Source: an uncultured Rhodospirillales bacterium
GTDB lineage: Bacteria > Pseudomonadota > Alphaproteobacteria > RF32 > CAG-239
NCBI GenBank assembly: GCA_902761715.1
Contig: CACWLK010000001.1
Location: 10,899 to 74,898 of the forward strand
Reading direction: 5' to 3'
DNA length: 64,000 nt
Shown: in pieces, positions 1-64,000 of the stretch
Layout: the number at the start of each line of letters is the position of its first letter
How positions within the stretch are numbered: position 1 is the first letter of the stretch
The notes under the pieces: model-generated
The model's input: the letters and a program-made list of their open reading frames with translations, nothing else
Told to the model about the DNA's origin: nothing
The model's database searches: none
Made by a program: the position numbers and the translations under genes

Positions 1-624
1 AGTTTTTTCATCTACCAGAAAAACCGTATAAAATTCGTCCGGCAATTCCTCATTGTTCAACAAATATTGCTTTGCCTCTTTCACGCTCCAACTGTCAGGC
101 ATGCTGACAAAGTCGCGTGACATAATACGACCGGCAGAATCTTCCGGATAATTGAGTGATGATTGTACTTGATATTGCAGTTCCGGATCCAAGTGTTGAA
201 TAATCTGCTCTTGTTCTTCATCATCAAGGTTTTCCAACACTTCAACCGCATCGTCAGAATCCAACTCATTAACAATTTTGACGATTTGGTTTTCATCCAA
301 ACTCTCTAAAACCTGCTCTTGAACAACTTCGTTTAATTCAGGAAAAACTGCCGGATCAATCTTATCGCCCAAAATACTGACAAGTTTACGGCGGTGGTTG
401 ATATCCAACACCTCAATCAACTTGGCCAAATCATATTCGTCCAAACCGGCAACAATCTTTTTTACATGGATATCATCGTCTTCATTCAATCCGATAATAA
501 TCGAATTGACAAACTTTGGCCCCAGCCCTAAATAGGTCTGTTGCTCTTTTCTTTTTTGTTTTTTGGAAAAACGAACTGCCTTACGTCTAGTTACGGGAGA
601 CTTTTTGTTGGTTTTCTTGGTCAT
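1..624 (-). CDS. mgtE: Mg2+ transporter MgtE, N-terminal 208 codons (rest lies beyond the left edge)
   Basis: Edge-open ORF absent from the track. My translation from ATG 622-624 reads MTKKTNKK...LDSDDAVEVLENLDDEEQEQIIQHL...YPEDSAGRIMSRDFVSM, matching the MgtE N-domain and the start of the CBS pair. GGGGAGGG lies just upstream of the ATG. Confidence 0.8.
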   Translation of the reverse strand, partial: MTKKTNKKSPVTRRKAVRFSKKQKRKEQQTYLGLGPKFVNSIIIGLNEDDDIHVKKIVAGLDEYDLAKLIEVLDINHRRKLVSILGDKIDPAVFPELNEVVQEQVLESLDENQIVKIVNELDSDDAVEVLENLDDEEQEQIIQHLDPELQYQVQSSLNYPEDSAGRIMSRDFVSMPDSWSVKEAKQYLLNNEELPDEFYTVFLVDEKT

Positions 625-680
625 CAAATCCCTCCCCTAACTAAAATTATACTTTGGCAAAATCCTCTATAGAACTCAAT

Positions 681-766
681 TGGTGCGGCTGAGAAGACTT
701 GAACTTCCAAGAGCTTAGCTCATAACGACCTCAACGTTACGCGTTTACCAATTTCGCCACAGCCGC
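681..766 (-). tRNA. tRNA-Leu (anticodon GAG), 86 nt with long variable arm, CCA encoded
   Basis: Reverse complement GCGGCTG...TAACG-TTGAGGT-CGTTA...CAGCCGC-A-CCA folds as a cloverleaf. The 7-bp acceptor, the anticodon loop TTGAGGT and the long extra arm GAGCTAAGCTC fit a class II tRNA. Confidence 0.9.
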
Positions 767-833
767 ACAACTTTTTTACAAAGTCAAAGAGTGATTTAAA
801 CTAGTTTAAAAAAATAATCAAGCATTTTTTAAA

Positions 834-1052
834 CTACATTATCATTTTTAAGATTTCATTGTACGAATCGCTGACACTCATAACATCAGATAACTTTCTT
901 TCTGCCTTATAAGCTGCTGACATCATATCACTGATATCAAGGTCAAGATTGCTTTCCTTATAATCAGATACTCTTGTACAATCAGTTTTTTTCCCGATAT
1001 TCATCATTGCATTCTGATACATACAAAAATTGTGTAAAAACTCACCTGACAT
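834..1052 (-). CDS. hypothetical protein, 72 aa
   Basis: ORF with GGAGAGG just upstream of the ATG. No recognisable motif. Confidence 0.35.
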   Translation of the reverse strand: MSGEFLHNFCMYQNAMMNIGKKTDCTRVSDYKESNLDLDISDMMSAAYKAERKLSDVMSVSDSYNEILKMIM

Positions 1053-1138
1053 AGTGCCTCTCCATTCAAAAATGACATGGCAACTGTATCACATTTTGCG
1101 TTTTTCACAATCTTGAGAAAAGTTTTTCCACATTTAAA

Positions 1139-1495
1139 TTATTTTGCTAAACAATTATTGCCCTCAAAGCGATAATCGGTAACTCTTCCGCTCTTCATTG
1201 TAAAAGTTGTATTGCACCACAACCTCTGTTCATACCCGCCATGAAAGTCGGTATATGCCGTATTTCCCCAGAAATGAGTGGTCGCGCTGGGAGGATTATA
1301 ATAGTTTTGGGCACGTTTATAAGTCAGATATTTTGTACTTTTGTTCAGCTCATATACGCTATCCGGAGGTCCCATTCGGCTAATCAGTTCTTCTTCATCA
1401 AACCCTACATAATTACTAAGCATTTGTGCATATTTTTCCTGACTGGCACAACCCGCTGCCAACAAAAGTAGAAATATCCAACAAAATTTTTTCAT
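1139..1495 (-). CDS. putative lipoprotein
   Basis: MKKFCWIFLLLLAAGC carries a lipobox (LAAGC). I moved the start to ATG 1495, inside the longer track ORF. Confidence 0.6.
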   Translation of the reverse strand: MKKFCWIFLLLLAAGCASQEKYAQMLSNYVGFDEEELISRMGPPDSVYELNKSTKYLTYKRAQNYYNPPSATTHFWGNTAYTDFHGGYEQRLWCNTTFTMKSGRVTDYRFEGNNCLAK

Positions 1496-1505
1496 TTCGA
1501 CACCC

Positions 1506-2717
1506 TCATATTTTACGCAATATTGCAACAAAAAAGCCGTCTGTGCCTGTTGTTATCGGAGAAAACTGCAAACAATATTTGCTCTCAAACGGATACACCG
1601 CTTCAATCTTGTGTTTCCATATTTCTTCAATATCCACCTGTTCAAAATTTTTGTTCCTCAATAAAAACGCCTCAATCTGTTTCTTATTTTCCTCTTGTAA
1701 TATTGAACAAGTTATATATACGATTTCCCCGCCTTTTTTCACCCTCTGGGCTGCAAAATCCAGCAATTCTGACTGTATATCAACAAGTTGTCGCAACTTT
1801 TCACTATTCAAACGAAACTTTGCATCAGGACTGCGGCGCCAAGTTCCGCTCCCCGAACACGGAGCATCGATAATAAAACGATCATAATCATCAGCCACCT
1901 GCTCTGTCGTTACTTTTTTAATATTTGATATTTGCAGGCGTTTCATTCTGGCATCAAGGGCATCCATGCGTTTTATGTCAACATCATGTGCTTCAATACG
2001 TCCCTTGTTATGCAACAAATAGCCCAAAGCCAAACTCTTGCCTCCGGCACCGCAACAATAATCAATAATCTTGTGTTCCGGTTTCACATCACACAAAATC
2101 GATACTAATTGTGATGCCTCATCTTGCGGCTCAATCAATCCATCTTGAAAAACCATACAATTGTTTAGGTTTATTCTTTCATCAGAGCGAATACCTATCG
2201 GAGAAAAAGGCGTTTTAACAACATCATATCCTTCATCTTTCATCTTTTGAATAACAGTTTCACGACTGCCGGCATTGATTCTAAAATCTGCACTCGCCGG
2301 TATATTCAAACTTTTTAACAAGTCCATGTCGTTAATTTTTTCATACAGCCAACTCGGGCACTCTGCCTCCACATCAGCCGGATACGGAATATCTTCCAAA
2401 CTGTCCAGCCATTGTTTTTCTTTATCGTTTACCGGCAACATCCCATATTGTCTGCCGGCAAAAACCTCATCAAAATTCCCGTCTTTGAGATATACCAGCA
2501 ACAACTTGCGTATATCTTTGCTTTGGGCTTCAAACTCCAACCTTCTGCGATGTCGAATTATATTCCAGACTTCTGACGAAATAAATTTACGATCTTTTGA
2601 ACCGATAAAACGCCGCTCTCTGAAATAAGAGTTCAAAATATTATCTGCCGGCTGTTTATCAGCAAAAATCTCTCCGATCAACTCTGCAACTGCCTGATAA
2701 CGAGCTGAAGTCTGCAT
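1506..2717 (-). CDS. rsmB: RsmB/Sun-family rRNA (cytosine-C5) methyltransferase
   Basis: Motifs DYCCGAGGKS (AdoMet loop), IIDAPCSGSGTWRR and YITCS are the NOL1/NOP2/Sun catalytic cysteine motifs. Confidence 0.75.
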   Translation of the reverse strand: MQTSARYQAVAELIGEIFADKQPADNILNSYFRERRFIGSKDRKFISSEVWNIIRHRRRLEFEAQSKDIRKLLLVYLKDGNFDEVFAGRQYGMLPVNDKEKQWLDSLEDIPYPADVEAECPSWLYEKINDMDLLKSLNIPASADFRINAGSRETVIQKMKDEGYDVVKTPFSPIGIRSDERINLNNCMVFQDGLIEPQDEASQLVSILCDVKPEHKIIDYCCGAGGKSLALGYLLHNKGRIEAHDVDIKRMDALDARMKRLQISNIKKVTTEQVADDYDRFIIDAPCSGSGTWRRSPDAKFRLNSEKLRQLVDIQSELLDFAAQRVKKGGEIVYITCSILQEENKKQIEAFLLRNKNFEQVDIEEIWKHKIEAVYPFESKYCLQFSPITTGTDGFFVAILRKI

Positions 2718-2719
2718 TG

Positions 2720-3406
2720 TTACCCCCTAAAACCGATTGCCACCAAATATTCTTCAGGTGAAGTCTTGCGACTTGCATCCGGTTTAAAATGAGCCACCTT
2801 GGCAAAATTTTTCTTTATTTCTTTCAAAAATTCGCCTTCAGCACCGCCCTTAAAAACTTTAGCAATAAAAATTCCGCCTTCCGCCAAAACATCTTTAGCA
2901 AAATCATACGCCAATTCCACCAAAGCAATTGTCCGTAAATGATCGGTCTGCTGATGTCCGGTTGTATTTGCCGCCATATCACTCATTACAATATCGGCCT
3001 TGCCGTTCAAAAGAGCTTTTAATTTATCGGCAGCATCATCTGTTGTAAAATCCTGCTGTATTAAGGTTGCCCCTTCAATCGGTTCCGTCGGCAAAATATC
3101 AAGTCCGACCACCTGCCCCGTTCCTTTATTGCGTTGCACCGCAATCTGCGTCCAACCGCCCGGTGCACACCCTAAGTCCACAATGGTCTTGCCTTTTCCC
3201 AAAAATTTAAACTTTTCATCAAGCTGGATTAACTTAAAAGCCGCACGAGAACGATAGCCTTGGCTTTTAGCTTCAGCGACATACGGATCATTCAGTTGTC
3301 TCAACAACCATTGGTTTGACGACTTTTTTCGATATTTTGAAGTTTTTACCTTAACCGCCAAACCTCTTTTTGCCATAATTGAATTTGCCGTTTTAGTTTG
3401 TGCCAT
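2720..3406 (-). CDS. rlmE: 23S rRNA U2552 2'-O-methyltransferase RlmE (FtsJ)
   Basis: Motifs DLGCAPGGWTQ and IVMSDMAANTTGH, at the typical FtsJ length of 228 aa. Confidence 0.85.
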   Translation of the reverse strand: MAQTKTANSIMAKRGLAVKVKTSKYRKKSSNQWLLRQLNDPYVAEAKSQGYRSRAAFKLIQLDEKFKFLGKGKTIVDLGCAPGGWTQIAVQRNKGTGQVVGLDILPTEPIEGATLIQQDFTTDDAADKLKALLNGKADIVMSDMAANTTGHQQTDHLRTIALVELAYDFAKDVLAEGGIFIAKVFKGGAEGEFLKEIKKNFAKVAHFKPDASRKTSPEEYLVAIGFRG

Positions 3407-4391
3407 TTTTCAACTCCATTATAATGCCGTCAACCGCACTCTTTAATGACGCAATAATTTTATCAGCTTTCAAATCTTTGTATATTTGTGAAAAAATTAC
3501 ACATGCCGCATTAAATATTTCTGCTCGTGACTGCCCTATACAAGAATGCTCCAAGCGCTCATTATAACTCATTTTTCTAACATTCTCAATTGCACGATCA
3601 AAGTCTTGAGTTGCAACCACAACACCGTCCGCTCTTGTTCGTTCATAAGGATTCCAATCGTTTACGATATGTGTCAGCCTGAGCGGTGTGCTCGATGTTG
3701 CAACAAAACACAATTTATCTCTATATTTATCCAATTTTGCATCTGCTACAAAACTTTCGGAATATTTATGAATTTCCTCTGCCAGCTTTTCGGCCTTGAC
3801 TGCATCATAATCATTCAAATCAAATTTTTCCGAACTGTTTCTTGCACCCCACGGAATAGAAACCGTATGTAAAATCTTCGGATTAATCTCTTTGGTTGCC
3901 AGCGTAATTTCGGTTGACCCGCCGCCCAAATCATATACAACCACATATTTGACATTTTCATCTTTTACGTTTGCCATTGCCCCAAGCAAATTCAACCGGG
4001 CTTCTTCATATCCGTCAATTACTTCCAAATCAATATTTGCTTGTTGTTTTACTTTGCGCACAAACTCAGCTCCGTTCATCGCCATTCGGCAAGCTGCAGT
4101 TGCCACGGCTCGATACTGTTGCACATTATATTCGTCCATATGCATCTTAAACATACACAAACAATCAATGCCTCGAGCCATAGCCTCATCGGTAAAACAA
4201 TTATTTTTTGACATACCTTCTCCCAGCCGTGTCGGAACAGCACACTTAAACAGCTCATTACCTTTCATATCAGCAATCAGCAAGCGGCACGAATTTGTTC
4301 CCAAATCAATGGCTGCCAGACTTGAATCCCTCACGTCCGTCTCTCCTTTTGTTACGTCTGTAAAAATTATGTCTGCGACCTTTTGTATCAC
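3393..4391 (-). CDS. Ppx/GppA-family phosphatase, short form (paralog 2)
   Basis: AIDLGTNSCRLLIA and VYDLGGGSTEIT actin-like ATPase motifs. There is no C-terminal HD region. The start is uncertain because it overlaps the upstream paralog by 86 nt. Confidence 0.75.
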   Translation of the reverse strand: MIQKVADIIFTDVTKGETDVRDSSLAAIDLGTNSCRLLIADMKGNELFKCAVPTRLGEGMSKNNCFTDEAMARGIDCLCMFKMHMDEYNVQQYRAVATAACRMAMNGAEFVRKVKQQANIDLEVIDGYEEARLNLLGAMANVKDENVKYVVVYDLGGGSTEITLATKEINPKILHTVSIPWGARNSSEKFDLNDYDAVKAEKLAEEIHKYSESFVADAKLDKYRDKLCFVATSSTPLRLTHIVNDWNPYERTRADGVVVATQDFDRAIENVRKMSYNERLEHSCIGQSRAEIFNAACVIFSQIYKDLKADKIIASLKSAVDGIIMELKNGTN

Positions 4392-5382
4392 GATTATGCA
4401 TCATATCAAGCAGCATTCCTTCACGAATTCCTCTATCCGCAACCGTAATTTCCGATACCGGCCAAAAAGAACAAATTCCCTCAATAATCGCACATCCGGC
4501 AATTGTCAAATCAGCTTTTAGTGGACCGATACAGGGGTGTTTTTTACGTCCCTCTGTTCCCATGCGTCTTATTCGAGTAATAGAATGTTCCAAATCTTGT
4601 TTAGTAATCGAAATTCCGTCAACCGCAGAACGATTATAACGTGTCAAATTCAGCTGAATTGCCCCCAAAACCGTTACCGTTCCCGATGTTCCTATAACTT
4701 GAATTTCCTGGTTTTGAATGGCTTCATAAATATGGTATTTTGCCTCAAAATCTTCTAACAATTTGTGAGTGCGTTCAACAATTGTATCATAGGCCAAATT
4801 AGTCATATCTTTGTTTGGAAAAGCCTCTGATACCGTAACCACCCCATACGGCAAAGACACATATCCCTCAATAAAAGTCTTGCCCGTATTGGTAACTCTT
4901 GCCAACGAAATCTCGGTTGATCCGCCACCGATATCAAAAACCATAACTCTTTTCAAATTACGGTTCAGTAGTGGTACACAGCCAACCACAGCGAGTCTTG
5001 CTTCTTCTTGCGACGAAATAATTTCAATATTCAGCCCCGTTTGCTTTTTTACTTCCGCCAAAAAATCCTTGCAGTTATCGGCACGTCTGCAGGCTGCAGT
5101 AGCCACAAACCTTGACCTGTATATCGGAGAATATTCATTGATTACTTCCGAACAGATTTTCAGCGCCCGCACAGTTCTTCTGATTGCATCTCTGCTCAAA
5201 CGATTTTCGTTGATGATACCTTCACCCAAGCGGGTAATACGTGAAAATGTTTCAACAATTCTAAAAGACGTTGGCGTCGGAGTAGCAATAACCAATCGGC
5301 AAGAATTTGTTCCCAAATCTATTGCTGCATAGGTTCGGACATTATCTTCCGTTTTTCTAAATTTATTATACTTTTGCATCAT
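4306..5382 (-). CDS. Ppx/GppA-family phosphatase, short form (paralog 1)
   Basis: AIDLGTNSCRLVIA, VFDIGGGSTEIS and ADRGIREGML motifs, followed by a basic C-terminal tail (GRRHNFYRRNKRRDGREG). Confidence 0.8.
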   Translation of the reverse strand: MMQKYNKFRKTEDNVRTYAAIDLGTNSCRLVIATPTPTSFRIVETFSRITRLGEGIINENRLSRDAIRRTVRALKICSEVINEYSPIYRSRFVATAACRRADNCKDFLAEVKKQTGLNIEIISSQEEARLAVVGCVPLLNRNLKRVMVFDIGGGSTEISLARVTNTGKTFIEGYVSLPYGVVTVSEAFPNKDMTNLAYDTIVERTHKLLEDFEAKYHIYEAIQNQEIQVIGTSGTVTVLGAIQLNLTRYNRSAVDGISITKQDLEHSITRIRRMGTEGRKKHPCIGPLKADLTIAGCAIIEGICSFWPVSEITVADRGIREGMLLDMMHNRDTKGRRHNFYRRNKRRDGREGFKSGSH

Positions 5383-5464
5383 TTGCCATCATTCATACTG
5401 TACAAAATATTCTTGCCATTCTGAACGATTTTTATTGCAAGTGCAAGCTATTTAAACACCGACC

Positions 5465-6580
<1,116 letters not shown>

Positions 6581-6663
6581 TTACATTTCTCTGCCCGAAA
6601 GTATGACACACAAAAAGTTACCAAAATATTAATATTCACACATAAAGAATTTAAAAATCCACA

Positions 6664-6690
6664 ACAAAAAAAGCGTCCCGAAGGACGCTT
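6664..6690 (-). terminator. Rho-independent terminator of the 87-aa gene
   Basis: GCGTCC-CGAA-GGACGC hairpin (6673-6688). The A-run 6664-6672 becomes the T-run on the minus strand. Confidence 0.7.
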
Positions 6691-6699
6691 TTGAAAAAT

Positions 6700-6717
6700 G
6701 AAGAAGAAGAAGAAGAG
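6700..6717. repeat. (GAA)5 purine microsatellite
   Basis: GAAGAAGAAGAAGAAGAG lies between the stop of the 87-aa gene and its terminator. Confidence 0.9.
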
Positions 6718-6728
6718 TATAAATGAGG

Positions 6729-6992
6729 CTACACAGCCATCAGCATTTCCTTAGTAGCGCGGGCCCGAGCGATATTCAGTGTTCTGCGGCGTTCCGAAGA
6801 GCGTGATTTGGTTACCACTCTTACTTTGCCGCCGGAGAAATCACATACCACTTTGCCGACCCGACGACCTTTGATATTTTTCCTTAGTTCATCAGAGATT
6901 CCGAAAGCGCTGACATACTTGTTGATCTTCTCTACTGGGGCAGTTGACATCATGTGCCATTCTTCTGCCATGTTTTTCTTTTTCTGTATCAT
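6729..6992 (-). CDS. hypothetical basic protein, 87 aa (SD-less cassette class)
   Basis: ORF with its own terminator. The leader CAATTAATTATTAAGATA-ATG has no SD. A later Met (MAEEW) is an alternative start. Confidence 0.5.
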   Translation of the reverse strand: MIQKKKNMAEEWHMMSTAPVEKINKYVSAFGISDELRKNIKGRRVGKVVCDFSGGKVRVVTKSRSSERRRTLNIARARATKEMLMAV

Positions 6993-7073
6993 TATCTTAA
7001 TAATTAATTGCGTGAGTATGGTTATCTCATATTTTTAGACAAAAGTCAACAACTTTTTGACAAATTAGACGCA

Positions 7074-7694
7074 TTATTTTATAAGTGCTTGAATCGGCTT
7101 ATAACTTTTTCTGTGTTCGGGAGTGATTCCGTACTTTTTTAACCCCTCAATGTGGCAGGCTGTCCCATAACCGGCATTTTTTTCAAAACCATAATAAGGA
7201 TATTTTTTAGCCATTTCTTTCATGATGCGGTCTCGATAGACTTTTGCCGCAATCGATGCCGCCGCAACCGACATTGATTTTGCATCTCCTTTTATCACAG
7301 TTTTTGTCTTGCATTTAAAGTTATTCGGCGTTCTGTTTCCGTCAATCAATGCAACATCGGGGCATTGAGGCAATTTATCGGTTGCGCGTTTCATTGCCAA
7401 AAATGTAGCCTGCAAAATATTCATTTCATCAATTTCACGGCAACTTGCCTCCCCGATACCTATATATAATTTTCCCTCTGCCTGTTCTCGCAAAAGTTCG
7501 TCATAAAGCATTTCTCGTTTTTTGGCTGACAGTTTTTTGGAATCATCAAGCCCGTCCAACAAAGTCTTTGACAGTTGCTTGTCCAAAATTACCACAGCTC
7601 CGGCCACAACCGGTCCTGCCCATGGTCCGCGCCCCGCCTCATCTATGCCGGCAACTAAACCGCTATACATATTTTCAAGTTCAAAATCAGGCAT
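7074..7694 (-). CDS. rnhB: ribonuclease HII
   Basis: GIDEAGRGPWAGPVVAGAVV motif. I moved the start to ATG 7694 (MPDFELE...), because the track ORF extends upstream. Confidence 0.85.
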   Translation of the reverse strand: MPDFELENMYSGLVAGIDEAGRGPWAGPVVAGAVVILDKQLSKTLLDGLDDSKKLSAKKREMLYDELLREQAEGKLYIGIGEASCREIDEMNILQATFLAMKRATDKLPQCPDVALIDGNRTPNNFKCKTKTVIKGDAKSMSVAAASIAAKVYRDRIMKEMAKKYPYYGFEKNAGYGTACHIEGLKKYGITPEHRKSYKPIQALIK

Positions 7695-7793
7695 ATTCCA
7701 ATCCTCTCTTGTGTATTTTGTACTTTCTGCCAGACCAAAAGTCAAATAAAAAAGCTCCGATTTCTCGGAGCTTTTAACTTGCACAGACCACAA

Positions 7794-8027
7794 TCAGCGA
7801 ATTGCCGGTTCGGTCATATCCTGACTGTTATAACGTTTTTTCATAACATCTGAAAAACGAGAAGCGCCGTCGCTAACGTTTGAAGTCCCTTTTTCAGTTG
7901 TTGTAACTGCTGATTTTGCCGCATTTAATGTTTTATAATACAGAGCCTTCGGTTCAATACCATATCCCCACCAAGCAACCGCAAAAATCAAAGCGATTAA
8001 TGTTGCAAAAGTAATTAACAATCTCAT
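7794..8027 (-). CDS. small membrane-anchored protein, 77 aa
   Basis: N-terminal TM segment MRLLITFATLIALIFAVAWWGYG, with GGGGAGGA upstream. Confidence 0.5.
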   Translation of the reverse strand: MRLLITFATLIALIFAVAWWGYGIEPKALYYKTLNAAKSAVTTTEKGTSNVSDGASRFSDVMKKRYNSQDMTEPAIR

Positions 8028-8086
8028 TATTCAATCCTCCCCAAATTATTTACGGATATTATTAAACCTTAAAATTAAAAAAATCT

Positions 8087-9574
8087 TTAATTTTTTACCT
8101 GTTTTATTCTTAAATTATTATCATACACATTTGCGGCTTTTCTAATCAAGCGGTCGCCTATCCCGTATTTAATCTTAAGCATATTTCGTGCTCCGATTTT
8201 ACGATCCAGAAACATTTGTGTTTTTCCGATTATATTGGCCAACACCCTGCCCGTAACCGGAATATCGATTTTTATATACTTATCCAACTTTACAAACTTA
8301 TATTTTCCGGTATAGGGATTATAAACTCGGAAACTGTAAAGCATTGAGCGCATCAATACATATTCTTTGCGCAACTCATCAAGTCCTTTTGCCACCGAAC
8401 TGAAACGCAGCAACCACTGCAACCTTTGTACAAGCTTTTCATAATGAGCATCTAAATTATAATCTGTCCAATATTTGAGTTTGGTATTCACCACAAAATC
8501 CAGATTACTCAAAAGCCGGTTTCGTTCCGCCTCACTGCGAGACGCCAACACTGCAAAACATTGTTCTTTCCTCGCCAATGCATCCCAATCATGATCATGC
8601 CAATATCGATCAATTCTGTCCAACGTTACTGCCAAATGCGCCGAACGCTCGTCCTCCACCAATATATAATAGCAATCAGCGGCCAGCAACGCCTTTGAAT
8701 TAGGTTTCAAGCATCTGTTTTCAAGCAATATCCTGTTTTTAAGATGATGATATTCGTGCACCATAACACTGCGATAGTCAGCATGCGTATCACGCAGCTC
8801 TGCATATGTTTTATAAAGACACGAGTACATAATTTGTGATTTTCTGTCTTTGCAAAATTTTCTGATAACTTCCACAAAAATCTCATTCGGCGTTTTTTCT
8901 CTGACAAACCACGATTTTTTGGCTTTCATACGCCGGTTCAACTCGTTGTCTATTCGTTTAATATAGTTCCAATCATCGGAATTAAAAATGTAACAATATT
9001 CCCCGATCATAATTTCCGAGCCGTGTGCCGAAATTTTTTTAATCTCGGATGTTGCCGGCGATATATCCACCCGATACATCACGCTGTTCCACTTAACAAA
9101 GTTTGACAGTACCGAGCGTTTAATCGAAATTCCCGTCTTTTTAAGCAACGGAGGAATATCTTTATCTCTCAAAACCACGGGGTCAGTTAGCACACCGGCC
9201 ACTTCCTTAGGCGCCGGATATGCAAATGCATTCTTAAAATTGCCGGAATTTATTATTCTTATTTCAAATTCATCTTCAAGTTGTTCGCGACCGACTTCCG
9301 TTTCGATAAAAAACACCAAATCCTGTGTCGCCTTAAAATCAACATCTGCCGCAATACGTTCAAAATTTTCCAGAGTATAAAATTGTAACGAATTTTGTGC
9401 TGCATATTGCTGACCGTTAAGTTTAGAGATTTTTTTCATGGTTGACCACGCATTGTAACGACAAAACTCATCAAACGAAATCTCGGCGAGTTTAGCCGCA
9501 GTCCATGCGTCAACTTCTCTTTTTACCACAAAAAAACTGCCATTTTTTCCGGCAACGACGTCCATCTCATACAC
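8087..9574 (-). CDS. hypothetical 495-aa protein with HExxH motif
   Basis: Long ORF. HEYHH is encoded at nt 8744-8758. I recognise no other family signature. Confidence 0.6.
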   Translation of the reverse strand: MYEMDVVAGKNGSFFVVKREVDAWTAAKLAEISFDEFCRYNAWSTMKKISKLNGQQYAAQNSLQFYTLENFERIAADVDFKATQDLVFFIETEVGREQLEDEFEIRIINSGNFKNAFAYPAPKEVAGVLTDPVVLRDKDIPPLLKKTGISIKRSVLSNFVKWNSVMYRVDISPATSEIKKISAHGSEIMIGEYCYIFNSDDWNYIKRIDNELNRRMKAKKSWFVREKTPNEIFVEVIRKFCKDRKSQIMYSCLYKTYAELRDTHADYRSVMVHEYHHLKNRILLENRCLKPNSKALLAADCYYILVEDERSAHLAVTLDRIDRYWHDHDWDALARKEQCFAVLASRSEAERNRLLSNLDFVVNTKLKYWTDYNLDAHYEKLVQRLQWLLRFSSVAKGLDELRKEYVLMRSMLYSFRVYNPYTGKYKFVKLDKYIKIDIPVTGRVLANIIGKTQMFLDRKIGARNMLKIKYGIGDRLIRKAANVYDNNLRIKQVKN

Positions 9575-9699
9575 CCTGTTGATACTACTAAAAATTTAGT
9601 AAATAAATTTAAAAACCGCAACAACTTATATTTTGGTATCCACAAGCCTTGACTATTAAAACATTATATGTTACTTTCCCCGAACTAATCCCTATTATT

Positions 9700-10506
9700 A
9701 TGAACGTACAACTATTAAAAGACTTCCGTTGTGCACAACTTGTCCACGACACGTTATGTGCAAAGACCGATTGTGTTGATGAAAACGAACTCTGTGTCTG
9801 TGGCTATATCGTCTGCATAGACGATGACCCGACATCTGCTCTGTATGCTGCCCGTCTTGCCAAACTTCATAAAGATTTGTATTCCGTTATGCCCCGTATT
9901 TTATGTGTCGGCGGCAACGGATTACTTAGCAAGTGGACACACCATACGACTGAGGGAAAACTCTTGGCAATATGCTGTCAGCGACTTGGTATTCCGTCCT
10001 CCAAAATCACCATTTTGGATCATGGAACCAACACCGGCGCCAACGTGCAAGAAATTGCCGCCTTTGTCAATGGAGATCCCGCTACCGTACTTTTTGTCGC
10101 CACCAAACGGCTATCATTACGTCTTCAGCTGACCGTACAAGCCCAAGCTCCCAAGCTTATGGCTCGTTACTATGTTATTGATGAAAGCGTTTTTGAAGCC
10201 TGCAAATGGATGAACGGCAAACGTATCGGACAAGGGCAAATGATGCTTCACGAGCTCGCCTCAATCTTAAACCGCTGTGATGCTTACGCCGGAACTTTTC
10301 AGGCTCCTATCCCCTTTGAAGTGCCTGCCGAAGTCCGCCAAGCAGCAAATCATCTTGCCGCCAAATATCGTCTGAAACTGCCGCATAAAAACTTGCGGTC
10401 TTTCGGACAATACATATGGCTGCTCTGCGGTTTAATTCGCAATCGTCGATTAATTGAATTTGATCTTAATCACTACATCAAGTTCTGCAAAAGATCTGGT
10501 GCCTAG
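9700..10506 (+). CDS. DUF218 (YdcF/ElyC-like) domain protein
   Basis: ILCVGGNG...TEGKLLAICCQRLGIPSSKITILDHGTNTGANV resembles the DUF218 core. I chose ATG 9700 over the TTG at 9649 listed in the track. Confidence 0.55.
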   Translation: MNVQLLKDFRCAQLVHDTLCAKTDCVDENELCVCGYIVCIDDDPTSALYAARLAKLHKDLYSVMPRILCVGGNGLLSKWTHHTTEGKLLAICCQRLGIPSSKITILDHGTNTGANVQEIAAFVNGDPATVLFVATKRLSLRLQLTVQAQAPKLMARYYVIDESVFEACKWMNGKRIGQGQMMLHELASILNRCDAYAGTFQAPIPFEVPAEVRQAANHLAAKYRLKLPHKNLRSFGQYIWLLCGLIRNRRLIEFDLNHYIKFCKRSGA

Positions 10507-10519
10507 TGGTATCTCAAAC

Positions 10520-10548
10520 AAAAAAGACCGCCCAAAGCGGTCTTTTTG
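10520..10548. terminator. bidirectional Rho-independent terminator
   Basis: AGACCGC-CCAAA-GCGGTCT hairpin flanked by an A-run and a T-run, between convergent genes. Confidence 0.75.
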
Positions 10549-10552
10549 CTTA

Positions 10553-12079
10553 TCAATAATCTTGCAGGTTCATCAGACTATAGTCTTTATCGGCATTGGC
10601 CCAATCTTGCAGTCTGTTTCTGCTTAACACCGGAATCCGCTCCAACTCTGATTTTATCTCCGGATTTTCATTAATCAAAGCCAATCCTGCCAAAACAAAC
10701 GGGTGGATTACTTCGCCGATATCAAGCCCCATTGGTTTATAATCTGTACCTTCCACCACTTGTTTGTTATCTTGTCTTATTTGTTCTAAAAGTGCGTTTT
10801 CAGCTTCTTCTCTTACTTTTGCTGAAGCCAAAGCCTCAACAAATGCCATAGTATATTTTTCTTTTGCGGTTCCGCTTCCCATATATGCGGACATTTCCTT
10901 GGGATATTTTGCCAAAGCTTTGCCCTCAAACCGAGGCAGTGTGCTTACCAATTCCTCTGCCAAAACCACCATTTTGGCAACTTTTTCGGCCTGACGGCAC
11001 AACTCATACTGATATCGTGTCCTCATGTCATAATCGCCGATCAATGGTTGGCGTGCCCTTTCCAACAAAATTGCTGCCACATCAAAAGCTTGTTCGTCAA
11101 TTGCAAAGCTTTTGTTGCACAAAATTCGATTAAGTTTGCGGTCATATACTGCCGCCGCCGGCAAATCATTTTTCAACAATCCTTGTGTTTCACCAAAATG
11201 CAGGTTCATACTTGCTGCACTTTCCATAACCTCATTCCACATTTTGCTTGCCGAAGCATAGGCCTTAAACGCATCTTCTTTTTCGGTAGAGAAAGGCACT
11301 TCATCATAATTTACTTTTTTATACAAATTCAGCTTATAAACTGACTTAAATTTTTCGACCTTAGCATCCAACGACTTGCGCTCATTTGCGGTTCCTCGGG
11401 CGATTTCATTTTGCCTTTCATCAATTTTGGCCAATCTTGTACCTATTTCCTGAATACGTTGTTTTTGCCCTTGAATATTATAATATCTCTCAATATCCTG
11501 TTCGATTTCTTCTTTACTCAGGCTGACATCAAAGCGGGCTCTCACACCCTTAAATTCATTTTTGCGTTGTTCAAACAAACTTCTGAATTTTTTGAGTTTC
11601 GGCATTGCCAACAATTGCATAGCCTTTGATTTTAGACCGTCCGGCGTATTCTTCTCCCACGGAAAAACTTCATCATCGTTTTTATGAGCCAGGAACAAAT
11701 TCAAAAACGAGCGGGCATCATACAAATATTTATCCGGCAACACCGCCAACAGCTCGCCCTTAAAATCGGAGATTTTGTGCAACATATCAAATTCGCTTTG
11801 TTGTTGACGTTCATTATCGACGACCTCACGTTCCAAATCTTGCAGTTCTTTACGCAACGGCTCCAACTCAGCGACCAATTTTTTCTGCTCGTCATGATAA
11901 AATTCCAAACGAGCCGCTTCTGACTGCGTAACCACAAAAGCAGTCTGAGCTCTGTCCCAATCCGGCTCTTTCAAAAAATCCCGATTAGCGACAATATAGT
12001 CCATATCAGCGCTTGAAATTCCGTCATTTACCTGATGTTGCAAAACACCTGATGTTTGTCCAAAATTATTTTCAGCCAT
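10553..12079 (-). CDS. hypothetical coiled-coil protein, about 508 aa
   Basis: Long ORF rich in E/K/Q heptad-like sequence. I placed the start at ATG 12079 (MAENNF), preceded by GAGGAG. The track start is 12109. Confidence 0.6.
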   Translation of the reverse strand: MAENNFGQTSGVLQHQVNDGISSADMDYIVANRDFLKEPDWDRAQTAFVVTQSEAARLEFYHDEQKKLVAELEPLRKELQDLEREVVDNERQQQSEFDMLHKISDFKGELLAVLPDKYLYDARSFLNLFLAHKNDDEVFPWEKNTPDGLKSKAMQLLAMPKLKKFRSLFEQRKNEFKGVRARFDVSLSKEEIEQDIERYYNIQGQKQRIQEIGTRLAKIDERQNEIARGTANERKSLDAKVEKFKSVYKLNLYKKVNYDEVPFSTEKEDAFKAYASASKMWNEVMESAASMNLHFGETQGLLKNDLPAAAVYDRKLNRILCNKSFAIDEQAFDVAAILLERARQPLIGDYDMRTRYQYELCRQAEKVAKMVVLAEELVSTLPRFEGKALAKYPKEMSAYMGSGTAKEKYTMAFVEALASAKVREEAENALLEQIRQDNKQVVEGTDYKPMGLDIGEVIHPFVLAGLALINENPEIKSELERIPVLSRNRLQDWANADKDYSLMNLQDY

Positions 12080-12152
12080 CTTCAAAATCTCCTCATTGTT
12101 TTTAATCATACAAACAATAAATTTGTTTGCAACAACAAAAAGAAAGACATTT

Positions 12153-13244
12153 TTATTTTACTTTTTTCCACCAATGAGAAAACTCTTGTTTTTCGTGCAA
12201 ATTGACCACCTCGCCTATTTGCGGCGTCATCAAATGATAATCCTCGCCTTCGCTCAGTTTTGCCACTCTGTCGAGCGGATCATACCACGCATGATTACAG
12301 ATTGAAAACTTTGAGTTATGCACCGGCAACACTCTTTCTGCCTTCAAATCTCTTGCGGCCTGTACAATTTCGTCCGGCTGTTCGTGGATATATTTCCAAT
12401 TTTTATCATATTGACCGGCCTCCAAAATTGCCAAATCGACACCGCCGAATTTTTCCCCGATTTGCGCATAATGAACATCATACCCTGAATCACCGCCGAT
12501 ATAAACTTTATAGTTCGGAGTACTCAGCATAAACGACGCCCACAGACTGCGGCTTCTCCACAAGCTCCGGCCCGAAAAATGTCTTGCCGGCAAACACATA
12601 ATTTCCGCCCCATCGAGAGCAAGATTTTCGCCCCAATCGAGTTCGGAGATTTTTTCGTTTTCCACTCCCCAGTAGCGCAAATGCGACCCCACGCCCAGTC
12701 CGGTAATAAAATGCCCGACTTGCGGCGCAATTTTCTTAATTGTTTCATAGTCCAAATGGTCATAATGGTCGTGAGTAATAACCATATAATCGACTTCCGG
12801 CATATCGTCGGCACTATATACATTTGTCCCCTTAAAAGGCACAACATTATACGGTATCGGCGAGGCATTGTTGCTAAACACCGGATCAATCAAATACTTT
12901 TTGCCGCCGAGTTGGATATAATACGACGAATGCCCGAACCACACCAAAACATCTTGATTTTCAGCCAAAGACTTCAGGTTTGCCTTAATTGTCGGAATAG
13001 GCTTGTTTGGTTTTGTATCCGGATGATTACCAAAATAAAAATCGCTCATTGTCGCCACAAAATTGCCCTCGCCTGTCATCACCGGCGTATTATGCAGATT
13101 TTGAAAACGTCCGTTTTTATAGTTTGGCGATTTAACAATCTTTTGCATGCTGATTTTGTCCGGCAAATGCCCAAACTTTGGCAGATTGATATACCCGACA
13201 AACACCGCCGTTAAAACAGCTAAAATTATAATACTCATTTTCAT
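12153..13244 (-). CDS. membrane-anchored MBL-fold metallo-hydrolase
   Basis: VITHDHYDHLD (HxHxDH) motif, an N-terminal TM segment, and AAGGGAGA as SD. Confidence 0.75.
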   Translation of the reverse strand: MKMSIIILAVLTAVFVGYINLPKFGHLPDKISMQKIVKSPNYKNGRFQNLHNTPVMTGEGNFVATMSDFYFGNHPDTKPNKPIPTIKANLKSLAENQDVLVWFGHSSYYIQLGGKKYLIDPVFSNNASPIPYNVVPFKGTNVYSADDMPEVDYMVITHDHYDHLDYETIKKIAPQVGHFITGLGVGSHLRYWGVENEKISELDWGENLALDGAEIMCLPARHFSGRSLWRSRSLWASFMLSTPNYKVYIGGDSGYDVHYAQIGEKFGGVDLAILEAGQYDKNWKYIHEQPDEIVQAARDLKAERVLPVHNSKFSICNHAWYDPLDRVAKLSEGEDYHLMTPQIGEVVNLHEKQEFSHWWKKVK

Positions 13245-13355
13245 AATTTTCTCCCTTTACCGGCAAAAATATCATCAAAAAAATCATTTTGACAAGCAAA
13301 AAATCTCCCCACCCCACACACCGCCAGATAGGAAGGGAAAACAACTTATAAGCAT

Positions 13356-14453
13356 CTATTTTGAAGTATTTCTTCTCAAAAATTCTTTTCTACATTTGTC
13401 ATAAACATCATCATTTGTTTCAAGTAACAAAATAGGTTTTAATGTACCGTATTGAAAAAAATGCTCCAATGATGAAGGCAGATTGTATATTTTTTCAACA
13501 TAATATTCAAAACTATTTCTAATTTGATAGTATATTATATCTTGATGATAATTTGTATTAAGATAATCTATACTCTTTCCTTTATCAGAAAGACTATCCC
13601 CAAATTTTACCACATTTATATCCTCAAAATCATCTTTATAATAAATCCAACAATACTCTGGTTGCACAATGAAATACCTACCATCATCAATATGACAACA
13701 ATACAATTCCATTAAAATGGTTTCATGGTATTTAAGATAAAGATTATCTTTACAAGTGATGCCAATAGACGTACTCCAATCATAAGTTCCTATATCTTGT
13801 ATATGATGAAATTTTATTGTAAATTCAGGAAAATCACTATAGTAATACACAGAATCTCCATCTATAGTGATAGACTGCCATTTTTCTGTATCCTGAATAT
13901 ATATAGATAATCTATCGAGGGGATTTAATGTTAAGCCAAAACGCTCTTGCCACATTTGAGCAATTTGATATTCTGAAGCCGTATTATTAATAGGCGTATT
14001 TACAGCACCATCTCTGGTATATATAACTCCAGCTCTAATAATTCTTTCTTTATTTTCTTTTCCAATAACTTTATCTTTTAATAAAAAATAAGGTTTATTT
14101 CTCATGTTTTTGATTATAATGACATCAACGCATCCTTCTTTTGTTTTTAATGATCGGATAAACGTTGTTGGTTTGATATTAAAATTCGAGTTTTGTATTA
14201 AATTGTGAATATTTTCTTCTGATTTTCGATTTGCATCATTTGATACATCTTTTATTTTCTTTGTTTTGTTCTCAATCCCAATTATTAAATACTTATCAGA
14301 ATCAGTACAAGAATTTGCCATACATAAAATATCATAAATTAACTCACCTGCATTGTGATACCATTCTTGTTTAAAGTCTAAATAGTCAGATTCTTCATGC
14401 GTTAAAAGACTATATAAATTTTCATCATTTGTGTATTGAGAATCATTTGTCAT
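13356..14453 (-). CDS. Schlafen/AlbA_2-domain protein with unassigned C-terminal half
   Basis: The N-terminus EESDYLDFKQEW...ANSCTDSDKYLIIGIENKT resembles the AlbA_2 (divergent AAA, Schlafen-type) fold. The ATG overlaps the upstream stop as ATGA. The gene is very AT-rich. Confidence 0.6.
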   Translation of the reverse strand: MTNDSQYTNDENLYSLLTHEESDYLDFKQEWYHNAGELIYDILCMANSCTDSDKYLIIGIENKTKKIKDVSNDANRKSEENIHNLIQNSNFNIKPTTFIRSLKTKEGCVDVIIIKNMRNKPYFLLKDKVIGKENKERIIRAGVIYTRDGAVNTPINNTASEYQIAQMWQERFGLTLNPLDRLSIYIQDTEKWQSITIDGDSVYYYSDFPEFTIKFHHIQDIGTYDWSTSIGITCKDNLYLKYHETILMELYCCHIDDGRYFIVQPEYCWIYYKDDFEDINVVKFGDSLSDKGKSIDYLNTNYHQDIIYYQIRNSFEYYVEKIYNLPSSLEHFFQYGTLKPILLLETNDDVYDKCRKEFLRRNTSK

Positions 14454-17400
14454 TCTACTCCTGCCTCATCAATTTGTTGCATGAGTTGGTTGGTTAGATA
14501 TAGAGCATTGATAATTTTTGCATAATGTTTAATATCATCAAAAGAAAGTTCCTTGTCTTTGCGGTCTTTGAGCCATTTTTGCGCCGGTTGGTAACCACCG
14601 ATATAAAAGTTCCAAGCGACTTCCGGAACGTTATCAAAATATTGCGTATCGTTGATATATACTTTACCTTCCGCAAAAACCAGTTTTGTTACAATGTTAT
14701 CGCCGCTTACCGGATAGCCGATGGCTAATGTATTCAGTTTATCGCTCTCAAGTAGATGAATCTTACGGATTTGCGAACCTAAATCAACCAATTTCCAGAA
14801 TTTTGCTTTATCTGCTGGGTAAGGCACTTTCGGAAAATCAATTTTTAAGAACTCTTTATAGGTTTCACGATATTTGGGTGAATGTAACACGGCATAAATG
14901 TAATCTAATACATCAATCGGAGCAAAAGTTTCCGGTTCTTCCGTTTTTTCTTCGGTAAACTTCAATTTTAACCCATCAGCAAACTTTTGAATAATTTTGC
15001 CATCAAAATTAGGATGCCGTGAATTATCTAAATCTTCATAGACATAAAGAGGAAAACCATAGCTAATTTCGCTTGTTTTGTTTGAAACTATTGAGGATTC
15101 AAAGCAATTATCACAAATAAAGACATGATGATATTCAGGAAAGGCCTTAAATTGTTTACACAACAGTAATCCTAAATTATCTCTATTGAGAAAATGTTTC
15201 ATAACTGCTTCACGTGGGCGTTCAATATAGGTGGTATCATAATAAACATATTTGTTATCAAATGGACGATATGTAACTGACTGTATTTTACTACTATCAG
15301 CCTCAATATTATAGTAAGATGCGACAGAAGATGAAAGTTCATCAACTGTTTCTTTTACAAGTATACTGTCTTTTGCCGTAACAATTCCAACATTATTTAA
15401 TTTAAATAATTCCGTAATACCAAAACCTTTATCATATTTCTTGGATAGTCCAAAGTCTTTCTTTACAAAGAAATAATATGGTGCTTGATGTTCCAATTTA
15501 TTGAAATCTATACCATTCAAGCTGTGTTCTGCCAAAAACTCGTACTTATTTTCTCTTTTACCATAAAGGTCACAATGATAGACCTCAGCAAGCTGTCCTT
15601 TTCTTTTGGCATTTGTTTTGATAAACAAATTGATGGAAACACCTTGCTGTATATCAAATACATTCTCATCTTTTGAGCCATCGGGACAAGTTTCTTTCTT
15701 TTTGGCGTTACCGTGTAAATCCAAAATATAGATTTTATCAAAAGTATTTAATAAATGCCAACGCATTCCTCTGAAAGTCGGATTATCTAAGAAACTATGA
15801 TTGTTAATATAAGCTAAAATTCCTGTATTGTTTTTTTCAATGAATTGTTCGGCATAGCGGATAAATTTAACATAGTCATCATTAATCCACTTAGGGTTCT
15901 TTTCTTGTAATTTTCCTCCCGTTGGCTCTTGCTTATAAACATCTATCAGATTTGTTATCCATTCACCTTTATTTGAACTTTCGCCACTATACGGTGGATT
16001 TCCTAATACAACCATTACCGGAACATCACGTTTAACTTCATTAGCCTCTTCTGCTTCTTGGGATAGCCAACTGGCGAACAAAGTTCCAGAGTCTGGGTGT
16101 GGTTCTTCTAAACTATTTGTCAGATAAACTTTCAAGCGGTCGTTTTGTGTTGCTTTATAACCGGTTTCTTTCAAAATCAAATCTAGCTTCAAATGTGCCA
16201 TGGCATAAGATGCCATTAAAATCTCAAAACCATGTAATCTCGGTAGTAAATGTTGTTCTACATAGCTTGACCACATTCCCTGCATTGGTATAAATTTCTC
16301 ATGAATTTGGCGAATAACTTCGGCTAAAAATGTTCCGGTTCCGGTGGCAGGGTCTAATATTTGAACACGATGTACTTCTTTTTCTTCTTTTTTAAATTTA
16401 TCCTTACTTTCATTTCGGAGAGTAATTTTTGTTTTTGATGTATCTGCTAATCCATCAGCCAAACCAAATTCATTCTTTAATATGTCGTCAACAGCCCGCA
16501 CAATAAAATTAACTACCGGTTGCGGTGTATACCAAACTCCGCGAGATTTACGAAGCTTTGGGTCATATTCGCTCAAAAAGGTTTCATAAAAGTGAATTAT
16601 CGGGTCTTGCGTTTTGGTTGCTTTACCAAAATCTTTCAAAATATCGTGCAAATTAACAGCAACAAAAACATCGGCTAAATCGTCAACAATCCATTTAATA
16701 CGGTCATCAAGTGTCGGACCTGCGATATAACTGAATAGATTTCGCAAAAAAGGATTAGACTTCGGTATGCACTCACAAGCCTCTTGTCTGGAAAAATTTT
16801 CTAATGATGTATCATTCAAACGTCCGGCGAACATACCATAGGCAATAGTTTGTGCGTAAACATCTGCAAATTCTTCTTTAGATATATCACTAATCAATAT
16901 CTTTTGAAATGCAGTCATTTGGTCTTGAAGGGTTCGGTTATCATAACTGTTATCATTACTATTTAAGGCATTTTTTATAACATCAGCCAACAATCTGGCT
17001 TTTCCTGCCATCATTTTAGCCAACTTTGAAGCAGAATGTATTGTCTGTCCTCTATAAGCACAGAAATTAACAATTAAGTCATTAAATTCTTGAAAACGCT
17101 CTGTATTGGCGACAACTTTGCCGTTTTCTATATGACCAATACGAACTGTTGTAACTTTTTCTCCATCCCGATAAAAACGAAATTCAAGATAGTTCGTAAT
17201 AATAAGATTGTTTAAACTGTTACGATAACGGTCAAATTGCTCTTTATGATTTTTATTATCTAAATCATCATCAAGGTCTTTAGCTTCAATATATCCAAGT
17301 GGAATATTATTTTTGGTAATAACATAATCAGGTGCTCCACACGAGATACGAGCAGGCTCATTAGTCGCAATAATGCCTGTTACGAGCTTTTCTATTAAGG

Positions 17401-17488
17401 TTTGTAAGTCTCCGCGATATGAATGTTCCCGCGATATTCCGGTTTTATATCTTTTGTTAATTTCGTTAATATAGTCCGCTATAGGCAT
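14450..17488 (-). CDS. single-chain Type IIG-like restriction-modification enzyme (nuclease + gamma-class N6-adenine methylase + TRD)
   Basis: D54-X13-E68-A-K70 (GAPDYVITKNNIPLGYIEAKD), then ILDPATGTGTFL (motif I), then LGNPPYSG (motif IV). The C-terminal region resembles the Type ISP/YeeA-like specificity end. Confidence 0.8.
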   Translation of the reverse strand: MPIADYINEINKRYKTGISREHSYRGDLQTLIEKLVTGIIATNEPARISCGAPDYVITKNNIPLGYIEAKDLDDDLDNKNHKEQFDRYRNSLNNLIITNYLEFRFYRDGEKVTTVRIGHIENGKVVANTERFQEFNDLIVNFCAYRGQTIHSASKLAKMMAGKARLLADVIKNALNSNDNSYDNRTLQDQMTAFQKILISDISKEEFADVYAQTIAYGMFAGRLNDTSLENFSRQEACECIPKSNPFLRNLFSYIAGPTLDDRIKWIVDDLADVFVAVNLHDILKDFGKATKTQDPIIHFYETFLSEYDPKLRKSRGVWYTPQPVVNFIVRAVDDILKNEFGLADGLADTSKTKITLRNESKDKFKKEEKEVHRVQILDPATGTGTFLAEVIRQIHEKFIPMQGMWSSYVEQHLLPRLHGFEILMASYAMAHLKLDLILKETGYKATQNDRLKVYLTNSLEEPHPDSGTLFASWLSQEAEEANEVKRDVPVMVVLGNPPYSGESSNKGEWITNLIDVYKQEPTGGKLQEKNPKWINDDYVKFIRYAEQFIEKNNTGILAYINNHSFLDNPTFRGMRWHLLNTFDKIYILDLHGNAKKKETCPDGSKDENVFDIQQGVSINLFIKTNAKRKGQLAEVYHCDLYGKRENKYEFLAEHSLNGIDFNKLEHQAPYYFFVKKDFGLSKKYDKGFGITELFKLNNVGIVTAKDSILVKETVDELSSSVASYYNIEADSSKIQSVTYRPFDNKYVYYDTTYIERPREAVMKHFLNRDNLGLLLCKQFKAFPEYHHVFICDNCFESSIVSNKTSEISYGFPLYVYEDLDNSRHPNFDGKIIQKFADGLKLKFTEEKTEEPETFAPIDVLDYIYAVLHSPKYRETYKEFLKIDFPKVPYPADKAKFWKLVDLGSQIRKIHLLESDKLNTLAIGYPVSGDNIVTKLVFAEGKVYINDTQYFDNVPEVAWNFYIGGYQPAQKWLKDRKDKELSFDDIKHYAKIINALYLTNQLMQQIDEAGVE

Positions 17489-17598
17489 TGTATTTCCTTT
17501 TCGTTATCTATTATGCCCGGATTTTATCCTAATTCCCCTTAAAATCAAGTTAATTCTCCCTCCCACTATATTTTTCCCCACCTGCTCAAAAAAAATCC

Positions 17599-17629
17599 TT
17601 GACTTAGACCCTACTCTAAAGTTTAGACT
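17599..17629 (+). promoter_or_regulatory. candidate MerR-style promoter (TTGACT, 19 bp, TAGACT) of the flavoprotein operon
   Basis: -35 box at 17599-17604 and -10 box at 17624-17629. The 19-bp spacer carries the imperfect dyad ACTTAGAC...CTCTAAAGT. A GCGCAT-N5-ATGCGC dyad follows at 17642-17658. Confidence 0.4.
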
Positions 17630-17712
17630 ACTCCCATAATAGCGCATCATATATGCGCAATCTCGTTTTGCACATCAAAACCGGAGCTTTTTAACTATCA
17701 AAGGATAAAACC

Positions 17713-18309
17713 ATGAAAAAGATTATATTAGCCCTGACCATCTTAACCATAATCTTGCTCTCTTGGGCAGTCAAAGCAGAGGAAAAAAACATGAAAACAT
17801 TGATTGTATATTTTTCACGCACCGGCGAACAATACAGCGTCGGCAACATCACTAAAGGCAACACCGCAATCGTTGCTGAAATGATTGCTCGTGAAACCAA
17901 CGGCGATTTGTTTGAAGTCAAACTCCAATCTGATACCTACCCCGCCGGTTATACAGAACTCACACAGGTCGCAAAACAGGAAAAATCTCAAAACACCCGC
18001 CCCGCCATCATTGGCGATGTCGAAAACTTTGACGACTATGACGTCGTTTTCGTCGGCTCTCCTGTTTGGTGGGCAGATATGCCTATGGCACTCTATACTT
18101 TTATTGAAAAACATGACTGGTCGGGCAAAACCGTCGTTCCGTTCGTAACCCACGAAGGCAGCGGTTTATCCGAGATTCCCGCCAACCTCAAAAAAGCCAC
18201 CGGTGCCAAAACCCTGAGCGGATTGGCAATTTACGGACACGAGGCACAAAACTCTCCCGATAAGGTACAAACCAAGGTTTCTGTTTGGCTCAAAGAATTA
18301 GGTTTTTAA
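17713..18309 (+). CDS. flavodoxin-fold protein with signal-peptide-like N-terminus
   Basis: MKKIILALTILTIILLSWAVKA is followed by LIVYFSRTGEQY and VVFVGSPVWW. An internal SD+ATG sits at 17791. Confidence 0.75.
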   Translation: MKKIILALTILTIILLSWAVKAEEKNMKTLIVYFSRTGEQYSVGNITKGNTAIVAEMIARETNGDLFEVKLQSDTYPAGYTELTQVAKQEKSQNTRPAIIGDVENFDDYDVVFVGSPVWWADMPMALYTFIEKHDWSGKTVVPFVTHEGSGLSEIPANLKKATGAKTLSGLAIYGHEAQNSPDKVQTKVSVWLKELGF

Positions 18310-18324
18310 CAAAGGAAAATTATC

Positions 18325-19173
18325 ATGACACAAACTTATTTAACCTTAAATAACGGCGAAAAAATGCCCCAATTCGGCTTGGGTGTATATTTGGTTCCCG
18401 ATGGAGAAGAAACCGTAAACGCCTGCCTCAACGCCCTAAAACTCGGCTACCGTCATATAGATACCGCCCACGCCTACCAAAACGAGCGTGGCGTCGGCAC
18501 AGCTTTGAAACAAAGTGGCCTAAAACGTAGCGAAGTCTGGATTACCACCAAACTTTGGCCGACCGAATACGGCGAAGGTCAAACCCTTGAAGCCATCGAT
18601 AAAATGCTTGACCGCCTGCAGACCGACTATATTGACCTTCTGCTGCTTCACCAACAGGTCGGCGACTATATCGGCGCATGGAAAGATATGGAAAAAGCCG
18701 TCAAACTCGGCAAAGTCAAATCTATCGGAATTTCTAATTTTAAGGAAAATCTTGACGACTTGCTTAATCACGCCACCATCAAACCCGCCGCAATTCAGGT
18801 TGAATGCCACCCTTATTTTCCTCAGCATGAACTAAAAAAACGTATGGCCGAATACGGTACAATCATTGAAAGCTGGTATCCGATCGGTCACGGTGACCCC
18901 AAATTGATTAATGAGCCTGTCTTTACAAAACTTGCTCAAAAATATGGCAAAACTAATGTTCAAATCATTCTGCGTTGGCATATTCAAGAGGGAAATTCTG
19001 TCTTCCCCAAAACTACCAATCTTGAACATATGCGCGACAATTTTGATATTTTTGATTTTGAACTGACTGCCGATGAAATGCGCGAAATCGCCAAACTCGA
19101 CAACGGACAGCGTTATTACACCGCCTCCCTTACCGAACAACAACGTTTTACTCAATGGAAACCTGCAGATTAG
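18325..19173 (+). CDS. aldo/keto reductase
   Basis: GYRHIDTAHAYQNE, DLLLLHQ and SVFPKTTNLEHMRDN motifs, at the typical AKR length of 282 aa. Confidence 0.85.
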   Translation: MTQTYLTLNNGEKMPQFGLGVYLVPDGEETVNACLNALKLGYRHIDTAHAYQNERGVGTALKQSGLKRSEVWITTKLWPTEYGEGQTLEAIDKMLDRLQTDYIDLLLLHQQVGDYIGAWKDMEKAVKLGKVKSIGISNFKENLDDLLNHATIKPAAIQVECHPYFPQHELKKRMAEYGTIIESWYPIGHGDPKLINEPVFTKLAQKYGKTNVQIILRWHIQEGNSVFPKTTNLEHMRDNFDIFDFELTADEMREIAKLDNGQRYYTASLTEQQRFTQWKPAD

Positions 19174-19185
19174 GAGAAAATTATA

Positions 19186-19821
19186 ATGAAAGTCTTGCTT
19201 GTTAATGGTTCTCCGCACAAAAACGGATGTACCTTTACTGCTTTGAATGAAATCGCTCAAACTCTTAAAACTGAAGGTATCGATTCTGAAATTTATCACA
19301 TCGGCACCAAACCTATATCCGGCTGTCTCGGTTGCGGAAGTTGTAGCAAACTCGGTCATTGCGTAATTGATGACAAAGTCAACGAGTTTCTTGAGCTTGC
19401 TAAAAACGCTGATGCTTTTATTTTCGGCTCTCCCGTACATTATGCCTCTGCCGGTGGTGCAATAACATCTTTTCTAGACCGAGCTTTCTTTTCAGCATTT
19501 ATGTCCGGTAACGACGCAATTTTCCGCCACAAACCGGGAGCCGCCGTTGCCAGTGCTCGTCGCTCGGGAACTACCGCAACTCTTGATCAACTCAATAAAT
19601 ATTTCACCATATCCGAAATGCCCGTAATATCCGGCAGATATTGGAATATGGTACACGGGCATACACCCGATGAAGTCCGACAAGACCTTGAGGGCCTGCA
19701 AAATATGCGCATATTAGCCCGCAATATGGCTTGGCACCTAAAATGTCAGGAAGCTGGTAAAAAAGCCGGTGTGCCTATGCCCGCAGAAGAACAAATTGTG
19801 TTTACCAACTTTATCCGATAG
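19186..19821 (+). CDS. NAD(P)H-dependent FMN reductase / iron-sulfur flavoprotein-like
   Basis: MKVLLVNGSPHKNGCT, the Cys cluster CLGCGSCSKLGHC, and GSPVHYAS. Confidence 0.7.
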   Translation: MKVLLVNGSPHKNGCTFTALNEIAQTLKTEGIDSEIYHIGTKPISGCLGCGSCSKLGHCVIDDKVNEFLELAKNADAFIFGSPVHYASAGGAITSFLDRAFFSAFMSGNDAIFRHKPGAAVASARRSGTTATLDQLNKYFTISEMPVISGRYWNMVHGHTPDEVRQDLEGLQNMRILARNMAWHLKCQEAGKKAGVPMPAEEQIVFTNFIR

Positions 19822-19830
19822 GAGAAATAC

Positions 19831-20898
19831 ATGAAAAAAATAATTTTATCACTGATTGCAATAACCGTATTAGCAGGAGGTTATTATTTTATGAAAAAAG
19901 ACACCCCCACAGCAGAAAGCAAATCAACCGACACCGCCGAAAACACTCCTCAATGGGACAAAGTGTTCCCTCAAAGTGATAAAGTTGAAACTCACCGCGT
20001 ATCCTTCCAAAACCGTTTCGGTATCGTTTTGGTCGGCAACATCTATCTTCCTAAAGACCGTGATAACAAAAAATTTCCGGCCATTGCCGTCTCCGGCCCG
20101 TTCGGTGCTGTTAAAGAACAGGCTTCAGGTTTGTATGCCCAAACACTGGCCGAACGCGGTTTTGTAACTTTGGCCTTTGACCCGTCATTTACCGGTGAAT
20201 CCGGCGGCGATGTTCGTAACGTCGCTTCTCCTGATATCAATACCGAAGACTTTAGCGCCGCCGTCGATTTCTTAAGCACTCTGTCTTATGTTGACAAAGA
20301 CAAAATCGGAATTATCGGGATTTGCGGTTTTGGTGGTTTTGGTCTTAATGCTGCCGCTCAAGATACCCGCATTAAAGCAACCGTTACTTCTACCATGTAT
20401 GATATGACGAGAGTAAGTGCCAAAGGTTATAATGACTCAATGTCTGCAGATGACCTCTACAAACTGCGCCAAAGCTTGAACGCACAACGCACCGAAGACG
20501 CCATGAAAGGCACTTATGCCGAAGCTCCCGGCCTTCCTGATAAATTGACCGGCAACGAACCGCTGTTTGTAAAAGAATATTTCGAATATTACAAAACACC
20601 GCGCGGTTTCCACAAACGTTCGATTAACTCTAACGGACACTGGAACACCACTTCTGCTCTTTCACTGATAACTCAACCTATTTTGGCTTATAGCGACACC
20701 ATCAAAAGTGCTGTTTTAATGATTCATGGTGAAAAAGCTCACAGCCGTTATTTTTCGGAAGACGCATTCAAAAAACTCACCGGAGAAAACAAAGAGTTAT
20801 ACATTGTTCCTGATGCAAACCATGTAGATTTGTACGACAACCTGGAAAAAATCCCGTTCGATAAAATTGAAGAATTTTTCAAAACCAATCTTAAATAA
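19831..20898 (+). CDS. alpha/beta-hydrolase-fold protein with N-terminal anchor
   Basis: MKKIILSLIAITVLAGGYYF, an elbow region IGIIGICGFGG, and a C-terminal HVDLYD. An internal SD+ATG sits at 19891. Confidence 0.6.
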   Translation: MKKIILSLIAITVLAGGYYFMKKDTPTAESKSTDTAENTPQWDKVFPQSDKVETHRVSFQNRFGIVLVGNIYLPKDRDNKKFPAIAVSGPFGAVKEQASGLYAQTLAERGFVTLAFDPSFTGESGGDVRNVASPDINTEDFSAAVDFLSTLSYVDKDKIGIIGICGFGGFGLNAAAQDTRIKATVTSTMYDMTRVSAKGYNDSMSADDLYKLRQSLNAQRTEDAMKGTYAEAPGLPDKLTGNEPLFVKEYFEYYKTPRGFHKRSINSNGHWNTTSALSLITQPILAYSDTIKSAVLMIHGEKAHSRYFSEDAFKKLTGENKELYIVPDANHVDLYDNLEKIPFDKIEEFFKTNLK

Positions 20899-20907
20899 GG
20901 AACAAAC

Positions 20908-21921
20908 ATGGCAATCAGAAAAATATTACCAATACTGCTGATAGCAGTATCAATTTTTGGGGGAGAAAATACTATGGCACAGAATACTTTATCTGCCAAA
21001 CAACAATCAATTGCCGCAAGTGCTGCTTATGCCGCACTTGGTGACCAACAGGGCTTAAAAAAAGCCTTAGCCGAGGGCATAAACCAAGGTGCTTCCGTTA
21101 ACGAACTGCGTGAAGTTCTGGTTCAATCCTATGCTTACTGCGGTTTTCCGCGCAGTTTGAATGCATTGGCAACTCTAATGCAACTGGCAGAAGAAAAATC
21201 TCTTGATACCTCTGCCTCAAAATCAACCCCACTTGATAATGCACTTGCCACCGGTGCTGAAAACCAAACCAAATTGGTCGGCTCAGAAGTTAAAGGCAAA
21301 TTATTTGATTTTGCACCGGCAATTGATGAATATTTAAAATCTCACTTATTCGGCGATATTTTCTCTCGTTCCGATATCGACTGGCAAACCAGAGAACTGG
21401 CAACCGTTGCTATGCTTGCCGCTCGTGAAGGTGTAGAAAGTCAACTCAATGCTCATATTCAAATTGCCAAACATAACGGGCTGACTGATGAGCAAATAAA
21501 AGAAGTTTTATTGATTGCCTCAAAAGCTCGAGCTGAAAATATTCTGTTCGGCATGGGCGAGAAAAACCCTTACGGAAAATATTTTATCGGACAAAGCTAC
21601 CTGCAACCTATCAATAAAGAAGGTGTGCCGATGTTTAATGTAACCTTTGAGCCCAAATGCCGCAACAACTGGCATATTCACCACAAAGGCGGTCAAATTT
21701 TGATTGCCGTATCGGGACGTGGTTGGTATCAGGCTTGGGGAGAAGAAGCTCGTGAGCTTAACCCCGGCGATGTCGTAAACATTCCGCCCGAAACCAAACA
21801 CTGGCATGGTGCTGCCAAAGACAGCTGGTTTACCCACATTGCTGTTGAAATTCCAAGTGAAGGCGGCTCGACTGAGTGGCTTGAACCTGTTGCCGATGAA
21901 GAATATAACAAATTAAAATAA
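20908..21921 (+). CDS. carboxymuconolactone-decarboxylase-like + cupin fusion protein
   Basis: CMD-type helices (ELREVLVQSYAYCGFPRSLNA) are followed by a cupin (NWHIHHKGGQILIAVSGRGW...PPETKHWHGA). An internal SD+ATG sits at 20974. Confidence 0.65.
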   Translation: MAIRKILPILLIAVSIFGGENTMAQNTLSAKQQSIAASAAYAALGDQQGLKKALAEGINQGASVNELREVLVQSYAYCGFPRSLNALATLMQLAEEKSLDTSASKSTPLDNALATGAENQTKLVGSEVKGKLFDFAPAIDEYLKSHLFGDIFSRSDIDWQTRELATVAMLAAREGVESQLNAHIQIAKHNGLTDEQIKEVLLIASKARAENILFGMGEKNPYGKYFIGQSYLQPINKEGVPMFNVTFEPKCRNNWHIHHKGGQILIAVSGRGWYQAWGEEARELNPGDVVNIPPETKHWHGAAKDSWFTHIAVEIPSEGGSTEWLEPVADEEYNKLK

Positions 21922-21931
21922 GGATATAAAA

Positions 21932-22477
21932 ATGACCAAAAAAGTATTAATTATCTCATCAAGCTTGCGTGGCGGAAGCAACTCCGAAATCGTTGCTCAT
22001 GAAGTAGAACGCGGTGCCGTTGACGCCGGATTTGAGACCGAATTTATCAGCCTCAAAGACAAAGCAATCAACTTTTGCAAAGGCTGTCTTGCCTGCCAAA
22101 AAACTCTCAAATGCGTCATCAAAGATGACATGGTTGAGCTGATTCAAAAGGTTCAAAATGCAGACACTTTGGTCTTTGCCACCCCGATTTATTACTATGA
22201 AATGAGCGGTCAACTCAAAACCTTTTTGGACCGTTGCAACCCGCTGTTCTCACAAGAAAACAAATTCCGCAACGTCTATCTGCTGACCACCTCTTATGAT
22301 GCTTCGGACGAGGCATCTGATAATGCTGCCAATGGCCTCAAAGGATGGGTTGCTTGTTTTGAACAATCACGCTTTGCCGGACTTTTAGCCGGCGGCGGTG
22401 TAAATGATCCCAAAGAAGTAAGCAAACATAATGATCTGCTTCAAAAAGCTTACAATTTTGGTAAAAATTTAAAATAA
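21932..22477 (+). CDS. NAD(P)H-dependent FMN reductase family protein
   Basis: KVLIISSSLRGGSNSE, CKGCLAC and FATPIYYYEMSGQLK motifs. Confidence 0.7.
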   Translation: MTKKVLIISSSLRGGSNSEIVAHEVERGAVDAGFETEFISLKDKAINFCKGCLACQKTLKCVIKDDMVELIQKVQNADTLVFATPIYYYEMSGQLKTFLDRCNPLFSQENKFRNVYLLTTSYDASDEASDNAANGLKGWVACFEQSRFAGLLAGGGVNDPKEVSKHNDLLQKAYNFGKNLK

Positions 22478-22487
22478 GGAAAAAATA

Positions 22488-24236
22488 ATGTCTTATCTTG
22501 AACAAATTAATTCGCCTGCCGACCTCAAAAAGCTGAATATTTCGCAAATGCAGACATTGGCTTCCGAGATCCGCGATGCTATCTTAAATCGTGACAGCAC
22601 CGTCGGCGGCCACGTCGGCCCCAACCTCGGAATTGTCGAAACCGCAATTGCTCTGCACTATGTTTTCAACTCTCCGCGTGATAAAATTGTCTGGGATGTT
22701 TCGCATCAATGCTATCCGCACAAATTGTTGACCGGACGTAAAGAAGGTTTTTTGACTGTTGAAGGCATGCAAAAAATATCCGGTTACACCAATCAGGATG
22801 AAAGCGAACACGACTTTTTCAAAGTTGGTCATACCTCTACTTCCGTAAGTCTTGCCTGCGGTCTTGCCAAAGCTCGCAACCTCCGTGGAGAAAAGCACAA
22901 CGTAATCGCCGTTATCGGTGATGGTTCGCTTTCCGGCGGCGAGGCTCTTGAGGGGTTTAGCAATGCTGCCGTATTAAACAGTAACATCATAATTATCTTA
23001 AACGACAACGAGATGTCCATTGCCGAAAATCACGGCGGTCTATACACCAACCTGCGTCTTTTGCGTGAAACCAATGGCAAAGCCGAATGCAATATGTTTA
23101 AAGCCCTTGGTTTTGACTATCATTATGTAGCAGATGGCAATTCTTTGGAAGCAATGATCGATGTTTTGAACAAAACCAAAGACACCAACCGACCGACCGT
23201 AATCCATATTCACACCCTCAAAGGCAAAGGCTATGCGTTGGCTGAACAAGACAAAGAGCCGTGGCACTGGAGTGTTCCTTTCAACCTCAAAGACGGCAGC
23301 CCCAAATGGAATATGTCAGGCGAAAACTATAATGACATTACCTATGACTACCTGCTTAAAAAAATCAAAAACGATCCGACCGTCGTAGCAGTCAACGCCG
23401 GAACTCCCGGAGTTTTTGGACTCAACGCCGAAAGACGTAAAGTTTTAGGTGAACATTTTGTTGATGTCGGCATTGCCGAAGAACATGGTGTTGCTTTCAC
23501 CTCTGCTCTTGCCAAAGGCGGTTGCAAACCTATCTTTATGGTTATGAGCTCGTTCATTCAACGCACATACGACCAACTCTCGCAAGATTTGGCCTTAAAC
23601 AACAACCCCGCAGTTATATTGGTTGCCTGGGGCGGCATTTCCGGTGCTGATATGACACACCTTTGCTCGTTTGATATTTCTATGATTTCAAACATTCCTA
23701 ATTTGGTATATCTCGCACCGACCACGGTTGAAGAATATTTGGCAATGCTTGACTGGGGATTGGAACAAAACAAACATCCGGTTGTTATCCGTATGCCTAA
23801 AGAGATTGTCCATACCACAGCAAATGTAGATAAGAACTACGACAACCTCAACACCTATCAAACAGCCGCACAAGGCAAAGATGTAGCCATTATTGCCGCC
23901 GGAAGTTTCTTTGGTCTGGGACAGCAAGTGGCAGAAGAACTCAAAAAACACCATCTGACACCTACCCTGATTAACCCGCGTTATCTGACCGGTGTTGACA
24001 AATCATGCCTTGAAAAACTCAAAGCCGAACACAAACTTGTTATTACGCTTGAAGATGGCGAACTCGACGGTGGTTTTGGTGAAAAGGTCGGCAGATTTTA
24101 CGGTCCGTCCGAAATGAAGGTGTTGAACTACGGTTCATTCAAAGAGTTTACCGACCGTGCCGATTTAACTGACCTTTACAATCGTTATCACTTGACTGTT
24201 AAACAAATTGTTGATGATATTTTACAAAACATTTGA
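22488..24236 (+). CDS. 1-deoxy-D-xylulose-5-phosphate synthase-like ThDP enzyme (short paralog, 582 aa)
   Basis: GGHVGPNLGIVETAIALHYVFNSPRDKIVWDVSHQCYPHKLLTGR and GDGSLSGGEALE (ThDP motif) are colinear with DXS. Confidence 0.75.
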   Translation: MSYLEQINSPADLKKLNISQMQTLASEIRDAILNRDSTVGGHVGPNLGIVETAIALHYVFNSPRDKIVWDVSHQCYPHKLLTGRKEGFLTVEGMQKISGYTNQDESEHDFFKVGHTSTSVSLACGLAKARNLRGEKHNVIAVIGDGSLSGGEALEGFSNAAVLNSNIIIILNDNEMSIAENHGGLYTNLRLLRETNGKAECNMFKALGFDYHYVADGNSLEAMIDVLNKTKDTNRPTVIHIHTLKGKGYALAEQDKEPWHWSVPFNLKDGSPKWNMSGENYNDITYDYLLKKIKNDPTVVAVNAGTPGVFGLNAERRKVLGEHFVDVGIAEEHGVAFTSALAKGGCKPIFMVMSSFIQRTYDQLSQDLALNNNPAVILVAWGGISGADMTHLCSFDISMISNIPNLVYLAPTTVEEYLAMLDWGLEQNKHPVVIRMPKEIVHTTANVDKNYDNLNTYQTAAQGKDVAIIAAGSFFGLGQQVAEELKKHHLTPTLINPRYLTGVDKSCLEKLKAEHKLVITLEDGELDGGFGEKVGRFYGPSEMKVLNYGSFKEFTDRADLTDLYNRYHLTVKQIVDDILQNI

Positions 24237-24247
24237 GAGGTAAAAGC

Positions 24248-24808
24248 ATGAAAAATTTTTTATATTTGATTACCGCTGTTCTCACTTTTTTGAGCAATAT
24301 TAATGTACAAGCACAGGAGAATAATATGACAGATAAAAAAATATTGGTAGCATATTTTAGTGCCACCGGCACAACTGCCAAAGTTGCTGAACGTTTATCA
24401 CAGGCAATTAATGCCGATTTGTTTGAGATCAAACCGGCTCAACCCTACAGCAACGCTGACCTTGACTGGACCGACAAAAAAAGCCGCAGTTCGGTTGAAA
24501 TGGCTGACAAATCAAGCCGCCCGGCTATTGCTGACCAAGTCGCCGACATGAGTCAATACAATGTTGTATTTGTCGGTTTTCCGATTTGGTGGTATCGTGA
24601 ACCCTCAATCATTGATACTTTTATGACAAGCTATGACTTTGCCGGCAAAACCGTTATTCCGTTTGCCACATCAGGCATGAGCGGTATTGGTGATTCCGGC
24701 AAAAGCATGCAAGCCTTAGCTCCTTCTGCCAAAGTTTTGGAAGGCAAACGTTTTTCCTCCGGCGTATCAGCAGAAGAGCTGAAATCATGGGCTGAAGGAT
24801 TATTTTAA
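24248..24808 (+). CDS. flavodoxin-fold protein with signal-peptide-like N-terminus (paralog of 17713)
   Basis: MKNFLYLITAVLTFLSNINVQA is followed by ILVAYFSATGTT and VVFVGFPIWW. I placed the start at ATG 24248, behind GAGAGG. An internal SD+ATG sits at 24326. Confidence 0.75.
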   Translation: MKNFLYLITAVLTFLSNINVQAQENNMTDKKILVAYFSATGTTAKVAERLSQAINADLFEIKPAQPYSNADLDWTDKKSRSSVEMADKSSRPAIADQVADMSQYNVVFVGFPIWWYREPSIIDTFMTSYDFAGKTVIPFATSGMSGIGDSGKSMQALAPSAKVLEGKRFSSGVSAEELKSWAEGLF

Positions 24809-24826
24809 CCCACAACAAATAACTAC

Positions 24827-24855
24827 AAAAGCCGAGGCTCTCCTCGGCTTTTTTT
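24827..24855 (+). terminator. Rho-independent terminator
   Basis: GCCGAGG-CTCT-CCTCGGC hairpin followed by T7. Confidence 0.8.
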
Positions 24856-24913
24856 AATTATATTTTAAGCAAATTGGATTATTATATAATTGGTGTAATT
24901 TTAGGAATATTTA

Positions 24914-25543
24914 ATGGCTTATTGCAACTGGAGCGGAACATCAGAACTCAACACCCTGTACCACGACCATGAATGGGGTGTTCCTCTCCATGACGACCAA
25001 AAACAGTTTGAATTTTTGATGATGGAAGTCATGCAATGCGGCCTCAACTGGAATATGATGATTAATAAGCGCGAAATTTTCCGCCGCTGTTTTGATAATT
25101 TTGATTATGACCAAATTGCCGCCTATACCGACCATGACTTAAACCGGATTATGAACACTGCCGGCATGATTAAAAGTCCTCGCAAAATAAACGCCATCAT
25201 CAACAACGCCCGTTGTTTTCAAAAAATCCGTCGGGAATTCGGCAGTTTTTGCAATTATCTTTGGGCTTTTTCTGGCGGCAAAACCATTCTTTACGACCGC
25301 CACGGCGAAGGCTATATCCCTGCCAGCAACGAGCTGTCCGACCTCATCAGCAAAGACTTGAAAAAAAGAGGTTTCAAATTTCTCGGCACGGTTACTGTAT
25401 ATTCACATTTACAAGCTTGCGGCATTATCAATGACCATGGAGATGACTGCCCTCGCTATCAATACATTGTCAACAATTTTCCTACAATCAGAAAACGCCG
25501 CCGCAAAGAAAAAGGCGTCGTACATTTTGTTTCTGAATACTAG
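24914..25543 (+). CDS. tag: DNA-3-methyladenine glycosylase I
   Basis: YHDHEWGVPLHDDQKQFEFLMMEVMQCGLNW is the Tag signature. Confidence 0.85.
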   Translation: MAYCNWSGTSELNTLYHDHEWGVPLHDDQKQFEFLMMEVMQCGLNWNMMINKREIFRRCFDNFDYDQIAAYTDHDLNRIMNTAGMIKSPRKINAIINNARCFQKIRREFGSFCNYLWAFSGGKTILYDRHGEGYIPASNELSDLISKDLKKRGFKFLGTVTVYSHLQACGIINDHGDDCPRYQYIVNNFPTIRKRRRKEKGVVHFVSEY

Positions 25544-25555
25544 AAAGGAACTATC

Positions 25556-26224
25556 ATGAAAAAAGTAATCATCGTCAACGGAAGCCCACGCAAAAACTTT
25601 AATACCGCAAAGCTCTTAAAAGAAGCCGCCCGCGGTGCTGAAGAAAGCGGAGCCGAAGTTGAATTTTTCCACCTGTACGACCTCAACTATAAGGGCTGTA
25701 TAAGTTGCCTTGCCTGTAAACGTAAGGGCGTTGCCCAAAAAGGATTGTGCTTTTTCAAAGACGGACTGACACCTTTGTTAGAAAAATGTCTGAATGCCGA
25801 TGCTGTAATTGTCGGTTCTCCGGTTTATCACTCTTATCCGTCCGGCATGTTCCGCTGTTTTATGGAGCGTTTTATTTTTCCGGCACACACATATATGCTG
25901 GATCGAGTTAACGGTGGTCTCAAACGAGTTATAAACCGTACCTTGCCCGTCGGTGTCATCATGACCATGAACGCCACCAAGGAACAATATAAAAGCAACA
26001 AATATGACATTATTTTAAGAGAAAACGAAGAAAGCCTCCATGCCGTATTTGGGTACTCGGAAACTCTCTATGCATTTGATACATTCCAATACACAGACTA
26101 TGCAAAATATGATTGCGACTTGTTTGACCCCGTACACAAAGCTTTAGTCCGTGACAAACAATTTCCAATTGATATGCGCAAAGCTTACGAAATGGGCAAA
26201 CGCCTAGCCACCATGAATAACTAA
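25556..26224 (+). CDS. flavodoxin-like FMN reductase family protein
   Basis: KVIIVNGSPRKNFNT, CISCLACK and GSPVYHSY motifs. Confidence 0.7.
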   Translation: MKKVIIVNGSPRKNFNTAKLLKEAARGAEESGAEVEFFHLYDLNYKGCISCLACKRKGVAQKGLCFFKDGLTPLLEKCLNADAVIVGSPVYHSYPSGMFRCFMERFIFPAHTYMLDRVNGGLKRVINRTLPVGVIMTMNATKEQYKSNKYDIILRENEESLHAVFGYSETLYAFDTFQYTDYAKYDCDLFDPVHKALVRDKQFPIDMRKAYEMGKRLATMNN

Positions 26225-26277
26225 CTTTTAACAGGAAAACACTTTGTATTATATAACGCTGCCTGATGAGGTCAAAT

Positions 26278-26690
26278 ATGAAATTATCAAAACTGATCTT
26301 TGCCGGACTTTTACTCTTGGTACCAACAAGTTCAGCCTTTGGAGAGAATAACCAAAATATGACTATTACCGTAAACATTTATTACACCGGAGAAAACGGC
26401 AATGCCCGCAAATTTGCCGAAGAAATGGAGCAAAGCGGAACCGTTGCGGCAATTCGTGCTGAAGAAGGCAATTTAAGATATGAATATTTTTATCCCAAAA
26501 ATGATAATGAGACCGTGCTCTTGATTGATAGTTGGCAAAACCAAAAAGCTATTGATAAGCACCACGCCTCCCCAATGATGTCAAAGATTGCCGAACTCCG
26601 CAACAAATAGACTTACATATGAAAGTCGAACGCTATGTTGAGGACAAAACCGGCATTCCCGAACAAGATAAAAACTTTATCAAAAAATAA
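26278..26690 (+). pseudogene. ABM (antibiotic-biosynthesis-monooxygenase-like) protein, frameshifted near the 3' end
   Basis: The frame-1 ORF stops at TAG 26608-26610 after ...KIAELRNK. The frame starting at 26610 continues DLHMKVERYVEDKTGIPEQDKNFIKK to TAA 26688-26690, which supplies the missing last ABM strand. Confidence 0.65.
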
Positions 26691-26695
26691 TTTTT

Positions 26696-26727
26696 AAGCC
26701 GAGGTTTTATCCTCGGCTTTCTTTTTT
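26696..26727 (+). terminator. Rho-independent terminator
   Basis: GCCGAGG-TTTTAT-CCTCGGC hairpin followed by a T-run. It uses the same stem as the terminator at 24827. Confidence 0.8.
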
Positions 26728-26807
26728 ATTTTTCAAGCATTCCGATACCGCGTAAAATCCCTATCATCCCCTCGGCCGCAATGTCATTGACCACTTTTCC
26801 TTCATCA

Positions 26808-27521
26808 TTAAAATAATAAAAATTCATAACCGAAACGGCAATTTTTCTTTTTTCTAACCGTATAACTGTGGCTCTCATCTAACAGCTCAAACAAAACATC
26901 ATCTTTTATGCTGTCATCCAAAACCAGCGTAATCCAATACTTTTTATTCATATGATACGCCGGATAAAAGCCTTCTTGTTTAAGTAATTGTTGAATTTTT
27001 TGTTCATCAATTTTCATATTTACAATCTCGACATTACCATCTGATTTTTTATCGAGTTTGCTTTTTGCAATATTCATCACCAAGGCATACCATTTACCGC
27101 TGTCATTATTTTTAAACACGCCAAAATCGCTGTATTTTTCCCATGGAAACTCCGGCTTATCACCATATTTTTCGGCCGCAAAAGCCACCATGCGGTTGGT
27201 TTGCGCACTAACAAAGCTGTTTTCTCTAAAACATAATTCTTTTATTTCTTGCAAAATCTTTTCGTATTCATTCCGAACTTTTACCGAATACCCCTCGGTA
27301 TTATTTTCCAACCTCAGCGGCAAATAAACCTCCTCGCTTGCCACATCAATCACGTCTCCGCTGACTTTTCCGGTTTTATCAATTTTAATAACGGCGCAAA
27401 AATCATCGTTCATAAAATTTTTCTTCAATATCCAGTTCTCGGCATCTTTTACAAATCCGGCTTTTTTAAGTTTGCTGACTTCAAGTTTACATTTCTTAAA
27501 AACTTTATCTTCAATTGTCAT
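26808..27521 (-). CDS. MmcQ/YjbR-family protein with extra N-terminal domain
   Basis: EFPWEKYSDFGVFKNNDSGKWYALVMNI...GFYPAYHMNKKYWITLVLD is the YjbR signature. I placed the start at ATG 27521, behind GAGG. Confidence 0.65.
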   Translation of the reverse strand: MTIEDKVFKKCKLEVSKLKKAGFVKDAENWILKKNFMNDDFCAVIKIDKTGKVSGDVIDVASEEVYLPLRLENNTEGYSVKVRNEYEKILQEIKELCFRENSFVSAQTNRMVAFAAEKYGDKPEFPWEKYSDFGVFKNNDSGKWYALVMNIAKSKLDKKSDGNVEIVNMKIDEQKIQQLLKQEGFYPAYHMNKKYWITLVLDDSIKDDVLFELLDESHSYTVRKKKNCRFGYEFLLF

Positions 27522-27604
27522 TTTTGCCTCAAATAAATATTTCCCTTGCAACATTTTATTAATTTTTTCGCATTATGCTCAATATAACATTTAAAGGATT
27601 TATC

Positions 27605-28489
27605 ATGTCAAGTATTAGTTTAACCGAAAAAAGCAACCCCGACACCAAAGACATTGACCTTATGTCATCTCTCCAGATTGTTACCGCCATCAACCGCGAA
27701 GACCAAAAAGTTGCACCGGCAATCCAAAAAGTTTTGCCTCAAATTGCCAATGCGGTTGAAACAATTGCTCAAGCATTTCTCAACGGCGGAAGACTAGCCT
27801 ATTTTGGTGCCGGCACATCAGGGCGTATCGGTGTGCTTGATGCTTCTGAATGTTGGCCGACTTTCGGCGTTGACCATGGCATGGTTAGGGGATACATTGC
27901 CGGCGGCGATCAGGCTTTGCGCCTGTCGGTAGAAAACGCTGAAGACAGTGCCGAAATGGCTCTTGCTGACCTCAAAGACTTTGCTCCCACAGCTAAAGAC
28001 GTTGTTGTCGGCATATCAGCCAACGGCTCTCCTCGTTACGTTGCAACCGTAATGGAACAAGCTCAAAAAATCGGTTGCAAAACCATTGCTGTAACTTCCA
28101 ACCCCGAAGCACTCATCAAAAATTTTTCCGACATTTTCATCAATCCGATTGTCGGAGAAGAAGCAATCACCGGTTCTTCCCGCATGAAATCAGGCACCGC
28201 GCAAAAAATGGTCTTAAACATGCTTTCGACCGGCGCAATGATTCGCATTGGTAAAACTTATCAAAATTATATGATTGATTTGCGAGTTTTGAACGAAAAA
28301 CTTCAACAACGAGCTATCCGCTTTGTTACAGAAATTGCCGGCATCACTGAAAGAGAAGCCGCCGAATATCTTAAACAAACCGATAACAATGTTAAACTCG
28401 CCTGCGTAATTGCCATCAAAAAATGCAGCATCAAACAGGCTCAAAAACTTTTACAGCAAGCAAACGGAATTTTGCGAAAAATTATATAA
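27605..28489 (+). CDS. murQ: N-acetylmuramic acid 6-phosphate etherase
   Basis: GAGTSGRIGVLDASECWPTFG and GSSRMKSGTAQK (SIS domain). I placed the start at ATG 27605, behind AAGGA. Confidence 0.85.
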   Translation: MSSISLTEKSNPDTKDIDLMSSLQIVTAINREDQKVAPAIQKVLPQIANAVETIAQAFLNGGRLAYFGAGTSGRIGVLDASECWPTFGVDHGMVRGYIAGGDQALRLSVENAEDSAEMALADLKDFAPTAKDVVVGISANGSPRYVATVMEQAQKIGCKTIAVTSNPEALIKNFSDIFINPIVGEEAITGSSRMKSGTAQKMVLNMLSTGAMIRIGKTYQNYMIDLRVLNEKLQQRAIRFVTEIAGITEREAAEYLKQTDNNVKLACVIAIKKCSIKQAQKLLQQANGILRKII

Positions 28490-28525
28490 CTAAAATTTTC
28501 AAACAAACAAATTATCGAAAAATCA

Positions 28526-29368
28526 ATGCAAACATTCACCCTACACACCCATAACCACGAACAGAATTTTGATGGTCATTATTCAGCAAGAGAAATGATT
28601 CAAGCTGCTCAAGACAAGGGCTTTTCAACTATAGGTGTTACCAATCACCTCATGGTTCATCCCAACATGCCGGCATACACATACGACATGCCCATGTTCT
28701 TCAGCGATTTTAATAAGGCTGAAAAAGTATATATGCGACATATTGAGATTTTGCAAAATCTCAAATCAGATTTTAAGATTGACATCAAAATCGGTTTTGA
28801 AGTTGATTTTTTCACATCTTCAGAATGGCGTAGAAATTTTGAAAAAATGATTACCAGACTACCGGTGGACTACCTGATAAGCGGCTCTCATTTTCTCAAA
28901 ACAAAAGACGAAAGTTTTTTGTGCAATATATTTCACCTCAAACAATTTTCGCCCTCCATTGATAAAGAAACAATGCATCATCTTGTAATAAATCATTTTG
29001 AGAACATAATTGCTGCCATCAAGAGTGGATACTTCAGCTTTATTGCTCATCTAGATTACTGCTCTATTTTCGGACTGGGAGAAGACAAGAAATACGACAA
29101 ATATAAATACAAAATTCTTGAAACTCTAGAACAAACAAAAACTCCGTTTGAAATCAACACCAGTGGCTACGACCGCATCAACCGCCCTCATCCTGCTCCT
29201 TGGATGATACAAGAAATGTCTGCAAAAAACGGCATTGTTCCAATAGTCATAAGCGATGATGCTCATTTTACCGAACATTTAGGTCGCCATTTTGCAGAAG
29301 CAGAAGCACTGCTCAAACAACTTAATTACACCAATCGTTTTACACCCGATATGCTGAAAAAACCTTAG
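28526..29368 (+). CDS. PHP-family (HisJ-like) phosphoesterase
   Basis: LHTHNH...DGH at the N-terminus and IAHLDY plus SDDAH later match the PHP metal-ligand pattern. Confidence 0.65.
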   Translation: MQTFTLHTHNHEQNFDGHYSAREMIQAAQDKGFSTIGVTNHLMVHPNMPAYTYDMPMFFSDFNKAEKVYMRHIEILQNLKSDFKIDIKIGFEVDFFTSSEWRRNFEKMITRLPVDYLISGSHFLKTKDESFLCNIFHLKQFSPSIDKETMHHLVINHFENIIAAIKSGYFSFIAHLDYCSIFGLGEDKKYDKYKYKILETLEQTKTPFEINTSGYDRINRPHPAPWMIQEMSAKNGIVPIVISDDAHFTEHLGRHFAEAEALLKQLNYTNRFTPDMLKKP

Positions 29369-29400
29369 TTTCAACTCAATTATTTAAAGTTTTTAATTCT

Positions 29401-29976
29401 TTACCAATGGAACTTTTGCTCAGCCTTCAGTTGATTAAAATGTTCCATATCACGATATTTAAACACCTTGGCAGGGTTTCCGCCAACTATTGCTCCGGAC
29501 GGGATATCTCCATGCACAACGGCTCCGCCCTGAATAATTGCCCCTTCTCCGATTGTTGTGCCCGGCAAAATCAAAACTCTCACCCCAATCCACACAAAAT
29601 CACCAATTTTTACATCTTTATAAATTCTCTTATCATCATATGGGATTTCTTCACCTTCGTAATTATGATTTTCTGTAACAATCAAACAATCTCCTGCTGC
29701 AATCACATGTGAGCCTATTTCGACATTTCCTTTTCCGGCAATTTTCATACCATGTAAAAGCACATAGTCCCCAATTGTTGTGTTTTTATTGACCTTGCTT
29801 GTAGATGTAACTTTCAAATGTTTCCCGACACTTTTGGCTGTTTTGCGAATTTTCCAAATATAAACATTTCTGTTATCACCGCACCACAAAATATCTTCCA
29901 ACCGCTTTAAAAACGGCTTGCGATATTTTTTAAACGGTATCAACATACTGATTAACTTTGCCAATGTTTTCATCAT
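29401..29976 (-). CDS. hexapeptide-repeat (LbH) acetyltransferase with N-terminal hydrophobic segment
   Basis: IGDFVWIGVRVLILPGTTIGEGAIIQGGAVVHGDIPSGAIVGGNPAK. I placed the start at ATG 29976, behind AAGGAG. Confidence 0.7.
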   Translation of the reverse strand: MMKTLAKLISMLIPFKKYRKPFLKRLEDILWCGDNRNVYIWKIRKTAKSVGKHLKVTSTSKVNKNTTIGDYVLLHGMKIAGKGNVEIGSHVIAAGDCLIVTENHNYEGEEIPYDDKRIYKDVKIGDFVWIGVRVLILPGTTIGEGAIIQGGAVVHGDIPSGAIVGGNPAKVFKYRDMEHFNQLKAEQKFHW

Positions 29977-30091
29977 AATCTCCTTAAGAAACATCAGCAT
30001 CAAACGTACGATTTTTAATTACATATGTCAATCATATAAAATCAGCCGTTTACAAGCCCAAAAAACATATTTTGTATCGTACGTTTTAAAA

Positions 30092-30856
30092 CTACTTTGA
30101 ATATTCGTCTGATTTTAGCATCATATCAATCGGTTGTCTAATCTCAACCCGCGGATACCACACAATACTGTTATTATCCTTATCCCAACCGGTTCCGACA
30201 AAACCATCATTAGACAATTTCATCATTTTATTAAACAAAATCGGCACATTCTTATGAACATCTGTTCCCAAAGATAAAACATACGGACGGCTCATATCCA
30301 AGTTATAATCGGTGCTACCGTCCAAACTTTTTTGCAAATAAATCACTTTTGCATTATCTTCCGGATCATAATCAACTCTGGCAATATTCATGCCATATTG
30401 AATTGCATTGACCCAACTCGCCGGATTATCTGCGGCAATCTGCGTAATTGCCAATTTACGACCGGCCGAAATTGCGACTTCCTCACGAATTTTCAGCATT
30501 CGTTTCATCAGTCCTCTACCACGATATTGCGGATCAACCAACACCGCTTTGTAAACTGCCAGGTCTTCATTAGGACGCTGAAAAGCGAACTCTTCCAGCT
30601 CCCTTTTATCATTGTTCCCCGGCAACGATAAAATTGACTGCGACACCAACCGATTTTTATCAAACAGACCAAAAACATACATATGGTCGCTTTTCAGAGC
30701 GTTACTAAAATCATCTAATGTTCTGTGCAAAATAAAATGCTGTTCGTCCGGCTTAAATCCGGCAATAATTTTATCCTGCAAATCAACCAGACTGTGCAAA
30801 TCAGCCGTGCACATTTCCAGTCGTCTCAAATCCAATCCTGATATATCTTTGGTCAT
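30092..30856 (-). CDS. GNAT-family N-acetyltransferase
   Basis: VLVDPQYRGRGLMKRML is an acetyl-CoA loop. I placed the start at ATG 30856, behind GAGGA. Confidence 0.65.
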   Translation of the reverse strand: MTKDISGLDLRRLEMCTADLHSLVDLQDKIIAGFKPDEQHFILHRTLDDFSNALKSDHMYVFGLFDKNRLVSQSILSLPGNNDKRELEEFAFQRPNEDLAVYKAVLVDPQYRGRGLMKRMLKIREEVAISAGRKLAITQIAADNPASWVNAIQYGMNIARVDYDPEDNAKVIYLQKSLDGSTDYNLDMSRPYVLSLGTDVHKNVPILFNKMMKLSNDGFVGTGWDKDNNSIVWYPRVEIRQPIDMMLKSDEYSK

Positions 30857-30947
30857 CGTTATTCCTCGTTTCGGCAAAACTAGAAGAAAGCAAAAGTATT
30901 GTCAAATATTTTTTTATGTGTAAAATTCTCAAGAGAAAGGAAAGAAT

Positions 30948-32084
30948 ATGTTAAATCCCGTCGAATTTTGCCAAAAACTGGTTTCATACCCGAGCGTAGG
31001 TGCTGATATTGAAACAATCGTAAATGTTGTCGCTGCTGAATTTTCTCAGCTTGGCTTTCAAATTAAAATACTTAATATCACTGATCAAAAAAACACCCGC
31101 CCTGCTCTTGTTGCCACATATTCACGGGGAATCGGCAAACATTTGCTGTTTTGCGGTCATCTTGATGTCGTTCCTGCCGGCAATGATGAATTATGGACAC
31201 ATCCTCCGTTTGCTGCTCAAATTGACAACGGCATCTTATACGGACGTGGTGTTTGTGATATGAAAGGCGGTATCGCCTCTTTTGCCGCCGCTGCCGCACA
31301 AATTATTGCCGACAACACATGGCAAGGCAAAATCACCGTTATTCTTTCTACCGACGAGGAAGAACCGATTGTCTGTTGCACCAAGGTTGCTTTGCAAACG
31401 CTTATAAACCGTGGAGAAAAATTTGATTTTGCAATTGTCGGAGAGCCTTCAAACGCCCATAATTTTGGTGATGCCATCAAAATCGGACGCCGTGGCGACA
31501 TTGTCATCAATATTGCCTCTTTCGGAAAACAAGCACATACCGCTTATGCTTCAACAACCGACAACCCTATTCATGGCTTGGTAGAACTATTGCATAAACT
31601 ACAAGCTATTACTCTTGACAACGGCAACCCGTATTTTCCGCCGTCTGCAATGCAAATCACTACCATAGATGTCGGCAACAGAGCCAGCAACATTGTTCCC
31701 CCACGAGCAACCGCCCAGATAGACATTCGCTTCAACAATGTCCACACATCATCAAGCATCATCAATCTGGTTAAGCGTCAAGCCGAAGCCACAACCGGAA
31801 CATTTGAGTTCAAATTTGATATTATCGGCGAATCTTTTTTCAGCCCGATAAGCAATCACATTGAAATGCTTACCGCTACAATCAAAAAACACTGCGGCAC
31901 CACCCCCGAATACTCAACTTCAGGCGGAACTTCTGACGCTCGCTTTATTGCCCCATACTGTCCGGTTGTTGAATTTGGTCTGACTAACTCTACCATTCAC
32001 AAAGTCAACGAGTGCGAAAAAGTTGAAAACATACTCAAACTCACACAAATTTACACCGATTTTATGAAAGATTTTTTTGCTTAG
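30948..32084 (+). CDS. dapE: succinyl-diaminopimelate desuccinylase (M20 peptidase)
   Basis: FCGHLDVVPAG, WTHPPF and GRGVCDMKGG motifs, at the typical DapE length of 378 aa. Confidence 0.8.
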   Translation: MLNPVEFCQKLVSYPSVGADIETIVNVVAAEFSQLGFQIKILNITDQKNTRPALVATYSRGIGKHLLFCGHLDVVPAGNDELWTHPPFAAQIDNGILYGRGVCDMKGGIASFAAAAAQIIADNTWQGKITVILSTDEEEPIVCCTKVALQTLINRGEKFDFAIVGEPSNAHNFGDAIKIGRRGDIVINIASFGKQAHTAYASTTDNPIHGLVELLHKLQAITLDNGNPYFPPSAMQITTIDVGNRASNIVPPRATAQIDIRFNNVHTSSSIINLVKRQAEATTGTFEFKFDIIGESFFSPISNHIEMLTATIKKHCGTTPEYSTSGGTSDARFIAPYCPVVEFGLTNSTIHKVNECEKVENILKLTQIYTDFMKDFFA

Positions 32085-32120
32085 ATACAACAAAAGCCCT
32101 GATTTAACAGGGCTTTGAGA

Positions 32121-32196
<76 letters not shown>

Positions 32197-32291
32197 AGGT
32201 TAACGCAACAGTTTATAATAGATATTTTAGACATTGTCCAGCATATTTTTATTTTTTGTGTAATTTTTTTATAACCTGTTGATTCAACAGA

Positions 32292-34232
32292 CTATTGTTC
32301 GTGCTCTACACGATATTTTGCCACTGCCATCGCAATGGCATACATTTTATTATAAAGCTTGGTACCATTGGCTTTTACTGTCTCAAAACATTCATCGTCA
32401 GCAATCAATTCTTTTACATCGCCCAACTCTTTTTTGCCTTCTACGGCATTTTTAACCCCATTGACCAGCACATTACCTTCCATCTCAACCAACTTTGCCC
32501 CATCCTCGCTGTTCATCGGGCTCACTCTAAACCCCCAAAAATTATGCTCATCGCAACCTTTACCCATATTGTCGGCCAAAAACAGATTTCCTCGGTCATC
32601 AGGAAAATAACTTAACGGAATTTTCTCCTCACGCCGCACCGCATCAAGCGCCAGTTCAAAGTTATTATGATGGCTTGTTTCAAAATCTCGTGCCGAGGCA
32701 AAAGATACCATGGTTGACTTTGAACATCCGAGCGGACAATACGGAGATTGTGTAACAATCAACAACTGTTTTTGTACAAACTCCCTGCTTTCTTTGTCAT
32801 ACCCGAGTTCTGCCATTCTTTTTTGCATCATTTCCTCAAGTTTCAATGCCGTATATGCACCGTGGCAATGGGCAAATATTTGCAATTTGCGAATATTTTT
32901 AGCCGCTTTTTTAGCGCTGAATCTTCGACCGTTATTGCTTAATCTCGGCTCAATAAAATCATCAAATATGTCTTTTATATATTTTGGATCTTTTGTTTCC
33001 GCATTGAGTTCTTTATCACGCACATTGCGATGATGTTCCTGCATCAATTTTGTACGAGCCCAGTTAACATCCATATACTCACCAAAGTCATAGATTACAC
33101 CATAAATATTGACTTTGTCCTGCAAATCATGCTTTTCCATCAAACGATAAATCTCGCCCAAATATCCGTTTAGTTCTTTTTCAAAGCGAACACCGTCGCC
33201 GCCCAAGGCCAACACACAAGGCTTTTCATTATCTACATCACTGACATTTTCAAAGCCATAAGGATTTTCATCGCTTTTGGCTGTTCTTTTATGCACTGAA
33301 ACCTTACTGCACAATTTTTCATAATCCCCCAAAACTCGATACGCCACTTTTTGGGATATTTTATTATTTTTCGGATGTTCCAAGCCTTTTTTTATAACTT
33401 TGGTCAATCTTTCTTCATATTCCGGAAAAATGTCTCGCATTTGTCCTGCGCTTTTGTACAGTGCTGACAAAGCCGAATGGTCCTGATCCTTATCATCGAC
33501 ATGCTTTTCCATCAACTCTATGCAACGTTCCGGAATTGTGCTGTCAATAGGTCGGCTGTCATCAACATACACGGTATTTTCATCAATAGTCGGGTTAGAA
33601 ACCGCCATATAAGCCAAATTTTTATAAAAATCGCCCTGTTTTTTAGGCGTCAACCTTTCTTCCAAAATATCAAGCAGTTGTCCGCCCAACTCAAAGTGTT
33701 TCTCATAGATTTTATCAATATTTGAATAAATTGATGCTCCGATATCTTCACTTTTTGTCGCCGTATCGACCATCTTATCGGCATCGGCACCTTTCTCGGC
33801 GCTTCTGATTGCGGCCAACGCCGCCACACCGAATACATATCCTCCGTTAGGTCCGCAGTCTTTTGAATGTTCCATTGTTGTATCAAAAAAATACTGAACC
33901 ATACGTGTATGTGTTTTCAACAGGTCCGGCACACAACGTGCTGCAAAATCAGGTTTCTGTTTCGATATTTTATCAAATTCCGACGTCAGTTCTTCATCTT
34001 TAACATGCTCAGCAGCCTTGCAAAACAGTCTCATTGCCATTGGGGCCGTATCAGAGCAAAAACCCGAATACTTAAGCGAATCTCTGACCGCCGCAAGAGT
34101 ATAACTTGACAGTTCAGGATATTCCTCAAGTGCAGAATAAAGTTGCTTATATCCTTCAAAACAGTCATCAAATTTGAGATCATCGCCATCGGTAAACTTC
34201 ACCAACCAGTCATATGCTGCACTTTTCTGCAT
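32292..34232 (-). CDS. hypothetical 646-aa protein (helical N-half, possible hydrolase-like C-half)
   Basis: Long ORF with GGAG as SD and its own promoter. It contains CVLALGGDG and IFAHCHGAYT segments. I recognise no family. Confidence 0.6.
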   Translation of the reverse strand: MQKSAAYDWLVKFTDGDDLKFDDCFEGYKQLYSALEEYPELSSYTLAAVRDSLKYSGFCSDTAPMAMRLFCKAAEHVKDEELTSEFDKISKQKPDFAARCVPDLLKTHTRMVQYFFDTTMEHSKDCGPNGGYVFGVAALAAIRSAEKGADADKMVDTATKSEDIGASIYSNIDKIYEKHFELGGQLLDILEERLTPKKQGDFYKNLAYMAVSNPTIDENTVYVDDSRPIDSTIPERCIELMEKHVDDKDQDHSALSALYKSAGQMRDIFPEYEERLTKVIKKGLEHPKNNKISQKVAYRVLGDYEKLCSKVSVHKRTAKSDENPYGFENVSDVDNEKPCVLALGGDGVRFEKELNGYLGEIYRLMEKHDLQDKVNIYGVIYDFGEYMDVNWARTKLMQEHHRNVRDKELNAETKDPKYIKDIFDDFIEPRLSNNGRRFSAKKAAKNIRKLQIFAHCHGAYTALKLEEMMQKRMAELGYDKESREFVQKQLLIVTQSPYCPLGCSKSTMVSFASARDFETSHHNNFELALDAVRREEKIPLSYFPDDRGNLFLADNMGKGCDEHNFWGFRVSPMNSEDGAKLVEMEGNVLVNGVKNAVEGKKELGDVKELIADDECFETVKANGTKLYNKMYAIAMAVAKYRVEHEQ

Positions 34233-34262
34233 TTTATTTCTCCATTTACAACAATTGAGCCT

Positions 34263-34291
34263 ATTGTAGCATAAAGCTTCTTTTTTGTCTA
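34263..34291 (-). promoter_or_regulatory. predicted sigma70-type promoter (TAGACA-17-TACAAT) of the 646-aa gene
   Basis: Boxes read by eye on the minus strand, with a 17-nt spacer. Confidence 0.45.
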
Positions 34292-34303
34292 TTTATAAAA
34301 TAC

Positions 34304-34337
34304 AAAAGAGCCTGTTGCACATGCAAGAGGCTCTTTT
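34304..34337. terminator. long hairpin terminator
   Basis: AAAGAGCCTGTTGCA / TGCAAGAGGCTCTTT forms a stem of about 15 bp with one mismatch, flanked by A- and T-runs. Confidence 0.75.
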
Positions 34338-34353
34338 ATGAATAGACGTCGGA

Positions 34354-34494
34354 TCATTTCGTAATTTTTTTACGCTTTTTGTGTTCTCTGATGTTGTCGC
34401 CAATTCCTTCAAACAAAATCCACAGGACACCACATACGTAAATGAACATTATTACCGGCAATGCGATAATTTCGAATACGTCAGGTTTTTTCAT
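34354..34494 (-). CDS. small hydrophobic protein, 46 aa (below the ORF-track cutoff)
   Basis: My translation is MKKPDVFEIIALPVIMFIYVCGVLWILFEGIGDNIREHKKRKKITK. It is bracketed by a near-consensus promoter and a strong terminator. Confidence 0.4.
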   Translation of the reverse strand: MKKPDVFEIIALPVIMFIYVCGVLWILFEGIGDNIREHKKRKKITK

Positions 34495-34526
34495 ATAATT
34501 AATAAAAAATAACGGGTTATGCAGCG

Positions 34527-34554
34527 ATTATACACTAATATATTTTTTTGTCAA
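34527..34554 (-). promoter_or_regulatory. predicted promoter TTGACA-16-TATAAT
   Basis: Both hexamers are consensus on the minus strand, directly upstream of the 46-aa ORF. Confidence 0.5.
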
Positions 34555-34590
34555 ACAGAAAAGCTCCCCACCCGAAGGTGAGGAGCTCAA
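34555..34590 (-). terminator. Rho-independent terminator of the 327-aa gene
   Basis: GCTCCCCAC-CCGAAG-GTGAGGAGC hairpin with one mismatch, and a T-rich tail on the minus strand. Confidence 0.65.
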
Positions 34591-34612
34591 AGAACTTGTC
34601 TTTACCGAACGA

Positions 34613-35596
34613 CTAGAGCCCGAGAGCTTCTGCCGGAGTGGGATAACCCCCTCTTTCCAGCTTGGCTCTGATTTCTTTGTTGAAGACATAGTCACCATTG
34701 GTATCATACATGTCATCAACGCTGATCCCTTTGTACGAATACATCGGGAAGTCAAGCAGCTCGTCCACGCTCAGGTCATTGTTCCACAACGCCTGAAGTA
34801 CATAGAAGTACTGCTTGGGCTCATCACCAGTGGTCCGATCTTCAATCTTCAGCCATTTGCCTGCCTCTTCGAGGTTTCCCTCATTAACCTTCGCCAGGAA
34901 GGTAGAGTTAGCAAATCTGCGTCCGCCCATGCGCATAGCTGCCAATGTAACGACAACCATTTGCTTGTTTGTCAGCTTGACTTCAGAGTTGAGGTGGTTC
35001 AAAACCAACGGGCGCCAATCCTGAGCTACGACATCAACAGACTCCTCATAGGTCAGCCCGCTGAAATCGTACTCGGTAACCGGCTTGTCGTTGATAAACT
35101 TGAAGCCGACCAAGGCACGAGGACAATCTTCATCAACACTCTCCTGCACACCATCAAGGTACGCACGAACGGTTACGACATTGTCAAAAGCCTCGTCATA
35201 GACGACCTCAGGCATATCGGCAAACCCGCTTTTCATTGAATTCGAACAGCTGTGCCAAAGTGCCACAATCAGCAGCACAAGAACAACGGCCGCCCCGATC
35301 CAGTGCCAAGCATTCTCCTTTTTTCGTTCTGCGGCGGGGTCATCGGGCGCTGTGCGCTTGAAAAGACCGGTAAACCAGTCCCAAAATAGCACCAGCCATC
35401 CCCACACGATAAAGCCGAAAGGCTTCAGCGCATGGCTCCACAACCACACCAGCCCATCCACCAGATAAGATCCGAGGACGTACAGCAGAATGAAGGGAAA
35501 GCACAGAATCAGGAGCAGCACCTTCAGGTTGTAGTTGATAGTTAACGAACCCTGCCACCAGTTTTTGCCGGTGTTAAAAGAAAAGATCTTCTTCAT
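34613..35596 (-). CDS. multi-TM protein with lysozyme-like C-terminal domain (tentative)
   Basis: About three Trp-rich TM segments at the N-terminus. LTNKQMVVVTLAAMRMGGRRFANSTFLAKVNEGNLEEAGKWL resembles the helix pattern of GH24-type lysozymes. The coding sequence is GC-rich. Confidence 0.45.
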   Translation of the reverse strand: MKKIFSFNTGKNWWQGSLTINYNLKVLLLILCFPFILLYVLGSYLVDGLVWLWSHALKPFGFIVWGWLVLFWDWFTGLFKRTAPDDPAAERKKENAWHWIGAAVVLVLLIVALWHSCSNSMKSGFADMPEVVYDEAFDNVVTVRAYLDGVQESVDEDCPRALVGFKFINDKPVTEYDFSGLTYEESVDVVAQDWRPLVLNHLNSEVKLTNKQMVVVTLAAMRMGGRRFANSTFLAKVNEGNLEEAGKWLKIEDRTTGDEPKQYFYVLQALWNNDLSVDELLDFPMYSYKGISVDDMYDTNGDYVFNKEIRAKLERGGYPTPAEALGL

Positions 35597-35635
35597 AGAA
35601 AAAATAATTAAATTAATAACTCAGTGAACAGACCA

Positions 35636-35664
35636 ATTATAGCCCATTTTTGTTTTTTTGTCAA
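35636..35664 (-). promoter_or_regulatory. predicted consensus promoter TTGACA-17-TATAAT
   Basis: Both hexamers and the spacing are consensus on the minus strand, upstream of 34613-35596. Confidence 0.55.
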
Positions 35665-35848
35665 CATTTTGGTCAAAGCCGTAGTCTTTTGTTTTAAAAT
35701 TTAAAAAACGCGAAAAATTATCAAAAAATGGCATTTTTTGCACATTTTTGCCCCAAAAATTGCATTTTTTTACATATTTTTGTTGTTTTAAATTTTAGAT
35801 TGGAGTACAAGAGGAAACAGTTGTTTTAATTTTAAAGAGAGAAATGGA

Positions 35849-36319
35849 ATGTCAAATCCTATTGATACAAAAATAGTCAACAAATTGGCCGAGATTCTCG
35901 ACAAGAATGGTCTTGCCGAACTTGAATACGAAACCGAAAATTTCCGTGTTTCATTAGTAAAATCTCGTGCAGCATCAACCGCTTGTCCGGCTCCTGTTGC
36001 TGAACCTGCTGCTGTTGTTGCATCTGCCGCACCTGTTGTGGCAACTCCGGCTCCTGCTGCTGATGATGTTGATATCTCAACTCTACCCGGCTGTGTAAAA
36101 TCACCAATGGTCGGTGTTGTTTATCTCTCGAGTGATCCCAACTCTGCCAACTACGTCAAAATCGGAGATACCGTCAGCGAAGGTGACACCGTATGCTTGA
36201 TTGAAGCCATGAAAACCTTCAATCCTGTCAAAGCTCACCAAGGCGGTAAAGTTACCAAAATTTTGGTAGAAAGCGGAGATCCGGTTGAATATGGTGAACC
36301 GCTGGTCGTTATTGAATAA
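35849..36319 (+). CDS. accB: biotin carboxyl carrier protein of acetyl-CoA carboxylase
   Basis: EAMKTFN biotinylation motif and an Ala/Pro-rich linker. Confidence 0.9.
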   Translation: MSNPIDTKIVNKLAEILDKNGLAELEYETENFRVSLVKSRAASTACPAPVAEPAAVVASAAPVVATPAPAADDVDISTLPGCVKSPMVGVVYLSSDPNSANYVKIGDTVSEGDTVCLIEAMKTFNPVKAHQGGKVTKILVESGDPVEYGEPLVVIE

Positions 36320-36338
36320 TAACCTCAGGGAACATATC

Positions 36339-37688
36339 ATGTTTGAAAAAGTATTAATTGCAAACCGTGGCGAAATTGCTTTGCGTATTCATCGTGCCTG
36401 CCGTGAAATGGGCATTCATACCGTTGCCGTTCACTCTGAAGCCGATGCCAAAGCCATGCACGTCAGACTTGCCGACGAGGCCGTTTGTATTGGACCTTCT
36501 CGTTCGGCTGATTCATATTTGAACAAATCGGCAATTATTTCTGCCGCCTTAATCACCGGTGCTGATGCCATTCACCCCGGTTTTGGCTTTTTATCCGAAA
36601 ACGCCGATTTTGCCGAAATGGTTGAATCTCACGGCATTACCTTTATTGGTCCGTCTGCCGCCCAAATGCGCAAAATGGGCGACAAAATCACCGCCCGTCA
36701 AGCCGCAATCGAGGCCGGAATTCCCGTAACTCCGGGTTCTCCTTCTTTAGACACGGTTGAAGACGCCAAAAAATGGGCTCGCGAAATCGGCTATCCGGTT
36801 ATCATCAAAGCCAAAGATGGTGGCGGCGGCAAAGGCATGAAAATTGCGTTTAGCGAAGATGATATTGAAGAAGCCTACAAAATGGCTCGTGCTGAAGCCA
36901 AAGCTGCTTTTCCGACCGATGTTGTTTATATGGAAAAATATCTTCAACATCCCCGCCATATTGAAATGCAAATCTTAGCCGACAAATACGGCAATGTTGT
37001 TCATCTTGGCGAGCGTGATTGCTCAATCCAACGCAACAACCAAAAAGTGATTGAAGAAAGCCCCTCTCCGGCCCTCAATCAGGAGCAAAGAGAACAAATC
37101 GGTGAAATTGTTCGCAAAGCGATTGCTAAAATCGGATACTTTAATGCCGGCACGTTAGAATTTTTGTTTGAAAACGGCAAATTCTACTTTTTGGAGATGA
37201 ACACCCGCCTGCAGGTAGAACACCCGGTTACTGAAGCTGTCAGCGGTATAGACATTGTCCGTGAACAAATTCGTATTGCCAGCGGTGCCGCTCTCGGATA
37301 CGAGCAAAAGGATATCCACTTCAATGGTCATGCTATTGAGTGCCGCATTAATGCTGAAGATCCTAACACATTTGCTCCCTGCCCCGGAACCATTACCGAA
37401 TGGCATGCCCCCGGAGGACTTGGTGTGCGTGTAGATTCTGAAATTTATTCCGGCTACACAATTCCTCCGTTTTATGACAGCATGATTGCCAAACTGATAG
37501 TTCACGGTCAGACCCGCAACTCTGCACTCATGCGTCTGCGTCGTGCGTTGGAGGAATTTGTAATTGACGGCGTTTCAACCACAATTCCGCTTCATCAGGA
37601 AATTATTTCCCAGTCGGAATTTATTGACGGAATGTACAACATCCATTGGCTGGAACAACATATGAAGAAAAACACTTCCGAAAAATAA
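36339..37688 (+). CDS. accC: biotin carboxylase
   Basis: MFEKVLIANRGEIALRIHRACREMGI, then the ATP-grasp region and EMNTRLQVEHPVTE. I moved the start to ATG 36339. Confidence 0.9.
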   Translation: MFEKVLIANRGEIALRIHRACREMGIHTVAVHSEADAKAMHVRLADEAVCIGPSRSADSYLNKSAIISAALITGADAIHPGFGFLSENADFAEMVESHGITFIGPSAAQMRKMGDKITARQAAIEAGIPVTPGSPSLDTVEDAKKWAREIGYPVIIKAKDGGGGKGMKIAFSEDDIEEAYKMARAEAKAAFPTDVVYMEKYLQHPRHIEMQILADKYGNVVHLGERDCSIQRNNQKVIEESPSPALNQEQREQIGEIVRKAIAKIGYFNAGTLEFLFENGKFYFLEMNTRLQVEHPVTEAVSGIDIVREQIRIASGAALGYEQKDIHFNGHAIECRINAEDPNTFAPCPGTITEWHAPGGLGVRVDSEIYSGYTIPPFYDSMIAKLIVHGQTRNSALMRLRRALEEFVIDGVSTTIPLHQEIISQSEFIDGMYNIHWLEQHMKKNTSEK

Positions 37689-37720
37689 AAAAAAGCCCCA
37701 AACTCGGGGCTTTTTTTTAA
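37687..37720. terminator. bidirectional terminator
   Basis: AGCCCC-AAACTC-GGGGCT hairpin between A8 and T8, shared by the convergent accC and 37717-38646 genes. Confidence 0.8.
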
Positions 37721-38646
37721 TATGCAACCTCAATCCTGTACGTACCATTATATTCGCCGGCAGGAGCCCCTTGAGTAACGTGTAATGTTCCGCCGACGTT
37801 TATATATGTATCTTTACTTGTCAATGACGTAATACTTGAAGCCGGAGGATTGGTAACCAAATCCACCAACAGAGAGGTTCCGCCGTTAGATATGCTTGTC
37901 TGGCTGTCAACCGTAACAGTTACCGGACGTGAACCCGATTCCTGCTTGGTAATTTGTATAATTCCGTTGTGATAAGGATACGACGCATCATTGACCACAT
38001 AAAGCGAACTCTGTCTTGTACCATCAGGATTGACCACAACATCATGCGTTGCCGTTGCCAAAAGCGTACCGAAGCTCAAATCTTGTGTACTCTGCACACT
38101 AACTGGCTGCGGATCTATAACCAAACTCACAGATAGTGTACCAGTCACATTTCCTGCACTACTTGCATTGTAACTAACACTCAGCGAACCGCTAAAATCA
38201 CCATAACCGCAGTTGGCAGGAATAGTGATTCTGCCCCCATAATTGAAATTTCCTGTTCCATAGAAACCAACATTTCGTGATGTAGGATTAACCACCATAT
38301 TATCAAATGATACACTACACCCCGAACATGTTGCGGGGGTCGTACACGCTATAGTACCAGTTGCCGTTGCATTTGCAGTAACTGTCTGTCCACTGAACAA
38401 TGTCCAAATAGTAGTATTTTGATACTGCATAATACCATTCTTCTGATCGGAACTCGTAGCAATATTGGTTTGTGTTCCGTATGTTCCATCACTGTCCAAA
38501 ACCACAATTGCTGAATTTTGCGGGTTACTCAAACGAACACTACCGAAGTTCATTGCTTGAGTCATATTAGCATTATCAGCCAGAGCGTTGTTGATTACAC
38601 TCAAAAAACACACAAGTAATGCCCAAAACACCTTCATCATCGACAA
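37717..38646 (-). CDS. secreted protein with two DUF4402/SCPU-like repeats
   Basis: Signal peptide MSMMKVFWALLVCFLSVINNALA. Two modules begin with (N/S)FG(S/T) and end with GDFSGSLSVSYN and GEYNGTYRIEVAY. Confidence 0.5.
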   Translation of the reverse strand: MSMMKVFWALLVCFLSVINNALADNANMTQAMNFGSVRLSNPQNSAIVVLDSDGTYGTQTNIATSSDQKNGIMQYQNTTIWTLFSGQTVTANATATGTIACTTPATCSGCSVSFDNMVVNPTSRNVGFYGTGNFNYGGRITIPANCGYGDFSGSLSVSYNASSAGNVTGTLSVSLVIDPQPVSVQSTQDLSFGTLLATATHDVVVNPDGTRQSSLYVVNDASYPYHNGIIQITKQESGSRPVTVTVDSQTSISNGGTSLLVDLVTNPPASSITSLTSKDTYINVGGTLHVTQGAPAGEYNGTYRIEVAY

Positions 38647-38684
38647 TCCTTACCCAAAAATACTTCTAATATAATTACAGATAA

Positions 38685-38716
38685 CAAAAAAGCTCCACAT
38701 CGTGGAGCTTTTTTTA
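38685..38716. terminator. bidirectional terminator downstream of skp
   Basis: AGCTCCAC-ATC-GTGGAGCT hairpin flanked by an A-run and a T-run. Confidence 0.8.
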
Positions 38717-38734
38717 AAAAATAATCACAGAAAA

Positions 38735-39205
38735 TTATTTAACCATTTCGATTACTTTATCTGTAATATCAATACCGCCTTCCAAAACAACTTCTTTGGC
38801 AAAAACTACATCAAAGCCTTCTTTCTTTGCCAAATCAGCCATTTGAGCACTGATTTTGTCATCAATCTTTTGCAATGCGGCAGCATATTCTTCCTGCATA
38901 GCTTGTTGTTTAGCTACCAATTCTTCATTTGATTTTGCGGCCAACTCTGCGCCTTTTTTCTTATCGTTGCCGGCTTTCTTTTCAATTTCGGCTGTTTTAT
39001 TTTTAATCCATTCTTGCAACTCTTTTGAGCGCTCCTGGTTGAGTTTTCTCAACTCGGCAACATCCTTTGACACATTCACAACCTGCTTAACATCAACAAC
39101 AGCAATTTTTGCTGCTCCTGAATTTGTTGTTAAGGCTTTTGCACCGATACCGAGAACAAAAGCAATCGCCGTAATCATGATAATTCTATAATATGTTTTA
39201 TTCAT
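38735..39205 (-). CDS. skp: OmpH/Skp-family periplasmic chaperone
   Basis: Signal anchor followed by KIAVVDVKQVV and a long K/E-rich coiled region. Confidence 0.7.
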   Translation of the reverse strand: MNKTYYRIIMITAIAFVLGIGAKALTTNSGAAKIAVVDVKQVVNVSKDVAELRKLNQERSKELQEWIKNKTAEIEKKAGNDKKKGAELAAKSNEELVAKQQAMQEEYAAALQKIDDKISAQMADLAKKEGFDVVFAKEVVLEGGIDITDKVIEMVK

Positions 39206-39296
39206 TACTGTTCCCCTGAAATATTAAAATCACACATAGCTTACACTTTGGCTTTTTGCCTGTCAAATGCAAAAGACAACATATCGACCGTAAATA

Positions 39297-42003
<2,707 letters not shown>

Positions 42004-42004
42004 T

Positions 42005-43552
42005 TTATGCTGCCTTTACCTGCTTCAAATATTGGCTGGTGAATTCTTCATAAAACTCGGTCAACTTGGCATCAAGCTCATCAGAAATAACTTTTTTCTC
42101 TGCAATCTCACGCAACAAGTCCGGATGTTCTTTAGCCGCATTATCACGAACCGCCTTTTCAAAGTTTTGTACCTCATTCACCGGCAACTTATCCAAGTAT
42201 CCTCGAACACCGCCGAAAATAACCAAAACCTCTTCCGCAACACTAAGCGGAGAATATACCGGTTGTTCGAGCAAAACCGTCAGCCGTTCACCACGTGCCA
42301 ACAGCTTTTTGGTTGAGGCATCCAAATCCGATGCAAACTTTGCAAATGCCGCCATTTCACGATATTGTGCCAAATCTAGTTTGATTTTTCCGGCAACTTG
42401 TTTCATTGCCTTAATCTGTGCGGCTGATCCGACACGGCTTACCGAAATACCGACATTTACCGCCGGACGAATGCCTTGATAAAACAGCGATGTTTCCAAG
42501 AAAATCTGTCCGTCCGTAATTGAAATTACGTTGGTTGGAATATATGCAGAAACATCTCCGGCCTGAGTTTCAATGACAGGCATTGCCGTCAATGATCCGG
42601 CGCCGTTTTCATCACTCATCTTAGCTGCCCGTTCCAACAGCCTTGAGTGCAAATAGAAAACATCACCCGGATAAGCCTCACGCCCTGGTGGACGGCGGAG
42701 CAACAATGACATTTGACGATATGCCGTTGCCTGTTTTGACAAATCATCATAAAAGATAACCGCATGCATGCCGTTATCACGAAAATATTCCCCCATTGCA
42801 CAACCAGAATACGGAGCAATAAACTGCATCGGTGCAGCATCTGATGCTGTTGCCGCCACAACAATTGTATAATCAAATGCCCCATGGTCTTTCAAAGTCT
42901 GAACAACCTGTGCAACTGTTGAACGTTTTTGCCCTACTGCAACATAAATACAATACAGTTTCTCTTTTTCAGACTTTGCTTGTGCATTGATATTTTTTTG
43001 ATTGATTATTGTATCAACTATAATTGATGTTTTTCCGGTCTGACGATCACCGATAATCAACTCACGTTGACCGCGTCCGATTGGGATCAAAGCATCCACA
43101 ATTTTTAGTCCGGTTTGCACCGGTTCACACACGCTCTGACGCTCGATAATACCCGGAGCCTTAACCTCGGAATTGCTATATTTATCAGCTTTTATGCTGC
43201 CCAAACCGTCAATCGGTTCACCCAAGGCATTCACAACACGCCCCAACAGTGCTTTTCCGACCGGCACACTAACAATTTTATCAGTACGTTTAACAATGTC
43301 GCCTTCTTTAATTCCCGTATCATCACCAAACAATACAACGCCGACATTATCTTCTTCCAAGTTTAATGCCATGCCCTTAACGCCGTTAGGGAATTCGACC
43401 ATTTCATTATATTTTACATTATCCAGTCCATACACGCGAGCGATACCGTCGCCGACGGACAAAACTCGTCCCACTTCGGCAACGTCAATATCAGCTTTAG
43501 CTTCAGCTATTTTAGACTTTAACAGCGATGCTATTTCACTTGCTCCAGACAT
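42005..43552 (-). CDS. atpA: ATP synthase F1 alpha subunit
   Basis: [10 protein letters not shown] Walker A. Confidence 0.95.
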
Positions 43553-43555
43553 TAT

Positions 43556-44110
43556 TTATACTGCCCCTTTCATCAACATCATTAAACGATCAATTTTTCC
43601 TTTAACTGAATCATCAATAATTTTAGAATTACACTCAACCAACAATCCGCCCAAAATTTCGGGTTTGATTTGATAGTCGACCACTACTTTTTTGCCGGTA
43701 TATTTTTCCAATGCGGAAATCAATTTTTTCTTTTGCGTTTCGGTCAAATCTATAACCGTTTTTACCTGTACCGGACAAATATTTTTTTTGCGATAAAAAA
43801 TATCCTTAAAATCCTGCAAAACATAAAACAGAACGCCGGAACGGCCATTCTTTGCCATAGTCTTAAACAGACCGCACATCGGTTGCGATAACTTTTGTTT
43901 TTTTGCTACCACACTCAGTACTGATTCTTTATCATCGTTGCTCAAAATCGGATTGGTCAGATATTTCATAATTTGCGGATCTTCATTAAACTCGTCGACC
44001 AATTTCAGCGTCTCGCCAAAAACCTTTTCGGACACGCCTCTAGCTTCAGCCACCTCGTAAAGCGCCTCTGCATAAGATCGTACCAATTTTGTCTTCTCGT
44101 TTTTTTTCAT
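43556..44110 (-). CDS. atpH: ATP synthase F1 delta (OSCP) subunit
   Basis: First gene of the atpHAGDC block, with the usual OSCP length and pattern. Confidence 0.8.
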   Translation of the reverse strand: MKKNEKTKLVRSYAEALYEVAEARGVSEKVFGETLKLVDEFNEDPQIMKYLTNPILSNDDKESVLSVVAKKQKLSQPMCGLFKTMAKNGRSGVLFYVLQDFKDIFYRKKNICPVQVKTVIDLTETQKKKLISALEKYTGKKVVVDYQIKPEILGGLLVECNSKIIDDSVKGKIDRLMMLMKGAV

Positions 44111-44174
44111 ACCGTATAATCCAATATTAATCTGCCAAAATACTACCCTTTATTAGTTTCTATTTTATTAATTT

Positions 44175-46346
44175 TTACATAAAAGAATAAGGATCAATAT
44201 CAATTTCGATACTTACTTGATTTGGCACATTAACTTTTTGCATCCAAAGTTTAAGTACCTCTTGAATATTTACATTTCTCACCGTTTTAAGCAACAACCT
44301 GAACCGAAATTTATTCCTCAACATAAACACCGGAGCCGGAGCCGGTCCCAAAGTTGTTATATATTCCGTATTCGGCGCCGTTTTTCCCAGTGCTACCGCA
44401 ATTTTTTCTGCCAAATGGGCTTTTTCGCTACTGACAATGATCGCCGCCAATTTTCCGTACGGAGGCATCTTAAGCATTTTTCTGGTTTGTTTTTCCAACT
44501 CCATAAACCTGTTACGATCATTATCAACCAAAGCCTGCAATACCGCATTCTCGGGATAAAGCGTTTGCACAATTACCTCACCGCTTTTTCCGCCTCTGCC
44601 GGCACGCCCTGCAACCTGAGACAACAACTGAAAAGTCTGTTCCGAAGCACGTAAATCGCTTCCCATCAAACCCAAATCGGCATCAACAATTCCCACCAAG
44701 GTAAGCTCCGGAAAATGGTGCCCCTTTGCCAAAATTTGCGTACCGACCATAATATCCAACTCACCACGTTCCATTTCTGCAAACACTTTTGACAGTTCAG
44801 CCACACTTGAAGTCGTATCACTTGAAAGCACTCTTAACCTTGCCTCCGGGAACCTTTTACTTACTTCTTCGGCAATTCTCTCAACCCCCGGACCGCAAGC
44901 TGTAAGTCCAGTTTCAGAGTGGCAATCAGGGCAGACTTTCGGACGGTCAGTCATATATCCGCATCTATGGCATATCAGCTTGTTGCTTGTTCGATGCTCT
45001 GCCAACCATGCCGTACAGTGCGGACATTGCAACCTGTAACCGCAATCTCTGCATATCAATAACGGAGCATAACCGCGACGGTTTAAAAACAACATGGACT
45101 GTTCGCCTTTTTCCAAATTGTCCTTTAGAGCATCAACCAACTTCGGCGCCAGCCACGAAGGTCCCCACTCGCCTTTTTGAGGTTTGTCTTTTTTCAAATC
45201 CACAATCTTAATTTTCGGCAAACTTGCTCCGGCAAAACGTTTAGTCAGTTTAACACAATCATACTTTCCGTTTTCAACATTAACCACGGTTTCCAAATCC
45301 GGAGTAGCCGTAGACAGCACCAGCGGAAAATGTCCGAGTTTTGCTCGTACAACCGCCATATCTCTGCACTGATAGTTAACAAAATCTTCCTGCTTAAATG
45401 AGTGGTCGTGGCTTTCATCAATAACAATCAGCCCCAAATCGGGATACGGCAAAAACAGTGCTGAGCGTGCTCCCACAATTACCCTGGCACGTCCTTCAAC
45501 CGCCGCAATCCAGTTATCGGTTCTTTCTCTGGTACTCAGTCCCGAATGCCAACACGCCGGTTTGACGCCGAAACGTTGTTCGAACCTTGCCAGCCATTGC
45601 GCTGTTAACGATATTTCGGGTACCAAAATCAAAACTTGCCTGTGCTGTTTTAAGGCTTCAGCCGCCGCCTCAAAATAAACTTCGGTTTTACCACTTCCCG
45701 TTACACCATCAATCAAAGTAACCGAAAAGCCGTTACCTACTTTAGCCACAATGTTCTCGGCAGCCGCCTGCTGTTCATCGGTCAGTTTCACTCGAACAAA
45801 ATCAGGTTCCGGCTCATTATATTGTTTTTTCTTAATTTCCTGCCTGCCGACAATCACACCGGCTTTGTTCAGAGCCTCAACCACCCCCGCACTGCAACCG
45901 GCCCCGCGGCAAATTTCCGCTTTGGTATAAGCACCATGCTTCAACAAATCAATCACATGCCATCTGGCATCAGAATTCTTTAATTTTGCCTCTGCCAGAG
46001 TTTTTCCGGTCAGTTCATAAAAAATTTCTGTCGGCTCATCATCAAATGCCTGTTTGACACTTATCACCATCTTCAGCACCATGCCGAGCGGCGCCATATT
46101 ATATTGAGAAACAAATTTAACTAGTTCTGTTATCTCTTTGTTTAATGGTAAAAAATCATATTTTTTAATGATTGATTTCAACTTGTTTGGAGAACAATCG
46201 GAACTCTGCTTTTTACTCCACACCGCCCCGACGATTTCCTGTTTGCCCCACGGAACTCGCACCAATGAGCCAATCGGCAAATCGCCGTCAAATTCATAAT
46301 CAAACGGCTCATCAAAAGGCAATGGCAGCAAAACACCGAAAATCAT
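44175..46346 (-). CDS. priA: primosomal protein N' (replication restart helicase)
   Basis: GVTGSGKTEVY, VIDESHD, and Cys-rich zinc fingers CRDCGYRLQCPHC...CHRCGY...CPDC. Confidence 0.9.
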   Translation of the reverse strand: MIFGVLLPLPFDEPFDYEFDGDLPIGSLVRVPWGKQEIVGAVWSKKQSSDCSPNKLKSIIKKYDFLPLNKEITELVKFVSQYNMAPLGMVLKMVISVKQAFDDEPTEIFYELTGKTLAEAKLKNSDARWHVIDLLKHGAYTKAEICRGAGCSAGVVEALNKAGVIVGRQEIKKKQYNEPEPDFVRVKLTDEQQAAAENIVAKVGNGFSVTLIDGVTGSGKTEVYFEAAAEALKQHRQVLILVPEISLTAQWLARFEQRFGVKPACWHSGLSTRERTDNWIAAVEGRARVIVGARSALFLPYPDLGLIVIDESHDHSFKQEDFVNYQCRDMAVVRAKLGHFPLVLSTATPDLETVVNVENGKYDCVKLTKRFAGASLPKIKIVDLKKDKPQKGEWGPSWLAPKLVDALKDNLEKGEQSMLFLNRRGYAPLLICRDCGYRLQCPHCTAWLAEHRTSNKLICHRCGYMTDRPKVCPDCHSETGLTACGPGVERIAEEVSKRFPEARLRVLSSDTTSSVAELSKVFAEMERGELDIMVGTQILAKGHHFPELTLVGIVDADLGLMGSDLRASEQTFQLLSQVAGRAGRGGKSGEVIVQTLYPENAVLQALVDNDRNRFMELEKQTRKMLKMPPYGKLAAIIVSSEKAHLAEKIAVALGKTAPNTEYITTLGPAPAPVFMLRNKFRFRLLLKTVRNVNIQEVLKLWMQKVNVPNQVSIEIDIDPYSFM

Positions 46347-46470
46347 TTACACTTTTTCTCCACAAAATCATCACTGACTATACCGCATAATAACCGCAAT
46401 GCAAAACCGATTTTACACACAATCCCCAAATTAAGCAGATTTTTGACAAACTGCTTGTTTTATCTCAACA

Positions 46471-46510
46471 AACAAAAAACGGATTGTTTTTTGATAAACA
46501 ATCCGTTTTT
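46471..46510 (-). terminator. Rho-independent terminator of the 77-aa gene
   Basis: AACGGATTGTTT-TTTGAT-AAACAATCCGTT forms a 12-bp stem, with T-runs on both strands. Confidence 0.8.
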
Positions 46511-46530
46511 CCTTCACAATAATAACCGTT

Positions 46531-46764
46531 TCAGCGAAAGAGGATAATCTTTCCTTCATGAGGGCTTCCTTCAATCAAGACTTCATCTCCTTCTTTCAAA
46601 AGGTAACGTCGAGCACCGTCTTGAGGATATTCAAAGGTTCTGTACACGCCTCCAAACAACAACACGACATTTTTGCTCTTAATTTCTCCCGTTTCGGGAT
46701 CGGTATAAATAGCATGCTGAGCTCTCAACACCCTATACCATTTTTTGTTTTTTTCGTCATCCAT
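46531..46764 (-). CDS. hypothetical protein, 77 aa (SD-less cassette class)
   Basis: ORF bracketed by its own promoter and terminator. The leader is TTTTAATTATTGATAGATT-ATG. Confidence 0.5.
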   Translation of the reverse strand: MDDEKNKKWYRVLRAQHAIYTDPETGEIKSKNVVLLFGGVYRTFEYPQDGARRYLLKEGDEVLIEGSPHEGKIILFR

Positions 46765-46792
46765 AATCTATCAATAATTAAAATACCCGTTG

Positions 46793-46821
46793 GTTATACA
46801 AATCAGTCCTCAGGCTGTCAA
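46793..46821 (-). promoter_or_regulatory. predicted promoter TTGACA-17-TATAAC
   Basis: Read by eye on the minus strand. Confidence 0.5.
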
Positions 46822-46862
46822 TCATTTACCAAAAATTAAACCCAAGATATTATATTTGAAAT

Positions 46863-47786
46863 ATGAAAGCTGAAATAAAATATAACGTTGACCGCCTGTT
46901 AAACGAAGTTGTAAAAGACTGGTTACAATGGCTGAAAGATGAGCGTCGCTACTCTGAACATACGGTTGACGCCTATGCTCGAGATTTGTCGCAATTTTTT
47001 GCTTTTTTTGAACAGCCGCAATCAATCGGCTCGCTTTCCAAAATGCAAATTACCGATTTTCGGCGTTATATCAGTTCCCGTCATTGCCAACTTATCACCA
47101 AGTCAGCACTGTCTCGAAAACTGTCATCAATCCGCAATTTCTTTCATTGGCTCAATCGCCGAGGCATTGTTCAAAATTCCGCCATCAGCATTCTGTCATC
47201 ACCCAAAAAAGATAAAGTTTTGCCCCGTGCTCTTGATGTTCCGCAAGCCAAAGGCTTAATTGAAGAAGCCCCTAATTTTGAAAGAGAAAACTGGCAACGA
47301 CTTCGTGACATTGCCATATTTACACTGCTTTATGGTTGCGGTCTGCGTATTTCCGAAGCTGTCAACACCAACATTGGAGATTTTGACAATCAGGATTTTC
47401 TGCGCATCAAAGGCAAAGGCAAAAAAGAACGTATTGTACCAATCTTGCCGGTTGTTATTACCGCCATCAACACTTATCTTGATGCTTGCCCCTACTCTCA
47501 CAACCTCGGAGATCCTATTTTTTTAGGTGCCCGCGGCGAACGTATTAACCCCAGAATTATTGAACGCCAAATGGAAAAAATTCGCAACTACATGGGATTG
47601 CCACCTAACCTAACCCCTCACTCTTTGCGACATTCTTTTGCCACCCATCTTCTCGCTAACGGCACTGATTTGCGCTCAATTCAAGAGTTGCTCGGACATT
47701 CTTCTCTTTCTACCACTCAACGCTATACCGAAGTCGAAATTTCTCAACTTCAAAAAGAATACAATCAAGCCAAATTGCTTGAATAA
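46863..47786 (+). CDS. xerC: tyrosine recombinase XerC/XerD family (XerC-like)
   Basis: LRHSFATHLLANGTDLRSIQELLGHSSLSTTQRYT. RHSFA favours XerC over XerD (RHAFA). That rule is from memory. Confidence 0.75.
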   Translation: MKAEIKYNVDRLLNEVVKDWLQWLKDERRYSEHTVDAYARDLSQFFAFFEQPQSIGSLSKMQITDFRRYISSRHCQLITKSALSRKLSSIRNFFHWLNRRGIVQNSAISILSSPKKDKVLPRALDVPQAKGLIEEAPNFERENWQRLRDIAIFTLLYGCGLRISEAVNTNIGDFDNQDFLRIKGKGKKERIVPILPVVITAINTYLDACPYSHNLGDPIFLGARGERINPRIIERQMEKIRNYMGLPPNLTPHSLRHSFATHLLANGTDLRSIQELLGHSSLSTTQRYTEVEISQLQKEYNQAKLLE

Positions 47787-47815
47787 AAAAAGCACCGACA
47801 AGCGGTGCTTTTTTA
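47785..47815. terminator. bidirectional terminator
   Basis: GCACCG-ACAAG-CGGTGC hairpin between an A-run and a T-run, between convergent genes. Confidence 0.8.
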
Positions 47816-47833
47816 TTCCTACATATGGTCAGG

Positions 47834-48145
47834 CTATTTTGTCGCACTGCCCATCAAATTATTCAGAACAGAAGTAGCTGTTGAGGCCGCTTCTTCATCA
47901 ATTCCGGCTGATTGCAAAGCCAATTTTCTGATACAAGTTTTGCTCAAACTGTCAACTTCGGCCTTAAAACCGCTTGCCATCAATGTTCCTGCTTGCATTT
48001 TACTCTGAGCCTCACTCAACATACAAGCTCTCATTCTGACTCTTACCGGATCACTGGCACTGGCTGAAGTATACGGGCTCAAATCAACACCTGCACAAGC
48101 GGCCAAAGCCATTGTCATTGCAACAACACTTAAAAAATTTTTCAT
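47834..48145 (-). CDS. putative lipoprotein
   Basis: MKNFLSVVAMTMALAAC lipobox. I placed the start at ATG 48145, behind GGGAGGAAA. Confidence 0.6.
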   Translation of the reverse strand: MKNFLSVVAMTMALAACAGVDLSPYTSASASDPVRVRMRACMLSEAQSKMQAGTLMASGFKAEVDSLSKTCIRKLALQSAGIDEEAASTATSVLNNLMGSATK

Positions 48146-48242
48146 GATATTTTCCTCCCATATTCGGATTAAAAGTACAATCAAAAACCACCCTCGTCAA
48201 CCATATTATTACTTATTGACGAAAAATGCTTTTTTCATTACA

Positions 48243-49904
48243 ATGTTGCCAAATGTATTAAAGCAAAGGTTTCCTGTAATGAACATCAATGAATTTGACA
48301 TTTCTACCGCCGAAGGAATAATTCTCCTTAATGATATCCGAATTGACAATCGTGTCTTGCCGCAAGGGCATCGCCTTACTCATGAAGACACGGTTTTTCT
48401 TAAAGCCATCGGTGTCAAAAAAATTACCGGCATCAGCACTGTCCCCAGCGATTTGGAAGCCCATATTGCTCTCGGTATGATTGCCCCCTTAATTTGCGGC
48501 GACGGCATGGCTTACAGCATATCCCCAACCTCCAAAAGTTGTAAATTGGTAGCCGCCGAAGATGGAACATTTTTATGTTCTGAAGAACGCCTGATAAAAT
48601 TTAATCGTATCAGCCAATATTTAATCATAAACACGGTTATGCCTTACAAAACCATTAAAAAAGGAGAAGTTATCGGTAGCTTAAAACTTTTAAGTCCTAT
48701 TGTCGAACAAGACTTTGTAGAAAGCATAGCATATCATTTAGCCGGCAATGAGCCGTTACTCAAAATCAGTAATTCATCATCAATCAAGGCTGCCGTTGTT
48801 TACACCGATTTTTATAATGACAGCTCTGAAGATAAACACTTTTCCAATGTAATCAAAAAACTAAGCAAGAATTTTAATAATCTTGTATTTGAAAAAGAAA
48901 TCCACTGCAATCATGAATATACTGACACCGCCGCTGCCATATCTGAAGCATCGGCAAAATATTCATTGGTATTTGTCATTCCCGGGCTTCCCAGCAGTTC
49001 CGGAGCCGACACAGTGCCCTCTGCCCTTGCTTCATCTGCTGACGAAATTTTGTGCAACAACATTCCTCAAGACACGCTTTCCGACCTTATGATCGGCACC
49101 AAAAAAGGCACAAAAATCATTGTTGTCCCATATCATTATGACAAGGTTGCCTCTTCGCTTTCCGACAAGCTGATTAAAATGGCCATAACTAAAGAAAAAC
49201 TGTTTAAGAATGATTTTCCGCAAAACAACAACATTATTGTTGAGGATCTATCGCTTACTGAAGAAGAAAAAAATAACATCATAATTCCCGAAAAAACGCT
49301 TCGCAAAAATAAAAACGAAGCCAGTATCGCCATTGTGATTTTAGCCGCCGGCAGCAGCTCTCGCGCCCGTCGCAACAAACTGTTGGTTGACATGGGAGGA
49401 GAACCCATGTTTATGAAATCTGTCCGTGCCGCTATCAAATCTAAAGCATCGCCTGTTTATGTAGTAACCGGCTATCGTGCGGAAGAGTTAGAAGAACATC
49501 TTCAAAACCTTGATATTAACATACTCCGTAACAACGACTACGCATCGGGCGTAAAAACCTCAATTCGTTTGGGACTTAATTCCGTACCATCTTTTTGTGA
49601 TGGAGCAATTTTGCTACCGGCGGATATGCCCTATATCACCCCCGAATATCTCAACAAAATGATTGCCTCTTTTGAAAAAGGCAACCGCAAACAACTTTGT
49701 ATAAGTTATTATCAAGGGCGCAAATACAATCCGATTTTATGGGGACGTGATTTATATCAAAATGCCGACCTTGTTCCTGAAAACGCTCACTTAAGAGTAG
49801 TGTTTATTGAACATCATGACTACACCAAACTCGTCGATGCTGACGAGAGTGCATGCGTTGACATTAACTTTCCTTATGACATTGAAATTTTAACCAACAA
49901 ATAA
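48243..49904 (+). CDS. fusion of a molybdopterin-binding-like N-domain with a MobA/MocA-like nucleotidyltransferase
   Basis: The C-terminal IAIVILAAGSSSRARRNKLL...LPADMPYI is the NTP-transferase signature. The N-terminal roughly 330 aa assignment is tentative and the start is uncertain. Confidence 0.55.
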   Translation: MLPNVLKQRFPVMNINEFDISTAEGIILLNDIRIDNRVLPQGHRLTHEDTVFLKAIGVKKITGISTVPSDLEAHIALGMIAPLICGDGMAYSISPTSKSCKLVAAEDGTFLCSEERLIKFNRISQYLIINTVMPYKTIKKGEVIGSLKLLSPIVEQDFVESIAYHLAGNEPLLKISNSSSIKAAVVYTDFYNDSSEDKHFSNVIKKLSKNFNNLVFEKEIHCNHEYTDTAAAISEASAKYSLVFVIPGLPSSSGADTVPSALASSADEILCNNIPQDTLSDLMIGTKKGTKIIVVPYHYDKVASSLSDKLIKMAITKEKLFKNDFPQNNNIIVEDLSLTEEEKNNIIIPEKTLRKNKNEASIAIVILAAGSSSRARRNKLLVDMGGEPMFMKSVRAAIKSKASPVYVVTGYRAEELEEHLQNLDINILRNNDYASGVKTSIRLGLNSVPSFCDGAILLPADMPYITPEYLNKMIASFEKGNRKQLCISYYQGRKYNPILWGRDLYQNADLVPENAHLRVVFIEHHDYTKLVDADESACVDINFPYDIEILTNK

Positions 49905-50927
49905 TCAGGCCCGTTGCATACGGTTTAATACTTCAGTTGCATCATAGGTTTCGGCATAAGCCGGAACTCTGCCTGTTTCTGCCATATATTCGGCATAACT
50001 CGGTGTATCTGACTGTGGCTTTTTAATTATGTCTTTAACAACCTCCAAGCGTTCTGCCGCCAAGTTACCTATATAAAGTTTTTGTGCTTCAAGTTCACAT
50101 AAATCATCTATTCTGCCGCCGCAGTAACAAACCAAATCACATCCGGCCGAAAGCGATGTCTTGGCTTTTTCTCCGATTGAACCCGATAAGGCTTTCATAT
50201 CTATTGCATCTGTAATCAACAAACCGTCAAATCCGATACGTTTTCTGATAACCTCTTTGATTGCCTTGGCACTCATCGTTACCGGAACATTATCTATTTG
50301 CGGCAACACAATATGAGCAGTCATACCCGCCGGCAATCGGTTATTCTCTCTAAACGGTGTCAAATCTTTTTCCAAAGCCTTATCATCACCCTCAATAATC
50401 GGCAACCCCAAATGCGGATCGGTCTTTACCCGACCATGTCCCGGCATATGCTTCATACAAGGACAAATACCGTTTCGGATATATGTTTCCGCCATAATTT
50501 TACCTAATTCTGCAGTTTTTTTACCGAAACAGCGGGATTTTAAAACTTCATGTGTTTGCTTGTATGCAATATCCAAAACCGGCGCATAATTAAAATTAAT
50601 CCCGATTTCGTGCATATCTTCAGCAATGAGGGCCGCATGCATTTCCGTTACTTTTGCCGGCAACTGCCCCAATACATATTGTGATGCATAACTGCGCCAG
50701 TTTGGTTCTGCCAACCTGCGCACACGTCCTCCCTCTTGATCGACAGCAATAATTACGTCATCGCCTATAATTTCTTTGATTGAATTTACCAACAATTTAA
50801 GTTGAGTTTTATCTTCAATGTTCCGTCCGAACAACGAAACCCCGGCCGGCTGTAATTTTTCTAACACCGTTTTTTCTTCATCAGTCAAACTTGTTCCGGC
50901 AACCGAGGCTAATATTGCTGTGGTCAT
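49905..50927 (-). CDS. nagZ: beta-N-acetylhexosaminidase (GH3)
   Basis: AVDQEGGRVRRL and KHMPGHGR motifs. The start at ATG 50927 overlaps the upstream stop as ATGA. Confidence 0.8.
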   Translation of the reverse strand: MTTAILASVAGTSLTDEEKTVLEKLQPAGVSLFGRNIEDKTQLKLLVNSIKEIIGDDVIIAVDQEGGRVRRLAEPNWRSYASQYVLGQLPAKVTEMHAALIAEDMHEIGINFNYAPVLDIAYKQTHEVLKSRCFGKKTAELGKIMAETYIRNGICPCMKHMPGHGRVKTDPHLGLPIIEGDDKALEKDLTPFRENNRLPAGMTAHIVLPQIDNVPVTMSAKAIKEVIRKRIGFDGLLITDAIDMKALSGSIGEKAKTSLSAGCDLVCYCGGRIDDLCELEAQKLYIGNLAAERLEVVKDIIKKPQSDTPSYAEYMAETGRVPAYAETYDATEVLNRMQRA

Positions 50928-51571
50928 AACAACTCCAATACAAAATGAAACATAAAACGCATATACCAATCCAACGGATTAAACGCTGCAACCTCTGCTA
51001 TGCCCAACATTCCGCCCACCAACGGCACAACCGCAATCAGGAAAACGAGCACCACAAGCCCCTCTCTTTCTGCGGCAACATAGCGTCTTGCCCATTTTGC
51101 GTCCATCCAACCAAAAAACATTTTTGAACCGTCCAACGGCGGAAATGGTAATATGTTCAAAAAAATCAAAGCCAAATTAATACCCAGTAAATTGCTTAAA
51201 AATATTTCGCTGTATGCATCTGCTTTAACATTCATCATGATCAATATTGCCAAACCTGCCAACACGGCATTCACCGCAACACCTGCCGTTGCTACCGTAA
51301 ATATTCCGAGTTTTTTATCTCGCAATTTTCTGAAATCAACCGGCACCGGTCGTGCCCAACCAAACAAAAACGGTGCATTACCATACCACAAAACCAATGG
51401 CAACACGATTGTTCCCCAAAAATCCACATGGTCAACCGGATTCAACGATAACCTTCCGCAGCGTTTCGCCGTATCATCGCCGAAACTTAATGCAGCATAC
51501 CCATGTGCAATTTCGTGCAACACAACAGAAATAAATATCGGAATAAAAGTTATAAGCGCATCTATTAACAT
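50924..51571 (-). CDS. site-2 protease (M50) family membrane metalloprotease
   Basis: VVLHEIAHGYAA (HExxH within a TM segment) and multiple TM segments. Confidence 0.75.
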   Translation of the reverse strand: MLIDALITFIPIFISVVLHEIAHGYAALSFGDDTAKRCGRLSLNPVDHVDFWGTIVLPLVLWYGNAPFLFGWARPVPVDFRKLRDKKLGIFTVATAGVAVNAVLAGLAILIMMNVKADAYSEIFLSNLLGINLALIFLNILPFPPLDGSKMFFGWMDAKWARRYVAAEREGLVVLVFLIAVVPLVGGMLGIAEVAAFNPLDWYMRFMFHFVLELL

Positions 51572-52492
51572 TTATTTTTTAGCCGTAAAACATGTACCGC
51601 CGGCTTTTTTGAGTTGTGAACAGAGTGCATCGGCATCAGCTTTGCTGGCAAAGCTGCCGGCTTTCAGACGATAGAAAACACCTTTGGCTCCCAAATCTGC
51701 GTTTTCAACCTCATAAGGCAAATTCTGCAACATTGAATATTTGTTTTTCATAGTTGCCCACGATTTTTCAACCGCCGCCTTGTTCGGTGATGACATTAAC
51801 TGCACCTGCCAACTTCCGGCTTTGATAACAGTGGCCGAGGCATTTGTCTTTTCCACTTTTTCTTCAGCTTTAGCTACCGGTTCCGGTTTCGGAGTTTCTG
51901 CAACCATCGGTGCCGGCTCTTCAACTTTTGCCACAGGCGTTTCCTTAATGGTTTCAGCCACCGGCGCAGACTTAACAGCAACAACACTGCTTTGCTCAAC
52001 AACCGGTTCAGTTGTCGCAACATTATTACCGTTTGTCAAAGATTCAACTCCAGAAGTGTTTTCAACTTTGGTCTCAACTGCCACATTTTCAACCAACTGC
52101 TCGATTCCCTGTGCATTTGGCTCTTCTGCTGAAACTACTATATTGTCATTTTCTTCAGATGTAGGACGTTTTTCAATAATATCATAGACAGTTCTTTCTT
52201 GTGATGCCAATTCAACATCTCCCGGATCAACCGGCTGAATCTTTACCGGAGTTTGCGGACGTGCAATTACCGGAACATCATCAGAATTATTGCTTTGATA
52301 ACGCGGTGCCAAAACAAACCACCCGACCACACCGGCCATCAACAATCCGGCCAATGCACCAACAAACAGACTGCGGGAATTATTAATTTCGTTTTTACGC
52401 TCTTCCAAGTCAAAATTTACCTGTTTCTGACGAAATTCGTTCAAAACTTTTTCATCATCACGACGGAATTCATCTGGAAAATTATCAAGCAT
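51572..52492 (-). CDS. SPOR-domain protein
   Basis: One TM segment, a low-complexity P/E/V linker, and the C-terminal SWQVQLMSSPNKAAVEK...FYRLKAGSFASKADADALCSQLK. Confidence 0.75.
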   Translation of the reverse strand: MLDNFPDEFRRDDEKVLNEFRQKQVNFDLEERKNEINNSRSLFVGALAGLLMAGVVGWFVLAPRYQSNNSDDVPVIARPQTPVKIQPVDPGDVELASQERTVYDIIEKRPTSEENDNIVVSAEEPNAQGIEQLVENVAVETKVENTSGVESLTNGNNVATTEPVVEQSSVVAVKSAPVAETIKETPVAKVEEPAPMVAETPKPEPVAKAEEKVEKTNASATVIKAGSWQVQLMSSPNKAAVEKSWATMKNKYSMLQNLPYEVENADLGAKGVFYRLKAGSFASKADADALCSQLKKAGGTCFTAKK

Positions 52493-52574
52493 TAACTGTC
52501 TCCTAAATTTTTGCTTTTCACAAACCTAAAAGTAATATACATTACAAAAGATAAAATAGTAAAGGAATAAATTT

Positions 52575-53366
52575 ATGAAAATTGCAACATATAACATAAA
52601 TTCCATAAACGCCCGTATTGAAAACCTGTGCACATGGCTCAGGTCAGAAAGTCCGGATATCGTGCTTTTGCAGGAAATCAAAACGGAGTTTAACTCTTTT
52701 CCGTTTTTTGAAATACAATCCTGTGGATACAATGCTTCGATTCTCGGACAAAAAAGTTATAACGGTGTTGCAATTTTGAGTCGCGAAAAAATAAAAATCA
52801 TTCATGAAAATCTTCCTTCATTTGCTGATGATCAGTCTCGCTATCTTGAAGCTGACATCTCCGTAAACGGAACCGTTTTTCGTGTTGCTTCGGTATATCT
52901 GCCCAATGGCAACCCGCCCTACAACAACAGTAACGACAATTCAAAATTTGAATATAAGCTCAAATGGATGGACGCTTTTATATCTCACATTAAAGAGCTC
53001 TCCACTTTACCATATCCGGTTATTATCGGCGGCGATTTCAATGTTATTATGACTGAAAAAGATGTTTATGATCCCAAACCTTTTATCGGGAACGCCTTAT
53101 TCCGTCCTGAAGTCAGAGAAAAAATTCAAAATCTCGCTTTTTTAGGCTTTTTTGATGTTTTTCGCACACTTCACCCCACAGAAAACGGCTATACTTTTTG
53201 GGATTATACCGCCAACTCTCTTAATGCTGATTTCGGCATGCGAATAGACTACTTTTTTGCCTCTGCTCCGGCTGTTGACAGACTTACCGACTGCCATGTT
53301 GACAAAGCCCCTAGATACAGCGACAAACCCTCTGACCACACACCTCTTATTGCGGAGTTTTTGTAA
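52575..53366 (+). CDS. xthA: exodeoxyribonuclease III
   Basis: MKIATYNINSINARI...LLQEIK...SDHTPL. Confidence 0.85.
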   Translation: MKIATYNINSINARIENLCTWLRSESPDIVLLQEIKTEFNSFPFFEIQSCGYNASILGQKSYNGVAILSREKIKIIHENLPSFADDQSRYLEADISVNGTVFRVASVYLPNGNPPYNNSNDNSKFEYKLKWMDAFISHIKELSTLPYPVIIGGDFNVIMTEKDVYDPKPFIGNALFRPEVREKIQNLAFLGFFDVFRTLHPTENGYTFWDYTANSLNADFGMRIDYFFASAPAVDRLTDCHVDKAPRYSDKPSDHTPLIAEFL

Positions 53367-54424
53367 TGTTAAAAAAATTTATCTTATTTTTATTTGCGGC
53401 CACCATTTCATACTCTGCACATGCTGATGACAAGGCGTTTATAGCCACTGTTTATGACACTATTGTCACAAAACACCTTACACCTGTTGACATTGAAGAA
53501 ATTGCCATTGCCGGTCTTAAAAGCATCTCGGCTACCGACAACAACCTTGTTTTTTCTGACGGCAACGACAACATCTACCTCTATTCACACCGTCAAATTG
53601 CCGGCGTTTGGCATAAGCCTCAAAAAAAAGATGACATAAAATCTTGGGCCGAAATAACCTCCGGTATTATTGATAAGGCTGTCAAAATCTCTCCAACCGC
53701 TCGTAAAAACGAAATCTTTATGACCGAAAACATTCTTTATCATGCAACAGCCGCTCTGGCTGACCACTCAAAATATCGTTTCAGCGACGAAGTTGAAGAA
53801 GATATCGAAAGTGCTAAAATCAGCGCCAGACTTGACGGCGATTTTCTTTACATTCAGATTCTGTCTTTTGACAACAATACACCTGAATATGTCAAAAACT
53901 CAATTCTGCGCTACCCTGCAATCAAAGCTGTAATTATTGATCTTCGTGGCAACAAAGGCGGACCGCTCAATATTGCTATTGACATTGCCAAACTTTTCAT
54001 AGATGACGGCATAATTGTAACCACCAAAGGCAAAGAAAACGATTCTACCAAATATTATATTGCCCACCAAGACGAAGCTTTCAGCCTGCCTCTTGCCGTT
54101 TTGGTTGACCAAAACACCGCTTCCTCGGCCGAAGCTCTGGCCGCAGCTTTGCACGAACAGGCTCAAGCCGCACTTATCGGCACACAAACTTTCGGCAAAG
54201 GAACGATTCAAAGTATCTTTGCCTTTGACAATGGCGGAAAATTAGCACTTACTACCGAAGAGTTTTTTACTCCGTCAGGCAGCAAAATTCAAAACATCGG
54301 CATTTGGCCTGACTACTGCATAATCAATGACCAACTTGTTGACGGTCCCTGCACTCGACAAGAACGAGCCGGCAACTCTACTGATATCGAATTTGCAAAA
54401 CAGGTTTTATCTGAACAGTTATAA
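53366..54424 (+). CDS. S41-family (C-terminal processing) peptidase
   Basis: Signal peptide, then DLRGNKGGPL, NTASSAEALA and GTQTFGKGTIQ. The start overlaps the xthA stop by 1 nt. Confidence 0.75.
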   Translation: MLKKFILFLFAATISYSAHADDKAFIATVYDTIVTKHLTPVDIEEIAIAGLKSISATDNNLVFSDGNDNIYLYSHRQIAGVWHKPQKKDDIKSWAEITSGIIDKAVKISPTARKNEIFMTENILYHATAALADHSKYRFSDEVEEDIESAKISARLDGDFLYIQILSFDNNTPEYVKNSILRYPAIKAVIIDLRGNKGGPLNIAIDIAKLFIDDGIIVTTKGKENDSTKYYIAHQDEAFSLPLAVLVDQNTASSAEALAAALHEQAQAALIGTQTFGKGTIQSIFAFDNGGKLALTTEEFFTPSGSKIQNIGIWPDYCIINDQLVDGPCTRQERAGNSTDIEFAKQVLSEQL

Positions 54425-54457
54425 AAAAGACCGCATTTTAATTGCGGTCTTTTTTTA
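54424..54457. terminator. bidirectional terminator
   Basis: AGACCGCA-loop-TGCGGTCT hairpin flanked by an A-run and a T-run. Confidence 0.8.
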
Positions 54458-54462
54458 TTTGA

Positions 54463-55941
54463 TTAATCACAAACTCTTTCAACGTGCGGTGCCGTAACCG
54501 AAAATGTAATCACTTCCGTTCCGTCGGCCGGCACATTTACTCTCCACTCATACACACCGGATTGTTTTTTTGTTCCCTTGTGCGGAGCAAATGTTGTAAC
54601 CAAAGCATCCATCGGTAAATTTTGTGTATATACTACCTCTTGAGCATTTTTACCTGAATTGGTTATACTAACCTCAGCTTTGTACAAATATTTTTTCTCT
54701 GTTATTTTACAACGGGTTCCGTCTTGTACCTGAGGTTTTTCAGACACTTTTTCTATTGAAGTAATTTTTCCGTTGGCAAAAATATTTACAAAATTGCCCA
54801 GGCGCAAACGCATTGTTTCGCCTTTTGCCACATGACCAATTGAATTCTCACCGATAAACTGCAGATTTCCACCCTCATCTTTTTCATAAAAACGGACAAT
54901 ACCCGCCGGAAGTTGAAAACCGAGGTTATCTTCTTCCTTATTGTTAATTATATAATACATATCCGGATGGACCTGCTTAAACTCGGCACGAGATCCCGGA
55001 TTAAAATACAATTGAGAACTTATATTTGCCTCTTTTTTATACTTAACCCCATTCTTCTCAATCAAGCTGATTTGTTTGGTCTGCTTATCCTTAATTGTCG
55101 TTTTGTTCGGCAAATTATAAAGATGATATCCACCTAACTCTTCCTCAGAAGCCCCCTCTGCTAAAGCCATATCATCTGCCGCAGCATTAAACGATGCAGC
55201 TTTCAACATCATCGGACGGGCAGCTCTAAACTCTCGAACTTCATTAACATCACCGGCAATCAGCTGAACTTTGGCATTGTTATAATCCACGCCTGATTCA
55301 TTATTTATGGTAACCCAACCGGTCATATTCAATTTATTCAAATCAGCCACATTTACCACATAATTGGTTTTCCAGCTGATACCATTGGTCAAATAAGCAA
55401 GCGAAACATCTTTATTCTCAGCTTTATCACTGATTAACTTAGCCACTAAAGTCGGCTTGTTACGCAAACCGGAAGGAATTTTATCATAGACCAAACGTCC
55501 CGGAAAATCAGGGTCAACTCCATAGTTAAATTTCAAAACCGGACGACCATACCCTGCACTTATAATCTCAGCTTTATCAAAAACATTTTCTCCGTTACTC
55601 GGGTTTGTAACCACGGTTTTTACCGTCTCGCCTACCGATTTTGCTGCCAAATTTTCGGCATTGAGTAAATCATAGTCATAGTTCTGCTCCAAAACTTTTA
55701 TCCCTTCACCGAACAAAATCGCTGTCTCCGGTTTTATGTTGGCGGCAACCCCCTCAAAAGCAATATTGTTTTCACCGCTATCCAAAGATACTTTGCGCAC
55801 ATCTTTGACCAATGCCAAACTACGATTATATACACTGATATCCAATGAAATCTTGTTATTGTCGCCGACCACTTTTTCCGCACTCATTGCTGCAGAACTA
55901 AAGCACATAACACCCATCATTAATAACGAAGCAAAACGCAT
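54463..55941 (-). CDS. DUF4139/DUF4140-family (MuiA-like) secreted protein
   Basis: I placed the start at ATG 55941 (MRFASLLMMGV..., behind GGAGAG). The N-terminal VYNRSLALVKDVRKVSLDSGENNIAFEGV pattern recalls DUF4140. Confidence 0.55.
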   Translation of the reverse strand: MRFASLLMMGVMCFSSAAMSAEKVVGDNNKISLDISVYNRSLALVKDVRKVSLDSGENNIAFEGVAANIKPETAILFGEGIKVLEQNYDYDLLNAENLAAKSVGETVKTVVTNPSNGENVFDKAEIISAGYGRPVLKFNYGVDPDFPGRLVYDKIPSGLRNKPTLVAKLISDKAENKDVSLAYLTNGISWKTNYVVNVADLNKLNMTGWVTINNESGVDYNNAKVQLIAGDVNEVREFRAARPMMLKAASFNAAADDMALAEGASEEELGGYHLYNLPNKTTIKDKQTKQISLIEKNGVKYKKEANISSQLYFNPGSRAEFKQVHPDMYYIINNKEEDNLGFQLPAGIVRFYEKDEGGNLQFIGENSIGHVAKGETMRLRLGNFVNIFANGKITSIEKVSEKPQVQDGTRCKITEKKYLYKAEVSITNSGKNAQEVVYTQNLPMDALVTTFAPHKGTKKQSGVYEWRVNVPADGTEVITFSVTAPHVERVCD

Positions 55942-56012
55942 TTTTTCTCTCCTGTAAATCAAAAAACTCATACTAGGCTAATGCAAAAATTTTCTTTTTA
56001 CAAGAGTATAAA

Positions 56013-56055
56013 TAAAAAAAGAGGAGTTCGTTTCAACGAACGAACCCCTCTTTTT
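56013..56055 (-). terminator. terminator of the M16-like gene
   Basis: Imperfect nested hairpin (GTTCGT/ACGAAC inner stem, GAGG/CCTC outer stem). The forward A-run becomes a minus-strand T-run. Confidence 0.55.
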
Positions 56056-56080
56056 ACAAAAGTCCAAATTAGTTACGATC

Positions 56081-57265
56081 TTACAGTTTGCTCTGTACTT
56101 CTGCATACGAGTAGCACTTCTGTCGTGCATACACCACATAGGTTAGTGGTTTGGAGAAAATGTCTTCGGAAATATCCCGAACATCTCTTGCCGTAACACG
56201 CCAGGTCGCGTTAATACGCTCGTTGATGTCGTACATCTCCCCACGGCCCAGCACCTGCCAGGAAATCTCCACAGAACGATCTTGCGGTTGTGAGAACATG
56301 AACAACTTTTCGGCCATAGCGCAGTTGCGGGAGGTCTCCATACGACGATCTGATGCCAGCTCTGTACGCAGACGGTGAACATTGTAGCAGATGATATCCG
56401 TAAACTTATCGACATCATCTTCTTGGCGCGATGCTACAGAAACACGCAGAGTGCGCAATCCGTAGTAGCCTGCAATCTTCACCTCAAGGTCAACGTTCAT
56501 GCCGATAAAGGCTCGTTCGAGACGACCTTTCAGCATACTCATCATAACATTGGCTTCAGCTGCGTTGTGCAGATTCGAGACGTCCCACCCCAACATCACT
56601 TGACGATATTCGTCAGGGGCATGCATCTTGGCAAAGCCGCCGGTGTAGAACTCGTTGTAAACCTTGCGTTTCCGTCCTGCGGGTATATCCCCGAAGAACT
56701 TCTCGGCAAGCTCCTTGATGTAGCCGATCTTATCTTCCATACCTACACCGGAAATTGCAAAAACAATGTTCTTTCCGGTCAGGAAGGTATCGGCAAAACA
56801 CCTCAAATCTTCCGCATCATAGCTCTGTACGGCGCTAATGTAGACATCAGCATCCCACACCTTATTGGCATTGCCGAAAGCAGTATGCTTATACAGCAAA
56901 CGCATTTGGCGGTCAGGCAAAGGAGCTCGATCACGCGTGTGTTCGGCAATGTCATTAGCAACATCGTCCACCACCTCTTGGCGAAAATCACGGAACTTTG
57001 CCAGTTGAGCAAGCTTCTCCATCGTGGTTTCAAGCTGGCTAGTCGCACATCTACACCCGGTCAGATACGAAGTAATGGTTCCGCCATACACAGCCTGCAC
57101 TCCGGCAAACTCTCTGGTTAACACTTGCTCGAACAAACCGGCCATTCCCAAATCGGGCTCATTCACGTGTCCGACATTAACAGTCAGAGACATACTCAGC
57201 TCACTGCCGACGTTAGACACGACAACCGTAAGCCCATTCTTCAGCTTAAAATTTCTTTCGTCCAT
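56081..57265 (-). CDS. M16 (pitrilysin)-like protein lacking the zinc ligands
   Basis: FKLKNGLTVVV...VNVGHVNEPDLGMAGLFEQVL, where active M16 enzymes have G.AHFLEHM. GC-rich, SD-less leader, own promoter and terminator. Confidence 0.5.
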   Translation of the reverse strand: MDERNFKLKNGLTVVVSNVGSELSMSLTVNVGHVNEPDLGMAGLFEQVLTREFAGVQAVYGGTITSYLTGCRCATSQLETTMEKLAQLAKFRDFRQEVVDDVANDIAEHTRDRAPLPDRQMRLLYKHTAFGNANKVWDADVYISAVQSYDAEDLRCFADTFLTGKNIVFAISGVGMEDKIGYIKELAEKFFGDIPAGRKRKVYNEFYTGGFAKMHAPDEYRQVMLGWDVSNLHNAAEANVMMSMLKGRLERAFIGMNVDLEVKIAGYYGLRTLRVSVASRQEDDVDKFTDIICYNVHRLRTELASDRRMETSRNCAMAEKLFMFSQPQDRSVEISWQVLGRGEMYDINERINATWRVTARDVRDISEDIFSKPLTYVVYARQKCYSYAEVQSKL

Positions 57266-57318
57266 AACTTGGAATAAAGTTTAGTTAATAATATAATTAA
57301 AAATCACGAAGTGCTGTC

Positions 57319-57347
57319 GTTATACACCTCGTGATTTTTATTGTCAA
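57319..57347 (-). promoter_or_regulatory. predicted promoter TTGACA-17-TATAAC with flanking 11-nt inverted repeat
   Basis: Boxes read on the minus strand. AAATCACGAAG (57301-57311) and CCTCGTGATTT (57327-57337) bracket the -10 box. Confidence 0.5.
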
Positions 57348-57364
57348 TATTTTTGTCAAAAAAA

Positions 57365-58027
57365 TTATTCGTCCATATAAGTTTTATAGTCAGCTAAATC
57401 CCAATTTATACCGCTTTTGACGATTTTTGCCGGCACGCCCGCAATCAAAACATTAGGAATATCAAAGCGTTTGTTGACAAGGGACATTGCACCGACCACA
57501 GAATTTTCTGCCAAATAAGTTTTTTTGAGCAATACACATCTTGCTCCCACCCAAACATGGTCTTCAAGCACAATATCACTCGGTTCATTCAGCGGATCAC
57601 CATTATACTCATTAATCAAGGTATGCCCGTCGCCACAACGCAATAAACAATCCGCAGCAATAACACAATTATTGCCAACCGAAATTTTGGTTCCGGCCTT
57701 TTCTTTAGCGATAAACGATGCATTATTATTAATATAACAGTTCTTACCTATTTCTATGGCACATCCGTCAGCAATATAAAAGAACACCCTCAACATTCTC
57801 GTTTTGTTTGATGACCTGATTGAAAAAGAGTTATTATCACCGACCAACGCCAATTTACAATCTTCAAAACGCAACGGCATTTCAATGCGTACATTGTTAT
57901 TATTACCGTTAATGCTTATCGTCAAACCGGGAATTCCTTCCGGTCCTAGTGAGTGTTCGACACCTCTGTCAACTATCGTAATTGTATTATTAGCGCCCCA
58001 AACTTTCAGATATCCGTTTTCTTGCAT
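57365..58027 (-). CDS. hexapeptide-repeat (LbH) acetyltransferase
   Basis: Repeated [LIV]G-x4 turns, with VGARCVLLKKTYLAENSVVGAMSLV. Confidence 0.7.
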   Translation of the reverse strand: MQENGYLKVWGANNTITIVDRGVEHSLGPEGIPGLTISINGNNNNVRIEMPLRFEDCKLALVGDNNSFSIRSSNKTRMLRVFFYIADGCAIEIGKNCYINNNASFIAKEKAGTKISVGNNCVIAADCLLRCGDGHTLINEYNGDPLNEPSDIVLEDHVWVGARCVLLKKTYLAENSVVGAMSLVNKRFDIPNVLIAGVPAKIVKSGINWDLADYKTYMDE

Positions 58028-58083
58028 AATTTACCTCTCTTTTGCCCGATTTTAGCAGTCCCGAAAATTTAAGTCAATCGGAA

Positions 58084-58123
58084 TAAAAAAAAGACCCCTG
58101 CCACCGGCAGAGGTCTTTTTTTT
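58084..58123 (-). terminator. Rho-independent terminator of the 249-aa lipoprotein gene
   Basis: AGACCCCTGCC-ACC-GGCAGAGGTCT hairpin flanked by A8 and T8. Confidence 0.8.
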
Positions 58124-58139
58124 GTTGTTTAGCTCAAAA

Positions 58140-58889
58140 CTAAAGTTTTTTCGCTTTTAGGATGCTGTTCGGAAATAGCGTATAAACGCTATAAACGAAC
58201 CTGTCGCCCGGAGCCGGAACAAAGTCTATGTTGTTTGGTGTAACAAACAATAGCTTCTGTCCGGTGGTAACAATGCACCAATACGATTGCGGCAAGATGG
58301 GGATGTTGGTACACATCTGGATCGGGAAAGTTCCATAAACCTCGGCCTCGATCGGATCGCTTGCCACGAGTTTGCTTCCCAAATCGGGATACTCATTCTC
58401 GTTAGCTCCCTCACCACCGTTGTAATTGTGCCCGTTAATCTGCTCAATTTCATTTTCGCAGAACGATGAAACCGTAAAATAAATCTCATCTCCGACATGT
58501 AAATCATACGGATAGCGGTAACGCAACACGTAGTAGTATTTACCATTGTTGCAACGCATGACATAGGCAGGGAACGGGAACATGATTGATCTCTTGATTA
58601 CGCATTCCCAAATATGGGTAATTTTGTACGTAACCTGACCACCATTGCCGCCGGTGTTGCCACCATTGTTTCCGCCGGTGTTACCACCATTGTTGCCGCC
58701 GTTGTTGTTACCGTTGTCGCCGGTGTTGTTACCGTTGTTATTATCGTTGCCATTGTTGTCACGATGACCGCGATTGTTATATTCGTAACGATAGTCATCC
58801 CACGGATCATTATCAGGCTCACAAGCGCTCAAGACGCAAATTGCTGAAACCATCAGCAAAAGAACAAAAAAGATTTTTCTCTTCTTCAT
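58140..58889 (-). CDS. lipoprotein with Gly/Asn low-complexity linker
   Basis: MKKRKIFFVLLLMVSAICVLSAC lipobox followed by the acidic EPDNDPWDD, then GNNGGNTGGNNGGNTGGNGG repeats. Confidence 0.65.
   Translation of the reverse strand: MKKRKIFFVLLLMVSAICVLSACEPDNDPWDDYRYEYNNRGHRDNNGNDNNNGNNTGDNGNNNGGNNGGNTGGNNGGNTGGNGGQVTYKITHIWECVIKRSIMFPFPAYVMRCNNGKYYYVLRYRYPYDLHVGDEIYFTVSSFCENEIEQINGHNYNGGEGANENEYPDLGSKLVASDPIEAEVYGTFPIQMCTNIPILPQSYWCIVTTGQKLLFVTPNNIDFVPAPGDRFVYSVYTLFPNSILKAKKL
58639..58700. repeat. about 2.6 copies of a 24-bp tandem repeat inside the lipoprotein gene
   Basis: GGTGTTGCCACCATTGTTTCCGCC (58653-58676) and GGTGTTACCACCATTGTTGCCGCC (58677-58700), preceded by a partial copy. Confidence 0.85.
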
Positions 58890-58927
58890 ATAAAAAAAAT
58901 TAAGTTAATAATACACAAAACGGTCAT

Positions 58928-58956
58928 ATTATACTATTTTTGTCTAAAAATGTAAA
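58928..58956 (-). promoter_or_regulatory. predicted promoter TTTACA-17-TATAAT
   Basis: Read by eye on the minus strand, upstream of 58140-58889. Confidence 0.5.
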
Positions 58957-59036
58957 TAAAAAAATAAAACCCGGCAGAAACCATTTTTTTACTTATCGAT
59001 TATATAATAACTGACATTATTGTATTGGAGTGTAAA

Positions 59037-60212
59037 ATGATTACCGAAACCTGTTTCCATAATGCCACTTTGTTGAACGGATACTCCGCTATGCCTAACT
59101 GCGGCGTACTCATCAAACAACACAAAATTATTGACGTTTTCAACGAGGCTCGTTTTAAGCAAAAAAAATTCAAACCCGGAACCAAGTTTTATGATTTAAA
59201 AGGTGCCTACATTGCTCCCGGTTTTATTGATACTCACATTCATGGTATTGGTGGTTTTGGTACTGACGATATGAGCGCTGAATCAATCCTCAAAATGTCA
59301 GAGATTTTGCCCCGATACGGAGTTACCTCTTTTATCCCGACACTGTATTCTGCCCCAAAAGACAAACTTTTCAAAGCAATGATTAGCATTCAAAAAGCCA
59401 TGGGGCATGAAAAAGGTGCTAAAATTTTGGGTATGCATTTAGAGGGACCGTTTATTTCTCCCGAGCGCCTCGGCGTTCAAACTCCCGATTCTATCTCTCC
59501 TGTCGACCTTGAATATATGAAAGAGATTATCTCCGTCGGACAAGGCAATATTATTAATATGACACTTGCTCCCGAACTTAAAGGCATGAGAGAGTTGGCT
59601 CTTATGTGTATTGACCAAGGCATTATTTTGCAGGCCGGTCATACCAACGCTACATATCAGCAAATGGTGGAGGCCATGCAGGCTCGCATAATGCATGTAA
59701 CCCACCTGTTTAATGCCATGAGCCGTATGCATCACCGTGACCCCGGTGTGGTCGGTGCCGTGTTTATTCATCCCGAGCTTTCCTGTGAAATCATTGCCGA
59801 CGGGGTACACATCAACCCCGATATTGTCAAATTTTTATTTCGTTGTAAGCCGATTGATAAAGTCGTTCTGGTTACCGATTCGCTAAAACCGACCAAACAA
59901 AAAGCCAAACACCTATACGCCAACGGCGAAGAAGTCTACCTTGACAAATGTTTTCTGCGTAAATCCGACAACGTTATTGCCGGCTCCGCCCTAACCATGA
60001 TTGAAGGTGTTAAAAACCTCGTTTCTTTCGGACTTCCGATTGAGCAGGCTGTGCAAACGGCAGCATATAATCCGGCAACCATAATGAAACAAGAACACCT
60101 TGGGTTGATAGCCCCCGGCTACGATGCAGACTTGACAATTTTTGATAAAAACTTCAAAGTACTTAAGACCATAATTAAAGGACAAACATTTAATAAAGGA
60201 ACCGGCAAATGA
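59037..60212 (+). CDS. nagA: N-acetylglucosamine-6-phosphate deacetylase
   Basis: [23 protein letters not shown] and HLFNAM motifs. I placed the start at ATG 59037, behind GGAG. Confidence 0.85.
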
Positions 60213-60991
60213 GAGTAATCATTAAACCTGACTATGAAAATGTATCTGTCTGGGCAGCGCAATATATTGCTAACCGAATCAACAAATTTGCCCCCACCTC
60301 GGATCACCCCTTTGTCTTGGGTTTGCCAACCGGCTCTACCCCTCTCGGGGTATATCGTGAGCTGATTAAAATGTATCAGCAAAACAAAGTTTCTTTTGCC
60401 AACGTCATTACCTTTAATATGGACGAGTATGTAGGTTTGCCTGCCGACCATCCGCAAAGTTATCACTACTTTATGTTTGAAAACTTCTTCAACCACATTG
60501 ATATCAAAAAAGAAAACATTCATATTTTGAACGGCATGGCTAAAGATATTGAAAAAGAATGTGCCGATTATGAAAAATCCATTCTCGCCTGCGGAGGAAT
60601 TGAGCTGTTTTTAGGTGGCATCGGCGAGGACGGACATATTGCTTTTAACGAGCCGTTTTCCTCCCTATCCTCTCGCACTCGTATCAAAACTCTGACTTCT
60701 GATACAATCAAAGTCAACTCACGCTTTTTTAATAACGACATCACACAAGTACCAACCACGGCAATGACCGTCGGTGTCGGTACAATTATGGATGCACGAG
60801 AAGTTATGATACTTGCCAATGGTAACAAAAAAGCCAAAGCGGTTTATCAAGGCATTGAAGGAGCCATCAGTCACAAATGGACAATTACCGCCCTGCAAAA
60901 TCACAAACACGGCATAATTGTCTGTGATGATGCCGCCGCTTCTTTGCTTGCCCCCGAAACCATAAAATATTTTAAAGATATCGAAAGATAA
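60209..60991 (+). CDS. nagB: glucosamine-6-phosphate deaminase
   Basis: FNMDEYVGL and [13 protein letters not shown] motifs. ATGA overlap with nagA. Confidence 0.9.
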
Positions 60992-61050
60992 ATTTGTTTA
61001 ATAATTCCTCTTTTCCTTATATTTGCTTAGCATTTACCTCGTTTTTAATA

Positions 61051-61079
61051 TTGACAAAAAAATATTTTTTGGCTAATAT
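61051..61079 (+). promoter_or_regulatory. predicted promoter TTGACA-17-TAATAT
   Basis: Read by eye, upstream of 61115. Confidence 0.5.
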
Positions 61080-61114
61080 CCGGTTCGAAAAGTATCATTA
61101 ACATTATTATTCAT

Positions 61115-61582
61115 ATGGAAAAAGTCAGATGCTATGTTGACAACCGACTTTTTATTGTCAACACCCCTGCCCGACAAAAGGCTATTGTAAATGTTCTCTT
61201 GGACGACACGGTTGAAATTGCTTTTTTTGAGCCCATTGCTCATAATCAGGATTTCTTTGCCGCGCACGCACACCGTTTCATCTGGAGGTGGTCCAATTAC
61301 CATTACTTCAAGAGCTGTTTTCCTTCGGCCGAAACTTGTCTGTTAGCAAACCAAGACCTGACAACTCCTGTCTTCTGGGGATGCTACACCTCGTCTCGTG
61401 CTAATGCCGAAAGCAAGAACCCGTCATGGATTACTCTTAATGACGACGGTCTCTGCACCTCCGAGCCCAACTTTTGCGTGCCCAATGTTTATGGTGCACT
61501 GTATATGCCACTCACTCAATTCCGCCTCATTAACCGCAATTTTGACGTGAATGACTATCTGTTCTCTTCCACTCGGGTTTAA
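61115..61582 (+). CDS. hypothetical protein, 155 aa
   Basis: GC-rich ORF with an SD-less leader and no family signature. The antisense 76-aa ORF (61073-61303) is judged spurious. Confidence 0.5.
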   Translation: MEKVRCYVDNRLFIVNTPARQKAIVNVLLDDTVEIAFFEPIAHNQDFFAAHAHRFIWRWSNYHYFKSCFPSAETCLLANQDLTTPVFWGCYTSSRANAESKNPSWITLNDDGLCTSEPNFCVPNVYGALYMPLTQFRLINRNFDVNDYLFSSTRV

Positions 61583-61615
61583 CCCTATTTATTTATCTAA
61601 AAAACAAAAACTTAG

Positions 61616-62113
61616 ATGAAGAAGATTATTGTTCTTATCATTCCTTTGATGATTAGCGTATCATCATTCGCTCAAACTTGTGCAGTTTATTACAGTGCTA
61701 CAGTGCGTGGTGGCTACAATGTTCTTGCCAACCAGCCCACTGCCGACGTAACCGTAACCAACGATCGTGACAACCTTCGTTGCAAAATCGAATTTGGCAT
61801 GGGAACATTGCCTGCAGTCGCCGGTAATCAAACATCGCGTTTTGTTTACGTCAATCCCGCACTCGGCTTTATTTTTGGCGGGCGCAACGCCTACTATGTC
61901 CTGGCCGGTGCGACCTCGTGGAGAAAATATCCTTCTCCATATCAAAACAACGTTATTGATGACTGTTGGCGGCTCAAGTTTGACAGCGGTATTGAATTCA
62001 GGATTAATGACCTGCTCTTCTGGAATGTGGAGGCATCTTATATTCCCTCCCGCAAGTCTGACGGAGAATGTCAGTATCTTGCCCTCAAGACCGGCATCGG
62101 CTTCAATTTCTGA
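61616..62113 (+). CDS. small outer-membrane beta-barrel-like protein
   Basis: Signal peptide MKKIIVLIIPLMISVSSFAQT, alternating hydrophobic strands, and a C-terminal GIGFNF ending in Phe. Confidence 0.55.
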   Translation: MKKIIVLIIPLMISVSSFAQTCAVYYSATVRGGYNVLANQPTADVTVTNDRDNLRCKIEFGMGTLPAVAGNQTSRFVYVNPALGFIFGGRNAYYVLAGATSWRKYPSPYQNNVIDDCWRLKFDSGIEFRINDLLFWNVEASYIPSRKSDGECQYLALKTGIGFNF

Positions 62114-62132
62114 GTTTTATCCCTACAAAAAT

Positions 62133-62168
62133 AAGCCCAGCTCTCAAGAGTTGGGCTTATTTCTTTCT
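62133..62168 (+). terminator. Rho-independent terminator
   Basis: AAGCCCAGCTC...GAGTTGGGCTT hairpin followed by a T-rich run. Confidence 0.7.
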
Positions 62169-62220
62169 ACGTGATCCGTACGGCTTCCAACTATGCCTTA
62201 AATATACAAAAAAAATTCAA

Positions 62221-62249
62221 TTGACAAAAAAGACATAATGTGATACAAA
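62221..62249 (+). promoter_or_regulatory. predicted promoter TTGACA-17-TACAAA
   Basis: Read by eye, upstream of 62305. Confidence 0.4.
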
Positions 62250-62304
62250 ATGCCCTACACGAGAGTTATTAAGCGATTATTTTCATTTTTAACATTACAA
62301 AACA

Positions 62305-62727
62305 ATGTTACGAATTAAAGCAAACGAGAAACCGGTAATCATTGCCGTTTTGCGAGATCCCGAACACAGGTGCAGAATTGACTTTGGATGCTACGACCCC
62401 GACATCGTTTCAGAAACGATTGCATGCATTCGTACCACGCATCCCAACGGTAGCCAATCCTACCTCAAGCTCACTCCGGCCAAAGACGTTGACAACAACC
62501 TTTGCCTGAAGAAAGAGCCCTTGCAGTACAACCGCACCATGGTCTCATGGGAGTGCCTTGCTGGCAACGTACTGGAGTTCGATGAAGGATCATTCCTTGT
62601 TACGCGCATGAACGACATCCACAATGACCGCCCGCTGATTATCCTGGCCGAAGGCGAGACCAACTGGGAATACACCCCTGCTACCATGGTCAAGCATCAC
62701 ATTGGGCTCATTTTGCCGCCTCAGTAA
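62305..62727 (+). CDS. hypothetical protein, 140 aa
   Basis: GC-rich ORF with an SD-less leader and its own terminator. Confidence 0.5.
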   Translation: MLRIKANEKPVIIAVLRDPEHRCRIDFGCYDPDIVSETIACIRTTHPNGSQSYLKLTPAKDVDNNLCLKKEPLQYNRTMVSWECLAGNVLEFDEGSFLVTRMNDIHNDRPLIILAEGETNWEYTPATMVKHHIGLILPPQ

Positions 62728-62749
62728 GCGCTTAACAACCGCATACCCC

Positions 62750-62784
62750 AGCCTCAACTCACTAGAGTTGGGGCTTATTTTTTT
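62750..62784 (+). terminator. Rho-independent terminator
   Basis: AGCCTCAACTC-ACTA-GAGTTGGGGCT hairpin followed by T-rich TATTTTTTT. Confidence 0.75.
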
Positions 62785-62826
62785 ACCAAATTTTATATAT
62801 TCGATGCTAAGCTTGTAGAGTAAAAG

Positions 62827-63705
62827 ATGTCACTTTTGTCTACAAATCGTATACAATATATTACAGAGCAACTATCATGGGGTAATTTCATGGATATTCG
62901 AGCTAAAATAGCGCATATGCGAAACCTCATAAACGGCAAAAAAGAGGACAAATGCCCTACTGCAGTACTATTTTATATTGCCAATAGCAGACAGTGTCCA
63001 GATACATATTCTGTTGAACCGTGGTACAGCAAAATAAAGAGCCTTTCTGGCAATGCTACCAAATATTATGGAGATTTTCATAAAGCCGTTATTTTCGGTA
63101 TGTACCCTGAATTAGAAGATGCCTGCAAATACTTTGAAAAATCTATTAACTCTGCAATAAAATCAGACCCTAAACTTTCTACGAAAGTAATGAAGAAAAT
63201 TGAGCAAGATACAATAAAAAACTTCAATCTCCCCAACCAATATTCTATAAACACTCCAACTGATGCACAACAAAAACAAATTGACATCCAAATAGCGAAA
63301 ATATATAGCAACTTTGTAGATACTGAGATTAATTCATACAACCCTGCGACCCAAGCATTAGCAAAATCTCTAAAACACTCACAGCCTAAAAATGTACAAA
63401 GTCAGTCTGAGCTTCTAGGTCATTTTCACCTACTTGATATGTTAAGCCAAAATGAAGAAGTTTTTAACAGAATTAAATCAAAGTACCCAGCTGACGTTGT
63501 ACACAACACCGAACAACTATACAGTCTAAAGCATCAAGGCGTTGTTGACGACAAGTACAACATCAAAGATTACAAAAAATTTAAGCAATCATCTCTGGTA
63601 CAAAACTTTGTATATGAAAAACAAACTTATAATTTAGAAAAAAACTTAATGTCTGCAGCCGAAACCTTAAATCTCAAAGCACAAGATCCATGGGATAGAT
63701 ATTAA
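62827..63705 (+). CDS. hypothetical AT-rich protein, 292 aa
   Basis: Long ORF, K/N/Q-rich, with no family signature. Confidence 0.5.
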   Translation: MSLLSTNRIQYITEQLSWGNFMDIRAKIAHMRNLINGKKEDKCPTAVLFYIANSRQCPDTYSVEPWYSKIKSLSGNATKYYGDFHKAVIFGMYPELEDACKYFEKSINSAIKSDPKLSTKVMKKIEQDTIKNFNLPNQYSINTPTDAQQKQIDIQIAKIYSNFVDTEINSYNPATQALAKSLKHSQPKNVQSQSELLGHFHLLDMLSQNEEVFNRIKSKYPADVVHNTEQLYSLKHQGVVDDKYNIKDYKKFKQSSLVQNFVYEKQTYNLEKNLMSAAETLNLKAQDPWDRY

Positions 63706-63731
63706 AAAGCCGCCATCAAGGCGGCCTTTTG
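63704..63731 (+). terminator. Rho-independent terminator
   Basis: GCCGCC-ATCAA-GGCGGC hairpin followed by CTTTTG. Confidence 0.7.
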
Positions 63732-63733
63732 AT

Positions 63734-63809
63734 TGGTGGGAGTTGAGAGGTTCGAACTCCCGACCCTCTCGGTGTAAACGAGATGCTCTTCCAGCTGAGC
63801 TAAACTCCC
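63734..63809 (-). tRNA. tRNA-Val (anticodon UAC), 76 nt, CCA encoded
   Basis: Reverse complement GGGAGTTTAGCTCAGCTGGAAGAGCA-TCTCG-TTTACAC-CGAGA-...GGGAGTTCGAACCTCTCAACTCCCACCA. Confidence 0.95.
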
Positions 63810-64000
63810 ATTCATTTGCTGAAACAGTTTATAACCATTTTAAAATAATAAATCAAGCAAAAAATTCATCATTATGCGATTTTTTTTATTTCTCGCTCAC
63901 CTCACCGATAAAAAGGTGCGAGATTTTCAGCAAAATCAAATAATAAATTAAGAAATAAAAAAACTTAACAAACCAATGCCGTTTACTGATTTTTTCCGGC

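Follow-up and report, generated by a model that had tools for sequence, protein, structure and literature searches.

The window, i.e. the whole stretch of 64,000 nt that was analysed, comes from an uncultured gut alphaproteobacterium and holds eight loci built to one design: a near-consensus promoter leads into a short, A/T-only leader that lacks a Shine-Dalgarno (SD) sequence and carries an ATTATT(A)A box, followed by the ORF and a hairpin terminator. These single-gene-type loci are a real class with a common 5'-leader element; most units hold one gene and unit 7 holds two. The leader strings and ORF coordinates that the first-pass annotation gave for all eight match the sequence as quoted. 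The units are listed below, the offset of a box being the distance of its start past the -10 hexamer.

Unit 1, 6666-7049, minus strand: candidate promoter TTGACT-17-GATAAC 7021-7049, leader 6993-7020, 87-aa ORF 6729-6992 (GC3 0.52), terminator 6666-6692
Box of unit 1, 6997-7004, minus strand: ATTATTAA, overlapped by TTAATTAT at 7000-7007; offset 16
Unit 2, 34302-34554, minus strand: promoter 34527-34554 (12/12), leader 34495-34526, ORF 34354-34494 (46-aa membrane peptide), terminator 34302-34337
TTATTAA of unit 2, 34499-34505, minus strand: offset about 21, out of phase with the other units
Unit 3, 34553-35664, minus strand: promoter 35636-35664 (12/12), leader 35597-35635, ORF 34613-35596 (327-aa membrane-anchored lysozyme-like protein, GC3 0.62), terminator 34553-34588
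Box of unit 3, 35613-35619, minus strand: (G)TTATTAA, offset 15-16; second copy TTAATTAT at 35604-35611
Unit 4, 46473-46821, minus strand: promoter 46793-46821 (11/12, final -10 position C), leader 46765-46792, 77-aa ORF 46531-46764, terminator 46473-46510
Box of unit 4, 46774-46781, minus strand: TTAATTAT / ATTATTGA, offset 14
Unit 5, 56014-57347, minus strand: promoter 57319-57347 (11/12, final -10 position C), additional -35 at 57350-57359, leader 57266-57318, ORF 56081-57265 (394-aa M16-like protein), terminator 56014-56055
Boxes of unit 5, 57285-57300, minus strand: ATTATTAA 57285-57292 and TTAATTAT 57293-57300
Unit 6, 58085-58956, minus strand: promoter 58928-58956 (11/12), leader 58890-58927, ORF 58140-58889 (249-aa lipoprotein), terminator 58085-58123
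Box of unit 6, 58905-58912, minus strand: ATTATTAA, offset 15
Unit 7, 61051-62167, plus strand: promoter 61051-61079 (10/12), leader 61080-61114, ORFs 61115-61582 (155 aa) and 61616-62113 (165 aa, signal-peptide/barrel-like), terminator 62129-62167
Leader strings of unit 7, 61097-61111, plus strand: ATTAAC 61097-61102 and ATTATTATT 61103-61111, both kept in the relative L196
Unit 8, 62221-62784, plus strand: promoter 62221-62249, leader 62250-62304, 140-aa orphan ORF 62305-62727, terminator 62746-62784
Box of unit 8, 62266-62272, plus strand: (G)TTATTAA, offset 15; second ATTATT 62276-62281; both identical in the relative L074

The proposed near-consensus promoters were found at their coordinates, with 10/12 to 12/12 matches where scored, and a hairpin plus T-run was located after all units, in agreement with the claim that every locus ends in a hairpin. 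The 87-aa locus, previously credited with a weak and unannotated promoter only, has the candidate listed above (read from 7049 to 7021). Exact TTGACAAAAA occurs in 5 copies (1.1 expected), each upstream of class genes. Promoter score alone, with the motif ignored, picks the class, all intergenic promoters of the window with at least 11/12 matches leading into these leaders.

That the eight leaders have no SD was borne out by their anti-SD duplexes, with ΔG of only -0.4 to +3.0 kcal/mol (no pairing), and the flavodoxin, MBL and Type ISP/IIG comparators do carry one, as had been claimed (-5.6, -8.6 and -5.8 kcal/mol, respectively). The second gene of unit 7 likewise has none. The class is not unique in this, the SD being missing in about 40% of window genes and in 18-45% of the genes of relatives; about 55% bear an SD, with GGAG or AGGA at the usual spacing, so that both modes coexist within one genome. 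Class start codons are preceded by A at -14 to -11, -6 and -3 and by a strongly preferred T (U) at -1, and in Flavobacterium experiments have shown A at such positions to favour initiation without an SD (PMC6847099). Class genes and other genes did not differ in how accessible their start regions are predicted to be, and the remaining SD-less genes of the window had neither box nor raised GC3.

TTATTAA is present in 6/8 leaders, whereas dinucleotide shuffling of these leaders predicts 0.5, and over 500 shuffles no 7-mer, whatever its sequence, was seen in more than 5/8. Across the whole window TTATTAA and TTAATTAT occur about as often as chance predicts; therefore, the enrichment in leaders is positional. 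The 61115 leader of unit 7 has ATTAAC and ATTATTATT in place of the exact strings. The core, ATTATT(A/T)A, is short and degenerate, with little information beyond ATTATT in a position weight matrix. It starts 14-17 nt past the -10 hexamer, at about +9 of the promoter-predicted transcript; TTATTA starts peak at 15-16 nt, and neither the reverse complement of TTATTA, which makes the box strand-specific, nor other A/T hexamers showed a positional peak relative to -10. With one member per protein family, 10/25 ATTATT, in 12/45 families, stood at offsets 13-17 versus 5.4 expected (a p of only 0.03); a second copy is frequent 10-12 nt downstream of the first. In the relatives' non-M16 SD-less leaders, ATTATT was found in 10/27 versus 3.9 expected and the exact 7-mer in 3/27 versus 2.1 expected, i.e. 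not enriched. Box and SD are mutually exclusive, the box occurring in 0/64 SD-bearing promoter-proximal leaders (0/44 families) versus 47/116 non-SD ones (14/53 families). It precedes about 15 unrelated gene families of mixed function (M16-like, M29 peptidase, carrier protein, lipoproteins and orphans). No conserved RNA structure was found in 21 orthologous leaders, and the leader matched no Rfam family. Fixed to the promoter and lying at a variable 4-39 nt from the ATG, the box would suit a role in transcription, or one tied to the 5' end, no less than a role in translation.

Homologues of the M16-like gene number about 190, all in gut Alphaproteobacteria MAGs, and the gene keeps the TTGACAAA promoter and the SD-less A/T leader in about 60 species. 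Its orthologues and those of the lipoprotein, lysozyme-like and 77-aa genes have the same promoter and leader in related Alphaproteobacteria MAGs; these include orthologues of the lysozyme-like protein in L011 and L013 (48% identity), a homologue of the 77-aa protein with a box leader in L018, and lipoprotein orthologues in L016, L019-L022 and L026 with ATTATTAA at an unchanged offset. The 140-aa and 165-aa orphans, both searched, have homologues in close relatives only. Between relatives with saturated synonymous sites, promoter plus leader still share 83-86% identity: about 83% for unit 7 against L196 (dS about 1.9; dN/dS 0.14 and 0.11 for its two genes) and 86% for unit 8 against L074, versus 42% at synonymous sites (dN/dS 0.10). 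Leader conservation above synonymous sites was seen in three families, and the 83-86% identity suggests that purifying selection acts on the leader. Several units recur in other species in conserved synteny, and the neighbours of the units are housekeeping genes. Unit 8 lies within a strain-variable 1.5-kb segment absent from a sister strain, its 81% homologue adjoins a different neighbour, and related species have differing small genes downstream of nagB.

The GC richness reported for the coding regions proved to be synonymous: median GC3 was 0.517 in the class versus 0.397 (Mann-Whitney p=5e-5), GC1 and GC2 being equal between class and other genes, and two of nine ORFs, 46531 (0.40) and 34354 (0.43), showed no GC3 rise. 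The M16-like gene keeps the excess in 47/60 species, and GC3 stays high despite saturated divergence (0.48 vs 0.32 in L074). Given that the other SD-less genes have no such rise, SD-independence alone does not explain the shift. The HU gene, normally highly expressed, is SD-bearing with a GC3 of 0.29. The raised, 'buffered' GC3 points to a regime of its own at synonymous sites, tied to the expression mode of the class. The clearly anomalous DNA of the window is an AT-rich R-M island at 13356-17488.

The architecture is native to this bacterium, an old and clade-wide second mode of gene expression. As to how it works, we tentatively favour, at a little short of an even chance, native, clade-conserved, insulated units forming a class of SD-independent, AU-rich and probably S1-type leaders, a mechanism read from sequence. 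A near-consensus promoter of the sigma-70 type (TTGACA, in many cases with an A-run behind it, then N17 and TATAAn) would start a short mRNA with a leader of 20-50 nt, G/C being confined to the first 8 nt or so and the rest purely A/U. At about +9 an AUUAUU(A/U)A box would begin, in many cases repeated about 11 nt further on, ahead of a start region with an A-rich patch at -14 to -11, A at -6 and -3, U at -1 and no SD pairing. The 30S subunit would be recruited through the single-stranded AU-rich leader, most likely bound by ribosomal protein S1, with the box serving as a standby site or enhancer; initiation would then fall on the first AUG because the G-free leader holds no rival start codon, and a strong intrinsic terminator would end the unit. 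S1-dependent initiation, one of the options named in the first-pass annotation, is thus the mechanism that appears to fit best.

Alternatively, the box may be a downstream promoter element acting on RNA polymerase and not on the ribosome, either as an A/T-rich initially transcribed sequence (+9 to +16) tuning escape from near-consensus promoters, or through promoter-proximal pausing, sigma-70-dependent at the -10-like TATTAT/TATTAA or of the NusG type at TTNTTT. In favour of this, the box keeps its distance from the -10 hexamer (to about 2 nt) but not from the ATG, accompanies the strongest promoter matches, is specific to the non-template strand, contains -10-like strings and mirrors the -35 element in its position about -10. 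Yet a purely transcriptional element need not shun SD leaders, as the box does. The commonest form, TATTAA, lacks T at the final -10 consensus position, which is important for sigma binding, TTATTA falls short of a complete TTNTTT, and the start-proximal A/T pattern and the missing SD favour translation. We regard this explanation as unlikely, if serious.

A regulon, with the box as the site of a single trans-acting regulator, is doubtful indeed. The candidates would be a repressor just past the start site (e.g. a response regulator that binds in tandem) or an mRNA-binding factor of the sRNA/Hfq type. A motif common to so many unrelated families, a second ATTATT spaced by about one helical turn, leaders conserved beyond synonymous sites and the many envelope or clade-specific products of unknown function are compatible with it, but the 6-8 degenerate A/T bases of the core give poor specificity for a 41% GC genome, the box is not palindromic, the functions are heterogeneous, and neither a candidate regulator nor a complementary sRNA was identified. 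The window has no full CtrA box, and by-eye inspection revealed no consistent Fur/PerR-like 7-1-7 symmetry.

The first-pass annotation also proposed horizontally acquired cassettes, perhaps donated by an SD-poor lineage (e.g. Bacteroidota), under a MucR-type AT-tract xenogeneic silencer. The strain variability of unit 8, the other neighbour of its homologue, the variable genes downstream of nagB and the self-contained units with a composition unlike that of their neighbours would suit such an origin, which we nevertheless consider very improbable. For the conserved units, with clade-wide orthologues behind the same promoter and leader, acquisition with silencing is largely refuted. The proteins searched have no homologues beyond close relatives or the clade, no phage family was matched, the GC excess is confined to synonymous sites and persists across saturated divergence, coding regions GC-richer than the genome are the opposite of typical silencer targets, and the clearly anomalous DNA lies elsewhere, in the R-M island. 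A Bacteroidota donor is contradicted by the alphaproteobacterial homologues and by proteobacterial-type TTGACA/TATAAT promoters, which to our knowledge are not of Bacteroidota type. Finally, chance strings in A/T-only, T-biased intergenic DNA combined with locus picking could invoke the window-wide counts, the unenriched 7-mer in relatives and the near-uninformative matrix, but are scarcely credible against shuffles that never equalled the observed count with any 7-mer, a class selectable by promoter score, a sharp, strand-specific peak that other A/T hexamers lack, a box missing from SD leaders and, in three families, leaders better conserved than synonymous sites.

Returning to the SD-independent, AU-rich leader class, its closest counterparts may be the initiation regions of Bacteroidetes, with 'Kozak-like' A at -3, -6, -12 and -13 (Baez et al. 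2019, PMC6847099). Shared traits are the missing SD, A/U-rich leaders, A at -14 to -11, -6 and -3, the lack of an alternative start codon and a proposed role of S1, a likeness (A at -3, -6 and -11 to -14; PMC6847099) that would be one of mechanism, with no sign of ancestry. Unlike Bacteroidetes, the present host combines two modes in one genome and has TTGACA/TATAAT promoters, a box phased to the predicted transcript start and a strong preference for U at -1. The 'epsilon' enhancer of T7 gene 10 is UUAACUUUA, and similar strings here are UUAACUUAAUU (unit 6) and UUAACUAAACUUUA (unit 5). S1-dependent, A/U-rich enhancers of translation are an established feature of E. coli (PMC2176067, PMC4611024), and such enhancers and the ribosome standby sites of this species and of phages that infect it (PMC2176067, PMC4611024, PMC5934652) are a further close counterpart. 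In E. coli the enhancers normally assist the SD, which the leaders described here would replace, and the fixed 5'-end position and clade-wide conservation are found here and not in the E. coli examples. Phage 'morons' are autonomous promoter-gene-terminator inserts of deviant composition. The units resemble them in having their own promoter and terminator, one or two genes and a composition unlike their neighbours, and unit 8 in being strain-variable; they differ in lying outside any prophage, without phage-family matches, among housekeeping genes, several being conserved and syntenic. Another alphaproteobacterium with non-SD leadered mRNAs is Caulobacter crescentus, where the SD is missing from most CDSs (75.4%) with no loss of translation relative to those that have one (Schrader et al. 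2014, PMC4117421). No motif emerged there, in contrast to the positional box, the A patch, the coupling to near-consensus promoters and the distinct GC3 seen here.

Re-reading of the sequence recovered all the leaders, ORFs, promoter coordinates and terminators that the first-pass annotation had quoted at eight loci, each of them a unit made up of a promoter, an A/T leader lacking a Shine-Dalgarno (SD) sequence, one or two ORFs (nine in all) and a terminator. The units referred to by name in what follows are these:

34613-35596, gene of a lysozyme-like protein
46531-46764, gene of a 77-aa protein
56081-57265, unit 5, gene of an M16-like protein of 394 aa
58140-58889, unit 6, gene of a lipoprotein
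61115-62113 (+), unit 7, genes of 155 and 165 aa
62305-62727 (+), unit 8, gene of a 140-aa orphan

The reported lack of SD sequences was borne out by the predicted duplexes of the eight leaders with the anti-SD (dG of -0.4 to +3.0), which amount to no pairing on a scale where SD genes score -5 to -11 kcal/mol; GGAG or AGGA is found at the usual spacing in most other genes of the window. This absence is not peculiar to the eight loci, since an SD is missing in about 40% of window genes, and among 947 genes in relatives the SD-less fraction was 18% by a strict and 45% by a loose definition, in agreement with the alphaproteobacterial precedent of Caulobacter (PMC4117421). The window has a GC content of 41%, its genes include the F-type ATP synthase operon, priA, dxs, nagAB and a Type ISP restriction enzyme, and strains near-identical to it are contained in several metagenomes. 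To guard against loci having been picked by their motif, promoters were ranked without regard to it; all intergenic promoters of the window with 11 or more of the 12 positions matched feed one of these leaders, and the exact TTGACAAAAA occurs five times (1.1 expected), each time upstream of these genes. Searches of the nine products against Pfam, NCBIfam and PHROGs returned nothing significant except Peptidase_M16_C and a weak lysozyme match, so that a common functional theme is not supplied by the few family matches.

The idea of a motif shared by the leaders held once position was taken into account. TTATTAA is present in six of the eight leaders, where dinucleotide shuffling of these leaders predicts 0.5, and in 500 shuffles not one 7-mer of any sequence exceeded five of eight, a test that corrects for the motif having been chosen post hoc. 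What did not stand is enrichment at large: window-wide counts of TTATTAA, TTAATTAT and one-mismatch TTGACAAAAA were no higher than chance, and therefore only tests aware of position are informative. Alignment on the -10 hexamer resolved the common string as ATTATT(A/T)A, hereafter the box, mostly with a G 1-2 nt before it and with a start that peaks 14-16 nt after the hexamer (the offset), i.e. roughly +8 to +10 on the predicted transcript. In a set of 2141 promoter-like sites, TTATTA begins at offset 15 in 13 cases and at offset 16 in 15, where the background is 2-3 per position, and its reverse complement gives no peak. The same phasing was found in a class of 89 sequences assembled without the motif (a promoter, an ATG ORF within 18-75 nt, A/T-rich, no SD), where ATTATT, TTATTA and TATTAA, and none of TTTTTT, AATTTT or TTTTAA, peak at the box offset. 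When one random member was kept per protein family, 10 of 25 ATTATT occurrences fell at offsets 13-17 (5.4 expected, p=0.03), the box being carried by 12 of 45 families. A second copy is frequent 10-12 nt downstream of the first; direct-repeat periodicity showed a broad hump at 9-17 nt and no sharp peak. The distance from box to ATG is not fixed and varies over 4-39 nt. Among the genes that carry the box are those of the M16-like protein, of lipoproteins, of an M29 peptidase and of a carrier protein, besides many whose products have no known function. A scan of IMG/VR with the composite promoter and box pattern gave more than 120 matches, single and scattered, and was uninformative.

The box and the SD are mutually exclusive: none of 64 SD-bearing promoter-proximal leaders contains the box, against 47 of 116 others (0 of 44 against 14 of 53 when leaders were counted by family). 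The leaders, which consist of A and T only from about +9, also show a pattern close to the start codon, with A fractions of 0.53-0.61 at -14 to -11, 0.52 at -6 and 0.53 at -3 (about 0.3 elsewhere) and T at -1 in 87% of class leaders; the pattern persists when M16 is left out and each family is represented by one gene (A = 0.67 at -11). These A positions drive SD-independent initiation experimentally in Flavobacterium johnsoniae (PMC6847099), and the leaders resemble a Bacteroidetes-like, S1-type initiation region in having no SD, an A/U leader without conserved structure and A at -3, -6 and -12/-13. The suggestion of a shared 5'-UTR element or S1-dependent start in the first-pass annotation has accordingly become the leading hypothesis. 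The best-supported reading of these sequence patterns is that they reflect a native mode of SD-independent initiation, in which the 30S subunit would be recruited by an unstructured, G-free AU leader, probably via S1, the box possibly serving as a standby site or enhancer and the start codon presumably being the first AUG; A/U-rich S1-dependent enhancers are documented (PMC2176067, PMC4611024, PMC5934652). An "unstructured start region" was rejected as a distinguishing mark, predicted accessibility being no different from that of other genes; by prediction, the first 70 nt of class coding sequences form more structure (p=9e-4).

A role of the box at the level of the polymerase, in escape or pausing, would fit its phasing, which is to the promoter and not to the ATG, as well as a translational role does. 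The exclusion of the box from SD leaders and the A/U pattern near the start tip the balance to translation, action on the polymerase being the less likely reading. Some boxes read TATTAT and match the sigma-70 pause hexamer (A at position 2 and T at position 6 of the non-template strand, within about +1 to +20), and the commonest, TATTAA or TTATTA, are without the T at position 6. That the box is a regulon operator or an sRNA site seems less probable still. No consistent Fur/PerR-like palindrome was apparent by eye, and the CtrA-regulated promoter was discarded, as TTAA-N7-TTAAC at or near -35 has no match in the window and TTAAC half-sites fall downstream of the predicted start site at variable spacing. 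A structured riboregulator (riboswitch, thermometer or leader-peptide attenuator) is argued against by the lack of any conserved pair in RNAalifold predictions on 21 orthologous leaders and of any Rfam family matched by the leaders, the Rfam search having returned tRNAs only.

The hand-counted GC excess of the coding regions was reproduced at third positions (GC3 0.517 vs 0.397, p=5e-5) and not at the first two, where GC1 and GC2 equal the background; relative to the rest of the window the excess is confined to synonymous sites. Codon usage is shifted toward NNC/NNG (TTC 0.50 vs 0.18, AAG 0.55 vs 0.19, ATA 0.04 vs 0.19), and the small ORFs at 46531 and 34354 do not share the rise. The M16-like gene lies above the GC3 median of its own locus in 47 of 60 species, and the slope of 0.47 on host GC3, in genomes ranging from 0.26 to 0.65, means that it stays near 0.5 as genomes drift. 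The excess is clear in the M16 family and in genus-level relatives; for box genes at large in distant relatives it is weak (+0.036, p=0.06). Neither a generic signature of high expression (HU, which has an SD, is at 0.29 and atp genes are at 0.38-0.42) nor the lack of an SD (other SD-less genes show normal GC3) accounts for the shift, which may reflect selection on mRNA or else exchange within the clade. It is tempting to speculate, though the odds are against it, that the clade runs two parallel expression systems, one led by the SD and the other combining a consensus promoter, the 5'-phased AUUAUU(A/U)A box and a codon regime of its own (GC3 of about 0.5 despite genome drift), with a dedicated factor or ribosome feature reading the box as a lineage-specific SD substitute.

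The earlier proposal of horizontally acquired genes under MucR-type silencing, with a possible Bacteroidota donor, did not survive the comparison with relatives: homologues stay in the clade, and coding sequences that are GC-richer at GC3 only depart with the wrong sign and at the wrong codon positions for targets of a xenogeneic silencer. The M16-like protein has about 190 homologues, and the few of them with a source name are labelled Alphaproteobacteria; in species-representative genomes a scan turned up 63 loci, whose sources are ruminant, human, mouse and chicken guts, 62 of them titled Alphaproteobacteria, proteobacteria or alphaproteobacterial genera (e.g. MAG Alphaproteobacteria, "uncultured Azospirillum sp.", Candidatus Scatocola). 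The remaining one, a 3.2-kb contig titled "Bacteroidaceae bacterium" (L015, CAVIWQ010000102.1), is probably mis-binned, since the M16-like gene aboard is alphaproteobacterial and has the typical promoter and leader. Apart from that contig, no homologue beyond close relatives or the clade was found for the M16-like protein or the two orphans searched, and neither a patchy distribution nor closest relatives in another lineage was seen. From these titles and gut sources the host is taken to be an uncultured gut alphaproteobacterium. No species representative exceeds 64% identity at the M16-like protein, and about 60 species with orthologues at 35-66% protein identity repeat the same upstream design (TTGACA(AA), 17 nt, TATAnn, about 15 nt with G/C, then an A/T-only SD-less leader); such leaders also precede orthologues of the lipoprotein, lysozyme-like and 77-aa families. 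The 140-aa orphan has one homologue among 5.8 billion clusters; compared with the related contig L074 its dN/dS is 0.10 at a dS of about 1.1, promoter and leader are 86% identical against 42% at synonymous sites, and the homologue has a GC3 of 0.48 vs 0.32 in the adjoining gene. The 155/165-aa pair, compared with L196, gave a dS of about 2, a dN/dS of 0.11-0.14 and about 83% identity over promoter and leader. L196 also has a distant 113-aa homologue of the 140-aa orphan, with TTGACA-17-TATATT, ATTATTTA at offset 16 and a GC3 of 0.61 (neighbours 0.29-0.32). On this comparison the design is old and native to the clade, not imported. As autonomous promoter-gene-terminator units of deviant composition they recall phage morons, but they lie outside prophages, beside atp genes, priA, nagAB and similar neighbours, and no product had a significant PHROG match.

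Some members are nonetheless accessory, though within the clade's own gene pool: the segment with unit 8 is missing in a sister strain and the region after nagB varies between species. This 1.5-kb segment (62162-63698) comprises unit 8 together with a 292-aa gene of low GC (GC3 0.30); of the strains close to the window it is missing from L001 and present in L002 and L004. Its left edge falls within the terminator of unit 7 (62129-62167), which is alike in stem and tail (...GAGTTGGG(G)CTTATTT...) to that of unit 8 (62746-62784). After nagB, L196 has one additional gene of 156 aa and L198 has genes of 148 and 90 aa, and the region has the look of a place where accessory genes accumulate, a local hot spot. 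By composition, the AT-rich island at 13356-17488 (GC 0.27-0.35, GC3 0.18-0.27) is the most foreign DNA of the window; it codes for a Type ISP restriction-modification enzyme of 1012 aa and for a 365-aa protein, both genes having SD sites.

SD-independent initiation is widespread and, to our knowledge, has almost no defined sequence signal outside Bacteroidetes. No motif was found in the SD-less genes of Caulobacter (PMC4117421). In the present clade four features coincide beside normal SD genes, namely a positional motif, the A patch, a type of promoter and a shift in codon usage, and about 60 uncultured species keep the combination. Should the box act at the ribosome, it would be a compact, testable determinant of SD-less initiation in Proteobacteria and would provide a gut group without genetics with a strong, insulated module for gene expression that is ready to use. 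Gene callers that rely on the SD will either overlook these genes or assign them wrong starts, and foreign-DNA screens based on GC3 will flag them wrongly.

Several further details were noted at individual units. A 27-nt inverted repeat, 78% complementary (57287-57351; core ATCACGAGG...CTTCGTGAT at 57303-57335), has its centre at the -10 of the promoter of the M16-like gene, and ATCAC...GTGAT arms likewise flank the -10 in the related contigs L011, L013 and L040; either a gene-specific operator or an overlap of the promoter with the terminator of the hexapeptide-repeat gene upstream could explain the repeat. At 34499-34554, and also at 58912-58946, the box region partly reverse-complements the -35 and its A-run (TTTTTTATTAA vs rc(TTGACAAAAAA), 82%), the box and the -35 generally lying symmetrically on either side of the -10 hexamer, which may be a real symmetry or merely A-runs opposite T-runs. 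After its lipobox the lipoprotein has a Gly/Asn-rich low-complexity stretch (codons ~30-85) of strain-dependent length, the protein having 249 aa in the window and 271 aa in L001; conservation in other species is limited to the C-terminal ~165 aa. The second gene of unit 7, which encodes a 165-aa protein with a signal peptide and a final Phe, follows a 33-nt A/T-rich spacer (61583-61615) and is SD-less too, which extends the SD-less mode to an operon-internal start. Finally, the 41-nt gap before a 114-aa gene at 26266 holds promoter-like sequences at 26248-26275 (-, 11/12) and 26228-26257 (+, 10/12), and the mRNA of this gene may be leaderless, as the plus-strand site would give a leader of only ~1 nt.

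Follow-up and report, generated by a model that had tools for sequence, protein, structure and literature searches.

This locus, an AT-rich pair of overlapping genes in an uncultured gut Rhodospirillales bacterium, raises the question of whether a Type IIG restriction-modification (R-M) enzyme and the small Schlafen-type protein encoded behind it form one dedicated defence module or two separate anti-phage genes in a shared operon. An initial annotation of the window (the whole 64-kb stretch of DNA that was analysed) favoured the former, suggesting that the small protein could be a sensor, effector or regulator that makes this a two-component module.

A strain-variable cassette in a conserved slot

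13336..17559, 4224 bp, no strand: strain-variable AT-rich defence cassette, between an MBL-hydrolase gene and a flavodoxin operon
14450..17488, minus strand: single-chain Type IIG R-M enzyme, 1012 aa (PADLOC, Pfam, solved structures)
13356..14453, minus strand: prokaryotic Schlafen (pSlfn) gene, 365 aa, PDC-S50, predicted phage-activated RNase

The two minus-strand ORFs exist as first described, and the hand-counted GC of about 27% and about 35% agrees with whole-gene values of 0.271 (365-aa gene) and 0.347 (1012-aa gene). The 4224-nt segment has a GC of 0.327 against a mean of 0.418 (sd 0.014, minimum 0.379) for same-size segments elsewhere in the 64 kb, which makes it the strongest compositional outlier of the window and bears out the suspicion that the pair is compositionally foreign. 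GC3 is 0.183 in the Schlafen gene and 0.270 in the Type IIG gene, versus 0.36–0.50 in ten neighbouring genes, and the difference between the two suggests that they have different histories. The flanking genes are indeed unrelated: an MBL-fold hydrolase and a flavodoxin/FMN-reductase/aldo-keto-reductase operon, neither of them defence-related.

The borders of the cassette are established here. In the sister strain L089 the flanks are 98% identical, up to 17560 and from 13335 onward, and a 3.1-kb BcgI-like R-M pair takes the place of the cassette interior. Since L089 holds a different R-M cassette between the same flanks, the slot is best read as a strain-variable defence hotspot. No direct repeats were found at the cassette junctions.

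The Type IIG enzyme

17279..17329, minus strand: PD-(D/E)xK nuclease motif D54...E68-A-K70, positions confirmed
16325..16360, minus strand: methyltransferase motif I ILDPATGTGTFL, residues 377-388, AdoMet binding (D379, P380, G383, T384 and G385 invariant)
15989..16000, minus strand: methyltransferase motif IV NPPY, residues 497-500, catalytic for N6-adenine methylation (N497, P498, P499 and Y500 invariant)
14477..15307, minus strand: Type_ISP_C target-recognition region, residues 728-1004 (PF18135, 7.9e-73)

The large protein had been taken for a single-chain gamma-class Type IIG enzyme with a Type ISP-like C-terminal end, and its invariant motifs, profile matches and structural relatives all agree with this. 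PADLOC returns REase_MTase_IIG (PDLC03610, 1208 bits), Pfam returns Type_ISP_C, N6_Mtase, MmeI_Mtase and Eco57I, and the closest solved structures are DrdV (7lo5, 3.9e-38), LlaBIII and LlaGI. Every motif quoted for either protein sits at the residues first given for it, here including YRPFDNKYVYYD (740-751), HSPKYRETY (869-877) and GGYQPAQKWLKDR (964-976). D54, E68 and K70 do not vary among 13 relatives, the most distant at 28% identity, and Pfam HSDR_N reaches 24.5 bits over residues 52-108, just under its cut-off of 25.1. A block at about aa 660-810 that varies between relatives overlaps the Type_ISP_C region; protein identity drops to 54-69% at residues 701-800, and nucleotide homology is broken at about 15055-15519.

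The nearest known systems are DrdV and the MmeI-family Type IIG/IIL enzymes together with the methyltransferase/TRD half of Type ISP enzymes (LlaGI, 5ffj; LlaBIII, 4xqk). With these the protein has in common the order nuclease, helical linker, N6-adenine methyltransferase (motif I before IV) and C-terminal TRD, as well as having no separate M or S gene; the Type_ISP_C domain it shares with LlaGI and LlaBIII. No helicase domain was found in it; at 1012 aa, it lacks the ~500-aa SF2 helicase/translocase of true Type ISP enzymes (1406-1578 aa). Strict MmeI-family membership was rejected, as MmeI_N, MmeI_hel and MmeI_TRD are absent and the methyltransferase core alone matches, weakly. Judged by its sequence, nothing is missing from the 1012-aa protein as a Type IIG enzyme of predicted activity: it has a nuclease, a gamma-class methyltransferase and a Type_ISP_C specificity domain.

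The Schlafen-type protein

13926..14453, minus strand: N-terminal Schlafen/AlbA_2-fold nuclease domain, residues 1-176 (Foldseek)
14370..14393, minus strand: Ex4DxK motif E21-S-D-Y-L-D26-F-K28, catalytic signature of Schlafen RNases (alignment)
13359..13925, minus strand: C-terminal alpha/beta domain, residues 177-365, candidate sensor/regulatory part (domain model)

An AlbA_2/Schlafen-type N-terminal fold had been proposed for the small protein, and we recover it in an AlphaFold model (pLDDT 91.7), for which Foldseek matches the N-terminal domain to DIP2311 (3lmm), SLFN13-N (5yd0), SLFN11 (7zel) and SLFN5-N (7cux) at a probability of 0.98-1.0. The precomputed PF04326 (SLFN_AlbA_2) annotation is carried by this exact protein and 49 of 53 homologues. 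In our own hmmscan the Pfam AlbA_2 model gave no match to the protein even at E up to 10, so the case for a Schlafen assignment is made by fold, motif, precomputed annotation and homologues. The motifs EESDYLDFKQEW (20-31) and IIGIENKT (57-64) are in place, and all 38 aligned family members have the E, D and K of Ex4DxK. Ex4DxK is the catalytic signature of bacterial Schlafen tRNases validated in 2026; the same paper defines the motif and reports that E15A/D20A abolishes defence by RorSlfn5 (PMC13056530). On sequence and model, we predict that the 365-aa protein is a bacterial Schlafen-type tRNA nuclease.

The C-terminal part, left unassigned in the initial annotation, is modelled with confidence (pLDDT 93.5) and resembles no entry of PDB or BFVD (best E 0.12 and 0.07). 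In a profile search with this domain, a ~170-aa N-terminus precedes it in nearly all matches listed and the first ~100 positions alone match in most of them. A divergence gradient is seen, with the distal ~90 residues the most variable.

The closest known systems are the pSlfn nucleases such as RorSlfn5 and EcoSlfn7 (Perez Taboada et al., Nat Microbiol 2026, PMC13056530). Like these, the protein is the product of a single gene of similar layout in a defence locus, with Ex4(E/D)xK near the N-terminus of its Schlafen/AlbA_2 nuclease (E21/D26/K28 here; E15/D20 in RorSlfn5), about 190 extra C-terminal residues where the pSlfn sensor domain sits, and homologues better conserved at the N-terminus than at the C-terminus. 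Its C-terminal domain, unlike theirs, is not the pSlfn5 Ig-like beta-sandwich, nor DUF262, HisKinase or HTH, and would join the 'unannotated fusion' group (17% of pSlfns; PMC13056530). The protein also matches PADLOC family PDC-S50 (1.2e-72, residues 10-274), a single-gene 'phage defence candidate' nominated through guilt-by-embedding, with predicted function only (Payne et al., 2024 preprint). Some PDC-S50 members are embedded in R-M, BREX or DISARM loci, resembling the arrangement here, and this counts against reading the two genes as an independent stack; the underlying screen took in Type I R-M, BREX and DISARM, not Type IIG (Payne et al., 2024 preprint). In contrast to PDC-S50, whose profile match ends at residue 274, the last ~90 residues here are lineage-specific.

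Could the small protein instead be a DNA-binding regulator, of the controller type or resembling the AlbA nucleoid proteins, that adjusts how strongly the Type IIG gene is expressed, or a trapped housekeeping protein without a role in defence? AlbA-superfamily folds include nucleic-acid binders, weak ALBA matches were seen (E 1.0-1.8), NCBI names a distant homologue (P0046) 'helix-turn-helix domain-containing protein', and 30% of pSlfn genes lie away from known defence genes (PMC13056530). However, no HTH or other DNA-binding Pfam domain was found in the protein, its nuclease triad is the invariant one described above, PADLOC places it in a defence-candidate family, and most loci of the family are without any R-M gene. 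Gene order is atypical too: a C-protein gene is usually found ahead of, or overlapping, the gene for the nuclease it regulates, and this one follows the Type IIG gene. We regard this as the least probable explanation.

Type IIG genes are often phase-variable or inactivated, and this general point is all that would favour one or both genes being decaying remnants in a non-functional cassette. Against this, neither ORF is shortened in comparison with its homologues (at least 120 for the Type IIG enzyme, among the matches listed) and all catalytic residues are intact. Seven sequencing samples yielded 7 contigs that encode an identical Schlafen protein, with the same gene upstream wherever the contig reaches that far. 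Decay is therefore very improbable.

Organization of the probable operon

14450..14453, minus strand: ATGA stop/start overlap, 4 nt (TGA 14452-14450, ATG 14453-14451)
14458-14462, minus strand: AGGAG Shine-Dalgarno, 4 nt upstream of the Schlafen ATG
17521..17548, minus strand: candidate sigma-70-like promoter TTGATT-16-TAAAAT, within the cassette and 33 nt ahead of the Type IIG start codon
13298..13335, minus strand: terminator-like hairpin followed by U6, just 3′ of the Schlafen gene, in flanking sequence shared between strains

The junction of the two ORFs reads ...GGAGTAGAATGACAA. Co-translation had been proposed from the ATGA overlap. The AGGAG precedes the Schlafen ATG, and no terminator-like site was found at the junction. 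The hairpin behind the Schlafen gene folds at -22.5 kcal/mol over 87 nt (z = -2.4), and its sequence is kept in L089. The promoter candidate is a consensus match only, of a kind no commoner in the region than in shuffled sequence. The two genes are very probably co-transcribed as one unit and translationally coupled. Such tight coupling is also expected of a functional pair, an observation that counts against independence of the two genes. The overlap most likely reflects compact modular packing of defence genes and is not a sign of physical partnership.

Genomic neighbourhoods of the two families

Conserved synteny of the two families is essentially absent. On the Type IIG side, nucleotide homology with every close relative stops exactly at the stop codon, 14450, and in relatives at 43-91% identity the corresponding 3′ position is empty or taken by unrelated genes: those at 78-81% have no codirectional gene downstream, and others are followed by PDC-S42, a C5 methylase, an LmuB-like ATPase, a second Type IIG, an AriA/HEC-03B-like ATPase, cll or unknown membrane-like proteins. 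Because these neighbours vary or are absent and homology ends at the stop codon, the Type IIG gene appears autonomous. On the Schlafen side, none of the five closest independent relatives (73, 70, 59, 58 and 48% identity) has a Type IIG neighbour; they adjoin other defence genes (Type I HsdR with AAA_15, KAP NTPase, GmrSD) or stand alone. A Type IIG gene is directly adjacent at 3 of 58 family loci, each time of a different lineage, and within 10 kb at 5 of 62. Neighbours across the 58 loci are heterogeneous, housekeeping genes included; the second ring consists mostly of ABC/OLD-type ATPases and not of R-M genes, and plasmid copies are mostly solitary. Published pSlfn systems act as single genes (PMC13056530). 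Taken together, these features suggest that the Schlafen gene too is autonomous.

A dedicated two-component module is thus unsupported, since Type IIG adjacency is not conserved on either side and L089 carries another R-M cassette in this slot. A functionally coupled module, in which the Schlafen protein would be silenced by the Type IIG enzyme or sense it, and would fire on phage inhibition of restriction or on restriction-made DNA ends as a guard or backup, still deserves weighing. Its established precedent is PrrC-EcoprrI, where PrrC, an anticodon nuclease, is embedded in a Type Ic R-M operon; by analogy, the predicted situation here would also be a latent RNA-cutting suicide enzyme in an operon with R-M. 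The translational coupling and single promoter/terminator layout fit such a module. Three further Type IIG lineages adjoin the family (L018, L026 and L019), two of them upstream and codirectional (gaps of 69 nt in L018 and 180 nt in L026), one member adjoins a methyltransferase operon, possibly Type II R-M, on pLPE-70K, and another a type I-C CRISPR locus. This recurrent proximity to DNA-targeting immunity counts against independence, as does the R-M-associated 'Cluster 4' (Nat Commun 2026, PMC13462974), which, compared by description only, likewise joins a Schlafen domain to a C-terminal domain of unknown function and is speculated to sense DNA-cleavage structures.

However, PrrC is hardly ever found outside Type I R-M loci (Payne et al., 2024 preprint), while the Schlafen family is mostly without R-M; adjacency is a minority state among the sampled relatives, unlike in 'Cluster 4'. 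PrrC also differs in its ABC-ATPase N-domain and nuclease fold. The partners at other loci come from unrelated Type IIG lineages (Type_ISP_C, MmeI and Eco57I types), which argues against a specific protein-protein interface, and within this one Type IIG lineage a wide variety of unrelated genes occupies the junction. We therefore consider a coupled module unlikely. A PrrC-like link, kept in view because these Schlafens repeatedly adjoin R-M and CRISPR loci, as the literature also notes, is a minority possibility, and a looser functional tie may exist. Should the two genes cooperate, PrrC-EcoprrI would be the mechanistic template.

Proposed function

The segment 13336-17559 is probably a horizontally acquired, strain-variable cassette in a hotspot, with one operon stacking two self-sufficient anti-phage genes. 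Under this stacked arrangement, the Type IIG methyltransferase (motifs I and IV) would mark the host's own DNA at an asymmetric site, for which the C-terminal Type_ISP_C domain provides recognition, and the N-terminal PD-ExK nuclease would cut incoming unmodified DNA. The Schlafen Ex4DxK nuclease domain may be kept off by default and released when the C-terminal domain detects a sign of infection; by cutting tRNA, or other RNA, it would then stop translation, a mechanism demonstrated for RorSlfn5. Co-expression would follow from the ATGA overlap, and the outcome would be layered immunity, with DNA restriction first and an RNA-targeting, abortive-type backup behind it. Both genes are of known anti-phage kinds, and the cassette is a new member of those kinds.

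The cassette and its site

Two genes on the minus strand fill an AT-rich cassette that lies between an MBL-hydrolase gene and a flavodoxin operon in an uncultured Rhodospirillales. NCBI gives this same name to a protein at least 90% identical to the hydrolase.

Genes of the cassette
14450-17488, minus strand: Type IIG ORF, 1012 aa (large protein)
13356-14453, minus strand: Schlafen ORF, 365 aa (small protein)

Both ORFs and their overlap are as the initial annotation had described them, and all the motifs that it quoted were found at the residues it named. At the junction, GGAGTAGAATGACAA, the stop codon of the enzyme gene (TGA, 14452-14450) and the start codon of the small gene (ATG, 14453-14451) overlap as ATGA, and an AGGAG lies 4 bases 5′ of the small-gene ATG. 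Within the cassette, a sigma-70-like site (17548-17521) precedes the enzyme gene, nothing resembling a terminator was found between the two genes, and a hairpin followed by U6 (13335-13298) is located just past the Schlafen gene, within the conserved flank. As judged from these signals, the two genes likely form one transcription unit. Matches in the promoter scans were no more numerous than in shuffled sequence and no internal promoter is therefore claimed for the small gene. A pseudogene state of the cassette genes was considered and rejected as highly improbable.

The suspicion that the pair is compositionally foreign was confirmed once GC was computed: the 4.2-kb segment has a GC of 0.327 versus a mean of 0.418 (sd 0.014, minimum 0.379) over windows of equal length from the rest of the 64 kb. 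The small gene has a GC of 0.271 and a GC3 of 0.183, and the large gene 0.347 and 0.270, while the ten genes around the cassette range from 0.39-0.46 in GC and 0.36-0.50 in GC3. In two sister strains (L089 and L090), the flanks are 98% identical to the window up to 17560 and from 13335 onward, and the same slot (L089 4812-7909) holds a different AT-rich cassette (GC 0.30) which encodes, in a BcgI-like arrangement, a 590-aa REase_MTase_IIG-type fusion together with a Type II specificity subunit of 352 aa. Since the flanks are conserved and the interior is replaced, the variable segment corresponds to window 13336-17559, and the site is a strain-variable defence hotspot that swaps whole cassettes. 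The cassette borders show no direct repeats, att-like sites, integrase or transposase, and an integrative element was rejected on this basis. The sequence points to cassette exchange by homologous recombination via the conserved flanks, a mode of exchange that is typical of defence hotspots.

A second strain-variable segment (window 9566-12132) adjoins the defence slot. Two ORFs, 9649-10506 (DUF218) and 10553-12109 (518 aa, no Pfam or PADLOC match), are missing from sister strain L089, in which similarity resumes over window 9565-9003 at just 72% nucleotide identity, inside ORF 8087-9574 (495 aa, also no matches). The 495-aa and 518-aa proteins share no mutual similarity. On the minus strand at window ~5465-6559 there is an N6_N4_Mtase gene that carries a RAMA domain and appears to stand alone, a call inferred from the precomputed annotation of a contig (L088) that is 99.99% identical to window 4153-13325.

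The Type IIG enzyme

Judged by its domains and motifs, the large protein is a Type IIG enzyme, complete in a single chain, whose specificity domain is Type ISP-like and whose activities are predicted. It matches the PADLOC Type IIG profile REase_MTase_IIG (PDLC03610) with 1208 bits and, in Pfam, Type_ISP_C (7.9e-73, residues 728-1004), N6_Mtase, MmeI_Mtase (33.9 bits) and Eco57I, all above cut-offs; an N-terminal HSDR_N match falls 0.6 bit under its cut-off. In an alignment of about 12-13 relatives, down to 28% identity, the PD-(D/E)xK residues D54, E68 and K70 (D54...E68-A-K70) are invariant, as are motif I at 377-388 (D379-P380...G383-T384-G385) and motif IV, NPPY (N497-P498-P499-Y500). Motif I, of the FxGxG type, precedes motif IV, which is the order of gamma-class N6-adenine methyltransferases. 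The target-recognition domain is built into the protein with no separate S or M subunit, and the cassette carries no other R-M gene. Residues ~660-810 form the most variable block among close relatives, which fits a specificity region.

By sequence, the solved structures nearest to it are those of the Type IIL enzyme DrdV (7lo5, 3.9e-38) and of LlaBIII and LlaGI, the latter two matched only in their methyltransferase/TRD halves (chain residues 898-1172 and 671-1110). Unlike these Type ISP enzymes, in which an SF2 helicase-like ATPase/translocase separates nuclease from methyltransferase, the large protein has no Pfam match to ResIII, DEAD or Helicase_C, and at 1012 aa versus 1406-1578 it is 400-560 residues shorter. 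A Type ISP identity was rejected for these reasons. The initial annotation had proposed a single-chain gamma-class Type IIG enzyme of the MmeI type with a Type ISP-like specificity end. Profiles and motifs uphold this description except for the MmeI type, which in the strict sense was rejected because MmeI_N, MmeI_hel and MmeI_TRD are absent in Pfam and only MmeI_Mtase matches. The other MmeI domains do occur in a true MmeI-type enzyme that neighbors a relative of the small protein (L026).

The Schlafen protein

The small protein is predicted to be a Schlafen RNase with a sensor-type C-terminal domain. It matches the PADLOC profile PDC-S50 (E 1.2e-72, 243 bits) over residues 10-274, aligned to profile positions 6-273 of 387. 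Its AlphaFold model, built with 38 homologues, has a pLDDT of 91.7, and in a Foldseek search the N-terminal half of this model matches DIP2311 and the SLFN13, SLFN11 and SLFN5 nuclease domains at a probability of 0.98-1.0. The protein carries E21-SDYL-D26-F-K28, of which E21, D26 and K28 are invariant in 38/38 aligned family members. Ex4(E/D)xK is the catalytic signature of prokaryotic Schlafen nucleases (pSlfns), and in RorSlfn5 the E15A/D20A substitutions abolished both defence and tRNA cleavage (Perez Taboada et al., Nat Microbiol 2026, PMC13056530). The AlbA_2/Schlafen call made from the sequence alone was thus borne out by profile, fold and invariant Ex4DxK. Precomputed annotation assigns PF04326 (SLFN_AlbA_2) to exactly this protein and to 49/53 detected homologues; our own hmmscan of the small protein did not match PF04326 even at E up to 10 and yielded nothing but a chance match to Cep192. 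Searching PDB sequences with a family profile produced chance lipocalin matches alone (E 0.26 and above), and the Schlafen link therefore rests on fold and motif. A literature search under the name PDC-S50 returned no paper. NCBI calls members of the family (e.g. the 59% relative P0004 and plasmid matches H1-H15) "ATP-binding protein" with no detectable ATPase domain; the name is misleading and probably stems from routine annotation of AlbA_2 proteins.

Residues 177-365 form a separate alpha/beta domain that is confident also when modelled alone (pLDDT 93.5). Among solved structures its best PDB match is gC1qR (E 0.12, probability 0.25), no Ig-like or integrin-like structural match was found in the PDB, and viral models (BFVD) gave nothing significant (best E 0.07). 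The RorSlfn5-like pSlfn5 subclass was rejected for the small protein because its C-terminal domain, by structure search, lacks an Ig-like beta-sandwich. On its modelled architecture, the protein would belong to the "unannotated fusion" class, to which 17% of pSlfns were assigned (PMC13056530). An exhaustive profile search with the C-terminal domain yielded 385 cluster representatives; in nearly all matches listed, the domain match starts at ~residue 160-190 of ~350-400-residue proteins, and in most of them only the first ~100 profile positions match. Identity among homologues drops from the N-terminal core to the distal C-terminus (53, 44 and 31% in the relative P0006), mirroring the effector/sensor divergence described for pSlfn5 (PMC13056530). 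The C-terminal domain may act as a sensor. The small protein has no match among 50,697 phage records and, together with the lack of a viral-model match for its C-terminal domain, this led us to reject a phage-derived or phage-mimic origin as far as the libraries reach.

A regulatory role for the small protein is very improbable. Controller (C) proteins of R-M systems are small HTH DNA-binding proteins encoded upstream of or overlapping the nuclease gene. At 365 aa, with no HTH domain found in Pfam and with its gene downstream of the enzyme gene, the small protein does not fit this description and the controller reading was rejected.

Genomic neighbors of the two genes

An identical small protein is encoded on seven further contigs, with the same upstream gene wherever the contig extends to it, but these are copies of one locus and therefore not independent evidence. 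A Type IIG neighbor was found in 0/5 of the closest relatives: P0002 (73%) has 371 nt of non-coding sequence upstream with no trace of the enzyme, P0003 (70%) lies behind small ORFs, with a Type I HsdR and an AAA_15 ATPase in the vicinity, P0004 (59%) adjoins a KAP NTPase, P0005 (58%) is preceded by a 171-aa protein without assignment and P0006 (48%) by a GmrSD-type gene. A genome scan using 20 closer sequences gave 62 loci with family members. In the 58 of these that had a callable target gene, a Type IIG gene was immediately adjacent in three, each of a different lineage; within 10 kb the count was 5/62. A tblastn search with the window's enzyme against the 62 loci matched L018 only.

Type IIG genes immediately adjacent to a Schlafen gene
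L018: Type_ISP_C-type Type IIG, upstream, codirectional, gap of 69 nt
L026: MmeI-type Type IIG, upstream, codirectional, gap of 180 nt
L019: Eco57I-type Type IIG, divergent

In L018, a stretch of 31 residues that repeats the C-terminus of the local Type IIG enzyme at 77% identity is present at 14237-14329, 4.5 kb downstream of the gene; an earlier cassette or an exchange of TRDs may have left it behind.

Other neighbors of the Schlafen genes include PDC-S05, PDC-S23, GmrSD, Mrr, RhuM and integrases as well as housekeeping genes (GcvP, LpxC, DAHP synthase), and the second ring of neighbors consists mostly of ABC/OLD-type ATPase defence genes, not R-M. Four of six annotated plasmid contexts have no R-M or CRISPR genes alongside, although one of the four carries a lone, oppositely oriented cytosine methyltransferase gene ~2 kb off. 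On Bacillus thuringiensis plasmid pBTHD521-5 (L122, 5965-7110), a ~33%-identical member is flanked by cas7c and cas2 within a type I-C CRISPR-Cas locus, another immune system that targets DNA. Lactiplantibacillus pentosus plasmid pLPE-70K (L125, 4099-7164) has an apparent three-gene operon of a site-specific DNA methyltransferase, a hypothetical protein and, last, the Schlafen-like gene, with gaps of -1 and 13 nt, which may be a Type II R-M system with a docked Schlafen.

From the enzyme side, every close relative is homologous to the window at the nucleotide level from ~10 nt before the start codon to exactly the stop codon at 14450. A 91% relative (L074 5675-9404) has the same ATGA overlap leading into an unrelated 288-aa membrane-like protein, followed by a 956-aa protein, with no family match, and an 86% relative (L075 8057-8893) has a TAATG overlap with an unrelated 278-aa membrane-like protein, again with no family match. 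The coupled genes at these two loci are candidate new defence genes by guilt-by-association. PDC-S42-like genes, of another PADLOC candidate family, adjoin the 3′ end of the enzyme gene in the 89% and 78% relatives (L092 3621-4601; L095 3546-4571), one of them overlapping the enzyme gene by 14 nt. Relatives at 78-81% (L076-L082) have no codirectional downstream gene and lie in elements with large serine recombinases, which suggests that the enzyme lineage travels on recombinase-mobilised islands. These elements also carry a DUF3768 gene, and a convergent 592-aa gene lies downstream of the enzyme.

The survey was extended to 28 further metagenome loci, of which about half have a closely packed gene downstream of the enzyme relative. 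Across the 37 loci examined overall for downstream ORFs, none of the downstream genes resembles Schlafen, and none are alike among themselves save one identical pair on near-identical contigs (L114/L115). They include PDC-S42 (twice), a C5 methylase, an LmuB-like ATPase, a second Type IIG, an AriA/HEC-03B-like ATPase and "cll", as well as MgsA and GlgE.

Stacked defences or a coupled pair

Synteny was conserved from neither side, and the dedicated two-component defence module that the initial annotation had proposed is not supported. Because neighbors are heterogeneous on both sides, each gene has an evolutionary history of its own and their present pairing is recent and lineage-specific; that the two genes differ in GC3 is consistent with this. 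We consider it probable, if by no means certain, that the operon combines two defences, each working autonomously. The Type IIG enzyme would methylate host DNA at an asymmetric site and cut incoming unmodified DNA. The Schlafen protein would remain inactive until an infection cue is sensed by its C-terminal domain and would then cleave tRNA or other RNA, arresting translation. Through the ATGA coupling, the two genes would be expressed and transferred together.

The strongest competing explanation is that the Schlafen protein and the Type IIG enzyme are functionally linked in a PrrC-like way. The overlap of the two genes is tight and the Schlafen family recurrently, though in a minority of cases, adjoins DNA-targeting immunity. 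The PDC candidates were themselves nominated by "guilt-by-embedding" in R-M/BREX/DISARM loci (Payne et al., 2024 preprint), and R-M-associated Schlafens reported in 2026 have C-terminal domains without assignment that were speculated to sense DNA-cleavage structures (PMC13462974). However, the association is poorly conserved, its R-M partners at other loci come from unrelated lineages, and we regard a link of this kind as unlikely, though worth keeping in view. A more specific form, which we hold to be doubtful, has the Schlafen RNase as a guard docked on the Type IIG enzyme, watching enzyme integrity or DNA-cleavage products, such that phage evasion or inhibition of restriction would trigger translation shut-off. 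More widely, the 3′ end of the Type IIG lineage could be a plug-in site for interchangeable second-line effectors (pSlfn, PDC-S42, AriA-like ATPases, membrane proteins) translationally coupled to first-line R-M. If true, the guard reading would widen the PrrC-like principle to single-chain R-M enzymes and Schlafen nucleases.

Significance

Both genes are of known kinds and the co-occurrence of Schlafen and R-M genes is already in print. What is modestly new is a Schlafen subfamily (PDC-S50) with a confidently folding C-terminal domain that has no fold match and is a candidate phage sensor, a Schlafen gene recently docked onto a Type IIG gene whose 3′ junction acts as a slot for interchangeable genes, and direct evidence of a strain-variable hotspot at this site. 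Differing coupled genes recur at the 3′ junction of this Type IIG lineage, and several of them, without family match, are candidate defence genes. The locus illustrates how immunity is layered in nature: in an uncultured alphaproteobacterium of the human gut, DNA restriction and a predicted RNA-targeting abortive effector share one operon. It also provides a test case for the published yet unexplained association of Schlafen proteins with R-M. If the two proteins cooperated, the PrrC guard principle would reach a family shared with the human antiviral SLFN proteins.

Follow-up and report, generated by a model that had tools for sequence, protein, structure and literature searches.

Putative second translation starts at the end of the N-terminal signal segments of five clustered genes, and their conservation in relatives

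Results

Gene content of the cluster

The window, which here means the whole stretch of 64,000 nucleotides that was analysed, comes from an uncultured gut alphaproteobacterium represented by metagenome assemblies only. It contains a cluster in which five genes, called a to e, begin with a signal-peptide-like segment (Table 1). Genes a and d belong to Pfam family PF12682, Flavodoxin_4 (85 bits, E=5×10−24, and 226.5 bits, E=1×10−67, both above the gathering cut-off of 24), gene b encodes an alpha/beta hydrolase, gene c a CMD-cupin protein, and gene e an ABM protein whose 3′ end appears to be frameshifted. The neighbouring genes suggest a role of the cluster in the detoxification of oxidants or electrophiles. 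The initial annotation had assigned a single start to the six remaining genes, and these have indeed neither a hydrophobic N-terminus nor a strong internal ATG with a Shine-Dalgarno (SD) sequence near their start.

Signal peptides were judged, here and in relatives, by a crude rule of our own combined with reading. Sec-type (SPase I) signals are predicted, with a positive n-region, an uncharged core of at least 10 residues and small residues at −3 and −1. Predicted cleavage sites are MKK..VKA↓EE in gene a, ..TMA↓Q in c, ..VQA↓QE in d and ..AFG↓EN in e. Gene b is less clear, as it may be cleaved at VLA↓GG or have a signal anchor instead of a cleaved peptide. No RR pair, as in the Tat twin-arginine motif S/T-R-R-x-F-L-K, was present in the n-region of any of the five genes.

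Table 1. Genes, start sites and terminator-like hairpins of the cluster (duplex, SD:anti-SD energy in kcal/mol; MFE, folding energy of the 60-nt window)
Feature	Coordinates	Strand	Description
Gene a	17713..18309	+	long form of 198 aa, with MKKIILALTILTIILLSWAVKA as signal peptide before a Flavodoxin_4-like domain; first ATG 17713, SD AAGGA 17701-17705, duplex -5.4; short form from 17791, 172 aa
Internal start of a	17779..17793	+	SD GAGGA 17779-17783, 7-nt spacer, ATG 17791-17793; duplex -6.0; MFE -5.4
Signal-less genes interleaved with b and c	18325..24236	+	single start each
Aldo/keto reductase	18325-19173	+	signal-less
FMN_red	19186-19821	+	signal-less
Gene b	19831..20898	+	long form of 355 aa, with MKKIILSLIAITVLAGGYYF as hydrophobic N-terminus before an alpha/beta hydrolase; first ATG 19831, SD AGGAG 19820-19824, duplex -7.3; short form from 19891
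Internal start of b	19875..19893	+	SD AGGAGG 19875-19880 (Gly-Gly codons GGA GGT), 10-nt spacer, ATG 19891-19893; duplex -11.0; MFE -4.7
Gene c	20908..21921	+	long form of 337 aa, with MAIRKILPILLIAVSIFGGENTMA as signal peptide before a CMD and a cupin domain; first ATG 20908, SD AAGGA 20897-20901, duplex -6.2; short form from 20974 (MAQNT..)
Internal start of c	20959..20976	+	SD GGGGGAG 20959-20965, 8-nt spacer, ATG 20974-20976; duplex -8.4; MFE -8.0
FMN_red	21932-22477	+	signal-less
DXP-synthase-like	22488-24236	+	signal-less
Gene d	24248..24808	+	long form of 186 aa, with MKNFLYLITAVLTFLSNINVQA as signal peptide before a Flavodoxin_4 domain; first ATG 24248, SD GAGAGG 24235-24240, duplex -7.1; short form of 160 aa from 24326, corresponding to PDB 3KLB
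Internal start of d	24315..24328	+	SD AGGAG 24315-24319 (codons CAG GAG), 6-nt spacer, ATG 24326-24328; duplex -7.4; MFE -1.7
Terminator-like hairpin	24827..24852	+	3′ of gene d; separates the two transcription units of the cluster
Second unit, signal-less genes	24914..26224	+
3-methyladenine glycosylase	24914-25543	+	signal-less
FMN_red	25556-26224	+	signal-less
Gene e	26278..26610	+	long form 110 aa as present: signal peptide MKLSKLIFAGLLLLVPTSSAFG, then ABM domain; first ATG 26278, SD GAGG 26268-26271, duplex -6.3; short form from 26359
Internal start of e	26341..26361	+	SD GGAGAG 26341-26346, 12-nt spacer, ATG 26359-26361; duplex -6.4; MFE -4.9
Terminator-like hairpin	26696..26719	+	closes the second unit

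A second SD and ATG in each signal-bearing gene

The initial annotation had reported an internal SD and ATG in each of these five genes, in addition to the SD of the first ATG; all its coordinates were correct on direct reading, and the five internal ATGs are in frame with the long open reading frame. Its statement that the ATG lies exactly where the hydrophobic segment ends is right in general, with reservations for gene b, given its possible signal anchor, and for gene c, where the internal Met does not lie beyond the likely peptidase site but at its position −2, as the x of T-M-A.

SD strength was expressed as the duplex energy of positions −18 to −4 with the anti-SD ACCUCCUUA, a canonical sequence assumed for a window that has no 16S gene but whose annotated starts carry AGGAG-type SDs. 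The median is −5.6 kcal/mol for these annotated starts and −1.5 for the 331 in-frame internal ATGs of the window, whose 5th percentile is −6.0 kcal/mol. The five internal SDs, which can pair with the 3′ end of 16S rRNA and have spacers of 6-12 nt, range from −6.0 to −11.0 and rank in the top 6.3% (a), 0.3% (b), 1.5% (c), 2.4% (d) and 3.6% (e) of the 331, that of gene b being the strongest of all. In none of the five genes is the internal SD weaker than the upstream one. Other strong internal matches in the window are mostly the real starts of over-extended reading frames.

The mRNA around the internal sites is weakly folded, as at a start. Mean MFE over 60 nt is −4.94 at the five internal sites and −4.89 at annotated starts, versus −10.26 at other internal ATGs, −10.06 in same-offset windows of other genes and −10.83 in other signal-peptide genes (Mann-Whitney p=7×10−4 and 5×10−4 against controls).

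Within the window, the internal SD and ATG are present in 5 of 5 signal-peptide genes of the cluster and in none of the 9 signal-peptide genes outside it (Fisher p=5×10−4); among these controls, only 37717-38646 has a Met at the boundary (ALADNANM), and it lacks an SD there (duplex −1.5). The view that five out of five exceeds chance is thereby upheld. Nor is the arrangement ordinary background, an outcome that the initial annotation had named as a refutation: in relatives, it was found in 36 of 49 signal-bearing homologues of a to e, against 7 of 107 other signal-like reading frames from 29 loci (p=1×10−17, a value that, like the other p-values, overstates independence as homologues share ancestry). 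Four of these 7 belong to a related redox cluster and 3 are over-extended reading frames. Where the signal peptide ends, median SD-likeness is −8.4 in the a to e homologues and −3.5 in the others (p=3×10−12).

Origin and conservation of the internal site

Firmicute homologues of d and e have no signal peptide, and their first Met aligns with the internal Met of the window genes (MSKVLVAYFS.., MITVNLYY..). PDB 3KLB, which matches gene d with E=2.3×10−52, likewise begins at the aligned internal Met, and most of 150 ABM representatives pair residue 28 of gene e with their own residue 1. A start at this position in 3KLB and in most homologues shows the short form to be a complete protein, and since 3KLB and the Firmicute homologues begin at that Met, the signal peptides are additions in front of an ancestral start. 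The grafting of signal peptides onto cytoplasmic genes, one of two readings offered at annotation, is thus borne out for d and e; homologues of b and c do not fix the ancestral start. The enzymes would first have been cytoplasmic, and would have gained a signal peptide as the frame was extended upstream, as shown for d and e and likely for a. The old 5′ leader, an SD and an A/T-rich spacer, would now be translated as the short polar stretch that joins signal peptide and domain (AEEKN, GGYYF, GGENT, QENN, GENNQN).

The internal site could then be an inert leftover of a recent graft, without present function. Besides the start position of the Firmicute d and e homologues, two observations agree with this: the feature is confined to families that evidently switched compartment, and lineages lacking the Met exist. 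A neutral relic is nevertheless expected to decay, as it did in those other lineages. Of 115 long-form homologues of gene d (66-99% identity), 113 retain the internal Met while the flanking residues vary, and the 19 diverged orthologues with DNA conserve both SD and ATG; the feature is missing from some d relatives (L012, P0022, P0078). G[G/E]xxMA is near-invariant among the gene c homologues listed (about 87 distinct N-termini), and Met and SD are retained in gene a homologues L005:8519 (−9.5), L163:4800 (−5.6) and L181:3404 (−9.5). For gene b, GGxxM(A) is found in subclades only, the majority of homologues having a plain signal peptide without Met. Signal peptides without the Met also occur in Firmicute lipoprotein paralogues and in Bacteroidota-like ABM proteins, so the Met is structurally dispensable.

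What is preserved is the nucleotide sequence. The SD lies under differing residues, as GCG GAG GAA (AEE), AAG GAG (KE), GGA GGA (GG), GAG GGA (EG) or ACA AAG GAG ACC (TKET), and all these variants keep GGAGG or AGGAG 6-9 nt ahead of the ATG. The Glu codon of the SD is GAG in 17 of 17 sequences, a rare codon (genome baseline 0.22) used in 15 of 55 cases at positions of these genes where Glu is invariant (5/19, 8/19 and 2/17; Fisher p=4×10−8), and the excess still reaches about 1×10−4 when reduced to six independent lineages. In the GG motifs, GGA or GGG encodes the first Gly without exception (the baseline of 0.27 covers GGA alone). Synonymous sites elsewhere in these genes are saturated. Part of the peptide pattern has another cause, because signal peptides in any case favour Gly-Gly as a helix breaker, A-x-A at the peptidase site and acidic residues beyond the point of cleavage; such preferences leave the codon choice and the Met unaccounted for. 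The signal upstream of the retained SD and ATG is of SPase I type, of lipoprotein type in Gastranaerophilales and Victivallales, or a Tat twin-arginine signal in a gene d homologue (L147) and an FMN_red protein (L173:9372), a case of convergence. Taken together, the nucleotide patterns indicate purifying selection on the internal start site, which is therefore more than a passive survivor. With ATG and GGAGG retained beneath signal peptides that have diverged beyond recognition, and an mRNA kept unstructured, we regard an inert leftover as unlikely.

Discussion

We consider it likely, from the conservation of the sites, that each of the five genes gives rise to an exported and a cytoplasmic isoform by dual initiation, the other reading offered at annotation. 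The conserved Met, the SD nucleotides, the GAG codon and the open mRNA all support it, and it is from these that we infer two products. Grafting and dual use are supported as two stages of one history. Initiation at the first ATG would yield a Sec-exported precursor that loses its signal peptide, and binding of the 30S subunit to the internal SD would allow initiation at the second ATG, giving a signal-less enzyme that remains in the cytoplasm. Internal output could be small, because the internal site would be partly covered by ribosomes on their way from the first ATG. The mature forms would differ by about 0-5 residues, and therefore in location but not in activity. Comparison among relatives shows the old SD and ATG to be held by selection on nucleotides, with the mRNA kept unstructured. 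If both isoforms are made, flavodoxin-like, hydrolase, CMD-cupin and ABM enzymes could act in the cytoplasm as well as beyond the inner membrane.

The acquisition of FMN by a Sec-exported flavodoxin-like protein was counted against dual initiation. The initial annotation had seen no extracytoplasmic flavin provider, and our search agrees: no ApbE/Ftp-type loader was found among the about 50 window reading frames scanned against Pfam, which cover the window apart from a few near 60-64 kb. Cytoplasmic flavodoxin-like copies could load FMN in the usual way.

An SD-like sequence might instead slow ribosomes just past the signal peptide and so aid SRP/Sec targeting, the Met being incidental. Such pauses were reportedly proposed for E. 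coli membrane proteins by Fluman and colleagues in 2014, and the motifs at codons 20-26 lie roughly at the proposed position. An elongation pause leaves the near-invariant ATG, the fixed SD spacing of 6-12 nt and the open mRNA unexplained, and about 100 other signal-peptide genes of the same genomes lack the SD; we hold it to be very unlikely. Slightly less credible still is repeated re-grafting, in which the mature domain would be recurrently swapped for horizontally acquired cytoplasmic alleles bringing a fresh, unused SD and ATG that only look conserved. Gene order and content of the cluster vary strongly among relatives, which suggests frequent exchange; yet every such event requires an in-frame, stop-free junction, and SD spacing and junction residues change smoothly within clades, as under constrained vertical descent.

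Use of the internal ATG alone, the hydrophobic extension being an artefact of an open frame in an A/T-rich leader that is rarely or never translated, would fit the relative strength of the internal SDs and the short form often called by NCBI and other pipelines, but is the least credible reading, as the extension is open in every orthologue, with an ATG (or GTG) and its own SD, an initial M-K-K, a hydrophobic core and, at its end, an A-x-A-like site, all retained despite sequence turnover. Because these features persist in every orthologue, the extension is most probably translated and selected as a signal peptide. About one quarter of the database entries for gene c are called at 318 aa, from the internal Met; in homologues called short (L181, L182) the signal-peptide frame is still present upstream, and gene callers disagree on the start for identical DNA (L173 versus L174).

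Dual initiation as proposed here has its closest parallels in E. coli speA, bamA, ivy and yghG, where 5′-proximal in-frame internal starts remove the signal sequence (Meydan et al. 2019, bioRxiv 10.1101/520783). In both situations a second in-frame start lies a few dozen codons into the gene, and its product, without export signal, is cytoplasmic or would be so. The E. coli cases are single genes of one species, detected by Ribo-RET and mostly with little reported conservation, whereas ours, predicted from sequence, concern five genes of one cluster and further families in related clusters, with a site conserved at synonymous positions across several phyla. Here the ATG is at the peptidase site or at most 2 residues from it, so that the whole signal would be lost, and not part of it as in E. 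coli. A cluster-wide version of dual starts, conserved across phyla, appears to be unreported.

Salmonella SseL has long and short proteoforms that differ in localisation, and OmpX, PagC and YdgA are predicted to behave likewise (review PMC13515050). Such pairs share with our genes two starts and a secretion signal on the long form only; the SseL signal is of type III, the Sec-type cases OmpX, PagC and YdgA are predictions, and none is an operon-wide or a conserved arrangement, unlike the cluster described here. The Flavodoxin_4 structures PDB 3KLB, 4J8P and 4ICI belong to the same PF12682 family as genes a and d, and are those of signal-less, single-start proteins, whereas a and d have a signal peptide.

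Finally, eukaryotes produce mitochondrial or secretory and cytosolic isoforms by alternative starts (e.g. bioRxiv 10.1101/2025.03.27.645657). There too, a targeting peptide is included or skipped by choice of the start codon, and the extension was added to an ancestral start. Eukaryotic dual targeting proceeds by leaky scanning, whereas here the choice would depend on independent binding of the 30S subunit at the internal SD.

Layout of the cluster and its surroundings

Direct reading of the window and a hairpin scan resolved the stretch 17713-26610 into eleven co-directional genes in two units, whose families were assigned with Pfam. Five of them, genes a to e, begin with a signal-peptide-like segment and can be read from a first ATG (long form, with signal) or from an internal ATG (signal-less short form). 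Metagenome assemblies were the sole source of identical matches to the exact cluster proteins, and the nearest named homologues are entries labelled 'MAG: Alphaproteobacteria bacterium', from gut and rumen.

Features of the cluster and of the rest of the window (positions in nt; SD, anti-SD duplex energy at the internal ATG in kcal/mol)
Feature	Position	Strand	Assignment or remark	Internal ATG	SD
Ppx/GppA-family ORFs	3393-5382	-	two, overlapping
Restriction-methylase	14450-17488	-	Type ISP/MmeI-like, 1012 aa
Candidate promoter region	17599-17640		TTGACT at 17599-17604; palindrome TCTAAA-G-TTTAGA at 17615-17627
Gene a	17713		Flavodoxin_4-like	17791	-6.0
Aldo/keto reductase	18325
FMN_red	19186
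Gene b	19831		alpha/beta hydrolase	19891	-11.0
Gene c	20908		CMD+cupin	20974	-8.4
FMN_red	21932
DXP-synthase-like	22488
Gene d	24248		Flavodoxin_4	24326	-7.4
Terminator-like hairpin	24827-24852	+	between the two units
3-methyladenine glycosylase	24914
FMN_red	25556
Gene e	26278		ABM	26359	-6.4
3′ region of gene e	26600-26692		stop TAG 26608-26610; ATG 26620..26690 in another frame
Terminator-like hairpin	26696-26719	+	3′ of second unit
Control gene (ALADNANM)	37717-38646		boundary Met, no SD
Predicted lipoprotein	58140-58889	-	no Pfam match

Upstream of the cluster, TTGACT precedes a perfect 6-1-6 palindrome, beyond which come TAGACT and CATAAT; from its sequence, this region may be a promoter whose spacer is 19 nt long and which has an operator within, in the MerR/SoxR style. 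A promoter scan over the cluster gave 22 promoter-like sites for 18.4 expected, hence no excess, and found no convincing promoter inside the signal-peptide codons, so that a second transcript start there is not supported. The Rfam scan of the window returned three tRNAs only and placed neither a riboswitch nor a leader RNA near the cluster.

The cluster genes run opposite to the majority of window genes. GC skew is strongly negative (about -0.2) over the whole window (1-64000) and weaker across the cluster, and GC content is 0.42-0.45 in the cluster against 0.32-0.37 in the adjoining restriction gene, which is intact and lies immediately upstream. Because another assembly calls the same gene as two ORFs of 708 and 267 aa (related locus L001:212-3162), it may be interrupted or vary between samples. 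The two neighbouring Ppx/GppA-family ORFs, of 332 and 358 aa, resemble a tandem pair of paralogues, and the predicted lipoprotein has a long Asn/Gly-rich low-complexity region. Beyond the stop of gene e, the ATG in another frame encodes MKVERYVEDKTGIPEQDKNFIKK, and full-length e homologues read ...ELRNKYDLHMKVERY... unbroken (protein P0363); by this comparison gene e seems to carry a one-base frameshift close to its 3′ end. The identical truncated product is called in L001.

Strength of the internal start sites

The initial annotation had placed a second start at the end of the hydrophobic segment in all five genes, and reading of the sequence confirmed each of its coordinates. In 5/5 genes an in-frame ATG stands at the end of an M-K-K-type hydrophobic segment, preceded at 6-12 nt by a purine-rich SD, and each first ATG has a separate upstream SD. 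SDs were scored by pairing of positions -18 to -4 with the anti-SD, assumed to be canonical. Medians were -5.6 kcal/mol for annotated window starts and -1.5 for 331 in-frame internal ATGs, among which the five sites rank in the top 0.3% to 6.3%. The internal SD is at least as strong as that of the gene's own first start in all five genes. Other strong internal matches were mostly true starts of ORFs over-extended in this analysis.

Folding of the mRNA was as weak at the five internal ATGs (mean MFE in 60-nt windows, -4.94 kcal/mol) as at real starts (-4.89). Controls folded more tightly (Mann-Whitney p = 7×10−4 and 5×10−4): -10.26 for other internal ATGs, -10.06 for windows at the same distance in other genes, and -10.83 for the corresponding stretches of the window's nine remaining signal-peptide genes. 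The same-offset controls rule out that low structure reflects mere nearness to the primary start. None of these nine genes has an ATG with SD at the boundary. That five out of five is no chance arrangement, as had been suspected, is thus borne out by SD rank, weak folding and the 0/9 count.

Homologues and the origin of the internal Met

At least 180 related loci were gathered from genome and metagenome contig scans and contig look-ups. The metagenome scan with the d alignment listed mostly distant Firmicute loci, which served as signal-less outgroups and not for codon statistics; the latter used DNA of close relatives, from contigs encoding homologues. With d as query, 120 homologues were found, their identities ranging over 66-99%. 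The Met is kept in 113 of the 115 long forms (...A-E-E-N-N-M-T-D-K-K...), in which the residues on either side vary and the hydrophobic core is wholly turned over; three entries (160 aa) are called from it.

Among the matches listed, Firmicute homologues of d lack a signal peptide, their first residue being the aligned Met (MSKVLVAYFS), and those of e, also signal-less, begin likewise (MITVNLYY, MAITVNLYY). In most of 150 ABM family representatives, query residue 28 aligns to residue 1. The solved homologue of d, PDB 3KLB, starts at the Met aligned to the internal one, the short form being the whole domain. We concluded that the internal ATG of d and e is the ancestral start, and that the signal peptide was added upstream.

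The retained Met precedes the first beta strand by a few residues and stands behind signals of differing types: SPase-I type in Alphaproteobacteria, lipoprotein type in Gastranaerophilales, Victivallales and Verrucomicrobia-like contigs, a transmembrane-like segment in Ruminimicrobiellum, and a twin-arginine signal in the d homologue of locus L147 and in an FMN reductase of locus L173. The latter (L173:9372-10001) reads MNRRDFIKG...GGEKQ-M-KILVLTGSPRKNG, with SD and ATG kept at the junction as in L147. The signal-like segment of a Flavodoxin_4 homologue at L182:6972-7020 is very short, and a tandem ATG ATG comes after GGAGGA (MKKLLTAILMGGTMMATTAEAK). In the majority of b homologues the signal peptide is a plain one with no Met, and the same is true of Bacteroidota-like ABM proteins and of Firmicute lipoprotein paralogues of d; d relatives L012, P0022 and P0078 also lack the trait. 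Since many signal-bearing relatives do without it, the Met is dispensable for folding or export, and was lost where selection was absent.

These comparisons lead us to regard dual initiation as probable. On the simplest account, the enzymes were originally cytoplasmic (shown for d and e, likely for a); the frame was then extended upstream into a signal peptide, the old leader becoming a short polar linker (again shown for d and e, likely for a); finally, as comparison shows, selection kept the old start site in these lineages, probably because it is still in use. Each gene would then give two products, one exported and one cytoplasmic.

Selection on the SD at the nucleotide level

GGAGG or AGGAG always lies 6-9 nt before the internal ATG in the low-GC lineages, and the encoded residues differ: GCG GAG GAA (AEE), AAG GAG GAA (KEE), AAC GGA GGA (NGG), GCG GAG GGA (AEG) and ACA AAG GAG ACC (TKET). 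Across 19 codon-aligned orthologues synonymous sites are randomised, the top codon having a share of 0.3-0.6 at four-fold sites, and invariant Glu columns use GAG in 5/19, 8/19 and 2/17 sequences. The SD Glu codon, in contrast, is GAG in 17/17 distinct sequences, for a genomic baseline of 0.22 (Fisher p = 4×10−8; about 10−4 with six lineages as independent); these statistics, like the others given here, take related sequences as independent, and the key contrasts are very large. GCG, an uncommon codon (baseline 0.13), often encodes the Ala before this Glu. Gly codons make up the SD in b, c and e, and the first of them is always GGA or GGG (the baseline of 0.27 is that of GGA alone, GGG being untallied). 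Codon choice indicates that the internal start site is under selection at the nucleotide level. That it is an inert relic is improbable, being contradicted by its conservation across saturated divergence.

Specificity among signal-bearing genes

A crude in-house signal-peptide rule, applied to 29 loci, retained 158 signal-like ORFs out of 552, which were scored for an ATG with an SD of -6 kcal/mol or lower at the signal end. The arrangement was found in 36 of 49 homologues of a to e and in 7 of 107 other ORFs (p = 10−17), and is not ordinary background, a possibility that the initial annotation had entertained. Four of the seven outside matches belong to one related redox cluster, in L173 (flavin reductase, BD-FAE hydrolase, Tat-type FMN reductase, cyclophilin-like protein); the other three are over-extended ORFs. 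The best SD energy at signal-peptide ends had a median of -8.4 in the five families versus -3.5 elsewhere (p = 3×10−12), which rules out the composition of Ala/Gly/Glu-rich cleavage regions as the source of the SD-like purine runs. Unrelated signal peptides ending in x-M-A (L054, L082, L172, L008) have the ATG and no SD.

An SD-induced elongation pause aiding targeting would leave the ATG, the spacing and this specificity unexplained, and we hold it to be quite unlikely. Repeated re-grafting by recombination seems a shade less credible still.

Gene c and the split annotation

The c homologues listed keep the motif [L/F]-G-[G/E]-x-[A/V/T]-M-A with hardly any variation. Its Met is the middle residue of a predicted A-x-A-type peptidase site, and therefore the cytoplasmic and the processed exported proteins would be nearly identical. 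About a quarter of c entries are called at 318 aa from the internal Met; in those whose DNA was examined (L181, L182), a signal-peptide ORF lies upstream and has a start and an SD to itself. Use of the internal start alone, the least probable of the alternatives, is contradicted by the signal-peptide features that the extension conserves.

Between L173 and L174, which are the same DNA, gene callers differ on the start of five genes of one related cluster (for instance L173:1960/2026, 12561/12654 and 18599/18683). Lengths are 341 and 319 aa for CMD, 141 and 110 for ABM, 142 and 114 for the cyclophilin-like protein, and 284 and 308, and 296 and 308, for the hydrolases. For the first three, one call begins with the signal peptide and the other at the internal start. 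Annotation pipelines choose either start at random on the same DNA (186 or 160, 337 or 318, 141 or 110 aa), and predicted localisation is therefore inconsistent across thousands of database entries.

Discussion

In line with the initial annotation, which saw nothing in the window to load flavin onto an exported product, no ApbE/Ftp-type flavin transferase was found among about 50 window ORFs scanned against Pfam. The twin-arginine motif is absent from all five window signals. A cytoplasmic flavodoxin-like isoform would escape the FMN-supply problem of the exported form, and use of both starts, if real, would be a simple way round the cofactor problem of flavoproteins.

In relatives, the neighbouring genes include those for rubrerythrin, glutathione peroxidase, ferritin-like and metallo-beta-lactamase-rubredoxin proteins, which by their names fit an oxidant or electrophile response. 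TetR, MarR or LysR regulators adjoin these clusters; no regulator gene adjoins that of the window. TatA/TatC genes are sometimes present as well (L163:12270-13236 and L179:7190-8226 among the loci noted).

We more tentatively suggest, at slightly under an even chance, that dual initiation is a selected, regulon-wide localisation device sending a redox/detoxification set to cytoplasm and periplasm from single genes. This reading covers gut Alphaproteobacteria, Gastranaerophilales and Elusimicrobia-like lineages, and flavodoxin-like, FMN reductase, flavin reductase, CMD-cupin, ABM, hydrolase and cyclophilin-like enzymes. In its G-G-x-x-M-A form, the SD would lie in Gly codons and the start codon would encode the x of the A-x-A peptidase site, so that the processed exported protein and the cytoplasmic one would be almost identical. 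If true, a 5′ extension would be a general route creating signal peptide and dual-localised intermediate at once, the latter being then stabilised, as here, or resolved to export only, as in most b homologues and Bacteroidota-like ABM proteins. Should both starts be used, one gene would place the same enzyme in two compartments, which would change the reading of these very common gut and rumen clusters.

In E. coli speA, bamA, ivy and yghG, a 5′-proximal in-frame start detected by Ribo-RET was proposed to strip the signal, a fraction staying cytoplasmic (bioRxiv 10.1101/520783). A 2026 review of bacterial N-terminal proteoforms lists this signal-stripping role, mostly from predictions (PMC13515050). 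Our literature search turned up neither an exported flavodoxin that has an internal start nor a description of the present architecture in clusters of flavodoxin-like or redox genes. Most known internal starts are little conserved, and the present one would be a rare case of bacterial alternative initiation with strong evolutionary support. Unlike the known single-gene cases, it involves five genes of one cluster and further families in related clusters, with conservation at synonymous sites across several phyla and a site placed exactly at the predicted cleavage site. Judging from sequence, the relatives show one family in three evolutionary states at the same time: cytoplasmic-only, dual and export-only.
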